The position numbers and the translations under genes are program-made. A stretch of DNA of 64,000 bases, taken from positions 133,922,001-133,986,000 of the forward strand of contig NC_086097.1 in NCBI RefSeq assembly GCF_963921235.1. The letters run 5' to 3'. This document shows, one piece after another, positions 1 through 64,000 of the stretch. The notes beneath the pieces were generated by a model. The model was not told the DNA's origin. It did no database searches and saw only the letters and a program-made list of their open reading frames with translations. The DNA is from Mobula hypostoma. Lineage: Eukaryota. Each line of letters starts with the position of its first letter. The stretch's first letter is position 1.

Positions 1-1125
1 CTACCTGCTTCAAAAGTGCCCCAAAAGAGCCGGGTGCACTGCCTCAAAGACTTTCACCCAGTTACACTCACATTTATGGTGATGAAGTGATTTGAGAGGT
101 TGGTCATGGCTAGAATCAACCCCTGCTTACGCAAGGACCTAGACCCGTTGCAATTTGCCTATCGCCAGAATAGGTCTACAGTGGATGCAATCTCACTGGC
201 TCTCCACTTGGCCTTCGATCAGCTGGACAATGGTAATACCTACATCAGACTGCTGTTTATTGATTACAGATCAGCCTTCAACACAATCAGACCCTTAGTC
301 CTAATGAACAACCTCCAAAGCCTGGACCTCTCTACCGTCACCTGCAACTGGATCCTTGCCCTCCTCACTGGGAGACCACAGTCAGTGCAAATTGGAAATA
401 ACATTTCCTTCTCACTAATAATCAATACTCACACACCTCAAGCTTGTGTGCTTAGCCCACTGCTCCAACCTTGTTACACCATAACTGTGTGGCTAGGTGC
501 AGCTCAAAGGGCATCTATAAATTTGCCAATGTCACAACTATTGTTGGCAGAATTTCAAATGGTGCGGGAGCAAGATAGATCAACTGGTTCAGTGGTGTCA
601 CTACAACAACCTTTCACTCAGCATCAGTAAGACCAAGGAATTGATTGTGGATTTCAGGAGGGGGAAGTCAGGGGAACTCACACCAGTCGTCACTGAGGGA
701 TCAGCAGTGTAGTAGGTATTGAGCACTTTCAAGTTCCTGGGTGTCAACATACCTGACAGTCTATCTTGGTCCCAACATATTGCTGCAATTACAAAGAAGG
801 CACAACAGTGGCTATCTTGCATTTGGAATTTCAGGAGACTTAGTACGTCATCAAAGCTCTTTCAAATTTCTACAGATGTACTGTGGAGAACATTCTAACT
901 GAAACGACCTGTACAGGCCTAATCACTAATTCATGCAGCACTATGATCACTTTACAATGTAATAGACATTATTTTCTAATTGTTTTCTTTTTCATAAAAA
1001 ATTGTATATGTTGTTAATTTATGCTATGTATTTCTAATGCTATGTACCTGTGATGCTGTTGCAAGCAACCTTTTGCATCTATGCATACATGCACTTGAGT
1101 TTATGACAATAAATTCAACTTTGAC
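1..1125 (+). mobile_element. Degenerate Rex1/Babar-type LINE fragment (RT region and 3' tail)
   Basis: ORF 100..630 has LDPLQFAYRQNRSTVDAISLALH...RLLFIDYRSAFNTI...CNWIL..LTGRPQSV, typical of Rex1 RT; frameshifted; ends in aataaa plus a short tail near 1108-1125. Confidence 0.85.
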
Positions 1126-1751
1126 TTTATGTGATTTCATGAATAAGGGTTATAATTGCCTTTAATGTAGTGCGAGAAATACTTGAACATTTTCCTTCTC
1201 TCAAAAGCAAGGGTGAGAAATTTTGTGGAAGCAACAGAACACAGACCCGTTGCTTCTGATAGCCATTGAAATTGTGAAGCATGTAAATATATCCAAAATC
1301 ATGGATAACAGGTGTGAATTTTAACTCTCCCCACTTTGCATGCCTTGGTGTAAAAGGTGCCATTCACACTACGTGCTGTTGCCAATAATCCTCCTGTACC
1401 TCACTCTAAATGGCAACACTTCTATGAGAGAGTTATCATCACGGACTGCTTGGTAGTGAAAGGAATCACAAAATGAAACTGAATTTCATCGTGGGATGCT
1501 GAATTCTGAACTGTTTGCAATAATTTTCTTATCTCTGGGTTAAATTTGAACTGAGGGAGCAAGTAAATTGGGGACAAAACATGGAGTGTTGCAATTATAA
1601 AGAGAGCAACAAAAGTACTCAGAACTTGCTTCACGGAAGAAAAGAGAGATAGGAAAGAATCTCAATGCATATAAAATCATTTATAACCATCTTTCAAATT
1701 ACAACTACTCCAAGGAAAGGAAGTAATAAATATATTTATTTATTTATATTT

Positions 1752-2937
1752 AACCGTGTCTACGCCCACCCGCACAAGCCAGCGAGCACTGTGAGGGTCA
1801 TGTTTTTTGACTTCTCCAGTGTGTTCAACACCATCCGCCCTGCTCTGCTGGGGGAGAAGCTGACAGCGATGCAGGTGGATGCTTTCCTGGTGTCATGGAT
1901 TCTTGATTACCTGACTGGCAGACCACAGTACGTGTGCTTGCAACACTGTGTGTCCGACAGAGTGATCAGCAGCACTGAGGCTCCACAGGGGACTGTCTTG
2001 TCTCCCTTTCTCTTCACCATTTACACCTCGGACTTCAACTACTGCACAGAGTCTTGTCATCTTCAGAAGTTTTCGGGTGACTCTGCCATAGTTGGATGCA
2101 TCAGCAAGGGAGATGAGGCTGAGTACAGGGCTACGGTAGGAAACTTTGTCGCATGGTGTGAGCAGAATTATCTGCAGCTCAATGTGAAAAAGACTAAGGA
2201 GCTGGTGGTAGACCTGAGGAGAGCTAAGGTACCGGTGACCCCTGTTTCCATCCAGGGGGTCAGTGTGGACATGGTGGAGGATTACAAATACCGGGGGATA
2301 CGAATTGACAATAAACTGGACTGGTCAAAGAACACTGAGACTGTCTACAAGAAGGGTCAGAGCCGTCTCTATTTCCTGAGGAGACTGAGGTCCTTTAACA
2401 TCTGCCTGACGATGCTGAGGATGTTCTACGAGTCTGTAGTGGCCAGTGCTATCATGTTTGCTGTTGTGTGCTGGGGCAGCAGGCTGAGGGTAGCAGACAC
2501 CAACAGAATCAACAAACTCATTCGTAAGGCCAGTGATGTTGTGGGGATGGAACTGGACTCTCTCACGGTGGTGTCTGAAAAGAGGATGCTGTCTAAGTTG
2601 CATGCCATCTTGGTCAATGTCTCCCATCCACTACATAATGTACTGGTTGGGCGCAGGAGTACATTCAGCCAGAAACTCATTCCACCGAGATGCAGCACAG
2701 AGCGTCATAGGAAGTCATTCCTGCCTGTGGCCATCAAACTTTACAATTCCTCCCTTGGAGGTTCAGACACCCTGAGCCGATAGGCTGGTCCTGGACTTAT
2801 TTCATAATTTACTGGCATAATTTACATATTACTATTTAACTATTTATGGTTCTATTACTATTTATTATTTATGGTGCAACTGCAACGAAAACCAATTTCC
2901 CCCGGGATCAATAAAGTATGACTATGACTATGACTAT
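1752..2937 (+). mobile_element. Young 5'-truncated Rex1/Babar LINE (RT C-terminal half, 3' UTR, (TATGAC)n tail)
   Basis: Open frame VRVMFFDFSSVFNTI...PQGTVLSPFLFTIYTSD...QKFSGDSAIVG (catalytic DD changed to GD)...SFLPVAIKLYN; AATAAA followed by (tatgac)3. Confidence 0.92.
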
Positions 2938-2954
2938 ATACCTCAAGAAATGAA

Positions 2955-3160
2955 ACACTGGAAACATACAGCAAGTCAAGCAGCTACTGTGGAGAGGGAG
3001 AAACAGAGTTAACATCTCAGGTCAAAGACCTTATTTCATCAAAATTTTCTAGTTCTGATGAATGGTTTTCAACATGAAATATTGACTCTCTCTCCACAGA
3101 TGCTGCCTGACTTGCTGAGTATTTCCACACTTCCTATTTGAGATTTCCAGCATCTGTAGT
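2955..3160. repeat. Inverted pair of Penelope-derived terminal repeats; the right arm carries a hammerhead motif
   Basis: The left arm (cagcaagtcaagcagctactgtggagag...) is a degenerate reverse complement of the right arm (...ctctccacagatgctgcctgacttgctg). Confidence 0.6.
3051..3087 (+). ncRNA. Minimal type I hammerhead ribozyme motif with intact core
   Basis: AGUU-CUGAUGA-AUGGUUUUCAACAU-GAAA-UAUU-GACU: stem I AGUU/GACU, CUGAnGA and GAAA core boxes, weak stem II (AUG/CAU), palindromic AUAU stem III, NUH triplet AUU. Confidence 0.5.
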
Positions 3161-4789
3161 TTTTTAAAAAATTTTCACCGCTTTAGATAAATATCACTAG
3201 AAACCCCAGTTCCACCTTTTCTTCTTGGAATGTGAATAAGGAATTTACTCAGGTATATATCAAAGATATACTCTTCCTGTCTAACTGCTTGAATACCCCT
3301 TGTTACCATGATGTATTTTCACTGACAAACCTAAACCCATTATTTCCTTCACAGAACAGTTATATCAGTGGAGAGGGACTGCACAACTGGATTACTTTAG
3401 TTGCAGCTTCTAGTAGTTTGCAGACGTGATATATGTATGTAAAGTTCACGGCCAATATACTTAGACTGATATTTGGTCACCGTTATATTGTTGTCTGTGG
3501 AATCCATCCATGTACAAACTTACTGTTGCATGTCCAACAACAGAATTGAGACCAAACTTCAGCAGTACAAACTTAGAAAAGATGTTGTGTAAGAAGTTTT
3601 CTTTTAAGTATCATGAATAAACCAGTTGTGATCTCTTCTTGTTTAATTTTACTAGAGCTAGATTTTATTTCTTCTCTCACAGCTTATGGTTGTTTTAATA
3701 GAAGAGAGAATATTAGAGAAGTGATGGAACAGAACAGATAGAGACAGACAGATTTGAGCCATTGATTGACCTGAAGAATGGGGACAAGTTATTAGACTGA
3801 ATGAGATGGAGAACTCAATGCCCTCCAAAGTCTGAGAGAGGACAGAAACTCTATCAACTGAATAGGATGAATTAATGGTCAGGTTTTGAGAGATAACCAA
3901 GGCCTTGCAAAAGTTTGAGATGAACTTATGAAAATTCAGCTATGTTGCAGGCGAGACAAATTGTGGACATGTTTAACAATTGCAAAGAAGGATATTAAAA
4001 TAATGAGGCATTTTTTCTTTTCTCAAGGCAACTATGAGTTTTTGGGACTCTTCTCAAAGACCAATGAATGCAGAGACTTCTTATATTTTAAAAGAAAGAG
4101 GTAGAAAGATCTTTTATTCACAAGAGAGAGACTGGTTACTGCAAGGAGACTGGAATGAGGAGAAACAATTCTGATCTTATTGAACAATGGCGTAAGCTCA
4201 AGGGGTGAGGTGACTAACTCCTGCTCCTAGTTTATGCATTCGTATGCTCATACATTGCCTCAGCAGAGGCTATGAATGCCATTAGGTGATATTACTCAAG
4301 TACACCCTCCTATACTGTAACTGTCTACACCTGGAAAGCACATCAATAGAATTATTGCCTGAATATTCATCCCAATTAATCATGGCACATAGTGGCATCA
4401 GCACTGGCTTCCCTGACTCTGATACATTTCACTGTCTCTAATGGAAATCATTTCAGAGGTAGAATTGAACGTGATGATACTACTATGTAGGGCATTTAGT
4501 GTTAATGAGCAGGGATGAATCTCTAGGCAATAACTCTTTTGAAGTACCTTCCGAGTACAGTCATTGCTGTAATGTAGGAGGGAGTGCTGGAAGATTATAA
4601 GAATTGTAAATTAGCTAAGTTACAAGCAGCTGTAGTGGTGAGCCACTGATTCGGCCACACAAGTTCAAGTCCACCATGAGAAAGTTCAGATGAGGGAGTT
4701 AGATAAATGTGACATTTTTTAAAATAGTGAGTAACAGCAACTATTGTATTGTCGTAAAAGCCACATGATCCTAGTATCCTCCAAAGACA

Positions 4790-5200
4790 CATTCCTCCCA
4801 CTGTCTCCCTTTCCCCACTGTTTACCTGTTCCTCCCCCCACCTCTGTTACTTGATCCCATGCTCCACCTTTGTCTGCTTTCACATTCCATCATCTGCAGC
4901 CCTTCTAACTGTGAGCTACTACCACCTCCTGACTTCTGACACCAGTCCCATTCTCCCCATTCCCTCCATTCCCTCATCTGCTTATCACCTGGACCTACCT
5001 ATCATGTGCTAGGTCTTGTTCCATCCCTTCCTTCCACCTTTTTATACTGGCTATCACACGCCCCATCCCCATCTTTCAGTCCAGGTGAAGGGTCTCAACC
5101 TAAAATGCTGATTGATAAATTTTCCTCTACACCACAGATGCTTCCTGACCTGTTGAGTTCTCTTAACTCCGGAATCCAGCATCAGCAGTCTCCTGCATCT
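4790..5200 (+). mobile_element. Penelope-like element 3' UTR remnant
   Basis: Pyrimidine-rich tract followed by ttcagtccaggtgaagggtctcaacctaaaatgctga (decayed hammerhead) and agatgcttcctgacctgttgagttc, shared with the other copies. Confidence 0.65.
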
Positions 5201-7444
5201 CAAAGGAAGGAAATTTGCCATTCTTACCCAGTTTGGCCTGTGCATGACTACCTTTCAGCCTTCTTCCCAGTTCAGGCAGGAGAAATAAGAGATAGGCGAT
5301 AAATACCAGCTGAAGCAGTGACCTCAATTTCCTGTGATTTAATAAGTAATTAAAGAACTCAAACCTACACAGTGGTGGAATCTTGCTGCTTATTGACAGA
5401 TCTCATGTAAAGTCACTGGGAATGTTCTCAGAGTTGAATGGTATTTTTAAAACCTAAATGTTCAAAGTGTTAAAGGAGAAGTTTGCTTGAGATAAAGTGG
5501 ATCTGCAGACAATTCTGGCAATAAGCAAAGCACAATTCTACCTATATTAATGACATGCCAAATTTACAAAGGGGCCTGATAATCACTCCTCAAACTTTTA
5601 TATTTCCTCTCCTCATTCATTAGTTGTTCCACTCAATACCTATAATGAATAATGCTCCAAAATATTAACACCTTTTCTCATCTCACTGCTGCCATCAGGC
5701 AGAAGATATGGGAGCCCGAAGACACACATCTCAAAGTTCAACAACTGTTTATTCCCAACTGCCATCAGGTTCTTGAAACGACCTGAAAACCCGAACACTT
5801 CTTTATGCCTCTCTCAATTTGCACTGGTGTTATTATGTTTAGTTTGTTATTTCTGTTCATGTGCAAGTTATGTATAATTTATGTTCAGTTAATCTTTGCT
5901 AACTTATGGTTGTTATGTTTGTAAGGTACTCTGCTGTGACTGCAAAATTCTGATTTTCATGGCATTTGTACCATGTGTATGCCTGAACTTGAACTTCAGT
6001 ACTTAGATGACAATGACCATGATTTACATACTCATTGGACTTTGTTTCTATTTATCCATGATTAACAAAACCAAACGCACCCTATCTATTGACACCAAAC
6101 AACAAAGCAACAAATCTCCCTTAACTGGAAACTTCAGATGCAGATAACTTTGTGAATTAAATTATGGATGACATTATTCACTGCTGTATACTTTCTGTTC
6201 CTTAGAAAATAAATGTCCTTTTCCTTCTCTCTATCACAGGATGTCTCACTCTCTCACCCAATACCATCTCTTTTTCAAAACTGCACTGTCCCTGAAGATG
6301 TGGGGAGCAAGGAAGAATCGAGATGTCTTGCTTTTTGACTCCCTATGCAACATTGCCTCCAGTAGATCCACCAGCTCATAAATATGTGGAAAATCTTACT
6401 TCCTTGAAGGTGGTTTTAAAGCGACCTCCAAGTCTATTTCAAGATGTTCCAAAACACCTTGGAGCTGTGAAGTGTGTGGTACAAGAAATACAGTGGTCAA
6501 TTGCACCGAACATTGTGCAAGGCAATACTGGCCAGGACACTGAGAAGGAAGGACACATACATCTGTCAAAATACTGCAATTGGAAATTTCAAGCTCATAT
6601 GTGTGAGCCTTCGTTTAACATTTCATCCAATGAAAAGCAGCTCCAGCCATATCACGCTTCCTTCCTATTCTACCTGGGGAGTCAGCTGAAAGTTCTATGC
6701 TCAGATCTCCAGAGTGACCGTGGACCTATAACCATCTAACTCAGAGGAGAGAGCAGCATCCATGAAGTCCCCAGCTAACGAAACAGAAAGTTATATAATT
6801 ACAAGTTTTTACAATATTTAAACAAGTTGTTGTTTAAATATTAAGGCATATTCCTATTTAATTAGTTCCCCTGGGCAGATTTTGCTGGTATTGCAGGTGT
6901 CTCCTGTAGTATAAGAAATATGTCTGCATAACCACTGGTAATTTTATGATCACTCAATTTTTGCCCAACCCAATTTAAATGAAAACCTCTCTTTAATCAT
7001 AACCACTTAAGCATCTGTAATTGAATGAGCCCCTATTTCACAATACAAACAAAACTCCAGAGATGACAGATTCCAAACTATTTAACTTTTTCACTCACAC
7101 AAATCAATAATTAACTTTCAGCGAAGTGTCTTCTAGAAGGAATGAACTCAATTGATTTTTACCCCGTAAAATCAATTCTATTTCATATGCATGTGGCACA
7201 CACAAATAGAGATGCACCACAATAAAAGCTGTTGCCTGTAAAAATTAAAACTTCCCTCTCAATACTAATAAATGCAGTCATGAAACCGTTTCTGTGCTAT
7301 TGAAGATATGGTCATCAAATAGCAATCTTCACTTTTGCACCAAAAAAGGAATTTAGACCTCTTTATTTATAACATCGCTGCCAGTATTTATCCGTTCCTG
7401 ATTTGCCCCTTGAATTGAGGAGGCAGCTAGGAATCAACTTCACT

Positions 7445-8370
7445 GTAGAACATAGAATCATAGAGTCACACAGCAGAATACAGGCTCTTAGGGCCAACTT
7501 CTCCCTTCTGACCAAGTGGTATATCCAAGATAACCAGATTGGAAATGTTGCTTTAAGGAAAGAGGGGGGGGGAGGCGGAAGGTTTAAAGGAGATTTATGA
7601 GCAAGGTTTTTTGACATAGAGAATGGATCGCACTGCCAGGGAAAGTGGTGAAAGAAAATATGATTGTGGCATTTAGATGGCACGTGAACAGGGAATGGAG
7701 AGATAGAGACCATGTGCAGGCAGAAGGGATTAGCTTTTTTTGGCACTATGGTCATGAGCCGAAGGGCTACCTACTGTGCTGTACTCGACTATGTTCTGTT
7801 TGATATGTCCCATTTGCCATTTTTGGTCCATATCCTTCTAAACCTTTTACAAAGTGCAGAGAGCACAGAATATTACAGCACAGGAACAGGCCCTTGGGCT
7901 CATGATATCTGTGCCAAAAACAATGCCAAATTAAAATAAATCTCTTCTGCCTGTACAATCTCCCTCCATTCCCTGCATATTTATGTCTCTCTAAAAGCCT
8001 CTTAAATGCCGCTATCATATCTGCTTCCAACACTACCACTGGCAGCCTGTTCCAGGCACCTACCATTTTCTGTGTAAAAACCTGCCCCACACTTCCCCTA
8101 AACTACCCCCTCTCACCTTAAGTGCATATCCTTCAGTATTTGACACTGTACTACTCTGGGAAAATAGATTTTGATAGTCTTCCCTATCTATCCATGTACC
8201 TGTCAAAATGAATTTTCTATATTTTCTATCCATGTATAGTTTAGAAAAGATGTTTTCTAAGCATCTTTTAAATATTGTAATTCTACCTTCCTCTACCACT
8301 TACTCTGGCAGCTCATTACATCTACCCAACATGCTCAGTGTGAAAAGGCTTTTCTTTAGATCTCTTTCAA
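7445..8370. mobile_element. Cluster of CR1 3'-end fragments in both orientations
   Basis: The minus-strand ORF has FTQKMVGAWNRLP..VLEADMIAAFKRLLERH, the typical CR1 ORF2 C-terminus, with gccgaagggc..tgtgctgta 3' ends. Confidence 0.75.
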
Positions 8371-8509
8371 ATCTTTCCCCTCATCCTCCTTCCCTTTCTG
8401 CTCTAGTCCACTCTCCTCTCCTATCAGATTCCTCCTTCTCCAGCCCTTTACCTGTCTACCCACCGAACTTCACCTATCACCTTCTAACTAGCTTCCTTCA
8501 CCTCCTCTA

Positions 8510-9370
8510 ACAAGCGAGAATCTGCAGATGCTGGAAATCCCAGCAACACACACAAAATGCTGGAGGAACTCAGCAGGCCAGGCAACATCCATGGAAAAGA
8601 GTACAGTTCACGTTCGGCAGGACTGGAGAAGAAAACCCGAGGAGTAGATTTAAAAGGTGGGGGAGGGGGGAGAGAAACACAAGGTGATAGGTGAAACCAG
8701 AAGGGGGATGATGAAGTAAAGAGTTGGAAAGCTGATTGGTGAAAGAGACAGGAAGCCATGGAAGAAAGAAAGGTGGGGGGGGGGGAGGAGAAGCACCAGA
8801 GGGAGGTGGTGGGCGGGCAAGGAGAGAAAGTGAGAGAGGGAAAAGGGAATGGGAAATGGTGAAGGGGGGGTGGGGGGCATTACCGGAAGCTCCAGAAATC
8901 AATGTTTATGCCGTTAGGTTGGAGGCTACCCAAACGGAATATAAGGTGTTGTTCCTCCAACCTAACTGTGGCCTCAACATGACAGTGGAGGAGACCATGG
9001 ATAGTCATATTGAAATGGGAATGGGAAGTGAAATTAAAATTAGTGGCCAGTGGGAGACGCCATTTTTTCAGTTGGATGGAGCCTAAATGCTCAGCGAATC
9101 TACGTTGGGTCTCACCGATATTCAGGAGGCCACACAGTACATGACCCCAACAGGCTCACAGGTGAAGTGTCGTCTCACCTGGAAAGACTGTTTAGGGCCT
9201 TGAATGGTAGTGAGGGAGGGGTGTAGGGTTAGGTGTAGCACTTGTTCCGCTTGCAAGGATAAGTGTCAGGAGGGAGATCAGTGGGGAGGGACGAATGGTC
9301 AAGGGAGTTGTGTAGGGTGAAATCCCTACAGAAAGCAGAAAGTGGGAGGCAGGGAAAGATCTGCTTGGAT
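8510..9370 (-). mobile_element. Penelope-like element fragment (GIY-YIG region and 3' UTR)
   Basis: Minus-strand translation includes SSLPTDLPPDTYPCKRNKCYT and LEEQHLIFRLGSLQPNGINIDF-like sequence, followed by a pyrimidine-rich UTR and the cctgctgagttcctccagcattttgtgtg terminus. Confidence 0.85.
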
Positions 9371-9393
9371 CTTCCAACCATGTTACTTGTAAA

Positions 9394-10052
9394 TGACAAA
9401 ACCAAGGATTTGGCAGTGCAGTAGATATGGCAATTGCATTTATGAATTTGCACATGTCAGCTAATTATTATTTAATTGTGATAGTACTTAACTCCATACT
9501 TGTCATCGTGCTTGTCGAGACTTCGAAAGAGCACAGAAACACTTCGCTACCTGTTTGCATTCGGCCTTCACTAAGAAATTGGACTGTCGAGTCAACTGAC
9601 TCTGAAGACTAGTGGTATTCATTTAATGTTTAGATTTTCTTTTCAGCCACAGTATAGGCTTCATTTTCCATTTGAGAGTTTTAGTTAATGGCCCTATTTG
9701 GCCTAGCATTTATTGTTATTTTCCCTTTAACTGTTCGCATTTAAGTTTTGTGAACTATTGACCTGCTTCAGTGTCTCTCACTCCACACTTGGGCCATATC
9801 CAAACCTGGTAACACAAAGATGGACCCAGCAGAGAGAGAGCAGCTGACCTTGGCCGTGAGATTCATTGGTCAGGTAGGAGACAAGCAAACAGACAGTGAA
9901 GTGTTGCTGTGCTCTGTTCAAGTCTTGATAAGTACTAAGACAACAAGTATGGAGTTAAATACTATCACGTTTAAATAATAATCAGCTGACACGTGCAAAT
10001 TCACAAGTGAAATTGCCATATCTACTGCACTGCGGAATCCATGGTTGTGACA
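9394..10052. mobile_element. 659-bp TG...CA element with ~165-bp terminal inverted repeats (Gypsy-LTR-derived or Ginger-like non-autonomous element)
   Basis: 9394-9558 is an imperfect reverse complement of 9885-10052 (TGACAAAACCAAGGATTTGGCAGTGCAGTAGATATGG vs TGTCACAACCATGGATTCCGCAGTGCAGTAGATATGG); flanks GTAAA / GTAAG. Confidence 0.75.
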
Positions 10053-10059
10053 GTAAGAA

Positions 10060-10348
10060 CGCCATCCCCTTCTCTTAATTCCTCCATCTCTGCCGCATCT
10101 GCTCTCAGGATGTTGCTTTTTCATTCTAGAACAAAGGAAATGTCCTCTTTATCAAAGAAGGGGGCTTTCCTTCCTCCACCACCAACACTGCCCTCAACTG
10201 CATCTCTTCTGTTTCATGCATGTCTGCTTTTACCCCATCCTCCCGCCACCCAACTAGGCATATTGTTTCCCTTGTCCTCACCTACCACCCAACTAGCCTC
10301 CACGTCCAGCACATAATTCTCTGGAACTTCTGCCATCTCCAATGCACA
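10060..10348 (+). mobile_element. Penelope-like element fragment (RT C-terminal/linker region)
   Basis: Degenerate AIPFS.FL.L.RICSQD..FHSRTKEMSS sequence typical of Penelope-like ORFs. Confidence 0.7.
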
Positions 10349-11064
10349 TCCGGTAATGTTTAAACGGGCCCATGCAGGGGATAGTGAATACATGAAATGA
10401 GCTGCCAGAGAAGGCAGTTGAGACAGATATGACAGTACCATTTAAGAAGCATTTGGATAGGTACGTGGAAGGGCATGGCTTAGAAGGATATGGGTTCAGT
10501 GGAGGAAACTGGGACTAGCTGGGAGGGCACTGTGATCAACATGGACTGATTGGGCCGAATGGCCTGCTATATTACTCTATGACTCTCTTGAGTAGCTGAT
10601 TTAATAATGACATGACACACTGTGCAAATCACACCGACCCAGAAGTACTAGTTACACATTCTGTGCAATCAGCTTGTCTCAAAAATTAAGGAGACTGTAT
10701 TCTTATAGCACCTTTTAAAATCTAAAAGCACTTCATAGTCACTTTCGTAATAATCCTCAATTTAAAGATAAGTAGCTTCCACAAACAACAAAGTAATAAT
10801 GACCTTATAAACTGTAAAGAGATTAATAATGACACACTTTTGGGAAGTACACCTGCGCTTTCCATGCTTTTTTCCAGCCACATAACAGGGCAGAATGGGG
10901 CTTGATCTAACATCTCACCTGAAAGGAAGCACATAACTAGGTAACTCTCTCTTATTCAGGCTGAGATCAGCCCAGACCTTCATGTTGAATGAAGTCTTTG
11001 GCATGAGACGAAGACACAGCCTTCAGAGAGACAGCCTCATCCTACACTAACAGGGCTGCACCTA

Positions 11065-11510
11065 GAACACAGAACATTGGACAGTACAACACAAAGAACA
11101 GCTCTGTGCTGTTCAGCTCACAATGTTGTGCTGAACTAATTAAATCGGTAAATAAATGCTTAACTACACTGATCCCTTCTACCTACACAAGCTCCGTATC
11201 CCTCCATTCTTTGCATAATTATGTGTCTATCTAAGAGCCTCGTAAATGCCACAAGTCTATCCCTGGCAACACATTCCAGGCACCCACTACTCTCTGTGTA
11301 AATAAACTTACCCCACACATCCGCTTTGAACTTACCTCCTCTCACCTTAAATCCAAGCCCTCGAGTGGTAGATATTTCAACCCTGGCAGAATATAATGGC
11401 TGCCGACTCTATCTGTGCCTCTCATAGTTCTGTAAACTTCTATCGGGTCCACTCAGCCTCTACTGCCCCAGAGAAAGCAACTCAGGTTTGTCAGACCTCC
11501 CTTATGGCAC
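11065..11510 (-). mobile_element. CR1 3'-end fragment
   Basis: RGGKFKADVWGKF...AFTRLLDRH..MQRMEGYG on the minus strand. Confidence 0.75.
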
Positions 11511-11779
11511 CAGTGGCTATGAATGATGAGCCATTGCTGACAGTGAGGAACCAGGATAAGTAATGGTTACAGATATGAAACAACACGGCTCCCTCAACAG
11601 GGAAGTCCTGCAGGAAAATAATGCTACACGGGGTGAAGATTTGTACAGCACAAAACCAGGCCCTTCAACCACAGAGTCTGTACTGACTACTAACTGCCCA
11701 GTTGGCACGAATACTTCCCACTTTCCCATCAGCTCCCAGCCTCTCACAGATTATGCCACTCATCCGCAAACCAGGGGCT

Positions 11780-11960
11780 TCTACTGCAGCCAATTAACTT
11801 TACTGACAGGTTGGTCTTTGAGAAGTAGAAAGAAACCAGAATACCAGAGCGTGATTACAAGTGGAATGCGCGAACCCCACATACGGACAGTGCCCGAGGT
11901 CAGGATCGAACCTGGGTCGCTGGAGCCGTGAGGCAGCAGCTGCGCCACTGTGCTGCCTAG
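11780..11960 (-). mobile_element. tRNA-derived SINE (V-SINE/HE1-like)
   Basis: Minus strand GGCAGCACAGTGGCGCAGCTGCTGCCTCACGGCTCCAGCGACCCAGGTTCGATCCTGACC with a B-box (GGTTCGATCC), then a V-domain-like tract; related copies near 18340-18520 and 37800-37980. Confidence 0.7.
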
Positions 11961-14900
11961 GCCGAATAATGTGCCTTGGCCCAAATGCTGAATTTGCATT
12001 TTGAATTAGAATGTCCTTCTTAATGCTGCCGCAGAGGTTCTCTGAGGTGCTGTGGGCCTCTTTCCTACAGAAGAGAATATACGTATTTAAAGGGAAGTCC
12101 CTCTGCCTGCACAAAGATGGCCAGGTATCCTTCCAACTACGGCGTACTTCAGATCACAGGTTGTATCTCTCACTGGTGGAAACTTTGCACCTCGCACTCC
12201 TATTTTCTTTTCAAAAAACAGAACCATGGGCCGATCTTTTCACTCTCTATTCCAGGGCATTCTTTATCAGTATGTCACATGTGTAACTCAAATTTCCACG
12301 GCCTCTCCCTCTTTTCCATCTCTCTAATCTCTACTAAACCACCAAGTTTTCCATGCTATTCCACATCTGGCCATTTGTACGTTCCTGATTCCATGACTCC
12401 ACCAAAGGTGGACAAAAACTATCCAGGGTTTAAGGTTTGTAATTCTCATCCTTGATTATTCTTGCCCTGTGCTTTATCTTAATGCTTTAAAGTCGGCCTT
12501 TGTGGACAAGTTGTTTTTCGGTTGTTATCCTAATCTCTCCTTGGTATCAGATCTAGTCCATGAAATGCCTTGAGACGTTTGACAAAATACTGATGTTGTG
12601 GTTAGAAAGGACAAGATTTGTAAACCTTCCCAAAATTAGATGGTCAATGATTGAAGTTTTTGGTAGGTGCAGAAGATAGTGGAGAGATCATCTGTGTGGT
12701 ATTTCCATTAATATTACAGTAAATGAGGGCAAAACGCTCTGGGGTATTCAAGTGATTTGTATGTCTAGCTTGTTGGAAATTATTCTGGCTGCACTTTGCT
12801 TCACATCCATAAGACTGTCGAGTCCATGTCGAGTTCAGCTCTGACTGGCAACTCCTAGGCTGCCGCCGGTGCCAAACTGTATTGGTCTTTGCTGTTCCTT
12901 TGGTTTCATCAACTGAGTGAAGAGGGAGGGCCTGCTACATGGGCAACATCTTGCTCTCCATATCACCTGGCTTGCGTACTAGCTTTCATATCACATAGAC
13001 AGCTGGGATGCAAATCCATGGTCAACCCTGACCAACGGAAGGCCTGAAGGGATTCACATGTATCATGAAATTTCACATGGGCATACAAATTAGAAGCAGG
13101 AGTAGGCTATTTAGCCCCTCGAGCCTGGTTAGCAATTCTGTAAGATCATGGCTGATCTGATTGTAGCCTCTAGTCTGTGTTCTCTTACGATTGCCTCCCT
13201 CCCCTCAGGCAGAAAATACCACCAGGCTCACAGACAGCTTCAATACTGCTGTTATTAAATGGACCTCTTATATAATAAAAGTGGACTCTTGATCTCTCAA
13301 TCTACCCCATCACGGACCTTGCACTGTATTTGTCAACCTGTGCTGTACTTCCTTTGTAAGTATAATACTATACTTCACATTCTGTTTTTTCTTGTTAGCT
13401 ATATATGGAATGGTCTAAATGGCATGCAACCAAAAGCTTTTCATTGTATCTCAGTACATGTGATAATAAACAACCAGTTACTAATTACTATTCCCACTTA
13501 CCCACAATAACCAACCACACACTGCCCCCCCCACCACCCGCACCCCCTCACTTATCAAGGACCTGCCTATCTCCGACTGAAAAGTACTCAGTCTCTGCCC
13601 TCACCACCCTTTGAGGAGACGAGGCCCCAAGATTCACAACCTCTGAGAGAGAAAAATAATAAATTTACATAAACACACTCATTAATAATACCCTAGAACC
13701 AGTGCAATTAGGCAGTGAATTTAAATGTGATGACTTGATTTTTATCCTTTTCACTAAAAGACATTCCTACACGTAGAGAGCATTGACCCTGTTTTAGGTT
13801 TGTGAAAATAAGCTTATCCGCATTTTTTTAAATAAGAATATCTTGAACTCTACCAATGAGCAACATGACTGAAAACGGCATATAAAACATCACTGGAACC
13901 ATTGAACTTTTATAGTGTTCCCCAGTCGGATTCCAAACAGAGCAAACTAATGTTTACAGGAGGGGAGTTTAAAAAGCAGCACAGTATGGAACTCAAAGAA
14001 CTGCCGCTCTGCCTCCTCAAACCTATGCAACTGTTCACTTGGATTATAGCCAATTAGTACCTTGACTCCATTTGTCCCTCATGTTTTTTATGATCCTTAA
14101 TACCCCCTATGCCATCAGCGTCAGTTTTAAAATGGTCTGCTGACACTCAGCGTTAGCAGTCTGTGGGGAGAAGGTTCCAATTTCTACTGTTCTTTGTGTA
14201 AAAAAGCAGTCCTCAAAATCACCCCTAAAAGCCGGGGTCTACTTCTAAGAGTATCCCCCTTTGTTCTGGATTCCTCCATCACAGGAAATAATACCCTATC
14301 ACATCCTTTAATAATATTAAACGATGCTTCAGGTCAAAACCCATTGACCTCCTTCAACAGAACACAAAGCAGTGGAGGAACTCACTGTATCAGGCAGCAT
14401 CAATGGGGAGAAATGGACCGTTGGCATCTGTCAAGACCTTTCATCTGGACTCAGAGAAAGAAGGGGGGGGTAACCAATTTCTCCACCTTTGTACATTGGT
14501 TCTCTCCCCTCTTTCTTTCAGTCCATTTCCCTCACTGACGCTGCCTGACCCACTGATTACTTCCTGTGATTTATGTGTTACTCCACGTTCCAGCATCTGC
14601 AGTCTCTTGTGTCTCTATAGTCTTAAACATCTTCGTTCCATCAATTTATAATTAATTTGTAACATTTAAAATAATTTCTGCTGATAAATGGGACATCTCT
14701 CCCTTTTGACTTAGTAATATTAATGTAAAGAGCCATATTTGAGTGCCAAAGGACTATTACTGACAACATTCTTTCTCTTATGTTAAGCTGCATCATGTGC
14801 TTCAGAGAAATACAGCTCTGTGCTTACTGAGCCTTTTCAGATGATGCAGATTTTTACAGAATGTTGTGTTAATCTATGATACCAAGTCTGCAGCAACACT

Positions 14901-15382
14901 TTATTTTATCATTTAGACTGTAAAAAGAAAATTGATGTTTTTGATGGAATTTATAATCGCATGGAGATGGCAGCTGATTAAGGGGCGGGCAACTGGGGAA
15001 AATACTGCACTGAGACAAGAATGTGTGTTGATCAAGAAACAGCTGCCTTCTTGTTCATCACCAGGTTTGTTTATGACTTCTCCATGATGTGGGAGGAGGC
15101 GAAAGCTGCTTCTCTTCCATCTCAGCAAGTCGGCAGCACTCCAGATTCTGCGTCATGCAGTTGTGGGTTCAAGTTCCAGCCCAGAAGCAAGAGGCCAGAG
15201 ATCTGTACAGTGCCGACAGTATGTTGCATCACTGGAGGTACTGTTACTTGGATGTAATGTTGAACTCATTCCTGTCTGCCTTAAATCTATGTTATAGTTG
15301 CTACAAGGCAGAACAGAATCCTGGTTATCTTTCCATGTTTTGGTATTTTCAGTACAGATTATCGTTCCTTGCCAAACTATTT

Positions 15383-15949
15383 TACACTCAGCGGCCACTT
15401 TATTAGGTGCCCTCTGTATCTAGTAAAGTAGCCACTGAGTGTATGTTCATTGTATTTTGTTACTGTAGCCTATCCACTTGAAGATTGGACATGTTGTCCG
15501 TTCAGAGACCACACCACAGTGTAATGGGTTGTTACTTGAGTTACTGTCGCCCTCCTCCCCTCCTGTCAGATTGAACCACTCTGGCCTATCTCATTGACAA
15601 GGTATTTTTGCCCACAGAACTGCTGCTCACAGGATGTTTGTATTTTTGTTTTATTGTTTTCTGCACCATTCTTTGTAAACTCCAGAGACTTGTGTGTGTG
15701 AAAATCCCAGGAGATCAGCAGTTTCTGAGATACTCAAACCACCCCGTCTGGCACCGACAATCATTCCACGGTCAAAGTCACATAGATCACATTTCCTCCC
15801 CATTCTGATGTTTGGTCTCAAGAACAACTGAACCTTTTGACCGTGTCTGCCTGCTTTAATGCATTAAGTTGCTGCCACATGATTGGCTGATGAGATATTT
15901 GCATTAATGAGCAGGTGTACAGGTGTGCCTTATAGAGTGGCCACTGAGT
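15383..15949. mobile_element. Tc1/mariner-type non-autonomous element (MITE) with an internal extra TIR
   Basis: TA-CACTCAGCGGCCACTTTATTAGG at 15383; reverse-complement TIRs ending at 15441 (followed by TA) and at ~15949. Confidence 0.7.
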
Positions 15950-16378
15950 TGGGTTGTCATTCCATTCAAAAGTCAGTACCTTTAACCAGGCAGCACTCCC
16001 TCAGCCTAGATTACAGTGCTCACATGTGCAGAGTAGAAAACAAACCCTCGAGCTTCTGATTCAGAACAGACCATACCAAGTTGGCCAATGCCTGCAGCCT
16101 CCAATAATTACTTACAACCGGGTCAATCGTCCCAGGTCACACATATTCATTGAGGTGACGGTTTGAGACCATTTGTGTAAGCACAGGGCAGGCTGAAAAG
16201 CTGGATCCTTGGAATTCAACAGTCCTGCCTGAATCTGCCCTCACTTTCTCTGACATAAGGTCAACACTTACTTGAAAACAACAGCGATGCTCAGAGGACA
16301 GAACTGCACTTAATTAACTCCTGCAAAGAATCTATGGTTTACACTTATCACTGCATCAAGATAAAACACCACATAACA

Positions 16379-16487
16379 GACAACACACATAAAATGCTGG
16401 TGGAATGTAGCAGGCCAGGCAGCATCTATAGGAAAAGGTACAGTCGACGTTTCAGGCCTAGACCCCTTGTCAGGACTAACTGAAAGA
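16379..16487 (-). repeat. Penelope-derived terminal repeat with hammerhead motif (16478..16441; G8 mutated)
   Basis: Minus strand UAGUC-CUGACAA-GGGGUCUAGGCCU-GAAACGUC-GACUG. Confidence 0.75.
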
Positions 16488-16989
16488 TCACATAACAGAA
16501 GCAGCTTACTGAGTGTATATCCCATGCCGCATAGGAGAAGAAAGAAAATTTGCTCTTACGTTACCCTTCCCAATTATCACGGTCAAATGAGATTCTTTTG
16601 TAAAGCGTGATGTAGAAAATATGACAGCCATTTCTGCACAGCAAGCTCTCCTCTACAGATCAAACCATTGCGCATTAAATGCTACAGAACAGGAAAATGG
16701 AAGCTTCATGTCTACATGGATCGTGTAAGTTTTGGTGTCAGGTTTCTCTGAGTTACAGTATATTGGAGCACCTTGGGAGAAATGGCTGAACAGAGAGCTT
16801 TTCTGTTCAAAAGCAACTTATGTGTGCAATTCACAAAGTACTGGCAGAACTCAGCAAGTCAGACAGTATCTATGGAGGGGAACGGTCAGTTCATGTTTCG
16901 GGTCGAGACCCTTTGTCCTATCCTCTTCACGTGCCTTGCATGAACTGACAGGCAGATAAACTCCATCCCCAATTACTACACTGACAAAG

Positions 16990-17552
16990 ACGTTCCAAGT
17001 TGACTTTCTTTAATGTAGCAACTGGTGGTAGGGTAAAACTGACAGAAAGAAAAACATACAATCAAAAGGTGTCCAAATTCCCATTATGATTAAGTAAAAG
17101 GCAAGCATTAAGTATACCGCAAATGATACAAAATAATACACAAGATGCTGTATACAAATAAGTTCCAAATATATCATAAAGATAGGCTACTGGTAAGCAA
17201 GATGTTGCTGCATACAATGTATCTTATGCACATTTTCTCACTACAGGTTAGCCAGAACATATGGCCCGAGTGAATATTCCATCTGTATTTTATCTGCACA
17301 CAAACCATTCAAATATCTCTGATTTGTGGAAATATGCATATACATCAATAAATAATAAACCCAAAGATTACTTTTACGTACCGACGATGCTTTCAAAGAC
17401 CTGAACGTCAGGATGACGTCGGGTGAAAAGGCACAAGCTCTCTCTGAACTCTACATGGAGAACTGTCTCGATGCCTACTGATGATGTCATTAACTAGAGA
17501 CGCTGATCACATGACCTAAATGACTGCTATACAAAACTACCAGCAAAGGGTG
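16990..17552 (-). other. Candidate non-coding terminal (3'-UTR-like) exon
   Basis: Minus strand: T-rich acceptor TTATTTTATTTGTTATTTAG|C at 17553/17552, AT-rich repeat-free body with several TGTA motifs, ATTAAA at 17014..17009, then a GT-rich downstream tract. Confidence 0.35.
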
Positions 17553-17579
17553 CTAAATAACAAATAAAATAACTGACTT

Positions 17580-18040
17580 AAGGCAGCACACCCTTCATTT
17601 GGACTGAAAGGAAGAGGGGAAAAGCTGGCAGAAAAAGGTGTAGGGATAGAGTAGAGCAAGAGCTTCCAAATGACAGGAGGAACAAGGTGAGGGAGTGATA
17701 GACAGATGAGGAAGAATGGAGAGTGGGAATGATGTCAGAAGCTAGGAGGTGATAGCTGGATGGATATCAAAGGACTGAAGATGTTAGAATCTGATTAGAG
17801 AGGATGGTGAACATGGAATAAAGGGAAGGAAATGTGCAGTTGGAGAGGAAGGTTTTGAAGAGATATGGTTTTGGGGCCCAGTTGGATTAGGAAGAGAGAG
17901 AAAAGGAAAAAAAATGTTGGGAAAAGTAAACAGAGGAGGAATGGTTACTGGGAGTTTGGGAATTTGGTGTTCATGCCACCAAGTTGGAGACTAGATATGA
18001 GGTTCCATTAATTTGCATTTACCCTTGACCTGGAGGCAAT
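17580..18040 (-). mobile_element. Old Penelope-like 3' fragment
   Basis: Purine-rich plus-strand tract bounded by cccttcatttggactgaa and gttcatgccaccaagttggagac, corresponding to the LQPDGMN-coding end. Confidence 0.6.
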
Positions 18041-18829
18041 GTGTGCAATCCCCATAATTATTCACACTAACTAGAGACTCAGCTTCTGTGGACTAGGTCC
18101 CACTAACAGACGTGAATACACCTGCATGGTCTTAACTCAAGAAGATCCCAAACTTATTTTAGAGTCATAGATAGAGTTATGAACTCAAATAGCACAGAAA
18201 CATGTCTTTCAGCTCACTGAAGGTAAGGTCATGCTGACCATCACCACCCACATTAATCCGACACTAATCCCATTTATATTCCCTCCATTCTCATCAGCTC
18301 ACCCCAAATTCTACCACTCATCTACAAGCTGGGGACAATTTACAGCAGTCAACGCGCATGGCTGTAGGATGATGGAAGAAGCCACAACAAGGGCGGGGGG
18401 AGTCCCTTGTGGCTACAGGGGCAGCATACAAATTCCTCACAGACAGTGCTGAAGATCAGGACTGAACCAGAGTCACTGTGAGGCAGTGGTTCTACCTGCT
18501 GCCGCAGTGTGCGGCCCAAAGAATAAAAATACGTGGAGTAAAGAGATTCAGACTTTGGAGTCTGTCAAACACAGTTCAATGCTAAAAATAAACCATCATA
18601 GACATAATGCTTTGAATATTGAGATGGCGTCTTTAGGATATTGTTAAACCACTCCCCTGTTCAGATATTGGTCCAGCACAGTTGTCACCAGCAACTTGCT
18701 GGCAGGCAGCCCAGATATTTGTCGCAAACGTTCAGCTCAGGTCAAATTATACCATTGATCCAAACCCATCACCTCTTCTCTCCCTGACCCACTTTACAAC
18801 CCTCAAAGACCCTCTATGATAGACTTCCA

Positions 18830-19402
18830 CGTCCCATTCCCATTCTGTTATGTCTATCCACGGCCTCCTCTACTGTCAAGATGAAGCCACACTCAGGTTG
18901 GAGGAACACCACCTTATATTCCATCTGGGCAGCCTTCAACCTGATGGCATGAACATTGACTTCTCTAACTTCCGCTAATGCCCCACCTCCCCTTCGTACC
19001 ACATCCCTTATTTATTTATTTATTTATTTATTTTCTTTCCTTTTTTTTTTCCTCTCTTTTTTCTCCCTCTGTCCCTCTCACTGTAACTCCTTGCCCATCC
19101 TCTGGGTTCCCCCACTACCCCTTTCTTTCTCCCTAGGCCTCCCGTCCCATGATCCTCTCCCTTCTCCAGCCTTGTATCCCTTTTGCCAATCTACTTTCCA
19201 GCTCTTAGCTTCATCCCTCTCCCTCCTGTCTTCTCCTAACATTTTAAATCTCCCCCTCCCCCTCCCACTTTCAAATCTCTTACTATCTCTTCTTTCAGTT
19301 AGTCCTGACGAAGGGTCTCAGCCCAAAACATCGATTGTGCTTCTTCCTATAGATGTTGCCTGGCCTGCTGCGTTCACCAGCATTTTTTGTGTGTGTTGTT
19401 CA
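18830..19402 (+). mobile_element. Penelope-like element 3' end (GIY-YIG C-terminus, UTR, hammerhead remnant at 19300-19337)
   Basis: Translates to HGLLYCQDEATLRLEEHHLIFHLGSLQPDGMNIDFSNFR*; the UTR contains tagtc-ctgacga-agggtctcagccc-aaaacatc-gattg. Confidence 0.88.
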
Positions 19403-19682
19403 GATGGAAGTGACTGACCTCTGCAATTGGCAGCTATCCAGTTGTTGGGCTTTTTGTGACATGAATCCACCACTTGTTCAATGGCACCAACCAATCACCA
19501 TGCAGCAATTTCCAGCAAGGGCTAACTTACCCTCAAATGATATCCACCAAATAGACTTAATCATATGAATAGCATAAAGACCAGGTTGGGTCTGAAATCA
19601 CAGTTAGATTCTCCTCAATTTTGGGTAGTTCCTGTCACTTGTTCTTAAATTATCAATTAAGGGAGGGGGGAAAAAGAGGAGA

Positions 19683-20189
19683 GTGGTAGTGATAGGGGAC
19701 TCAATAGTTAGAGGTGCAGATAGGAGGTTCTGTCATCATGACAGAGAATCCAGGATGGTTTGTTGCCTCCCGGGTGCCAGGGTCAAGGATGTCTCTGATC
19801 GATTGCATGACATTCTGAAGTGGGAGGGTGATCAGCCAGATGTCGTAGTGCACATCGGTACCAATGACATAGCAAGGAAGAGTGAGGAGGTCCTGGAGAG
19901 TGAGTATAGAGAGCTTGGTAGGAAGTTGAAAAGCAGGACCTCGAGGGTGGTAATCTCAGGATTGCTACCTGTGCTACATGCCAGTGAGGGTAGGAATAGG
20001 ATGCTCTGGAGGATGAACAAGTGGCTGAGGAACTGGTGCAGGGAGCAGGGTTTCAGATTTCAGGATCATTGGGACCTCTTCTGGGGCAGGTGGGACCTGT
20101 ACAAGAGAGACGGGTTACACTTGAACCACAGGGGGACCAATATCCTTTCAGGGAGATTTGTTAATGCTATTGGGGAGGCTTTAAACTAG
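19683..20189 (+). pseudogene. CR1 ORF1 C-terminal SGNH/GDSL esterase domain (5'-truncated)
   Basis: Blocks VIGDSIVR, CLPGA, VVHIGTND and DGLHLN, i.e. the Ser, Gly, Asn and DxxH motifs of SGNH hydrolases. Confidence 0.9.
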
Positions 20190-20191
20190 AT

Positions 20192-23119
20192 TTGCAGGGG
20201 GATGGGAACCACAGTGCCAGAGCTGACAGTGTGGTTGGGGTGAAAATAAATGATGTTAAAAGTTCAAGCAAATCCGCTAATAGAAAGGTTGTGAGTGGTG
20301 GTAAAAATCTTCTGAGGTGTACATATTTCAATGCTAGGAGTATTGCGGGGAAGGCAGATGAGTTGAGGGTGTGGATTGACACGTGGAATCATGACGTTAT
20401 AGCAATTAGTGAAACTTGGCTACAGGAGGGGCAGGACTGGCAGCTTAATATTCCAGGGTTCCGATGTTTCAGATGTGATCGAGGCAGAGGAATGAAAGGT
20501 GGCGGAGTAGCATTGCTTGTTAGGGAAAATATTACAGCAGTGCTCAGGCAGGACAGATTAGAGGGCTTGTCTACTGAGTCTTTATGGGTGGTGCTGAGAA
20601 ACAGGAAAGATATGGCCACATTAGTGGGATTGTATTACAGACCACCCAATAGTCAATGAGAATTGGAAGAGCAAATCTGCAGAGAGATAGCAGGCAACTG
20701 CAGGAAACATTAAGTTGTGGTGGTAGGGGATTTTAATTTTCCATATATTGATTGGGTCTCCCATACTGTTAGGGGTCTAGATGGTTTAGAGTTTGTAAAA
20801 TGTGTTCAGGAAAGTTTTCTAAATCAATATATAGAGGGACCAACTAGAGGGGATGCAATATTGGATCTCCTGTTAGGAAACGAGTTAGGACAAGTGACAG
20901 AAGTCTGTGTAGGGGAGCACTTTGGTTCCAGTGATGATAACACCATTAGTTTCAACTTGATCATGGACAAGGATAGATCTGGTCCTAGGGTTGAGGTTCT
21001 TAACTGGAAGAAGGCCAAATTTGAGAAAATGAGAAAGGATCTAAAAAGTGTGGATTGGGACAGGTTGTTCTCTGGCAAGGATGTGATCGGTAAGTGGGAA
21101 ACCTTCAAAGGAGAAATTTTGAGAGTGCAGAATTTGTATGTTCCTGTCAGGATTAAAGGCAAAGTGAATAGGAATAAGGAACCTTGGTTCTCAAGGGATA
21201 TTGCAACTCTGGTAAAGAAAAAGAGGGAGTTGTATGACATGTATAGGAAGCAGGGAGTAAATAAGGTGCTTGAGGAGTATAAGAAGTGCAAGAAAATACT
21301 TAAGAAAGAAATCAGGAGGGCTAAAAGAAGACATGAGGTTGCCTTGGCAGTCAAAGTGAAGGATAATCCAAAGAGCTTTTACAGGTATATTAAGAGCAAA
21401 AAGATTGTAAGGGATAAAATTGGTCCTCTTGAAGATCAGAGTGGTCGGCTATGTGCGGAACCAAAGGAAATGGGGGAGATCTTAAATAGGTTTTTTGCAT
21501 CTGTATTTACTAAGGAAACTGGCATGAAGTCTATGGAATTAAGGGAAACAAGTAGTGAGATCATGGAAACTGTACAGATCAAAAAGGAGGAGGTCCTTGC
21601 TGTCTTGAGGAAAATTAAAGTGGATAAATCCCCGGGAAGTAACAGGGAGTTCCCTCGGACCTTGAAGGAGACTAGTGTTGAAATTGCAGGAGCCCTGGCA
21701 GAAATATTTAAAATGTCGCTGTCTACAGGTGTGGTTCCGGAGGATTGAAGAGTGGCTCATGTTGTTCTGTTGTTTAAAAAAGGATCGAAAAATAATCCGG
21801 GAAATAATAGGCCAGTAAATTTAACGTCAGTAGTAGGTAAGTTATTGGAGGGAGTACTAAGAGACAGAATCTACAAGCATTTGGATAGACAGGGACTTAT
21901 TAGGGAGAGTCAACATGGCTTTGTGCGTGGTAGGTCATGTTTGACCAATCTATTGGAGTTTTTCGAGGAGGTTACCAGGAAAGTGGATGAAGGGAAGGCA
22001 GTGGATATTGTCTACATGGACTTCAGTAAGGCTTTTGACAAGGCCCCACATGGGAGGTTAGTTAGGAAAATTCAGTCGCTAGGTATACATGGAGAGGTGG
22101 TAAATTGGATTAGACGTTGGCTCAATGGAAGAAGCCAAAGAGTGGTAGTAGAGAATTGCTTCTCCGAGTGGAGGCCTGTGACTAGTGGTATGCCACAGGG
22201 ATCAGTGCTGGGTCCATTGTTATTTATCATCTATATCAATGATCTGGATGATAATGTGGTAAATTGGATCAGCAAATTTGCTGATGATATAAAGACTGGA
22301 GGTGTAGTAGACAGTGAGGAAGGTTTTCAGAGCCTGCAGAGGGACTTGGACCAGCTGGAAAAATGGGCTGAAAAATGGCAGATGGAGTTTAATACAGACA
22401 AGTGTGAGGTATTGCATGTTGGAAGGACAAACCAAGGTAGAACATACAGGGTTAATGGTAAGGCACTGAGGAGTGCAGTGGAACAGAGGGATCTGGGAAT
22501 ACAGATACAAAATTCCCTAAAAGTGGCGTCACAGGTAGATAGGGTCATAAAGAGAGCTTTTGGTACATTGGCCTTTATTAATCAAAGTATTGAGTATAAG
22601 AGCTGAAATGTTATGATGAGGTTGTATAAGGCATTGGTGAGGCCGAATCTGGAGTATTGTGTTCAGTTTTGGTCACCAAATTACAGGAAGGATATAAATA
22701 AGGTTGAAAGAGTGCAGAGAAGGTTTACAAGGATGTTGCCGGGACTTGAGAAACTCAGTTACAGAGAAAGGTTGAATAGGTTAGGACTTTATTCCCTGGA
22801 GCGTAGAAGAATGAGGGGAGATTTGATAGAGGTATATAAAATTATGATGGGTATTGATAGAGTGAATGCAAGCAGGCTTTTTCCACTGAGGCAAGGGGAG
22901 AAAAAAACCAGAGGAGATGGGTTAAGGGTGAGGGGGGAAAAGTTTAAAGGGAACATTGGGGGGGGCTTCTTCACACAGAGAGTGGTGGGAGTATGGAATG
23001 AGCTGCCAGACGAGGTGGTAAATGTGGGTTCTTTTTTAACATTTAAGAATAAATTGGACAGATACATGGATGGGAGGTGTATGGAGGGATATGGTCCGTG
23101 TGCAGGTCAGTGGGACTAG
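20192..23119 (+). pseudogene. CR1 ORF2 (AP endonuclease + reverse transcriptase), single frame with four nonsense codons
   Basis: YFNARSI, ISETW, YYRPP, VVGDFN, LDLLL (APE); SQHGF, YMDFSKAFD, PQGSVLGP, KFADD (RT). ORF-track pieces starting at 20192, 20717, 21752 and 22613 share one frame; stops at 20657, 20711, 21746 and 22604. Confidence 0.95.
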
Positions 23120-23477
23120 GCAGAAAATGGTTCGGCACAGCCAAGAAAGGCCAAAAGGCCTGTTTCTGTGCTGTAGTTTCTATGGTTTCTATGGTTTCAT
23201 TAAAAATACCAGTCTGCATTCCTACAACACCTCCACTACAAGCATCTTAGATTGGGTTGGTTTATTATTGTTATACGTACCAAGAGCTAATGAAAATATT
23301 TTGTCTTGAATGACATCCAGGAAGATCATTCCGCACATTGAGGTAGCTCAATATTCAATGTTAAATGTAAATTTATTATCAAAGTACATGTATGTCATGA
23401 TATACAACCCTGAGATTTATTCTGTGGGCATTCACAGTAAATACAAGGAACAATTATAATAATAACAATAATAATAA

Positions 23478-24250
23478 GATCTGAGTAGATTGGATATCAA
23501 CAAAGAAGTGTTAAATGCCTGGCTCAGAGTTGGAGACCTCTTCCCAGAAACAGGACCAGGTGGTTAACACAAAAAATTATCAAGAATACACACTATACTA
23601 AAAGAACAATAAATTCAAGATGATAAATGCAAAAAAAGTGCCAAGAGAAACCAGAAACAATCGAACACTTTACAGAATCTTGCAGCAGTTTAACTCAGTC
23701 TGATTATTTACACAGGCACAATCAAGAGGCAAACATCATTCACCAAAACCTTGCTTTAAAATACAATCTTGTAAAAGACACCATGCCTTACTATAAATAT
23801 AACCCTGATCTAGTTTTAGAGTCAGAGCCCTACAAGTTATATTGTGACTGATCTATTATTACAGATAGGATAATCCATAGTAACTGTCCAGCTATATCAT
23901 TACAGGATAAATAAGCAAAAACAACTTACTTACTAGATATAGCCATTCCAAATACACGTAACATACTGAAATCAAGAGGTGAAAAAGACCAGAAATATGC
24001 TGAATTAAAAAAGGAAATTGAAAGACTATGGATCATGAACTTGATAGACATTGGCCCAACAGTAATATCTGCAACAGGTCTCATCCCAAAGTCACTACAC
24101 AATAGTCTACACAGCAGTATTTACGTAAATTTCCAGAAAGACGCCATATTAAACGCCACTAGAATAGTCCGAAGGTTCCTAGCTATTGAGAAATGTGTGT
24201 GCTTGACTATGCCTGTATGTCAGGTTTCAGCAGCTTGAGCTGAGAAAAAG
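23478..24250 (+). mobile_element. R4/Dong-clade non-LTR retrotransposon 3' fragment (CCHC knuckle + restriction-like endonuclease)
   Basis: Degenerate translation ...DKC../CQEKPETIEHFTESC..YLHRHNQ..IIHQNLA..PYYKYNPDLVLE..SIITDR..NCPAI(=NRPDI)..LLDIAIP..EKDQKYAEL..ISATGLIPKSL; preceded by a (TAA)n tract at 23455-23477. Confidence 0.82.
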
Positions 24251-24257
24251 GATATAT

Positions 24258-24585
24258 CCAACAATAAATATCGAGAACATGAGATGAAAAGTCCTTGAAA
24301 GTGAGCCCATACATTGCAGGCATAGTTCAGTGCTGAGGTGAGTGAAGCTGAGTGAAATTATCCCCTCTTGTTTAAACGTCGAATAGCTGAGGGGTACCAA
24401 CTGTTCCCTGAACCTGGTAGTGTAGGTCTTGAGGCTCCAGCCCCTCCTTCCTGAGGCAGCAGTGAGAGCAGGGTATGGCCTGGATAGTGGGGGTCCTTGA
24501 TGATGGATGCTGTGCTCCTGCAACAGCATTTCAGGTAGATGTGCTCAGTGGTGAGGAGGGCCTTACCCATTGATGGACTGGACTG
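24258..24585 (-). mobile_element. Rex1-type 3' fragment whose tail continues at ~23350-23455, i.e. split by the R4/Dong fragment
   Basis: Minus ORF: ASIIKDPHYPGHTLLSLLP..GR..SLKTYTTRFR; the 23350-23455 tail resembles the Rex1-type tail at 41940-42015. Confidence 0.7.
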
Positions 24586-24780
24586 AACGCAGAATATCAT
24601 GTTACAATTACAGAGAAGGTGCAGCGCTGGCATGCAAATAAGTTGTAAGAGCCATAATGAGGTAGACTGGGAAATCAAGACGATCAACTCATAAAAAGCC
24701 CTGTAAAAAATGAGAAACAAAACCCATAACACTGAAAATGCAAACAACTTTTTAACAAAGGGAGCCCTATTACTCTTATA

Positions 24781-25020
24781 CAACACATATCAAAGTTGCT
24801 GGTGAACGCAGCAGGCCAGGCAGCATCTCTAGGAGGAGGTACAGTTGATGTTTCGGGCCGAGACCCTTTGTCAGGACTAACGAGACCCTTAGTCCAGACG
24901 AAGGGTCTCGGCCCAAAACGTCAACTGTACCACATCCTAGAGATGCTGCCTGGCCTGCTGCGTTCACCAGCTACTTTGATGTGTGTTGCTTGAATTTCCA
25001 GCATCTGCAGAATTCCTTGT
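24781..25020. repeat. 100-bp inverted repeat of Penelope terminal sequence, each arm with a hammerhead motif
   Basis: 24781-24880 vs 24889-24988: 8 mismatches in 100 nt by manual alignment, with an 8-nt spacer CGAGACCC. Confidence 0.92.
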
Positions 25021-28000
25021 GTTTACCTATTATACTTATTGTAGGTGGACCAACGGCCCTACTTAGCAGGAACCCAGCTGTAAATAACCATACTAGGAGA
25101 GGGAGATCAGGTTTAAGTGTGCAGAAAGGATCATCTGTGAGTGTGGCAGCTGCTGAAGCCTTTAATTCACTGTGTAGCAATTCACTGTGATCTCCCTTAA
25201 AAGCCCTTGTTACGCAGTTAGCTCAGAGTTGGGGTGCTGACAATATAACCACTGCTTCTTGTCACAGCCTCTGTGCAAATATACAAAATATGACCGGCAA
25301 CAGCAAAGATTTATGGGCAACTTTGGAAAATAAAAATCACCATTGATTAAAAGCTGTAGATAGACCACGCAAGAACTACCCCAAGAACATCATTTACTTT
25401 GCATTCTGACATGCTGATTGATAACTCATAAATGCAAGCGAGAATGACAAATGCAGATGGAAACAGCCTCTGACAAAAACGATGACAGTATCAGTCTCAT
25501 GGGGCAATGGATGTATAAGCATGATCTGTTTAAAATATTTAATCATTTTATGAAGGCTACAAGATGTTGTTTGACCCTGAAGGAGTGTGAATGTCACATA
25601 GATCAGAAATTGCTTGTGAATTTGAAGCTTAATAATGATTTGGATGTTATTATAGATATTCCATAAAAGGCTATCAACTAGGTATATAGTTCCACGTAAG
25701 AAATCATAATGCACCACAGTCTAAAGATTACAAGCATTATATTTGATGAAACTACCATTTCAGGATTTACTATTTGAGGTCAAGGTTTGTAAATCCAAAG
25801 TAGTTTTTGATGTCTTTACTTCAGTGCTGCATCTTAATCTTTAGTTTTTGCTTACACCGTTACTGCTTTCTTCATATTAAAATTCAATACTGTGTGTTAG
25901 GAGAGCCTTATGGCCCAGGGTGATGGATGTCAAATTGGGAGCCTCAATCCTTGTGTGAGTTGTGGGATCTTAAAAATGTGATGCAACCTTTGATCCTTTA
26001 GAAAAATGTCAATCCATGGACCGCAGAATGTAATATTACATGTCACATGGGTGAACCAGTGGGTCATCAGGAGAGAAGACAGCAAACCACAAGTGCAGAG
26101 GACTGCATGCCCCATGCCATTCTCAACCGTAGAGGAAGACGTACGTTCCTGTAGCACCTCCTGCAGCTTCAAGATCACTCAAGCGCCTTACAGACAAAGA
26201 AGCATTTTTAATGCTGGGTCGCTTTTGTAACATTGGGAACATGGTAACACAGTAAGATCCTAAAAACAGCGATGAGACGTGATGCTGGGGCTTAGAAGAA
26301 AATACTGAGCTCATGACACGGGGAGAGATTCACTAATCCATTAAGTTATACAGGCCCCATAAAGAAACAGGTCCTTTGTCCTAAATCGTCCATGTTGACC
26401 AGGTTACCTCTCTTAAGTGAAGCCAAATTGGCTCATGTCCCTCTAAGCATTTCCTATCTATGCACTTGTCCAAATCTTTTAAATGTTGTAATTGCACCCA
26501 CCTCTTCCACCTCCCCTGGAAGCTCGTTTTATCTACCTACCAACTTCTGTGTGGAAATCTTCCCCTCTCATCATAAACCTGTGCCCTCTAGTTTTAAACT
26601 CCCAAACCTGGGATGAAGACTGTGATAATTTACCTTCTCATCATTTATAGCACGATAAGATGGGCTCTTGACCTTACAATCTACCTTGTTATGCTCTTGC
26701 ACCTCATTGTTGATCTGCACTGCACTTCCTCTGTAGCTGTTACACTTTATTCTGTATTATTATTGGTTTACCTTGTGGGGGTTTGAAACTCACTGCCTGG
26801 AAGGATAGCAGAGACAAAAACACTTCAAGCGTTCCAGGGTTGAGTCACCTCCTTTGAACTCTTCTACGATTCTATTATTTCTCATTAAAAGTTTAGCCAA
26901 AGAAGTTTGTTTTAATAAGTGTCTTAAAGGATGACAGAGAGTGGAAGAGAGATGGAGAAGCCTGGGGTGCATATTCCAGATCTTGGGGCCCAGGCAGCTG
27001 AAGAATGGACAACCTTGGTAGACCAATAAAGTTCAGAATCTTCAGGAATTAGAAATGAACATGAAGACGCTTCCAAAAGCAGTTCTTGGGAGGGAAATCT
27101 GATTTTTATGAATTGATTTTTTGTTTGAAAAACTCTACTGTTGCACCACTATACTGTGAAATTTCAGCCTTCACGACTGTCTTTTAATTTAGATTTATTG
27201 CTGAACAAATTATATCTGGGCAATCATTGATTTTCTAAGATAGATACCTAGACACTGAAACGGTCTGGCCAGAGCACCGACAGTTTTAGGGCACCAATCC
27301 TCAAAATTACAGTCAAAATGTCATCATTTTCTGTGGCATCTGTGCTCTCAGCCATTCATGAGTTAATTCAATTGGATGAAGCTGTGTTCTTTGGTAAAGA
27401 TCCAACATGACCATGAAGGGTGATAGGTAAATTCATCTATCTTTTCTTATCAAACATACAGTGTCTAGAATTAGATTGTGCCCTAACTGAGGCCTAGTTA
27501 TATGTAAGGCATAAGTTGCTTTGTTTTAAATCCTGAGTGCTATAAAATCAAAGATCCAGGGTGCTTTCTTTTAGCAAGAGGGAAAAGAGAATAAAATGTT
27601 ATTTTGACAGGTTATGATGAAATAAATAGAGTGGGAGGCACTTGTGGACCATTAATATCAGTTTGTTGGAGCAAATAACCTACTCCAGTACAGTAAATTC
27701 TATATAATGCAATTCTTTTGCAAACTGGGAAGAAAATATTCACTGGATCAAATTCTCTAGAGGATTAGATTACAGAAAGAACTTCTCTTCACAATTCACA
27801 GCTCCACAGCAAAATCCTCCTGCAACTTTTCATAAAGCACTTATGACAAGCAAGTTTGCAGCTGAGACCATTCAGCCCTTATGCCAAGACTATCTTTCAC
27901 TGAAACAACCCAAAGCTGATCACACTGCCTTGAAATTTAAGGTCATGAGTTAGTTACCTGATTCCTACACAATGGCAATTTACAATGCTTACTTGAAAAA

Positions 28001-28257
28001 AATATTTAATAGAAAACTTTACACAAATGGGATATCTCATGGAAAACTCTTATATACACAGTAGTGTCACTAGATGCTGCATCCTTATCAATATTGTTTA
28101 TACAAGTTATTAATAACAGAATGAAATGTGTTCGTATAAGTGCTATTAGAAAGAGAAATGCCCTGCATCTGTGGAAAAGTAAAACTGACTTTCAAGGCAC
28201 GATAACAATAGAAAGCTATTCACCCAAGTTATTAGCTGTTTTCCTCTCCGCAGATAC

Positions 28258-28620
28258 TCTTAGTTCATGATGTGCTGTGTCATATGACATGAACGATCAT
28301 GGTCTTTCCATGACCATGATGGTTCTTGGCAAATTTTTCTACAGAAGTGCTTTGCCATTGCCTTCTTTTGGGCAGTGTCATTACAAGCTGGGTGACCACA
28401 CCCCACCCCCCAGCCATTATCAATACTCTTCAGACATTGTCTGCCTGGTGTCAGTGGTCGCATAACCAGTTCTTGTGAAATGCACCAGCTGCTCATGTGA
28501 CTACCTGCTCCCGTGGCTTCACATGACCCTGATTGGGGGGCTAAACAGGTGGTATAACTTTCCCATGGGTGACCTGCAGGCTAATGGAGGGAAGGAGCAC
28601 CTCACACCTCTTTTGGTATC
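28258..28620 (-). mobile_element. RTE-related SINE-like repeat
   Basis: Minus strand carries GAAGGCAATGGCAAAGCACTTC, similar to the RTE/Bov-type motif, plus a terminal hairpin ATCATGGTC-tttccat-GACCATGAT. Confidence 0.45.
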
Positions 28621-30987
28621 CCCAACCACCCACCCCCCCCCCACTCCACCCCACCACAGATACCAAGCACTTTAGAAACCTTTTTTTCTTTTTGTTTCAG
28701 TGTTATGGCATCTGCAGTATTTTGATTTTATATTCTACAAGGGGCAGTGGACCTTGTTGGATGTAACCTTAAAACATTCAATACCCAGCTTCTGCATCCG
28801 CACCTTTAGTACTACAAAATAAATGAATGTCAAGACCGGAAGTGAAATTTGCAAAAATATACTCCAGCTATATTCATTCTTGAAAAAGTGTTTACAAAGT
28901 AATGCAAAGGGGTACATTTGTAAAGCAAAAAGTAATTGGGCAATGGTTAAGTTACTGTTTCAAATCTCACTAAGGCAGTTGGGGAACTGAAAACAATTTC
29001 TTCAGCCACTTGATAGTAAAAGCCTATCTAGTTACCCTTCAGTGGAGCAAACTTGTCATTGTTAGAGGCTTCAGACTCACAAATGTGGTTAACTCTCGAA
29101 ATGCTCTCTGAAATGTCCAGTTTGAGCAAAATGGGCTGATTTCCCTCCAATGATTATGTCAAGAACACCAGAACAGTAGAACATAGTACCAGGAACACAC
29201 CCCCAGGCCCTTCAGGCCTACTTGATCATTCAATATGATCATGTCTCATCTGTACTGGCATCAGCTCCTTCTGTGCTAGTTCCCCACAAATCTCAATTCC
29301 TCAATCTATTATTTCTCTATCAAATGTTTCTCCGTCTCCACCTTAACTATATCTAGTGATTTAACCTTCACTACCCGCAGGACAGAGAATTCCAGATTTA
29401 CTACCCAGTTAGTAACACATCCCAGCTGCAGTGGAGGTATCTCCTGGAGTTGGAAGACTATCCATGTGTATGGGTGGATGGTAGGGTGGGGGAGGAACAG
29501 GGTTAATTTTGCTGTTGCTGTTTTGTTGCTTGCTGTGCTCAGTGTTGTTCTACCGAACATTGTGCGCATGCTATGTTGGCGCCGGAATGTATGGCATCAC
29601 TTACGGGATGCTCCCAGTGCATCCTTTCATTTGTTAAACAATACATTTAACAGTATGTTTCCATGGATATGTGATAATTAAATCGGAATCGGAATCTCCA
29701 GCCAGAAGACGGCTGGGATGCAACAAAGAGGAAATCCCATAAAGACAAGGAAGAAAGGTAACGGAATGTATTTTGATTAGGGGAAATAAAGTGGGAAGAA
29801 TATCTATCAGCAGCGTCGAATGTCCTGCCATAAACTCTACTCAACTGAAGTCTTGTTAATAACTCAAATAACTGTTTGACAAAACAACATGCACTCAGAG
29901 GGATAATTTCCCCTCTGGAAAACTCCAAGAGCAAATGTTGGGCATTTTAACCTGGAGCGATGACTTGCCTGTAGATCACTTTTAGCTCATAACAGAGCCA
30001 TTAGATGGTAGATATGCTCCACACTTAGTGGCTTCCAATGTTTGTGGTCTCTGATTCATCCTTAATGAGCTCTCTCTCTATGGCTTTATTCTTCTTCATG
30101 CACCTCCTGCTGTGAAATGTCTTCTTCTGCCTTTGCTCTTGTTAATGATTCTGCAATCATTTTAGACCTTTTCCTTCTGCGTCACATAATTCTGCCACAG
30201 AATCACTGAATGGTGCATGGCTCGCAGTTGGAAATATAACCTTTAATACGTTCATTTCCATAGCTCAAAACAATTTAACCTCTACTGCAGTTTTATGATT
30301 GCTAAATGTTTCAATCAAATGTCTGGTTCATTTATGTCCCAGAGAGATTAGCCATCAGAACCTTTAAATCGAATTATGTCCTCAACAGGAACCATTCAAC
30401 CTGTTTCTCGGTGTTTTATATTTGCAGAACTTGAGTAGATACTAGGAAGTGCAACTAATCAACCCACAACGAGAATTTATATCAACTCATTGTCCTATTC
30501 AAAGCCCCGGGGTTGGAATACTGGACACATTTCCATGCATCTCACTGCCACTGTCACCACCGGGTCCAGGAATAATTACTGTCCTACAACATCAGATTCC
30601 TGTACCAAACTGCACAACCCTCATCCTACCTCAGCAATGGAACACTATGGATATCTTGCACTGCCATGGATATGCCTGTTTTTTTCACACTACTCTTCTA
30701 TTTCTGCATGTGTATCTTTCTTCCTTGTCTTGTATAATTTATGAATATATTCTCTGTGTTGTCTACACCTACATGCTTGTCATGCTGCTGCAAGCAATTT
30801 TTTTGTTATTCTACCTGTACCTTACTGTATTTGTGCACATGACAATAAACTTGACTTGCCTGGAAACATTCAGCCATATACACAAATACAAATCTGGAAT
30901 GTTACTCATATTGATCCTGAAACTATTCGGCTGTTGTCCTTAATAGAAAGTGATCTGTCATCCTTTGCCAGTTTCATAGATTACCAT

Positions 30988-32115
30988 TCTGATCAGAACA
31001 GAGTGGTAATCTATGCATCGAGCCAAAAGAGATGGGGGAGATCTTAAATGGAGTTTTTTGCATCTATATTTACTCAGAACATAGAAGTAAGGCAAAGCAG
31101 AAGTGAGGCCATGACCCTATACAGCATTTAGAGGAGGAGGTATTTACTGTCTTGAGGCAAATCAGGGTAGACAAATCCTCAGGTCCTGACAAGGTGTTCC
31201 CTCAGACCATGTGGGAGGCAAGTGCAGAAATTGCAGTGGCCCTGCAGGGACATTTAAATCATCCTTAGCGACAGGTGATTGGAGGATAGCAAATGTTGTT
31301 CCACTGTTTCAGAAAGGCTCTAAGAATAAACCAGGAAATTGCATGCTTGGTGACCCTGACGTCAGTAGTGGGAATGTTATTGGAAGGTATTCTAAGAGAC
31401 CGGATATATGAGTATTTGGATAGACAAGGATTGATTGGGGATAATCAGCATGGCTGTGTGCATGGTTGAGCATGTCTAACCATTCTTATTAAGTTTCTGA
31501 GGCTGTTACCAGGAAATTTGATGGAATCAAGGCAGTGGATGTTGTTTTCATGGACTTCATCAAGGCATTTGACAAGTTCCTGCATGAGAGGTTGCTCAAG
31601 AAGTTTCAGTCACTCGGCATTCAGGATGAAGTAGTAAAATGGATTAGACATTGGCTTTGCAGAAGAAGCCAGAGAGTGGAAGTAGATGGTTGCCTCTCTG
31701 ACTGGAGGCCTGTAACTCGGTGCTGGGTCTGTTGTTGTTTGCCATCTATTTGAACGATCTGGATGATATCATGATTAACTGTATCAACAAATTTGTGAAT
31801 AACACCAAGACTGGGGGTGTAGAGGACAGACAGGAAGACTATCAAAGCTGGACCAGCTGGAAAAATGGACTGAAAAATGACAGATGGAATTTAATGTAGA
31901 CATGTGTGAGGTGCTGCACTTTGGGAGGACCAATCAGAGTAGGTCTTACACAATAAGCAGTAGGGCACTGAGGAGTGCTGTAAAACCAATGGATCTGCAA
32001 ATATAGGTCCATAATCAATTGAAAGTGGCTTTATGGCTAGATAGGGTCTTTAAGATGGCTTTTGGCATATTGGCCTTCATAGATCAGAGTACTGAGTACA
32101 GGAGTTGGGATGTTT
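30988..32115 (+). mobile_element. Older degraded CR1 ORF2 fragment related to the 19661-23198 element
   Basis: Colinear with ~21435-22610 (e.g. DWRIANVVPLFQKGSK, VDVVFMDFIKAFDK), with many indels. Confidence 0.88.
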
Positions 32116-35100
32116 GTAAAACAGTTCCAATTGTTAAAGGAGTAGGGTAAGGCTTGGGTTTCCTCTTGTGCTCTGGTTTTCTTGGGCATTCCAAAGATGT
32201 ATGGGTTAGTAGGTTAGTTTGGATGTAATGGGCTGTGTGGACTCATTAAACCAGAAGGACCTGTTACCTTGCTGGATCTTTAAAAATAAAGGCCATTTGA
32301 CCTCCAAACCTGCTTTCCCATTTACCAAGATTGTAGCTGATATTCTAATCCCAGCACCATCTTCCTGCCCTATTCTCATACGGATTCATAGAATTATACA
32401 GTATAGAACAGGGCATTCCACCCAAATCATCAGATTAACCCCCATCACCCAGCATTTGTCCACAACCCTTTGTGCCTAGACAATTTCTTAAATGTTGTCA
32501 ATGACTACTTCCACCTCACTCTCAGGCAGTGTGTTGCAGTACTCAACACTCTCTAGGTGAAGAAGATCTCCTTCATGTCCATTTTAAAACTTTTTTCTCT
32601 TACCCTAAACCTATTACCTCTGGTTTTATCTAGGTTTAGGGGAATATTCGTCTAACACAGGCAAAAGGGACTAGCCTAGATAGGGACTTTGGTTGACATG
32701 GACAAGTTGGGCTGAAAGGTCTGTTGCCATGCTGTATGACCTCTGACCTGGGTAGGTTTCTTCCATATCTCTTGCTTCTATTGATATCCAGATATCTTTT
32801 AATCTTTGCTTTGAATGAACCCAGTGACTGAACCACCACAGCTCTTCAGCACAGAGAATTTTCAGAAGTCATCATCATTTGTGTGAGGAAATTTCCCCTC
32901 ATCTCAGTCCTAAATGGCCACACACTTTTTTGAGACTCTAAAGCCAAGGTTAAACTTCAGCATGCGAAAAGGTTGAAAATTTCAATGAGCTGTAGTTCAT
33001 GTTCTGCAGCAAGAACATGAGAAGCAAACCGCCATGAAGCAGAATCATAGAATGGTCAAAGACAGAAGAAGACCATTCAACCCATCTTGCTTGTGTGGGC
33101 TCTCTACAGAGCTGGGGAGCCCATCCTCTGCAGTCAGCATTGTAACAAATGAATCTGACAGCTAGGAAGATGAAGCACATTTCCTACCCTTCCTCATCTC
33201 CAAGAGCCAGACAGGTCCCACACAACTGAATTTCTGGTACTGAATATGAGGTTCTATTGAGGATAGATCACTATTGTTAAAAAGGCTAACACTGTCATAT
33301 TTCATTTTAAACTTGGTCTTGATGGTGTCAGCTACAAAACTACTTAATAATATCAGCCATCACCAACTTGTGGATATCCATGTTTACAAATCACACACAA
33401 AGGTCTCTATTCAAATTGATTGTCTGTAGGCAATTGATGATTTGGAGATTGGGCAAAACTTTATAGCAAGTGTAGACTAGTTAAGCACCACAAATTACAG
33501 TAAACAGACCTCATGGTCAAAACCACAGCAACAACTCCTGGTAACAGCAGGATTATTTCTCCTGAAAAAAGAATGCAGTGAGTGGGGGGGTTATCTTACA
33601 GAGGTGTACGAAATTATAAGGGGAATAGACAAGGAGAACGAGCACAGTCTGGTGCCCAGGGTTGGGTAATCAAGAACTAAAGGACATGGGTTTAAGGTGA
33701 GAGGAGAGGGATTTGATTGCAGCCTGAGGGTGGTCCATATAAGGAATAAGCTGCCAGAGGAACTGACTAAGGCAAGTACATCAATAATATTAAAAATGTA
33801 CTTCAACAGATACTCAGATAAAAAGGATTATTATGGGGATATGGGCCAAACACAACCAAATAAGACTTGCTTAGACGGGAATGGACTAGTTGGGCTAAAA
33901 GGGCCTATTTACATGCTGTATGACTTTACCACTCTGTAACCGTATGGTGGCTCACCACTGCCTTCTCAAGGATAGTGAGAGATGAGCAATAAATTTTGAC
34001 CTTATCCCAAAAGCCGAATTTTAAAAAGGGTCTGTGATGAATAGAACATTTCTGAATAAAATGTGCTAATTTTAAGCAAATATTCCCAAATTAAAGGAAT
34101 TATTTTCTCTTTTGATGATCCAAGTATATTATTCTCAATGGAACCACCTTCTCACATTAGCTGCAGGTCCAGGCTGCAAAATGCATGATCTGCTAGGATC
34201 GACAATTTTCCTTTGTGCATCTGGTAAAACAAAAGCAATATCGGCTTCTTTCACTTTCCAGAAACCCTAAATTCTACCCAGGCTTTGGAAAATAAATCAG
34301 AAGACAATTGCTGACTGATTTGTTATGGAAATAACGGCCAATAAATTTAGAGAGCTCTGGTCTTTTTATAGCTTTCACACATAAATAAACCCCCATCAGT
34401 ACGTGGCACTGAAATTTAAGGCGTATGTTGAGTGCAGAAAATTAAACTTTCGCTTTCAGTTTTTAAAAGTGAAGGGGAAAAAAATCACAGGGATGTGCCA
34501 GGTGATAAATTCTCATGCAAAGAATCCATGGGGATTGTGGAACTTCGCCTTGAAATTTGTGCTCCTCATGTTCTAGCCTTTAGATTAAAACTGAGCAGTG
34601 ATGTGTTGCAGGTCAGAAGAATGGGGAGAATTCATTATAAAAAACAGTCAAAGAACAAAGGGATTGGTCAGGAAGGGAAAAAATAGATTATTAAATAAAA
34701 TGCCTAGAAAGCGTGGACTGGAGAGGTTGCTTCAATTAAAAGGAGCTTCTAGGATCTGAAGGCAACAGTTTCAGATTAAAAGGATCATCCCTCTACTACT
34801 GAAATGATGAAGAACTTCTTCAGCCAGAAGGTGCTGAATCTATGGAATTAACTGCTGTAGATCACTGTGGAGGCCAGGCTAGTTAAAGTAGTAATTGACA
34901 AGTTCATGTTTGGGAAGTGGGGGTAAAAGTAATGGGGAGAAGACAGGAGAATGGAGTTGAAAAATAATCAGCCATAGGTGAACGGGGAAGCAGACTCAAT
35001 GGGCCAGATGGACTAATTCTGCACTTATATCATATGGCCTTTTGGTCTAAGAGTTTCTTGTGACTTTTCAAAAAATATGTGCTAACGAGGAGAACTCCAG

Positions 35101-35379
35101 TCCTAGAGAAAGTGAAGCTGGGAAAATAATTATATGGAAAATTAAATGAATTAAGCAGATATTATGCCTTTTTCTTCATTATGGAGGATACAAGTTATAT
35201 TCCAAAAACAGATGTAAATCAGAAATTGGAAGGGAGGAACTCAGGAAAGTCAGAATGAAAAATCTCTTGGAATTCTGAGTTTACAAGTTCCTGGGTCCTG
35301 ATAGATTTCATTCAGTGGTTCATTCTTTGGTTTTGATTTTTCAAAATTCCTCAAATTTGGGAAGGTTCGATTACATTTG

Positions 35380-35970
35380 AATTCAAGAGCCATGAGGTAG
35401 TGTTACAGCTATATAAGACCTTGGTCAGACCCCAATTGGACTATTGTGTTCAGTCCTGGTCACCTCATTACAGGAAGGATGTAGATACTCTAGAAAGACT
35501 GCAGAGATTTACAAAGATGTTGTCTGGATTGGAGAGCATGCCTTATGAGAATAGGTTGAGTGAACTTGGCTTTTTCTCCTTGGAGCGACATAGGATGAGA
35601 GGTGACGTGATAGAGGTGTATAAGATGATGAGAGGCATTGAACATGTGGAAAGCCAAAGGCTTTTTCCCAGGGCTGAAGTGGCTAATATGAGGGGATGTA
35701 GTTTTAAGGTGCTCGGAAATAGGTACAGAGGGGATGTCGGGGTAAGCTTTTCACGCAGAGAGTGGTGTGTGTGGAATGCACTGCTGGCGACGGTGGTGGA
35801 GGCGGATACAGTAGGGTCTTTTACAAGACTCTTAGATAGGTACGTGGAGCTTAAAAAATAGAGGGCTAAGCGTTAGGGTAATTCTAGGAAGATTGTAGAC
35901 TAGGTTACATGGTCGGCACAACATTGTAGGCCAAAGGGCCTGGAATGTGCTGTAGATTTCTATGTTCTAG
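35380..35970 (+). mobile_element. CR1 3'-end fragment
   Basis: ORF LQLYKTLVRPQLDYCVQSWSPHYRKD...RMRGDVIEVYKMMRG; ends tgtgctgtagatttctatgttcta. Confidence 0.9.
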
Positions 35971-36820
35971 TTTGGAAAATAAAAAACTAATTAGCCATGA
36001 GTTTATTGAATGGCAGAGTAAGTATGAAAGTCTGATTTATTTATCCCTTTCAATATCTTGTCATTATTCCACAACCCATCACAGCAGTTAGCCAGAAACC
36101 ACCTCTAGCCAGCCATTAGACCTAAGAAGGTTAGGTAGTAATACAAGACAGAAGGAAGGAGAGACCTGTATTTATGCAGTGCTCTGCAATGTACTTCACG
36201 CCTTATAAGATAGTGGAGAAAATGCGGTATTACGTTGTGCACAGCAAGCTCCCACAAAAAGAAATATACTGTAAGTAGGGAACCTCTTCTAATGATTTAG
36301 CTGAGGGGTTACAGGATACTTTAGGAGAACAGCTACTCTTCAGAAAATAAATAAAGCTGCAGGTGGTGGAAATCTGAAATAAATTTTGGAAAGGCTCTGC
36401 AGGTCAGGAAGCCTCTTTGAAGAAATAAATTAGGCTAATATGTTGGGTCATTGTGGCTTTATATTTCAGGTCAAGGCTAATATTTCAGGTCATTGTTAGA
36501 AATCAAACATGTCTGACGTTACAGAGAAGGGGAGAGAGTGGAGAGAACAAAGGGAACATTTGTGATCTTGGTGGAGTCTGAAAGAGACTGAAAGACACAA
36601 GGAGCAGAGGTGTTGGCTGATAGGGGTGGGGAGGTCTCGTTCATTGCCTAGAGGAAAAAAAATAAGTGCTCACAAAGAGAACATTACTCCTATAGAAAGT
36701 GAATTAGGGGAAATAATTATATAGAAAATAAGATGAATTAAGCAAATATTTTGCCTCTGTCTTTATTATGGAGGATACAAGCTTTATTGCAGATATAGCT
36801 CTAAATCAGCAATTTGAAGG

Positions 36821-36941
36821 TTTCAGCCCAAAATGTCGACTGTGCTTTTATCCATAGATGCTGCCTGGCCTGCTGAGTTCCTCCAGTGTTTTGTGTGTGT
36901 CACTCGGATTTCCAGTATCTGCAGATTTTCTCTTGTTTGTG
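36821..36941 (+). mobile_element. Short 5'-truncated Penelope-derived insertion with a 9-bp target-site duplication
   Basis: ATTTGAAGG at 36812-36820 and 36942-36950; the insert begins inside hammerhead stem II (..cagcccaaaatgtcgactg). Confidence 0.82.
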
Positions 36942-38614
36942 ATTTGAAGGAAAGAAGTCAGGGAAGTCAGGAATGTGTCGATAGAAGGAGATGAATGAGG
37001 GCAAAGCAGGAGTGTAGAACGGGTCTACGCCGGTACAAAGAAGCAGAACTACCTTATTCTTCAGAGTTAAAATTTGCATAATTTTACCTCCTTCTGGGAA
37101 ACCAGACTGGCTCTTTCAACCTTCCATCTGAAAGAAACAAAGAGCTAAAGTTCACTGGTACATATTTGTTATTTTTCCTCCTCACAGGTTGCCACTTTCC
37201 AGTGTCTTTACTGGATACCTACCTCCTCAACATCAATCCATGCTTAGCAATGCATCTGCCATGCTGACAGCTACATCCTAGATCACAGCGTGTTCTGCAC
37301 TTGGCTTTGTCACAAGTTACCATTTAGCTGTTTTAATTACAAACCGAGGAGGCCAAAGGTTAGGGGAGCAAACAAGAAATGGGACACTATTCAGAATTTT
37401 CAAGCCAAGATCACTATTAAACAAGAGTAAATCTCCGGGGAGCAACCGATGAGACACGTGAATCAGAGACAAGCTTGACAGACTGTGCCCTTCCCTCTCA
37501 ATGAAAGAAGGTTCAGAACTTGCCACAACTAAGATCTTCAAGACTTAGACTCAGTATCATAAAACATTGAGGAAATTATTCCACTTCAAAGAAACATCAA
37601 AACCAGAGCTCCACAATGCACCATGGTCATTAATAATTCATATTTCATATTGTATTATGACAAAAATGAGACTATTCAGCCCATTGAGTCCATACCAGTT
37701 CTGACAGCATTCCCAATAATCCCATCCCCTACTACTTTCCCCGTAAAGCATTCCCGATCAGATGTTCACCAACTCCATCCTGATTCTCCTAATACTAGGT
37801 GCTATTTACAGCGACCAGTTAACCCACATGTATTTGAAAGTGGGCAGGAACAAGAGCATCCAGATAAAACCCATGCAGGCAGAGGGAGAAATTGCAAACT
37901 TCACACATACAGCACCCAAGGTCAGGATTGAACCTGGTTTTCTGGTACTCAAGGCAAAAGCACTTTGCCACCCCGGTGCCACCTAATCTGGAAATAACAG
38001 AGGCATACAGACTAGAAATATGCTCTTCAGCCCAGCATCTATTGCACTCATCTGTACTAGTCCAATTTACACACAGAAGTCTTCCATGCCTATGTGATCG
38101 TCTAGATTCCCTAGGGGCTCCCAAGCTTTTTTATGTCATGGACCAATACCATTAGACAAGGGGTCTGTTGACCCCAGGCTGGGGGACTCTAGAAGCTTCT
38201 TAACGTGAGAGTCTCTGCCTCCACCACCTCCACAGGCAGTCAATTCCAGGTTACAACCACATATGTCCTGAAAAAGTTCTCCCTCATTCCCGTTAAACTG
38301 TTAACCTCTCACTTGATACTTATACCCCCTTGTTTTAGACATTGTGGAAAAGAGATTTTTAAAATTTCCCCCATCTGCCTCCTTCGTAACTTTGCATATC
38401 TCTATCAATCCAGTCTATCAGGGAAAATAAACACTACCTCTCCAGTCTCTATTAACAACTAATTTTAGGGAACCCTCTACCCCAGAGAACTGTGTGCGTG
38501 TTGTACGTGGATTCACGGAGTACAGGACATAGAACAGTACAGCGCTAGAACTGGCCCTCTGACCCTTGAAGCAAATTAATCTAATGATACACAATTACAT
38601 TATCTCTTTCTCAA

Positions 38615-38681
38615 CAGTGCTGTGCAAAAGTCTTAGGTACACATATACAGCTTGGGTGCCTAAGACTTTTGCACAGTACTG
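38615..38681. mobile_element. 67-bp Tc1-type mini-MITE (26-bp TIRs)
   Basis: CAGTGCTGTGCAAAAGTCTTAGGTAC ... GTGCCTAAGACTTTTGCACAGTACTG followed by TA; CAGTG/CAGTA termini are typical of Tc1. Confidence 0.75.
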
Positions 38682-40438
38682 TAGTTGTCAATGTGGAGCA
38701 GAGAGCGAGTTTGTAAATCTGGAGGGTGCAAACAATGTTGGGAAAGGTGAGGGTGAAGTGCCATGGGAGGGGTGTGGGATTAGTGGCAGTGAAGGAGCGC
38801 CAGGGTCGGGGCGGGGGGCGGAATCTCGCAGGGGCAGACACGCCCAGCCCTGAGACACCAGGCAAGGTCACTTGATTCCAAACAATTGGTTTATTAATCA
38901 TTACAGGGTGTTTCCCGTTCTCTTCCCTCTCCCTTCCCCTTTTCCCAACCATGATTCCCCCTCTCTGCCCCCTTCCCAGTCTCAGTCCAAAGGAGAGGTC
39001 CATATCAGAATCAGGTTTATCATTACCCATAAATGTCATGAAATTTGCCTCTATTCTATCTGCCTAAAACCACTACTCTGGGCAGTGCATTCCAGGTACC
39101 CACCACTCTGTGTACAAACAAACTTGTCCCACAAATCTCTATTAAACTTCCCACCCACCTCCCCCCCCTTAAATCCATGCCCTCTGGTATTAGACATTTC
39201 CGCTCCAGGAAAAAGATACCAGCTATCTACTCTATAGCTGTCGTAACTGAATGCCTCTCAAGTATGGATGAGAGGAATAGAACTGATATGTTTAAGGGAA
39301 GTCTCAGTTACTTCATGGGTAAGAAGAATGAAAGGATATCTGGGGCCAAGGAAAGGGGCTGGTGGAGGTTCACACGAGGTGTGACTATCAGCACAAACCG
39401 GATGACCTTCACCTGTGCTGCAGTCTTTGCACAACTTGGACTGCGTTGCCATTGGCCACGGTCACGTGGCAACCTTGACAGGACAGCTGAAGGTTGGCAG
39501 CTAGGTGTGTCGGTCAGCCTCAGAGAAAGTAAACCCAACCACCAGCTCAATCTGTAATCAGTGTAGTTATTTCTCGGCAGAACACCAACTTCTTAATAAT
39601 TAAAAAAATATCCAGCCAGACAGAAACCAAAAAAAATCACTAAGATCCTACTAATTCTGATTAACAGCTTACTTATTGGGTTTGACAGCATGAAGCAGTG
39701 CATTAAAAGGATGTCTTCCTGGGCAGTTCAGTAGTAATGGTGGTTAGAACATTAACCACCATTATCCCATACTGTCACTCATATCTTCTACTCTGGAGAC
39801 CTTCCCATTGTCCTCACAGTTCCCCCACCCTCACACATCACCCCTCTTCTTCCTGCATAGGATTCACAGATAGGACCTGATAAGTCTGCTCATTCAGCTT
39901 GTCTGTATCCTAGGAAATGAAATTTCCATCTTTCCTTCACCTTCACATGGTTCATGTCCAAAGTCCCTTTCTTCATTTGACATAACTCATTTCCACCTTA
40001 AATCGTCACCTTCACTGTGAAACTCACAGAGTCTCCAATCTTTTGTCTATATTTCCTTCCACTTTGCTTCCTGTGGCAAATCCATTCAACTCCCTCAGTT
40101 TTTTCTATCTCCCTATCCTCATCTTCCATAACTGTCTATTCCTTTACACTGCTTTTGACAGTGCCCTGCACTGTGTCTATTCTCTCTCGACTTCTGCGGT
40201 CATCCATTCTTCTTTCTTCCAGGGCCAGGATAGCAACCTCCTAGTCCTCAGCCTACATCTCTACCTTCTATGGATAACTTCACCATTGCTGACATCTTCA
40301 GCAGAGAGGTCACTGCCAGATGTACCTTCCCACCCTCTTTCCTCTCCATATTCCACTGGAACTGTTCCCTCTAATGACACTGATCTGTTCTTTCATCTAA
40401 CCATAAACAACTCTGCTTCCCATGGTACTTCCCATGGT

Positions 40439-40963
40439 CACTGAGGCTGTCTACAAGAAAGGTCAGAGCCGCCTCTATTTCCTGAGGAGATTGAGGTCCT
40501 TTAACATCTGCCAGACGATGCTGAGGATGTTCTACGAGTCTGTGGTGACCAGTGCTATCATGTTTGCTGTTGTGTGCTGGGGCAGCAGGCTGAGGGTAGC
40601 AGACACCAACAGAATCAACAAACTCATTCGTAAGGCCAGTGATGTTGTGGGGATGGAACTGGACTCTCTGACAGTGGTGTCTGAAAAGAGGATGCTGTCC
40701 AAATTGCATGCCATCTTGGACAATGACTCCCATCCACTACATAATGGACTGGTTGGGCACAGGAGTACATTCAGCCAGAGACTCATTCCACCGAGATGCA
40801 ACACAGAGCATCATAGGAAGTCATTCCTGCCTGTGGCCATCAAACTTTACAACTCTTCCCTTGGAGGGTCAGTGGCTTATTACTATTTAATTATCTGTAG
40901 TGCAACTGTAACGAAAACCAATTTCACTCGGGATCAATAAAGTATGACTATGACTATGACTAC
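40439..40963 (+). mobile_element. Second copy of the young Rex1 family, nested in an old Penelope-like fragment (~39990-41270)
   Basis: Highly similar to 2333-2937 (TEAVYKKGQSRLYFLRRLRSFNIC...), with the same AATAAA-(TATGAC)n tail and a shorter 3' UTR. Confidence 0.92.
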
Positions 40964-42859
40964 TTTCCGAGGTGATCACAGGAGATGCACCACCTCTTCC
41001 CTCACTATCATCCAATGCCCCATTCTTTCCCGGTGAAACAGCTACTAATTTCAATTTGAAATGCTCCTGTTATCATCTCTTCTACACTAGGGATAGATCT
41101 GCAGAACACCTCTGTTCAGTCACAACCATGGTACCCAGTTTCCAGCTATCCATCTGTTTAATTCTCTCACTTATCCCCATCTCTGCCTTCCTTTGGCTTC
41201 TACACTGCTCCATAAGGGCCCAGTGAGACACGAGGAACAAGACCTTATCTTCCAAATTGGCACATTAGCGCCAAGCTAATCTTTTGTATCTGGTGCTCAT
41301 CCAATGAAGTGGAGCAGATTCCAAGCTGTGACTGGGCCTCAGGAGATAGATCATGCGACTTATCCCCTGCACCAGTAGTTCAATTAGCCTTAAGTAATAT
41401 GAAATAATCAAAAAATATATAATCCCTTGAAGTAAAATTATCAAGCCACATTTATCTTCTTGTCAGTGACTTCATTGTAATGAATGGAGACACATTGCCT
41501 AGACTGGTCATCCCTGGTGTAGAACTGGGGAGCCCAGGTACAAAATACATCCAACCCCTCAACTCACGACTACAAAGCTTTGAATCAGAATTCAGCAGCA
41601 AAGTGGTAATCAGGTACACTTGTATTTGACTTCCAGATTGTCTTGGCATCACACAGATTCTCTAAGGAAGAGAAGGTGAGCCAAGTACAGTTCTATCCCA
41701 TGATCGCATGATCTGAATGTTCCTCAAGTTAATGTCATCAACATGGAGTTGAACAGAGAGGATAATTTCACTTGCCCCATCACTTTCAACGACTCTTCAT
41801 CTCATGTTCTCAATATTTATTGCTTATTTATTTATTTATTTTTCTTTTGAATTTGCACTACTTGTTGTCTTTTGCACATTGGTTGTTTGTCCGTCCTGTT
41901 GGGTACAGTCTTTCATTATGTTTCTTGAATTTATTGTGCATGCCCACAAGGAAATGAATCTTGGGCTTTGATATGGTGACATAAATATATTTAATAATAA
42001 ATTTACTTTGAACTTTGAGGAAGGGTAGCAGAGGGGTTTAGAAATTCGGTAGCTCAGGGCCTTGTTGGTCAGAGGTCCAGCCGCCATTGGTAAAGTGTTT
42101 AAAATTAGAGTGGTGATTTTAGCAGATTGTGTGCTGGAGGAGGTTCTGGTGACTGGGAGCAATGTGGCCATGAGGAATTGAAAAGAATGAATTTCACATC
42201 TTTTATCAATTTGTACTGCATTGGACTCAATGTCAAAGCAACATGATACAGTTGGTGCTGATTTAAACAGACTCTGCTTTACATCAGTGTAAACTGTGTT
42301 AATATCATTGATTTATGAGACTGTGGCTTTGATGTCCTAAACACTAGACAGACAAGTCTGATATTTCTCTTAAAAATGTTAACGGCTTGTCCACACAAAT
42401 TACGGCTGTCTTTTTGCCTGATGGGTGCCTTGTGCGCTGCCTGTTTTCTCCCTCCCACCCTGAATGAATATTAGAATCATAAAAGACCATTCAATCTACT
42501 GTTAAGAGAAATCCCACCATCAACTTTTTTGTTCACAAACCTGTAGGTTACAAAACCACAAGAGCTCATCAGAGATACCTTATAAGGTGATGAGGGTTTC
42601 TAGCTCTCACACCTCCTCTCTCTTGAAGTCCTTTTCCTGCTCCTTTGAACCATTGCACACTATTACTGACCTCGCTGTTAAGTTAAATGCACATTCACCC
42701 ATCAATGTGCTGGCATCAGGTGTTTAATACCAATCTACTTGATTGATAAGAGTGCAAATAGTGATGTAGCTCACTGTGGTTTCTTTAATCCAAGAACACA
42801 TCCCAAGGGAACTTTTTGCTTGTATGCCATATGTTAGGGTTTCTAGCAATGGAGTCCAT

Positions 42860-43352
42860 ATACCATAGAGTTATAAAGTAGTACAGCAAAGAAACAGGCC
42901 CTTCAGTCAGTATTTCCATGCCAACCTTTTTTCCCTATCTACACTAATCCCATTTGCCCACATCGGTTCCATATCCTTCTATGCTTTTTCCTATAAGCGT
43001 CGGTCTAAATCTCTTAAATGTAATAATTGTACCTGTTTGAACCATTTCCCCTGACACCAAATTCAACATCTTAACCACTCTCAGTATAAAAAAAATTACC
43101 TTTCAGATCACCTTTAAAACTCCTTCCTCTCACTTTAAAGCTATGGCCGCTTGATTTTGACATCCCTGCCATGGAAAAAAAAGTTTGACCGACCATGCTA
43201 TCTGTGCCTCTCGTAACCTTAGATACTTCCATCAGGTCACTCCTCACCTCCTACACTCAATGAAAAACAAGCCCAGCTGTTCAGTCTTTCCAAACAAGTA
43301 ACATTCTCCAGTCCAGGCAACATCCTGGTGAATCCCCTCTGCACTCTCTCCA
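42860..43352 (-). mobile_element. CR1 3'-end fragment
   Basis: Reverse complement of the typical CR1 terminus (gaaacaggcccttc...catcctggtgaatcccctctgcac). Confidence 0.75.
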
Positions 43353-43744
43353 TGAGAGTTGAAGAAAAACACCCTCATTTTTCATTTCACTCTTGCAACT
43401 AACATCTGAGTCAGAATGGATGGGAGGATGGATGCATGAAAAAATTGCAGAAATTTGCTTAATATTTTGAACATATTATACTTTGGAAAATAATTTTGAA
43501 GGAGTCGGGTAGTTGGGGGAGCAGTGGGGAAGTCTATTTAAGCTCTCCCTTTACAAAGTAGTCTTAGGTCACAGGACAACATCCATGATTGCAGTCAGAA
43601 GGTAGGAGACATTAAGTTCTGCTTCAGCAATCAGTTACTCCTGTTGCATATACTTAGCAGCTGAAGGTCATGGGATGTCTTTCTAAAGGGGAAATTATCA
43701 GTGGAGCTTCATATGTAGCTCGGGAATAAACACAAACTGGACAA

Positions 43745-43960
43745 AAATACTGGAAGCAGCACACAAAGGAGCTGGAGGAACTCAGCAGGTCAGGCAGCAT
43801 CTATGGAGGGTCAACGTTTTGGCTCAAGATTTTTCGTCAGGACTGGAAATAAAGAGGGTGATGGCCAGTATAAAAAAGGTTGGGGCAAGAGCTAGAGGCT
43901 GACAGGTAGAGCCAAGTGAGGGAGGAGATAGGCAGGTAAGGGAAAGAAAAGATTGGGAAT
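43745..43960 (-). repeat. Penelope-derived terminal repeat with decayed hammerhead
   Basis: Minus strand CAGUC-CUGACGA-AAAAUCUUGAGCC-AAAACGUU-GAC. Confidence 0.7.
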
Positions 43961-45379
43961 GAACCTAAGAATTGGCTAACATACTTATAATGACCAAGAA
44001 GGAGGTCATTTCACCCATCCGAAGATCAATCCTATCAATCCACTTGTCTTATTCCCAGTACATCTGCAACAAATTCTCTCTCAAATGCTCAGTTACTTTC
44101 CTTTCTACTAACTAGACTGAAGGACAACCTGCAGTACTAATCATCCTCACTAAATCCCAGAGTACCTAAACCACAGCTTGAACGTGATAAGGAATAGCGC
44201 AGGGTGTTTCACAGGAGTGCATCAAATTCCAATGCAGTGCCATACATCTTAGGGTTGAGAAACAGGAGTTTAATTAATGAGGTAGGTTTTAGGGAACATC
44301 TTTAGAAAAAGAACAGCGTGCTTCCACAAGATGTTTTGCAGAACTTCAGGGAGTATCAAGGTGCTTTATTTTGTGAAGGAGGCCAGCGAGATACTTATGA
44401 ACTGTAAGCTCAGTTGTCATGTAGCAGTAAACATGAGCACAGCAAGATCTCCTGAAGTGCATTGTGATCTGATTCAGTTACTTCCTACTTCGGATAGTTA
44501 AAGGAGCAAACATTGGGCGGGACTTGGGAAATAAGTACTCTACTCCATGAAACTGTGCCATAGAATATTCAGTGACTGCCTAATATAGCAGATTATGCTC
44601 TGGTTTACCTCCCAAAAGATAGCAAGTTTAAGGGGAAGATGAGGGCAAACTTTTTCACTCAGGGAGTTGTAAGAATGTAGAACAAGCTGCCAGCCCAAGT
44701 GATGCATGCAAGCTTGATTCCACCATTTAAGAGAAGTTTGGATAGGTACATGGATGTTAGGAGTATGGAGTGCTATGGTCCCAGTGCAGGTTGATGGGAG
44801 TAGGCAATTTAAATGGTTCGGCACAGACTAGATGGGCCGAAGGGCCTGTTTCTGTGCTGTACTTTTTTTTATGGCCATATGACTCTCTAAAAGACAGCAC
44901 TGTTGACTATGCCACATGTCTTTGGCACAGCACTGGAGGGTCAGCCTTCATCTTTTCACTGTGTGTAAATTGACATGTTCTTTCTCCACTACAACTGTAA
45001 CTACAGTCTAAATGTGCTTCAACAGCTATGAACTGGTTTGGGATTTTGCAAAATCATGTAAATATAAATCTTTCCTTGCAGTTTCTATGGCTCATGCCAA
45101 AAAAAGATACTATCAGAAATACTGGATTTAAAAAGTTGTCCTAAGTAGTGCAGTGACAAACTATTTATACTCTGTAGATGAGTTTCTATGCTGTTTAATG
45201 ACCACGTTTATAGGGTGATTACATGGCATTTCTAACACCATTCCTAATGATTTTCAGATCCTGAAGCCCACTCCATTCAGCTTTGGTTAAGGGTATTCAT
45301 GGCAATTGGTCACATGCTTTCCCTAAATACACCATTCAGCTAAGTAGCCCTTTCTGCTGACAATTTGATATTTGGAGAC

Positions 45380-45920
45380 ATAGACTTACAGAGCAAGGAA
45401 ACCTCCCTTTAACCCAACTCATCCATGTCAACCAAGATGTCTTTCTGAGCTAGTCTGACTTTCCTGTGTTTCCTGTTTAGAGGCCTATCCCTCTAAACCT
45501 TTCCTATCCATGTACCTGTCCAAAAAACTTTCAGATGCTGCAATCAATTGTACCCGCCCATATCTCTTCCCCAGTAGCTCATTCCAGATACCCACCACTT
45601 TGTGTGAAAGCTTGCTCCTCTTGTCAATTTTAACTCTCTCTTCTCTTACCTTAAACCTATATCCTCTAGATTTAGATTCCTGGGAAAAAAAATAAATTGT
45701 GACACCCCTTATGACTTTATATACCTCTACAATGTCACACTTCAGTCTCCTACACCTCAAGGGGGAAAAGATCCCAGTTTTTCCTGTCTCTCTTTATTAT
45801 TCAAGCTTTCCAGTCCCATGTGAAGCTTTTCTGCACCCTTCCCAATTTAATTACATCCTTCCTTTAGCTGAGGAATACTCCCAGTATGATCTCACCAATT
45901 ACTTGTACTTTTGCAACATC
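45380..45920 (-). mobile_element. CR1 3'-end fragment
   Basis: RRLKCDIVEVYKVIRG...KVVGIWNEL...LDRYMDRKGLEG. Confidence 0.8.
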
Positions 45921-46114
45921 TGAGAATAAATATTTTTGTTCTTATACTTCCTTGTATCTGAAGATTAATTCTTCATTTCTGAATGCTAGAAGTTGAGGAA
46001 GCTCCACAAGGAAGGTGGTAACATTAACTCCTCATCAAGAAACCCCCTCCCTTCTTCCACTCTTCCCTGCCCTAGGAAGGTCTCTTCACATATTGACAGA
46101 GTCAAAAGGATTAT

Positions 46115-47082
46115 AACAAGTCAACCTGGGCTTCAGCTACTCCCTCTGCAACTGGATCCTTGATTTCCTCATCAGTCAATGCATACCAGAAATAACATCT
46201 CCTCGCTGACAATCAACACAGTTACACCTCGAGAATGCATTCTTAGCCCACCGCTCCCTCTATTCTCTCTACACTCCTGACTGTGCGGCTATGCATAGCT
46301 CCAACACCCTCTGTAAATGAACTGATGACATCACTGTTGTTGGCGGAGTATCAGGTGGCGATGAGGAAGCATACATGAGGGAGATAGGTTGGCTGTTGAG
46401 TGGTGTCACAACGACCAACTTGCACTCAACATCAGTATGACCAAAGATTGGTTGTGGATTTGAAGAGGGGCAAGTTGGGAGAACACGAACACACACACAC
46501 ACACACACACAAGCCCTCATCAAGGCCTCAAGTTCCTGGAATTCAAAATCTCAGAGGCTCTATCCTGGGTCAAACACATTAATGCAATCATGAAGAAGGC
46601 ATGCCAGAGGCTATACTTCATTGGGAGTTTGAGATTTGGTATGTTGCCACAGACTCTAGCAAATTTCCACAAATGTACTGTGCACAGCATTCGGACTGGT
46701 GCATCACCACCTGGTTGCAGAGGGCTGTAGAGCTAGCCAGATCCATCAAGGACACTAGCCTCCCCACCATCAATGACATCTTCAAAACGTGTTGCCTCAA
46801 GAATGTGATATCCATCATGAAGGACCCTCACCATTCAGGACATGCCCTCTTCTCATTACTACAATCAGAGAGGAGGTACAGGAGTGGAAGGGCACACCCT
46901 CAACATTTTAAAAACAGCTTCTTCCCCTCCGCCATCAGATTTCTGATCACTATTCTGCTCTCTTATTGTACTATTTATTTACTTTTTATATTTTTATTGT
47001 AACATTTTTTTGTGTATTGCACTGCACTGCTATTGCAAAACAACAAATCTCATGACATATGTCAGTGATAATAAACCTGATT
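46115..47082 (+). mobile_element. Degenerate Rex1/Babar LINE (RT to 3' tail)
   Basis: ctctgcaactggatccttgatttcctc (LCNWILDFL) ... SIMKDPHHSGHALFSLLQSERRYRS...FKNSFFPSAIR; tail gtgataataaacctgatt. Confidence 0.85.
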
Positions 47083-48199
47083 TAAAAAAAAAGCGCACAC
47101 AACAGTTCGGCTTGCACCTGCAATAGAAGCAAGTGTAGGATTTAGGGGTTTGGTCATTCAACTGAACTTTATTGTCGAACTCTGTAGCCCTTAAATAGCA
47201 GATCCACTAAACCATGCATTCTGTTGCATGCTAGCTCTGGCATCATATTTCCAATAAATAGATGACAATGGCATAAAATTTTATTCCTCTCATACTTTAT
47301 GTGGCAAAAAATCAATCCAGTTTTAATTGCAGCCCCAAACTAAGGTCTTTCTCGTCTAAAGATTAACACTAACATTTTACCACCCACTGACAAGAGTAGC
47401 TGAGATTGTCCCACTGATGATTTATTTGATTTGGCTTAGCTTGTAGTAATGTTTTGGGAAACAGTTCTAGTTTTAAGTGTGACTTCTTGGTGGAGCATTA
47501 AGGTTTGTGTTTCTGAAAGCTTGGTTTTTATTAATAGCCTGTAGTTGGCTACAAGAACTCAACTCAGAGGTAATAGCCATCAGACTGATATCTCTCAATG
47601 TTGGCTTTAGTGTTGCTGTTTTACCTATGGTAAATTCCAAATGTAGTGACAATTCTAATGTTAGCAATGAACATACAGTGCAGAAACAGGCCATTTAGCC
47701 CATCCAACCTTTACCTATTCTCCACACCACCTTTCCTTCACCATTCAGCCTTTCAACTCGCTTATTTTCTTCATTTTTCTGGCTTGCAGGGCAAGTATTT
47801 ATTGTCCATCACTGACTACCCGGCGGTGGTGAGCAGCCTTCTTGAACCCATCTAGTCTTTTTCCCAGGGCTGGGAAATCTAGAACTAGATGGCATAGGTT
47901 TAATGTGTGAGGGCAAATCCTGAATGAGAACCTGAGGGATCAATTTTTTCACAGAGGATAGTGGGTGTATGGAACAAGCTGCTGGAGGAGTGGCTGAGGC
48001 AGATACGTTGACAATATTTAAAGGACATTTGGATAGGAAAAGTTTAGAGTGATGTGAGACAAACTTAGATGGGAATCTTGGTTAGCTTAATGAGTTGGAC
48101 CAAAGGGCCTGTTTTCATGCAGAATGATTCTATGACGACTGCTGTCCTTCTGCAGAAGGTAGGCTCCCACAGTCTTGTTAGGAAGGATTTTTGGGATTT

Positions 48200-49000
48200 A
48201 GACCCAATGACAGTGTAAGAACAACCCAAATAATTCCAAGTCAGAGTGACAAGCCATGTGGAGGGGAATCTGACAATGGTGTTGTTCCCTTACATCTGAA
48301 ATTCTTATCCTTACCAGTGACAGAGTCAACCGGTTTGGGAGAAGCTATTAAATTAACCAGGATAGATACCTGTGGTGCATTTTGTAAGTTGAAGAGACTG
48401 CAGCCAGGGTGATGGTTAGGTTGCCGATCAAGGAAGATACTTTGTCTTGGATGGTGCTGACCTTCTCAGGTGTTGTTGAATATCAACTCATCCACAACAT
48501 TCCTGACGTGCCTTGTAGATGGTAGAGACTATCTGTGCTCTCAGGCAGTGACTCATTCTCAGGACACACAGAGTCACACCTGATCTTGTAGCCACAATTC
48601 TATGGCTGTTCGAATTGGGTTTCTGGTCAGGGTGACCCCTAGGGTCTTGATGGTAGGACTCTAGGTAATGGTGATATTGAACATTGAGTGTAGCTGGTTA
48701 AACTCTCTTTCACTGGAAATGTTCTTGCCTGGAACTGTTGAGGCATGAATGTTACCTGCCACATATCAGCCCATGTTTCACCGTGATCTACTGTAGTTCT
48801 TGCCACCTGCATTAGTGGAGCTTCATTAGTTGAGGATTTGAAACAAGAATTTAATATAGTGCAATTGTCAGTTAACATCACTCCTTCTGGCAATATTATG
48901 GATGGTCATTGATAAGCTGGTGAGGATAGTTCAGACTAGGACAAAGCCCTGAGGTACTCCCACACTGATGTCCTGGAGTTTGGGATATGGACCTCCAAGA
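48200..49000 (-). mobile_element. Ancient CR1/L2-group LINE RT fragment
   Basis: Minus ORF ..LTDNCTILNS...TWADMWQVTFMPQQFQA resembles the FADDCT...WADKWQVTF.P.KCQ RT region. Confidence 0.55.
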
Positions 49001-49779
49001 CCAATAGGTGATGGTCTTGCCTCACCTCACCCATCAAAATCCACATTGTACTTAGAAATTTTGCCTCTGAGAATTAGGTTACCTGATGGCACCTTCAGGC
49101 CATTCCATCACTGTAAACTACAGTGCAGCATTTCACCAAGAGTAATCCCTCGGGACCATAATAGACCTAGAATCTGTATATTTGCTACTTATAAACGTTT
49201 GTATTTAAAAGTTGCAATCAGACTTTTGTTGCTTGATAAAAATCTGGATAATAGCATTTATACATTTTTCCACACTTTTCTGACAAAGTATTTGGTCTGC
49301 CTCAATACTTTAACAGTCAAAAACCCACAAGGACTTGAAGGTGCCAATCAATAGACTCCAGAGGGTAGTAGATGCTATTTGCATGGTGTGAGTATGTTAA
49401 AGCTTCCTCTGTGTCTGCAATAATCTTCATTAAATCTTAAGTAAACAAAATGCATTCTCTTTTATTTTAAATCTCCTCAGACATGCTGAAGGAAAAGAAC
49501 AAGCGAAAGGTTGTCACCATATTTACACAGCTTTATTCCATGCTTGAGATAGACTGTCATCATTTAGAAATGATCAGGCTCTTCTCAGACAAGGAATAAA
49601 TTGGACATCACAGTGTTTGTCATGGCATATCTTTGCTTTAATAATTCTAATTCAGATATAGTTAGCTCTCAAATGAAAATGTTGTATTGATTTCTCAGGT
49701 TTCTCAGGCATTTTTTTTATTCATTTACAGAGCGTGGCCACCTCAGATGAGCCCGTTTTAATTGGGTGATTGTTTAACA

Positions 49780-52070
49780 CATTACCTAGTCCTATTCCCT
49801 GAGCTTCCTGCTGCAGCCCACTTTAATTCCCAATTTCAATCCTATTCCAATTTGTCCCTCTGTGACCTTCTCCACCACTAAGGTGAGACCCAACGTAAGC
49901 TAGAGGAACAATATTTTATCTTCTGCAACAAACAACCTGCTGGAGGAGCTCAATGGGGCAGGCGGCCCTTATGGAGGGAAGTGGGCAGTCAACACTTCAG
50001 GTTCAGATCCTTCATCGGGATTGAATGGCAAGTCCAGGTGAAGGGTCTCAAATCAAAATGTTGCCTGTCCATTCTCTCCATAGTTGCTACCTAACCCATT
50101 GAGTTTTGGCAGCATCTAAAGTAACACACACACAATGTTGGAGCAACTCAGCTGGTCAGTTCCATGGAGATGAATAAATAGTCAATGTTTGGGGCCAGGA
50201 TTCTTCATCGGAACTGGAAAGGAAGGGGGAGGAATCCAGAATAAGAAGGTGGGGGAAGACGAAGGAATGTTGCTCAAGATGACACCAGCGACCGACGCAA
50301 CTAACAATGGAGCAATCTGCCATTTTTGCTGTCTCCGAGGGAATTCAGTGTGATTGAGAGCGCAAATCCATGATTGGCTCCATTACTTGCCGATCTCACT
50401 GATTAAAAGGTGGCGCAAGATTAAAATCAATGAGAACAAGAGTGGAAGATGAGCGAGTGTTCAGCGCCGTCTGCCTGCGTTTCACCAGTCTCTCTTGCTC
50501 TCTGTCTCGCTCACTGCTGCTACAGGAAGGTGCAGGAGCCTTTGGTCTTGGGCAAAGTTTGAACAGCGTGGCTTGTGGATTGGCCTTGTTTTTAGAGGAC
50601 TCTGCAGTTCATGTTATATGCATTTCTGATTACTCATTTTTTATTTGTTATTTTGCACTATTTTGATCCGGGCACTTCGACACGGATTGGCTCTGCAGCC
50701 TTAAGTCAACAAATGACACAGTGCTAAATCAAACTGAACACAACTAGACTGAACATTCCTAGACTGTTTCAAGGACTCTGCGGTTTGATGTTTAATATTC
50801 CATGTGTTATTCACTCGTTTTTTTGCCGTTTGCATGATTTGTTCTTTTTTTTGCATGTTGGGTGGTTGATGCACTCGCTGAATGGGTTCCACGGTGTTTC
50901 TCTGTTTCATGGCTGTCTACAGAAAGACAAATCTCAGGGTTGTACACTGCATACATACTTCAATAACAAATGTATTTTGAACTTTGAACAAGCTGGCAAG
51001 TGATAGGAGAAACCCGGTAAGGGGGAAGGTGAGTTTGTGGGAACCGTGGATGAAGTGCAAAGCTGGAGGGTGATGGGTGAAAAAAGTAAAGGGCTGTAGA
51101 AGGAATCGGATTAGAGAGGAGAGTGGACCATGGGAGAAAGGGAAGGAGGAGGGGAACCAGAGGGAGGTAATAGGCAGGTGAGGGGAAGGGTAACAGGGGA
51201 GTCAGGCAGGAACGGAAAAAGAGAGAAAGGAGAAGGGGAAAATTACCATAAGTTAGAAAAATCAATTCATGCAGTGAGGTTGGAGGCTACCTAGACAGAA
51301 TATGAGGTGTAGCTCCTTCAGCCTTAAGACTGTCCTCATCGTAGCAGTACAGGAAGACATGGTGGAATGGGAATGAGAAGTGGAATTTAAACGGGTGGCA
51401 ACCAGGAAATCCTGCCTCTTTCAGACAGAGTGAAAGTGCTGACGTGACCAAGATCTACCAGCATTTTATTGTTTCTACAGATTCCCTCTGGACCCTTGTG
51501 TGAACTTTTTATCTTCTATCTGGGCAACCTTATGAAATGAATACTGAATTCAGGTAACTGTCTGCTCATTGCTTCCCATTACCATGCTGGCGTCCCTTTC
51601 AAAACCTGTCTCTGTAAAATGCCTCCCTAACAATCAGTACTCCTGCTCCTTGTCACCTGATCTGTCTTAACCGACAAACAAGATGGTGGAGGAACTCAGT
51701 TGGTCAGGTCAAGAGAAATGGGCAGTCAATAGATAGCATCTGTACTGCTGAAGGATCTCGGCCTGAAATGTCGTTTGTCCATTTCTTTCCAATGATGCCG
51801 TCTGACTGAGTTGCTCCAGCATCTTGGCTATTGCTCTGGATTCCAATATCTGCAGCCTCTTGTGTCTTAACTAAACTCCATATGGTCACTTTTCTTACCC
51901 CCTTCCACCTTCCACCTCCACCCCCACCCCAGCTCTGCTTTGTAAATTATAAAACCTCTACTCTCCCCAAGTCCTGAAGGAAGGTTCCTGACCTGAAATA
52001 TCAGCTTTCACAGATACTGATCGACTGATTGACTGGCTAAGTTCTCCCTGCATTCAGTTTCTCTTTCAGC
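49780..52070. mobile_element. Nest of Penelope-like 3' fragments in both orientations, with a ~0.7-kb LINE-tailed insertion at ~50268-50988
   Basis: KLEEQ..IF-like coding ends near 49895 (+) and 51260-51320 (-); hammerhead remnants at ~49985-50065, 50180-50215, 51743-51775 and 51970-52005; the insert ends in a (ttgaact)n tail. Confidence 0.7.
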
Positions 52071-53699
52071 TTTTATTGCCAATTTGCAGTCCCTCTGGTG
52101 GGTGGGGAGTTCCAGGACTTTGACCCAGTGGTGACGAAGGAGCACAGATACTGTAGATTACCAAGTCAGGATGGTTTATAACTGATAAGGGAATCTGAAG
52201 TTGGTGGTCTTCCCGTGCACTCTTCCCCTTGTCGTTTTAAGTGGAATGGGTAGCAAGTTTGGCTGTTGCTGTACTTTGTTCATTTACCAAACAGCTGCAT
52301 TGTAAAACAATTTTGCATTATTTTGTTTAGAGGTTTCTTTTACCCCTGCAACGCTTCTTCAGCTCACAAAGACAAATCTTGCTCTCTAGCCATGCATGCT
52401 GTGGCTCAGCTGCACTGCATTCCAAGCACCTCAATGCAGCAAAATGGCAGGGTTCCACCCGATTTGCAGACCTTAATATGAAAATCTAATTTTTAATCCA
52501 GAGAGAATCTCTGAGGCCACAGCATTCCATATGCCAATCCATTATACAGTACAATTCAGGAAACCATAGCCGCGATTGCACATCACCCTTTGAAATGAGC
52601 TTTCTTTTCTGTATATTTCCTGGGATAGCAAATGCGATGAAAGCTCACTTTTCATATCAATTTAAAATTACGTTGTTGTTCTGTCCCAAAACAACTAAGG
52701 CCCTACCTATGTTTCTCTTTGCAGCCCTCTACAATTACCAGAATGCATGCGTATCATTCACCTCAGCCTGCCTTCTCTCTGGCTGGAAATAAATTAGCAT
52801 CTAGAGGGAAAACAAATAAAAATGTAAGCATCTCCCTCCTCTCATTTAAACCTGAGGTTCTTTGGTACAGACCAGAGGGATCCCAACATGTATAAGACAT
52901 TCCTGCTGGCTTTTGTACAGGGTAACCAAATATATTAAGATAGTGTGCTCTCAGTACTCTGTTTCCTGCATATTCCCCTTAGCATTTAAATCCTGTTGCT
53001 GTTTTCTTCAACACTCCATCCGAGTTGGACAAACACAAGGCGACAGCACAATAAACGTGCCAGCTCTGGCTACACCGGGCATCATTTATGATTTTTATTG
53101 CAAGGAGTCTGTGTTGCAATCATCTGTATTATCAACGTATAAAAGAAATTATATGCATTTTCAACGTCTGAAACGAGCCTTCACACAATGGCGACAGCTC
53201 TTCATTATCAACAAGAATGGAGAAGGGCAATCAAGGAGTCAAACTCATTAGAATATCTGCTACTCCACTTTGCAGTTTCTATATCCAAACACCATAATGC
53301 CCACTGTCAGCAATTAACTGGCAATCAGTGCCTGCGCCTCTCAGGATGTGATCCTGGGCTAGCAGACAAAGTGAGATGGGACAACAGACCAGAATGTGGG
53401 CTTTAGCATTGACTGCTTGTAATACTACCCCCCACCCCTCAGCTTCAGTGCCCCTCCTTCTCACTTCAAGGAGCTAAAGTTGTGAGGTTTGATTTTCAGA
53501 GAGTTGACCAGGTGTGATCAGTCAACTTCAAGTGAGTCAGCTACTTAACCTTGACCACCGGTAGAACCCATGGTGACTGAGGGAGATGACGGTCACACCA
53601 AATGAGTTGGCCTGTACCATTCACTTTCAAGTGACATTCATTGGAGAACCATAATGGACATTGTAATCAGAGACAAAGGAACATGTAGTTCCATATCAT

Positions 53700-54245
53700 A
53701 GAACGTGGAACATACATCACAGGAACAGGTTCTTTACCCATGATGTCAAATTAAACTGAATCTCTTCTGCCTGCATGTGATTCATATCCCACTATCCCTG
53801 CATGCTCATGTGTTTATCTAAAGACTCTTAAACTCCCCTGTCATATCTGTTTCCACCACCATCTCCGGCAGCCCATTACAGGCAACTACCACTCTCTGGG
53901 TAAAATAAATTTGCCCAGTACAGCTCCCTTAAACTTCCTCCCTCTCAGTTTAAATGCATGCCCTCATGTGGTTGTCATTTCTACCCTGGGAAAAAGACTG
54001 CCTACCCTATCTGTGCCTCTCATGATTTTATTGAACTCTATCAGGTCTCCTCCCCGCCTCCAATGCTCCAGAGAAAACAACCCAACTTTGTCCAACCTCT
54101 CCTTATAGGTCATATTGTGTAACCAAGGCAGCACCCTGGTAAATCTCCTTACCCTTACCAAACCTTCCACATATTTCCTGTAATGGGGCAATTAAAACTG
54201 CATGCAATAGTCCAAGTGCAGCCTAACCAAAGTTTTATATAACTG
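53700..54245 (-). mobile_element. CR1 3'-end fragment
   Basis: PHYRKYVEGLVRVRRFTRVLP...YKERLDKVGLFSLE..R.GDLIE. Confidence 0.85.
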
Positions 54246-55849
54246 CAAATTCCATTCAGGGTTAGTAATCCAGAGTCTTAGTTGAATGATATGGAGATGA
54301 ATTCAAATCCTTTTGCCAATTGTTAATTAAATAAATTTGGAATAAGGCAGTGTGTATTACAAATGACATGTAATTACTGGTAAGTTGTGAAAACTCATTT
54401 GGTTCATTAATGACCTTGAGGAAATCTTTGATCCAGGCTGTTCAATACGAACTCCAGACTCGCAGCTACCCTCTGAAATGACCATTCAATTCAATGGCAA
54501 TTAAGGATGGACAATAAATGACTATAATATCTAATAAATGAATAACAGCAAAAAGCAAACATTTTGATATTTGGAGTTGTATGTCATGGCTAAATTTACC
54601 CTCCACAATGTTATGCACAAGATTTGTAACAGTTGAGTTAAACCTCTGTGTTAGCAGTTGTTTGTCCAGCTTGAGGTTAACACTGAGATGGACCAGGTCA
54701 GGCAGACCTTCTGAAACCAAGTCCGCCATCCTTGCTGACTTCACAATGCAGTCACTCAGCACCAAGTGAGTCACGAATATAGGTGCTGAATGGGTACAAG
54801 AACTGCAGATGTTCTTGCAATACCTTCCTAAAGGCACGGTAAAGGGCACAGCCATTGAGTCTGCTCAGCCATTCAATTACCCCATGGCTGAACTGGGGCC
54901 CGAACCCATTATCCAAAGCACTGCTGGTTAAACTCAACCATCAACCTGACATCAACCGCAGCTTGCAGACAGCTTCAAACTCCCAACACCATGCCCGGAA
55001 AAGACCCCGCCTTTCGCCTCAAAGTCCCCAAGCCATAGAAAAAATTTCACTCCATCTGCCCTAAATTCCTGAAAAGTCAATTTCACTGGGATAGACAGTC
55101 ATAAACTTCAAATTCCTTCATACTTTCTACCCAAAAATGAACAGGAAAGGACAAGGAGGAAGCTATCAAATCCCTTGAGTCTATTCTGTCATGCAGTAAG
55201 GCCATTGCCTAATTCTTTCTGCATATCACTAAAAACTGTTACAAATTCTGCAGTGAGTTCTGGGCTGGGCAATACTTTTGTTTGCAGTTTGTGCTGGCCA
55301 TCAAAGAGGACCTCAGTGTATCAATTCATGTGAGCTTTTTTTCATATTCTAAAGACAAGAACACAAGAAAATAGGAGCAGGAATGAGCTACTGTGGTCAT
55401 CAAGCCCACCCTACCATACAAGCCTCAACTCTGCTTCTGAGCCAGTTCCCAATGACCCTCACTTCCTCAACAAACAATAAGTAAAATACTTAGTAATACT
55501 TAGTAAATTATGATTTTCAGCTGCAGTTCCCATCAACCTTTTTGTGGATGTTTTTGACATTTTTTTCCAGAAGTTTAAAAATACAGCGTTTGATAGTTCA
55601 TACAAAGAAACAATCCTAAAATATTCTGGGATTCTGCTTAGAGCAAATATTTTCATCCTTAATATTTAACATGAGGTGTTTAAGCTTGGACATCTGAAAA
55701 CACACAACTTTCAGCAAAATCTGTAATTCTAGTTGCACTTCAGCTCTGAACTAAAGACTTTCAGAAGTCCCACTTAATTTACGAAAGTACATCACAACCG
55801 CATGTAATAACATAACCGTTGGTGTGAAAAAACAGGCTCAAACATAATC

Positions 55850-55855
55850 TTTATT
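55850..55855 (-). terminator. Candidate proximal poly(A) signal (AATAAA) for an unspliced tshz 3' UTR
   Basis: TTTATT on the plus strand ~1.2 kb beyond the stop, in repeat-free AT-rich sequence; followed on the minus strand by GT/T-rich sequence (gattatgtttgagcctgtttttt). Confidence 0.35.
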
Positions 55856-56124
55856 TTTTATCACAATACCACAGCCGGTATTTTGGAATTATGTTGACAA
55901 TTTCAGTTTAAAGTTTAAAGGGTAACAATGCAGAGATGTCATTACATTTTAATATTACTGTGCCATTTTTTTCCTTTAACTTGCTTTACCTAAGGCAGTC
56001 AAAGCAGTCAAACTTAATATGTGCTTACAAAATTCAAATCTGAACTTGGCCATTTGGCAACAGACGATTTGGTCACAGGATTCCAGGTAAAAAAAGGGAA
56101 TTGCTCCCCTATCGTACTTGACGT

Positions 56125-56382
56125 GACCTTTTCTTATTACTACCATCGGGGAGGAGGTATAGAAGCCTGAAATCCCACACTCAACAGTTCAGAAACACCT
56201 TCTCTCCTCTGTCCAGATTTCTTAATGATATATGAACCCATGAACACAACCTTGTTATTACTTACTTGTTGCACAACTTATTTTGTCATTTATATTAACT
56301 TAATGTCTTTGCATTGTACTGCCACCATAAAACAACAAATCTCATGTCATTTGAATCATTGATTATAAATTGGATTCTGATT
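56125..56382 (+). mobile_element. Rex1-type 3' fragment
   Basis: ttctTattactaccatcggggaggaggtatagaagcctg (LLPSGRRYRSL) and a tail shared with 46850-47080. Confidence 0.75.
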
Positions 56383-57029
56383 CATAGAACCAAAGAGCAC
56401 AGTAGGAGACCATTAAGTTCACTATATTTATGCTAGCTCTCTACCAGAGCAACACTCCAGTTCTTCCCGTTAGACCTCTTGTAAATGTTTCTCCACCATG
56501 TATTTATCCACTCTCCCACTTAAGGCAATTTTGGAACCTGCCTCCTCCACAACAACAGATCATGACCACACACACTGCTTTGAAAAGTTTCTCCTCACAT
56601 TACTCTTCCTTCTCTTTCCCTCGCTTTTATCCCCATGACATTTATGCCATGATCCCTTCACCAATGGAAACAGCTCTCACCATTCACTCTGTCCGTACCC
56701 CTTGTCCTTTTATATACTTCCATCAGTTCTCTCCACAGCCCTATCTTCTCCAATCCATCCCTGTCACTCAGAAATCTCCCCTGTCACTCATAATTCCCTA
56801 ATACCTTCGTATCCTATGATGAGGAGACCAGACTGAACACGATACTCCCGCTGAGGCCAGCCCAATGTTTTATAAAGATTCAGCATGACTTCCCTGCTTT
56901 TATAAGGCTGAAGATTATTTGTTAGGAAGCATTGGCATCAAAACAAAACTGTTGGGACATTTGAGGAAAATATTCATTTAAGCGTTCCATCATGCTCTGT
57001 ATTAACCAGTAGGCACATAGGAGCATTCT

Positions 57030-57038
57030 GCTTACCTG
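57030..57038 (-). promoter_or_regulatory. 5' splice donor CAG|GTAAGC 7 nt downstream of the tshz stop codon (exon end 57036)
   Basis: Minus strand reads ...AAACAG TAG TATCCAG|GTAAGCAG, a near-perfect donor consensus. Confidence 0.65.
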
Positions 57039-57042
57039 GATA

Positions 57043-60000
57043 CTACTGTTTCTCAAACTCAGTTACATATAACAGATGGTCCTCTGGAGACTTGCCATGT
57101 GTTTTGCTAAGGTGCAATTTGACCGCATGTTTGCTTACAAATGTCCTGTTGCACATTTTACACTGGAATGTCGAGTTTACATCCTCCTCGGACATCCCAA
57201 CTGAGTTCACGGACCTATTTGGTATCACCTTAGAAACCGCCTGCTGCTCGCGAAGCTGCTCTACCGATAACTTGGAGAGATCCTTCATAGAAAACCCCAG
57301 GTGAGTCTCCAGGTGAGCTATGTAGCTGGAAGGAGTCCTAAACTGTGAGGCACAATCATTACAGAAGAAAACCGGGTGACCCGTGTCTAAGTTCTTCAGG
57401 AATTTCGTTCCACCTGTCCTTCTTAACTGATATTTGACGTTGGCTAGCCAATGGCTTATCGTGGTCATGGAGAGGCCAGTGAACTTTGAAATGTGTACCC
57501 GCTCGTGGAGGTTTAAGTCCGACATGATGTATTTGCCTTCGGAAGACTCCCGTAAGCTGGCTGCAAATTGAGCTTGCAGCATCAGGAGGTGTTGGGGGTT
57601 CCAGTTAGACTGCCTGCCCTTCCTTTTCTGGACGGGAGAGACATCCTCCAAGGTTTCCTCGAAGCTGCTGGCATCGGCTTCCGACTTCTCCGACACCGTA
57701 GAGGGGGTTGACGACTTGGGCGTCAGCCGTCCCGTGAGGTTCTTCACCATGTCAGAGATGTCCAACAGCGCATTTTCCCGTGATGTGGAGAGAATCGTTT
57801 CCGTCATGGCTGAAATGAGCTTCTTGTTGCTTTTCGATTTGGTTAAGTCTATTGGCTGATCATTATTTTCATAGTAGTACCGGTCCACAATGTCCGCCTG
57901 CTTGACCTGAGTGGCAGGGAAGATGGGCTTGTCCAGCACACTGTTGCTGATTTTGTACAGCATGGCCAAGGGGTCAAGACTGGGACTTAGGGGCTTGGCT
58001 GCCTTGCCCAAGTGTGTGTTCATAATTGACTGGAGAGCACTGAGCGGATTGACAAATGGCGACTCAGGTGACTGGTCAGTGATAATTGCCATACTGTTAC
58101 AGCCATTGCTGACCGTTGACCTAAAACACTCCGTCCCATTTGGGAAAGAGCCATCCAAATTGGTCTCCTTCTTCACTTTCACCTCCTGGCCATCGCTGTT
58201 TCTCAATGGTTGGATTGAAACGTCACTGTCTTCGGCCCTGGGTGAGTCCCTCACAGCTGGGGATGAGGAGCCGCAGGCAGCCTTGATTCTGGGAGCGGCT
58301 GCCTGCTCTTTCTCCACAGCCTTCTCTTCTGCCTTGATGGTCATTTTGCCCGTGACCTTCTCCACCAGCTCTTCCATGGCATGGACATTGCTCTTCTGAG
58401 GCGGCGGTGACTGGCACTCTGAGGGCTCCACGACAGCGAGATGCTCGGAAGATGGGGCCTTCAGGTTGTTGGTGTAGAACGGGGTTGATTGGGCGTTCTG
58501 CCCTGTTGTTTGAAAGGGTCTGATCGCTCCTGAGAGCTGATAAGCAGCATGAATGCTTGGATAGCCTCCCCACGTGGGAGCGCCATTCTGGGCTTTGTTG
58601 ATGGCGGAGGTGACCGTGTTCTCCAGAGACTTCAGGATATCAATACCGCCTTTAGGACTCTCATCCAAATCTTCCTCCCGCAGATACTGGTACTGGGAAG
58701 TGGATTCAAACTTTTCATCATGATCATCCCTCTCCTCCTTTATCTCCCTCTCCTTCTCGTCCTCCTCTGCCGGCTCTTCTTCCTGCTCCTTCCCCTCGTC
58801 AGCCAGCGGCGGTGGCGAGGTTTCAGGCTTGGCTTGGGCAGTGGGTGCCACCAGCCGTGCCGGGGTGGAGGGGGGCAAGGGAATGGACTGGATCTTCTCC
58901 TCGGCCACCGCGTCGAACACCAGCTGCTTGCCCTTCTTTGAGGCGGAGTTGGTGACCTTGAGGAAGTGCCCAGTCACCATCATGTGCGCCGTCAGCTGCT
59001 GCAAGGTGTCGTGGGAGCTCCCGCACTCCATGCACTTGAGGATCTGCGCCTTGCGGGCCTCGAACTGCCAGGTGTAGCTGGCGCCATTCTGGTAGCCGTA
59101 GCGGTTGTTAGGAGTCACGTAAGGATTGGCCGCTTTCTGGGCTGAGGCCGACTCTCCAGCAGACAGGCCTGAGGGATTTGGGGCAGACTCTGGAGAGCAG
59201 GGCGGAGGTTCCTGAGGTGCCCTCCTCTTGTTGGGAGGCAGAAGCTTGGAGGCCAAGGCCGGCACAGGCTCCTTGAGGGGCACCTTCTGATAGTGCTTGG
59301 TCTTGATCATGTGAACGCTGAGGTCCTGCAGGGACTCGAAGGAGTGGCCACAGTACATGCACTTGAGGACCTTCTGGGCGTCCTCCTTGCCCTCCATCTC
59401 CATGAGGGAGCGTTTCCTGGGCTTGGACCACTTGCGGGGGTTGTCGGGGTCCCGATCGCGGTTGTCATCGCGGTAGTGGCCGGTCTCGTTCATGTGCACA
59501 GTCAGCTCTACCAGGGTGTCGTAGGCCGAGCTACAGTCCTTGCAGCGGAACTTGCTGGCGCCGGTGAACACCGACCCAAACAGTTTGTTCTGCTGCCTAT
59601 ACAGCTGCACGGTGCTGAACAGGCTGGGTTCGGGGATGATTCCATAGGAGGTCTGCTGCAGCGTCTTGGCCAGAGCGGCCTGGTGCCAGTCGTAGCCCAC
59701 ACCTCCGCCGCTGCCGTTGTGACTGCTGCCGTTGCTGCTGCCACTGCCACTGGCCTGGTTGGCCGTCTTCAGGTCCAGGCCCAGGCTGGTCCAGTAGGAG
59801 CTGCTCAGCAGGTTGGAGTAGGCCGCCTTCATCTGCGCCAGGCTGTCCCGTGACGCCGGCAGCCTGTCCTCGGCCAGCCCCTCCTCCCGCTCCTGCCCGT
59901 CCTTGGACGAGACGCTCCGCAAATCTGCCAGCTGGTCGCTGGCGTCGCTGACAGGCGACCTACTGCCCGGCTCAGGATTGGCTGTCATGCTGGCTGGTGA

Positions 60001-60146
60001 GTTCTGGCAGCTGGCCGCCTCTTTGCTCTCTTCTTCCTCCTTGGGGCAATGGAACTCGCAGTCCTGCTCCCCCGCCGCAGGCAGCTCATCCTCGGGCAGG
60101 TCCTTGCTCAAGTCAGCTGCCTTCAGTTCCTCTTCGGGGACGTATG
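57043..60146 (-). CDS. tshz1: Teashirt zinc finger homeobox protein (TSHZ family; closest overall to TSHZ1, with several TSHZ2-like residues), coding exon 2; exon 1 lies outside the window
   Basis: The ORF reads (A)YVPEEELKAA...YDWHQAALAKTLQQ, three Teashirt C2H2 fingers (CKDC..HMNETGH, CMYC..HMIKTKH, CMEC..HMMVTGH), a PIDLT CtBP-type motif (57855..57841), the atypical homeodomain RKGRQSNWNPQHLL...WLANVKYQLRR, two C-terminal fingers, and ends YVTEFEKQ*. Acceptor ctttgtctttctttcctttgtcAG|CA at 60147/60146, phase 1, as expected for the short MPRRKQQAP.. exon 1. Family call is near certain; the paralog symbol is tentative. Confidence 0.93.
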
Positions 60147-60844
60147 CTGACAAAGGAAAGAAAGACAAAGAAGCATTACCCAGAGCTGAGCACACTAGGG
60201 GCAGCATACTGTCAGGCCAGAGGATCGTACACCCCAGGACTGGAGAAGGCCAATCAATTCCTCCCATTCAACTGGATCTAAACTCCATCTACCCCAAACA
60301 TACCCAGAGTTACAGTCAAAAATCCATTAACTTGGACAAGGGCATAACAGTGAACTTCAGGACATCATAGAGTTAATTTCATGACATCTGGTCATTGCTT
60401 ATATGCTAGAAACAAGTCAGCCACTGTGTGTTTAGCAAGGTTCCATAAATACTTCTTTGTCCCTACCCCACCTGACCCCATCAGCCCATCTTTCCCCTTC
60501 CCAGCCCTCTCCATCATTCCTCCCACCAAATCTCCGCCCCACCTGACTCCTTTTATTCCTTGTTCCACTGTCCTCTTCAACCAGATTCCATCTTCAGCCC
60601 TTTGTTACTTCCACCTGTCAGCTGCCAGCTACTTACACCATTCCCACTCCTCTCCTCCCTTACCTACCTATCATCCCTCCCCTCACCTCGCCAGGATCCA
60701 CCTATTGCCCACCAGCTCGTGCTCCACTCCTTCTCCCCACCTTTTCATACTGGCTATCTCCCCTCCATATTTCAGTCCAGATGAAAGATCTCAGCTCTCC
60801 CTGGAGATGCTGCCTTGGCCGTTAAGATCCTTTTAGGACTGGCA

Positions 60845-61160
60845 GGCACGGTGCTGTAGCACTTAGCATTGCAATATTACAGTGCCAACTGCAAGATCGT
60901 GGTTCAATTCCCACCACTGTCTGTACTGAGTTTGCACGCTCTCCCCGAGACTGCATGCATTTCCTCCAGATGCTCTGGTTTCTGCCCAAATTCCAAAGGT
61001 TAAGCTTAGTGAGCTGTGGGCATGAGATGTTGGTGGCAGAAGCATGGTGACACTTGCAGGTTACCCAGCACAATCCTCGGTGATTTGATTTGATACAATT
61101 GATGTGTTTCACTGTATGGTTCAACGTACATGTGACAAATAAAGCTAATCTAATATCTAA
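60845..61160 (+). mobile_element. tRNA-derived V-SINE-like element in tshz intron 1
   Basis: B-box GGTTCAATTCCC, V-domain-like gagtttgcacgctctcccc...tttcctccagatgctctggtttc, tail aataaagctaatctaat. Confidence 0.7.
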
Positions 61161-63730
61161 TATTCCTGTTTGCTATTCCAGATTTCCAGCAACTGCAGTT
61201 TCTTGTATCTCCATTATTGTCATGATGTTTATTTGATACCCCGTCTTTAATGATAATGATAGAGGGGTTAACATTGGTGAGGCACCAAAGATAACTAAAA
61301 GACACAAGATACCAGAGATGATGGAGCAGCAGAGAATCTGCCAAAGTCAAATTCGTGAGTTTATTCTCATATGCTCAAGTACTGTACATGTGTGCCCAAG
61401 GCGGTGCAATGAAAAAAGTTACTTGCAGCAGCATCACAGGCACGCAGCATTAGACACACAACATTCACAAGAAAAACATAAATTCCACAAAATTATATAA
61501 GGGAGGAAACAAATAGAACAACAAAGAACAAAGTCCTTTGTAGTGCAGTGGTCAAATCGGTTAGCTCATTGGGGTAAGCAATACCTGTGGGGAAAAAAAA
61601 TGAATTGTCAAAGTTTGTATCAAAACCAAGCATTGGGACCTAAATCTTTGTTGAATTATTGCCTTGGTATTCTTTGTATGCCACTGGAAAATGTCACCTC
61701 CAACAATGCAGCCCTTCTTCAGTTTTGTGCAGGCACCATCGTTCTAGATTTTTGAGCTTAGGTCTTTAGAGTGGGTGTTACTTTCTGGTTCAGAGGGGAG
61801 AGAAGTTCCTGATGAGCTACTACTGACACACTGAAGATGTTTAGAAGCTAGTGTTAGGGTATTCAGGCCCTCGATTCTACAGTGAAATATTAGCTCCACC
61901 AGAGAACCTGGGGTTTAAGTTCGAAAAGCTCTGGTGCTAATGGAACCAGAGCAGCAACTGTGGAGAAGAGCAGACTGACCCAAAAGGAAGATACTGCAAG
62001 AGTGGGGAATTTAAAATTATCAGGTATCGATAAAGTAGACAGCCAGAATCTTTCATTCAGCAATAGACATGTAGAGTGCTAGAGAACTGAGCTTTAAGGT
62101 GGGGGAGGGGTGCAAGTGCTTTTTACACTGGGAGTTCCAGGTGCCTGGAGCTTGCTGCCAGGGTGATGGCAGTAGCAGATATGATAGTGGCTTTTAGACC
62201 AGCACATGAATATGGAGATATGAATTATCTGCAGGCAGAAGGAATAAGTTTAATTTGGCATCGTGCTCGACACAGACACCGTGGATCTAAGGGCCTGTTC
62301 CTGTGCGGCAGTGTTCCGTATTAATTGTTCAATCAGTAATTGCAGCCTCTTCAGATCACATTTCCAACTCCCACAGGGCTCTTCCAGATATTTATTTGTC
62401 CTGTTTGCATTCCTCCCCCCCCCCCGTAGCTTCCGTTAATCACTTACACCTTTACCACCCTCTTTCAGCAGCACTATCTGTATCATTCAGTGCCCTCTGC
62501 TGTCCCTCATCACTGATCTTGCCTCTCATTCTCTCTGCTCCCCAGACTTCCCCCCTGCATCTGGAAATGTTTTCCAACCTTACCCAGTTCTGAAGGAAGA
62601 TCACTGAACTGAAACATTAGATTGCTCTACCTCTGTGGATGCTCCCCAACCTGCTGAGTGCTTATGGCCTTTTGTAGTTTATATAAGATTAGATATCAGT
62701 GACTGTGAGTGTTTAAGTTTTTTTTTAAATTATATTGTTCATTAGATCAATTGACAAGGAAATAAGTCACCAAACTTTAGGAAGTGCACACCCTAACAAC
62801 AAGATTTGATCATAAACTAAAACTGCTTTTACCAGAGAGACAGCATATGACTCTAGACTGGAGACCCAGAGGCCTGTTCTGGGTTTGGAGTGCTGACTAT
62901 CTGTGCGGATCGGTGAGTGGGGGGGAGGAAAGGGGCTTGTTTTGCTGTTGTTGTTCTGTTGATTGTTGTGTTCTGTGCTGCTCTGCTGAACTTTGTGGCC
63001 GTGCTATGTTGGTGCCAGAATGTGTGGCAAACCCGCGGGCTACCCCCAACACATACTTAGGTTGTGCTGATTATTAACACAAACAACATGTTTCACTGTA
63101 TGCTTGGAAGTATATGTGTTAAGTAAACCGAATCTGAATCTGAATGAGACCTCACCGGCAACTTCCCTAATCCTCGTTAGACAACATTATCACAAGAGAT
63201 TGCACTAAATGTCGCCATTACCCACAACGTCCCAGGTACTGGTATTGTTAGACTGACCACTGCCTAATCTGCACTGTAATTTCCATCAACCACTGGAAAG
63301 ACTGATCTTGATGGCCTCAAGGAGCCCATGAAAATCAAGAAACATTCATCAGAAGCTCTCACAAACTCAGTGCAACTGGTGAAAGGAGCTCACCACTGCC
63401 CACCCAGAACACCTACCCCACCCAGAACCTCCTGGCCTTCCTATGCGTCCCACACTTGCCTCATCAGCCAGCTCAGAAACCACAGAATCAGACTGGAAGC
63501 AAGACACCTTCAATACCAAGCGACTGCCTAAAGTAGAAGGTAGAGTACTATAGTATATAAACAGGCCCTATGGCACAACAGGTCCATGCCAACCACAGCT
63601 TCCTCCCTGCTAGTCCCAATTGCCTGCATAACCCTCCAAGCCCTGCCCCTCCATGTACCCGCCTGAATCACTTCCTCTGGGAACTCATTACCCTCTGTGT
63701 TAAGAAATTATCTCTCAGAACTCTTAAACC

Positions 63731-64000
63731 TGTAACACGCTGTAATGTTTCACTGCTAAGGCTAATGTAGTGGCTTCTATGTAACGTTCCACTGTTAAGG
63801 TAATGGTTTCTCTGTAGCAGCAATGTTTGGGTTATGACTAGAGATAACGGGACTTTGGAATTCAGTGGCTATCCAATGGAAGAAATGTTGTTCTTTCTTG
63901 TGTGTCTGGGAGCCGGGTTTTTCGTGGTTTTTTGTCGAGGAGAGGTGAAGAGGGAAGACGCATGTGGAGAGAGATGAAGAGGGAAGACGAGTGTGGAGAG
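63731..64000 (+). mobile_element. Probable LTR (Gypsy-like) 5' part, cut by the window end
   Basis: Starts TGTAACA, abruptly interrupting a CR1 remnant; has short internal tandem duplications, including (ggagag..tgaagagggaagacg..tgt)x2. Confidence 0.4.

Follow-up and report, generated by a model that had tools for sequence, protein, structure and literature searches.

Does a dispersed repeat in the genome of Mobula hypostoma carry a self-cleaving ribozyme, what element spread it, and is the ribozyme still used? These questions arise from a sequence-only reading of a 64-kb window (the whole stretch analysed, 64,000 nt), which noted minimal hammerhead motifs and ascribed them to a SINE-like repeat derived from Penelope-like elements. 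The motif is the already described minimal hammerhead, located at the 3′ end of a very abundant Penelope-like element.

Hammerhead copies and their architecture

The window contains 23 copies of the hammerhead-bearing repeat in about 18 insertions (Table 1). A profile made from these copies yields 22 matches of at least 15 bits, whereas none of 10 shuffled windows scores above 7.5 bits; the first motif profile had no match in 20 shuffled windows. Copy 17607(−) scores only 3.5 bits, and its family membership comes from 400 nt of shared upstream sequence. All 14 sites named in the sequence-only reading carry the repeat on the strand assigned there, and nine more copies were found. Its site 49985 is a minus-strand copy, and 50030 is a plus-strand copy. 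The very high copy number claimed for the family is borne out, as 23 copies lie in 64 kb, and 80,710 of 28,298,499 contigs of public run X1 lie on the family's 541-nt stretch. Family sequence is also present in contigs of three public runs guessed to be RNA.

In the family majority, the core CUGANGA, the extra base, GAAA and NUH are all in register, which is not so in single window copies. The consensus has five pairs in helix I and four in helix II with G10.1-C11.1 present, and a 4-nt palindrome at 15.1–16.1 replaces helix III. The U-rich 5′ flank and the extra base after A9 match the published minimal hammerhead consensus. The family motif fits that consensus position by position, which confirms the earlier assignment to Penelope-type minimal type I hammerheads. 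Taking the majority letters of the youngest four copies and settling five ties toward CpG reproduces the consensus proposed with that assignment. One weak splice-like joint into helix I was seen, where the 5′ arm of helix I has an AG preceded by pyrimidines.

The intact core is formed by the majority letters in contigs of four public runs. Four letters are altered in the 19300(+) copy, and the intact letter takes 63, 66, 62 and 97% of depth at these positions in run X1, and 74–96% in runs X15–X17.

Cells of the two stems are paired at 74.6% in 17 copies, compared with 15–50% when slid. Stem covariation, suggested earlier as a check, fails inside the window, where the 17 aligned copies have none (463 of 500 shuffles are as high); covariation would not be expected of fossil copies. 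Young and old types differ only by one-sided stem swaps, U-G to U-A and U-G to C-G. The folding energy is no better than that of shuffles for the consensus (z = −1.5) or for four individual copies (z = −1.2 to +0.1), and an Rfam search of the window returned no hammerhead match at E up to 5. On the other proposed check, core conservation, non-CpG core letters are conserved in 145 of 164 cases versus 546 of 717 downstream (p = 5e-4), but this excess is confounded, being borderline against other non-CpG motif letters (p = 0.052) with selection and alignment bias possible.

Table 1. Family copies and related features in the window.
Feature	Coordinates	Strand	Details
Inverted pair 1, arm without tail	2950..3041	−	C3U, A14G
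Inverted pair 1, tailed arm	3046..3163	+	Core complete (11 letters); helix II disrupted; H17=U; different predicted fold
Old-type copy	4819..5195	+	260 nt of 3′ UTR, tail; U4A, A6G, G12A, U16.1C
Longest copy	8497..9430	−	Linker with broken cysteine motif, frameshifted GIY-YIG (8883–9430), 3′ UTR, tail; deletion removes most of the hammerhead core and of helix II; tblastn E 2e-45 to P0009
Insertion with 117-nt inverted repeats	9387..10059		Splits the 8497–9430 piece from the 10019–10342 piece
Inverted upstream piece	10019..10342	+	End of RT/thumb region; E 2e-27 to P0019
Inverted pair 2, arm without tail	14350..14480	−	U4A, 3-nt deletion over G12
Inverted pair 2, tailed arm	14480..14604	+	Hammerhead wholly deleted past helix I 5′ arm
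Young ~107-nt copy	16381..16487	−	Perfect 11-bp target duplications; sole core change G8A
Copy beginning within core	16826..16917	−	G8A, H17=G
Old-type copy	17590..18000	−	Last ~14 endonuclease codons, full 3′ UTR, ends inside helix II; U4A, G5A
Young-type truncated element	18825..19398	+	Last ~50 GIY-YIG codons (18823–18975), ~325 nt pyrimidine-rich 3′ UTR, motif, no tail; tblastn E 5e-17 to P0019
Reference motif	19300..19337	+	Helix I 5′ arm 19300–19304; core C3–A9 19305–19311; extra A 19312; helix II 19313–19324; G12–A15.1 19325–19328; palindrome 19328–19331; predicted cut 19332/19333; helix I 3′ arm 19333–19337; G12A plus three further changes
Inverted pair 3, arm without tail	24781..24881	−	G8A; junction filled by 8-nt helix II copy
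Inverted pair 3, tailed arm	24889..25022	+	U4A, G12A; pair flanked by 14-bp duplication (12/14)
Old fragment	36350..36422	−	Begins 3′ of motif; tailed
Copy beginning at A9	36817..36945	+	Tailed; G12A; 10-bp duplication (9/10)
Copy with 117 nt of old-type UTR	43750..43961	−	G12A, helix II broken, deletion past cut site
Endonuclease remnant, other insertion	49762..49944	+	Adjoins 3′ end of 50024(−) copy; E 3e-8 to P0005
Inverted pair 4, left arm	49925..50024	−	U4C, A15.1G
Inverted pair 4, right arm	50029..50116	+	U4A, A6G, G12A; ends against 50121..50259 copy
Copy tail to tail with 50029..50116	50121..50259	−	U4C, G12C
Endonuclease end and 3′ UTR	50991..51420	−	Without hammerhead
Inverted pair 5, arm without tail	51673..51730	−	Begins 2–3 nt before predicted cut
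Inverted pair 5, tailed arm	51741..51862	+	A6C; 11-bp duplication (10/11), partly within tail
Divergent old copy	51966..52060	+	One extra G between G8 and A9
Old-type copy	60501..60822	+	Upstream of long zinc-finger ORF, opposite strand; U4A; motif 3′ half deleted
Divergent old copy	62430..62675	+	Extra G between G8 and A9

Parent element and course of insertion

The element is ordered as RT, cysteine linker, GIY-YIG endonuclease, stop codon, ~330 nt of pyrimidine-rich UTR, minimal type I hammerhead, about 60 nt and an optional 30–40 nt tail. The copies in the window are its 3′ ends (pseudo-LTRs), truncated at the 5′ side. Three copies (19300+, 8614− and 17607−) follow an endonuclease stop by ~260–400 nt. 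Several copies had been said to lie downstream of GIY-YIG remnants; this stands for 19300, the only one of the sites then listed that does so in element orientation, and for 8614− and 17607−, which were not on that list. The 49985 and 51743 clusters adjoin endonuclease remnants of other insertions.

The homologues matched by the window remnants contain an RT as well as a GIY-YIG domain. Homologue P0097 has RVT_1 at E 4e-9 and GIY-YIG at E 2e-4, and GIY-YIG is above the Pfam cut-off in P0102. The window pieces alone have no Pfam match, and the RT core is absent from the window. The linker motif CX2-5CxxC is whole in homologues P0009, P0019 and P0097; the window linker (9232–9260) has two cysteines and a stop at the third. 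The 8497–9430 and 10019–10342 pieces are probably one insertion. No full-length element with two pseudo-LTRs was seen in the window, and scans of sequence collections for one were empty.

Perfect or near target duplications of 10–14 bp were found at four of the 13 insertions tested (p = 0.003, 0.003, 0.007 and 0.043 versus 300 random flank pairs), and none at the other nine. The copies form five inverted pairs, four of which have the tail on one arm only. A tail probe matches at least 12 of 16 letters in 8 of 23 copies, and at most 11 in the others. Because 20 of 23 copies span the predicted cut site, the template RNA was uncut or re-ligated.

From the insertion shapes and in-vitro work on an anole element, we infer the following course. 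First, the element protein would nick the target. Second, reverse transcription would start 3′ of the hammerhead, at either of two sites, leaving ends with or without the tail. Third, it would usually halt early, often at the hammerhead, and two opposite-strand cDNAs would sometimes be joined head to head. As a single monomer, the master ribozyme is most likely inactive, since G5–G8 of the core can pair with the cut-site strand in a predicted self-blocking fold; the predicted minimum-energy fold of the monomer has −13.5 kcal/mol, compared with −9.5 for the hammerhead-like fold. Cleavage would occur only as a dimer via the 4-nt palindrome, or with help of the element protein.

We consider it highly probable that the parent is a hugely amplified Neptune/Nematis-type Penelope-like element, whose copies arose by truncation from uncut or re-ligated template and then decayed.

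Decay, and whether the ribozyme is still used

The window copies are inert, mutated or shortened fossils, none of which combines a complete core with intact stems. After insertion, the copies decay neutrally with CpG decay dominating: CG is kept in 17 of 91 CpG cells, and TG, CA or TA stands in 65. The hammerhead is lost fast because of its five CpG sites, which take in both G8 and G12. The earlier claim that most copies lost G8 or G12 in this way holds by the barest majority, as G-to-A is found in 8 of 14 sites, with G12-to-C in one and both letters kept in five. Copies 51966(+) and 62430(+) have the same extra G between G8 and A9.

U4 is altered more often than the other non-CpG core sites (p = 1.6e-4), being changed in 8 of 18 copies (U4A in six, U4C in two). 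U4A is tied to an older subfamily, as three long U4A copies share the old-type UTR (65–74% alike). The motif might no longer cut even in recent masters, serving a structural or spacing role for the RT complex or hitch-hiking, and at least one subfamily would have spread with a U4A core. This reading is compatible with the Penelope-like origin and rivals the ribozyme step only. The 20 copies derived from uncut RNA also fit it, as do hammerhead mutants with no effect on insertion in vitro (PMC11167929) and Naiad elements that spread without canonical hammerheads (PMC8557442). However, the dominant young families keep all core letters, and T-to-A at U4 is below 8% in contigs of all four runs. Conservation of this core extends from cnidarians to reptiles, and a U4C variant in a viroid retains enough activity (PMC3088659). 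We regard such loss of cutting as possible but unlikely. No A-to-G row at core adenines occurs in run X1 contigs.

It is improbable that the hammerhead is a regulated switch dispensable for transposition, with a locked monomer, a splice acceptor at helix I, a donor over the ORF stop and a widespread older U4A subfamily. If it were, helix I would be altered by splicing, as happens in the fly element, with a short template behind the clustered 5′ ends as a possible product, and the widespread U4A subfamily would be a natural experiment on the importance of cleavage in vivo.

The 5′ ends bear on the question of a short template. A separate SINE-like element, as first proposed, is not supported, since 5′ ends are spread between the motif interior and points >800 nt upstream, in sequence coding for endonuclease and RT. 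Nor is it needed, because truncated Penelope-like insertions have been described with inverted pairs, a tail on one side and target duplications (PMC8557442). No polymerase III promoter source (tRNA, 5S or 7SL) was matched by Rfam in the window at E up to 5. Yet among 20 measured 5′ ends, 10 fall between −11 and +10 nt relative to the helix I start, more than plain truncation suggests, and four of five inverted junctions sit at about this start. This preferred boundary may leave room for a short template RNA: some short copies could derive from a separate non-autonomous template, SINE- or retrozyme-like, whose 5′ end lies around helix I. Either a promoter or splicing at the AG there would produce this RNA, and the Penelope-like protein would copy it. 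According to target duplications, short copies were inserted already short, and non-autonomous pseudo-LTR derivatives are described, including one chondrichthyan case (bioRxiv 10.64898/2026.07.22.740005). On the other hand, the remaining 10 ends are scattered (at −32 and from 29 to about 800 nt), and those that cluster do not coincide at a single base. The same subfamily letters occur in short and long copies (16479−, 24880− and 24889+ with 19299+). The four tandem-repeat rows of the window include no head-to-tail array of the unit, and no window copy has a complete motif. In addition, a stable hairpin can stall RT, and the low-complexity UTR masks short extensions. Such a template is quite doubtful.

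Working or co-opted ribozymes that cut host transcripts are very hard to reconcile with the window copies. Copy 3050(+) retains all 11 core letters, and family contigs occur in the runs guessed to be RNA, but this copy is without G10.1-C11.1, has U at position 17 and is predicted to fold differently. All other copies miss core letters or carry an extra base, same-strand partners are dead, and the two copies upstream of the zinc-finger ORF are on the strand opposite to it. Contigs display no pile-up of molecule starts or ends, though contigs cannot display ends. Finally, a chance match within an ordinary repeat, which the lack of Rfam match, covariation and excess folding energy would allow, is scarcely credible when the family majority has 11 core letters, two helices, the extra base and the palindrome in register, and the motif sits where Penelope-like elements reportedly carry hammerheads.

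The truncated and decayed Penelope-like family has its value as material. As a large family with core-variant subfamilies and duplication-marked ends, it offers countable insertions from cut versus uncut RNA, and allows the spread of the U4A lineage to be compared with that of the U4 lineage.

Comparison with known systems

Minimal hammerheads were described by Cervera and De la Peña in 2014 in pseudo-LTRs of metazoan Penelope-like elements (PMC4209133), and our family adds one more vertebrate family to this motif class. Common to both are the core, the extra base after A9, G10.1-C11.1, the 4-nt palindrome, short helix I and the U-rich 5′ flank; both also occur mostly as solitary copies from truncated elements and in close opposite-strand pairs. 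The short helix II (4 bp) of the Mobula family is unlike that class, and U4A is not in its consensus. No cartilaginous fish appears in the portion of the Figure S3 list examined. The density of 23 copies per 64 kb is far above the 4,000–9,000 intact motifs of coelacanth and frog, although decayed and intact counts are not comparable.

Animal non-LTR retrozymes, reported in one chondrichthyan genome, likewise have a type I hammerhead, are non-coding and are traced to Penelope-like pseudo-LTRs (bioRxiv 10.64898/2026.07.22.740005). However, they are head-to-tail tandem units with intact motifs, whereas the window copies are solitary or inverted, truncated and dead. The pyrimidine-preceded AG on the 5′ arm of helix I resembles the site at which the 5′ UTR intron of Drosophila virilis Penelope ends (PMC2377424, PMC4209133). 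In Mobula, the candidate intron would be ~330 nt long and would start at the ORF stop codon.

For the Poseidon element PAc of green anole (Frangieh et al. 2024), uncut RNA as the main substrate and protein-assisted cleavage are reported (PMC11167929). As in PAc, the Mobula hammerhead would be followed downstream by two RT start sites, whose use decides whether the optional tail is present; cutting and extension would involve both strands, and uncut RNA would be the main substrate. PAc belongs to the Penelope/Poseidon clade and its ORF starts in helix II; in contrast, the Mobula linker has the Neptune/Nematis cysteine motif, and the subfamilies differ in spacing and do not maintain a reading frame across the motif. 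With Neptune and Nematis (Craig et al. 2021; PMC8557442), the Mobula family shares the C-terminal GIY-YIG and the CX2-5CxxC linker, as well as 5′ truncation, inverted truncated copies and a tail at one end.

Copies and carrier element

The repeat was found at all 14 sites where the sequence-only reading had placed a hammerhead motif, and the consensus given there matches the majority letters of the four youngest copies once five ties are set toward CpG. A profile built from the window copies gives 22 matches of at least 15 bits, compared with a best score of 7.5 bits in 10 shuffled windows; the first profile gave 0 matches in 20 shuffles. Copies are named here by approximate motif position and strand, and 17607- is counted as the 23rd by its upstream sequence. 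The 23 copies come from about 18 insertions in the 64 kb. Including motif-less pieces, the family makes up 5,963 bases, or 9.3% of the window, which has a G+C content of 43%, a CpG observed/expected ratio of 0.27, and LINE remnants. The CpG depletion and a zinc-finger gene mark the DNA as vertebrate, presumably of a cartilaginous fish and probably of a ray. No tandem arrays of the repeat unit occur in the window. An Rfam scan of the window at E up to 5 returned no hammerhead, as its 5 matches were all microRNA look-alikes, and pattern scans for further copies gave 0 in metagenome, viral and prokaryote genome contigs.

The carrier is a Penelope-like element with a GIY-YIG endonuclease. The motif of 19299+ lies about 325 nt downstream of the last ~50 endonuclease codons, 8614- has a frameshifted endonuclease with its linker attached, and 17607- retains the last ~14 endonuclease codons. 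Seven window remnants of the element by themselves gave no relevant Pfam match; its identity rests on homologues. Relatives of a 91-residue piece number 259 at E up to 0.001, with 8 among 27 longer candidates. A GIY-YIG match was obtained in 7 of the 13 relatives scanned (1 above the Pfam cut-off), 3 of them with an RT match also. Relatives contain the CX2-5CxxC linker, which passages of PMC8557442 give as a mark of Neptune and Nematis elements. Spacing that differs between subfamilies ruled out any reading frame that crosses the motif or begins at the ATG behind it.

Four database protein models (P0023, P0109, P0017 and P0043) join the end of the element's endonuclease to host genes (receptor, RecQ5, NYAP-like), by either mis-annotation or exonisation. 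One contig each from sequencing runs X15 and X16, both of one study, joins 19375 back to 18916, that is, the element 3′ end to the endonuclease, which may represent a tandem copy, a nested copy or a circle. Two divergent copies, 51970+ and 62585+, share one additional G between G8 and A9 as well as a similar helix II, and they probably belong to a third, older family. No repeat copies lie between 52106 and 60500.

Features of the window other than single motif copies
Feature	Position	Strand	Remarks
Inverted piece of RT end	10019-10342		
Insertion	9387-10059		inverted repeats of 117 nt, 439 nt apart and 86% complementary; separates the inverted RT piece from the remainder of the longest element; resembles a small DNA transposon
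Cluster of copies	49762-52106		2.3 kb holding six copies of the motif plus three remnants of endonuclease ends; would fit insertion within or next to older copies
Inverted-pair junctions	24881-24888; 51731-51741		short pieces copying helix II sequence / tail-like sequence
LINE, nearly whole	19629-23119	+	esterase-like first ORF, endonuclease, RT; interrupted by a few stops
Other LINE 3′ end, two copies	1653-2783; 40407-40940	+	RT and ALKBH8_N-like domain; copies 96% alike over 300 nt
C2H2 zinc-finger ORF	57043-60267	-	1,074 codons; presumably teashirt-like
Short palindromic elements	15380-15446; 38611-38685		weak Rfam microRNA-precursor matches; likely miniature inverted-repeat elements

State of the motif

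The motif is intact in the family, not in the window copies. All 11 core letters are aligned and kept in 3 of the 23 copies; in two of these, G8 and A9 are separated by an extra base, and the third, which folds otherwise, has a broken helix II and U at position 17. Contigs of 4 of the 24 listed runs (X1, which is DNA, and X15-X17, guessed to be RNA) were compared with 18880-19420. In X1, 80,710 of 28,298,499 contigs fall on this interval, where contig depth is no copy number and percentages of change are among the rows listed. The 19300 copy differs from the consensus at four sites; there, the letter of the consensus takes up 63, 66 (G12), 62 and 97% of the depth in X1, and 74-96% in X15-X17.

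The sequence-only reading had most copies losing G8 or G12 through CpG decay, and this holds to the extent that a G-to-A change at G8 or G12 is present at 8 of its 14 sites. CpG decay is evident across five CpG sites, where CG is retained in 17 of 91 cells and TG, CA or TA stands in 65, although inheritance may account for some of the TG at position 7-8. The copies 8614- and 16917- have in common a double change at one CpG, with position 17 read as G and 1.1 as A. Internal deletions within or just behind the hammerhead hairpin occur in five of the 23 copies (8614-, 14453-, 14524+, 43845- and 60772+), 14524+ being devoid of the entire motif.

The excess core conservation whose absence the sequence-only reading had listed among its refuting conditions was found, as 145 of 164 non-CpG core letters are kept versus 546 of 717 downstream (p = 5e-4). 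Versus other motif letters (269 of 331), p is 0.052. The excess is open to both selection bias and alignment bias, and it speaks for selection on master elements and not on copies. No stem covariation was found in 17 copies, with 463 of 500 shuffles scoring as high; this is expected of fossil copies and thus not decisive.

Among 18 copies, U4 is replaced by A in 6 and by C in 2 (p = 1.6e-4 versus other non-CpG core sites). Three long U4A copies have a common old-type UTR, which points to inheritance of U4A. The weight of U4A is lowered by the runs, as T-to-A at U4 stays below 8% in each of the four, although their contigs were required to be 80% like a young copy. In 155 proteins examined for U4A by way of translation running on into the motif, the 6 rows obtained were all chance. 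U4C is mentioned in PMC3088659, and U4A is not in its passages on the matter.

Insertion shapes, fold and a splice-like joint

Five copy pairs in the window are joined head to head. A tail probe matched at least 12 of 16 letters in 8 of the 23 copies, and the tail is on a single arm only in four of the five inverted pairs. At the two pair junctions listed in the table, the element-derived pieces are a sign of extra template jumps. Copies are truncated, with the 5′ ends of 20 copies ranging from -32 to about +800 nt from helix I and 10 of them within 11 nt, as measured with hand-set boundaries, three copies left out and paired ends that are not independent. Target duplications of 10-14 bp flank 4 of 13 insertions tested, and their presence at short copies means that the short copies inserted short. 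Duplications were not found at the other 9 of the 13, among which boundaries of long copies are approximate; 14453/14524 scored 0. A tail hairpin is unsupported, and no folding z-score of the copies and downstream region is significant.

In 20 of the 23 copies the sequence continues across the predicted cut, which means an uncut or re-ligated template for each. Of the remaining three, one starts 2-3 nt before the predicted cut, one starts after it, and one ends before it. We propose that target-primed copying would proceed from two start sites, that reverse transcription would stop early, and that two opposite-strand cDNAs would become joined.

In its best computed fold, the consensus forms a rod, with G5-G8 paired to the cut-site strand (-13.5 versus -9.5 kcal/mol, 61% of the ensemble; -11.7 when position 7 is U), and the folding energy has a z of -1.5 against shuffles. 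Such a predicted rod would fit the absent monomer activity and low dimer activity reported in parts of PMC4209133 and of the review PMC6765202. It would also fit the protein-assisted cleavage of the anole element, described in passages of PMC11167929 as dispensable for insertion.

Helix I has an AG in its 5′ arm, preceded by a stretch rich in pyrimidines (63-90% over 30 nt, 12 copies), and GT lies over the stop codon at 4 of 5 ORF ends. Among the joints listed, 18972 is joined to 19301 in one X17 contig, in one of four runs, at a depth of 37 versus about 240,000 nearby; its short side has 23 letters. Other joints to 19301, again among those listed, occur in the DNA run X1. In one subfamily, splicing would produce the joint from 18972 to 19301, which is a lead only.

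Comparison with known systems

The sequence-only reading of these repeats as ribozyme-bearing Penelope derivatives was sound as an observation and correct in kind as an interpretation, its term 'SINE-like' being wrong or unneeded. No paper on the family came up among the listed results of a literature search that covered open-access papers. Cartilaginous fish are absent from parts 1-2 of the three-part supplementary list of PMC4209133, and retrozymes are reported in one chondrichthyan in portions of a 2026 preprint (bioRxiv 10.64898/2026.07.22.740005). Sections of PMC8557442 describe, for Penelope-like elements, truncated inverted copies and a tail of 30-40 bp at one end. The tail here matches the span separating the two RT start sites of the anole element, as far as described in the relevant part of PMC11167929. 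According to sections of PMC4209133, the intron of the fly element (Drosophila virilis Penelope) ends at helix I, as does the candidate joint here, and the family motif fits, position by position, the 2014 minimal hammerhead consensus given in the same paper.

Follow-up and report, generated by a model that had tools for sequence, protein, structure and literature searches.

How ribosomes reach the second reading frame of a CR1 element is the question raised by a LINE copy on the forward strand of a 64,000-nucleotide stretch of the Mobula hypostoma genome (contig NC_086097.1, positions 133,922,001 to 133,986,000; the whole stretch is called the window below). The copy carries the end of an esterase-encoding ORF1 and an ORF2 for an AP endonuclease and a reverse transcriptase (RT), the RT domain being located at about 21788-22441 (Table 1). 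The original prediction was that a -1 programmed ribosomal frameshift at the sequence U_UUA_AAC joins the two frames. The copy itself is dead: it is truncated at its 5′-end, and its ORF2 contains four premature stops (20657, 20711, 21746 and 22604) and no frame changes. Therefore, the question concerns the CR1 family and not this single copy. In the comparison with the natural copy L131 the aligned stretch of the window copy was 19659-23197, and ATTAA at 19656 and 23199 is a possible, weak 5-nt target duplication flanking the copy.

Judged by its architecture, its homologues and the features of CR1 elements, the element probably belongs to the CR1 clade and not to L2 or Crack. Its ORF2 encodes an endonuclease of the APE type and an RT, its ORF1 encodes an SGNH esterase homologous to the ORF1 of vertebrate CR1, it has short tandem repeats at the 3′-end and a truncated 5′-end, and poly(A) and LTRs are missing. 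Among the named homologues, those of rays and sharks are the closest. Older CR1 fragments in the window (30995-32114, 35412-35668 and 44724-44865) were 72-80% identical to the window copy and did not include the junction. A frame of 107 codons on the forward strand at 23915-24238 may correspond to a nuclease region at the C-terminus of a different non-LTR element. The region 58001-60000 had a GC content of 0.59, compared to about 0.42 elsewhere, and is possibly a CpG island. In the genome, CR1 copies were often found inside or beside copies of different subfamilies (L131, L133, L012, L052, L142).

At the junction, the ORF1 codons GCT TTA AAC TAG confirmed that TTTAAAC is in the X_XXY_YYZ register directly in front of the stop codon. 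UUUAAAC is a -1 slippery heptamer in coronaviruses. It was also verified that ORF2 lies in the -1 frame and is open across the heptamer, from 20165 to 20659, and that it has no AUG until 20492, which is residue 105 counted from the heptamer and thus beyond the endonuclease motifs NARS (51) and SETW (77). The two strands of the window together contain 23 copies of TTTAAAC but a single TTTAAACTAR. Given this single occurrence and the conservation across subfamilies described below, the junction heptamer is more than a chance match.

Table 1. Features of the CR1 copy and of its ORF1/ORF2 junction (positions in the window)
Feature	Position	Strand	Evidence or remark
CR1-type LINE copy, subfamily A, 5′-truncated, inactive	19661..23198	+	95.6% identity over 3540 nt to natural copy L131
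ORF1, 3′ part, SGNH/GDSL esterase domain, ends Leu-Asn-TAG	19662..20189	+	Pfam PF13472 (E 6.9e-15); homologues
Last -1-frame stop (TAA) upstream of the junction	20162..20164	+	Overlap of the frames ahead of the heptamer is thereby 5 codons
Putative slippery heptamer U_UUA_AAC (TTTAAAC)	20180..20186	+	Sequence; conserved across subfamilies
AUG-less linker, -1 frame, from shift site to endonuclease	20186..20323	+	Subfamily A: open in 45 of 49 anchored copies, AUG-less in 43
ORF1 stop TAG, abuts the heptamer (TAG or TAA by subfamily)	20187..20189	+	Heptamer plus TAR in 134 of 157 junctions
G-rich motif GGGGG-NN-GG(G), candidate stimulator	20197..20206	+	Separated from the heptamer by 10 nt
ORF2, AP endonuclease and reverse transcriptase	20324..23119	+	Pfam PF03372, PF14529, PF00078
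3′ tail, short TTCTATG-type repeats, no poly(A)	23163..23198	+	Sequence

To compare the junction across the family, 185 loci of the same genome were collected, with the junction DNA and ORF1 proteins ranging from close to distant as queries and with 20 further stretches added. The C-terminal region of ORF1 without its last six residues was used as anchor. This yielded 202 anchors, and after removal of duplicates, identical contexts and seven entries without the GLHL motif, 157 distinct junctions remained, which form nine groups of two or more copies and five singletons. The exact heptamer, located relative to the upstream GLHL motif, was found in 138 of them; among the singletons it was kept in three and differed by one base in two. 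The nine multi-copy subfamilies are well separated, with ORF1 identities of 0.53-0.85 and identities at four-fold sites of 0.43-0.78. All nine use NNT-TTA-AAC, and the third base of the codon preceding TTA is always T, though four different amino acids are encoded there. The remainder of the esterase served as control: a single codon was kept at none of 16 other invariant six-fold (Leu/Arg/Ser) columns, at 4 of 19 four-fold and at 3 of 13 two-fold columns. Of 66 further columns occupied by at least three amino acids, 5 had an invariant third base. The product of these rates is about 0.001, a rough value since the groups are related; for the same reason the counts of heptamer and phase are not independent. 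Codon use varies at an internal His-Leu-Asn 20 codons upstream of the junction, and the codons -3 to -5 and the flanking base 20179 vary freely. Thus the TTTAAAC-stop arrangement is conserved across copies, with constrained synonymous positions in every multi-copy subfamily, and the heptamer is conserved at the nucleotide level beyond the protein constraint. The 19 junctions without the exact heptamer and the out-of-phase copies described below were attributed to decay after insertion. This presumed decay would be strongest in the old subfamily D, in which none of three anchored copies was open; in groups G and H, with two copies each, one copy of each has lost the stop.

The distance between heptamer and endonuclease could be determined for the 123 of the 157 junctions for which an endonuclease anchor was available. 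It was divisible by three in 103 copies, and 20 were out of phase. The in-phase linker lengths span 141-324 nt and include 141, 144, 150, 156, 189, 195, 198, 204, 210, 225, 252 and 324 nt. Therefore, the length of the linker has changed repeatedly while the phase has not, and the -1 phase is conserved. In 12 representatives, the hand-picked cleanest copy per group, the -1 frame of the linker had no stops apart from one in the old group D, the other two frames had 1-12 stops, and shuffling left a linker open in no more than 2.4% of trials.

ORF2 was open across the site and had no start codon of its own in subfamilies A, C, F, I and Y. An AUG upstream of the endonuclease would speak against the prediction: none that is usable was found in subfamily A or in the youngest family, but three of the nine subfamilies (E, G and H; loci L130, L140-L141 and L142-L143) have an in-frame linker AUG, at codons 19, 20 and 39. 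These positions are unrelated to each other, and the heptamer is kept. Several old D copies also carry a linker AUG, and the decay of D is too advanced for its linker to be confirmed as open. In these cases reinitiation could take place. An AUG of the SART1 type, which overlaps or adjoins the ORF1 stop in the ORF2 frame, was not found in the anchored junctions or the representatives; one copy, L141, has an ATG at codon 4, and its sister L140 does not. In subfamily E (L091-L110) a G run of variable length precedes the heptamer, and in copies with an extra G ORF1 reads into ORF2 in one DNA-level frame, like the database proteins P0013 and P0015.

An early start codon is also absent in the youngest CR1 family, the copies of which are 99.0-100% identical (about 99.8%). 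It comprises L111-L128 (e.g., L127:2176-6123), and more than 120 matches to its ORF1 were scored at 98-100%. Its frames of 311 and 1004 codons are intact, and it is probably recently or currently active. L127 and L128 have 1004 open codons from the heptamer region on, endonuclease and RT included, and in 13 of 15 loci the -1 frame was open beyond the start of the endonuclease. Upstream, a stop in the -1 frame lies two codons ahead of the heptamer, so that the overlap is two codons compared to five in the window copy. The first Met of the ORF2 frame is residue 207, adjoining GDFN (208) and after NARS (78) and TETW (104), and therefore an AUG start would cost most of the endonuclease.

Sequences of other organisms were also compared. 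Contigs of four organisms (195, 2392, 893 and 3588 contigs), aligned at a likeness of at least 80%, which biases the selection towards conservation, had no alternative base at a frequency of at least 15% at 20180-20188 or 20192-20209. In the same contigs position 20179 varied in 71-95% of the depth and position 20189 (TAG/TAA) in 12-20%. At the protein level, to which the evidence beyond cartilaginous fish is confined, Leu-Asn was terminal in 56 of the 61 ORF1 homologues whose end lies as far from DGLHL as expected (sharks, rays, coelacanth, frogs and turtle); the five exceptions include a chimaera entry ending with LNY. A turtle-seeded search yielded 102 proteins, 61 of them with the motif and 48 at the expected distance, and all of these 48 tetrapod-type sequences, from turtles, alligator, birds, lizards, snake and frogs, end with Leu-Asn. 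The residue before Leu lacked a U-ending codon in only one of the 56 homologues, compared to 35 for the residue in front of it; the test is weakened by the fact that K/E/Q/M/W are avoided at positions -6 and -7 as well. The database proteins P0013, P0015, P0023 and P0130 cross the junction as FKL...G.G, in the frame of ORF2, and show the same ORF1/ORF2 phase in other sources. The amniote junction sequence was sought in the searched supplement files of PMC4316615 and PMC8665684 and was not found there. A metagenome scan retrieved ten loci with 24-52% identity, which were taken as unrelated hydrolases, and viral contigs yielded none. The CR1 ORF1 proteins P0090, P0130 and P0193 are filed under bacterial names (Pseudomonas, Proteus, Klebsiella); these records are most likely vertebrate contamination.

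The comparisons of heptamer, phase and AUG positions support the central claim of the original prediction, that a -1 shift joins the esterase ORF1 to an AUG-less ORF2. On this comparative sequence evidence it is likely that -1 programmed frameshifting takes place at the U_UUA_AAC of the CR1 junction and yields an ORF1-ORF2 fusion product. The Leu and Asn tRNAs would slip in tandem by one base, and reading would resume at CUA (20186-88). The majority of ribosomes would terminate and release ORF1p, while a minority would produce a fusion of esterase, linker, endonuclease and RT, with a predicted length of 1313 residues (311 + 1002) in the youngest family.

The stimulator is the least certain part of the frameshift reading. 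The original prediction had named G-runs and a downstream hairpin. The G-runs (20197-20201, 20204-06 and 20237-40) and the hairpin arms AACCACA (20207-13) and TGTGGTT (20230-36) are indeed present, but the hairpin is not conserved. The fold at 20207..20236 had a z of -0.25 against shuffles, and both arms were found in only 1 of 53 subfamily copies, which is the window copy itself. The hairpin was rejected as a stimulator, because it needs two copy-specific substitutions. No local RNA structure was shared by the 12 representative linkers (z from -1.0 to +1.8), and at the canonical spacing of 5-9 nt downstream neither a conserved stem-loop nor a pseudoknot was found in the representatives and the subfamily copies; therefore, the site was not filed as a canonical structure-stimulated -1 frameshift site. 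A long-range partner of the G motif had no common position among eight long natural copies; two of them, L133 and L139, have a pyrimidine 10-mer in common near +2710.

What is conserved downstream of the heptamer is the G-rich motif itself. G was found at +18 to +22 and at +25 and +26, counted from the first T, in all nine multi-copy subfamilies. The motif covers the third base of one codon and the first base of another, both of which encode varied residues, and one Gly within it is always encoded by GGG, a codon used for 29 of 92 Gly in the intact ORF2 of L127. This points to an element acting at the RNA level; the motif may also be kept for a role of the Gly-x-Gly peptide. In 3 of the 12 representatives (Y, G and H) ViennaRNA folded the conserved G run into a two-tier quadruplex, and in three (F) it placed one further downstream, which is treated as a lead only. 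Because the search for a conserved stem-loop or pseudoknot partner found none, the pause probably comes from the adjacent stop codon together with the linear G-rich motif 10 nt downstream, which might bind a protein or form a weak quadruplex. According to a review (PMC5009743), a minority of 3′ frameshift stimulators lie 12-15 nt from the site, are structured or linear and are tied to trans-acting factors, and quadruplexes stimulate frameshifting in synthetic constructs.

Several alternatives to frameshifting were considered. The best of them, though still improbable, is that termination is coupled to reinitiation, or that ribosomes restart without AUG at CUA or a near-cognate codon with the help of the G motif, so that a separate ORF2p is made. 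The overlap of CUA with the stop would have the same geometry as AUGA stop-start sites, three subfamilies have the linker AUG mentioned above, and PMC5009743 describes initiation at L1 ORF2 as AUG-independent. CUA differs from AUG at two bases, however, and while a near-cognate codon is present within the first eight codons in all 12 representatives, its identity and position vary between subfamilies. A restart also leaves unexplained why the six bases UUUAAA in front of the C do not vary.

A separate mRNA for ORF2, made from an internal promoter (a TATA-like TTTAAA plus G box) or by splicing to an acceptor (TTTGCAG/G in subfamily A), is very unlikely. TTTAAA with the G run presumably resembles promoter elements and TTTGCAG/G a splice acceptor, and acceptor-like sequences are present in subfamilies A, E and F, but D, I, M and the youngest family lack the AG at +17/+18. 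In the youngest family the shorter transcript would still offer no AUG upstream of codon 207, and the fixed phase to ORF1 across linker lengths is not predicted by this reading. Among the 15 listed matches of contigs to L127:400-3600, beyond which there are 788 more, no joint was seen at the junction. Equally remote is the absence of any recoding, with Leu-Asn kept for the structure of the esterase and codons and phase kept via descent or recombination between subfamilies: Leu-Asn is invariant at the protein level, 7 of 49 other invariant columns also use a single codon, and this 9-mer is also present at another place in amniote CR1, close to the 3′-end (supplement of PMC4316615), but the three adjacent constrained positions are exactly X_XXY_YYZ, base 20179 and the codons -3 to -5 are free to vary, and ORF2 would still need an entry route.

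The frameshift reading has counterparts in other systems. Retroviral gag-pol and coronavirus ORF1a/1b share with CR1 the in-register X_XXY_YYZ at the end of ORF1, the polymerase in the -1 frame and an expected fusion product at a fixed ratio. In contrast to them, CR1 is a non-LTR element, no conserved stem-loop or pseudoknot at 5-9 nt was found in the CR1 copies compared, and upstream of the heptamer the frames overlap by just 2-5 codons. Protein-stimulated frameshifting is used by arteriviruses (nsp1beta plus PCBP) and cardioviruses, and the linear-looking CR1 motif starting 10 nt after the heptamer may be analogous to it; it differs in being G-rich and in having no known binding factor. Among the closest in kind are the Dictyostelium elements TRE5-A and TRE3-A, two-ORF non-LTR elements of the APE type whose ORF2 is stated to require a -1 frameshift in a passage of PMC5911963. 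They belong to another clade and host; the CR1 site is a canonical heptamer that abuts the stop and is followed by a G-rich motif. With the AUG-independent reinitiation of L1, the UAAUG coupling of SART1 and the LINE 2A elements (PMC3894237 and PMC3708506), CR1 shares the problem of producing ORF2 at a low level from a bicistronic LINE RNA; these elements make a separate ORF2p, while CR1 has no inter-ORF spacer, UAAUG or overlap AUG. Chicken CR1 and turtle PsCR1 resemble the ray element in the esterase ORF1, the APE-RT ORF2 and the 3′ tail of short repeats, and the Leu-Asn-stop end of ORF1 is common to turtle, crocodilian, bird and lizard CR1 homologues, as compared at the protein level.

In the sections covered of PMC3894237 the translation of LINE ORF2 is treated as an open question; reinitiation, stop-start coupling, IRES and 2A are listed there, and frameshifting was not found among the mechanisms. 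The word "frameshift" does not occur in the available text of PMC3708506. "CR1" is absent from the first 300,000 of the 449,034 characters of PMC5009743, where LINE ORF2 is attributed to AUG-independent initiation, and nothing on CR1 ORF2 translation was found in the keyword passages of PMC5006619, PMC11835228, PMC6609765, PMC4255032 and PMC8665684. A proposal of CR1 frameshifting was not found in the literature covered, which excludes most subscription papers, including the full-length CR1 descriptions of 1997 (PMID 9332379 and 9402732). It is our guess that an earlier published remark on it is rather doubtful, but would not be a surprise.

A wider reading is offered tentatively and with less than even confidence: CR1 of jawed vertebrates, from sharks to birds, might produce its RT as a frameshift fusion with an undescribed kind of stimulator, a stop codon plus a linear G motif 10 nt downstream, which would be read by a trans-acting protein, possibly ORF1p, or fold as a two-tier quadruplex. 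The absence of a conventional stimulator is of interest to recoding research. The signal, roughly 40 nt long, lends itself to direct reporter testing, and a young family with intact frames is present in the genome. If frameshifting is true, CR1 would make a gag-pol-like fusion, and the annotated ORF2 starts would be wrong for the CR1 clade. In that case the esterase would be covalently tied to the endonuclease and the RT, which would be a simple route to cis-preference.
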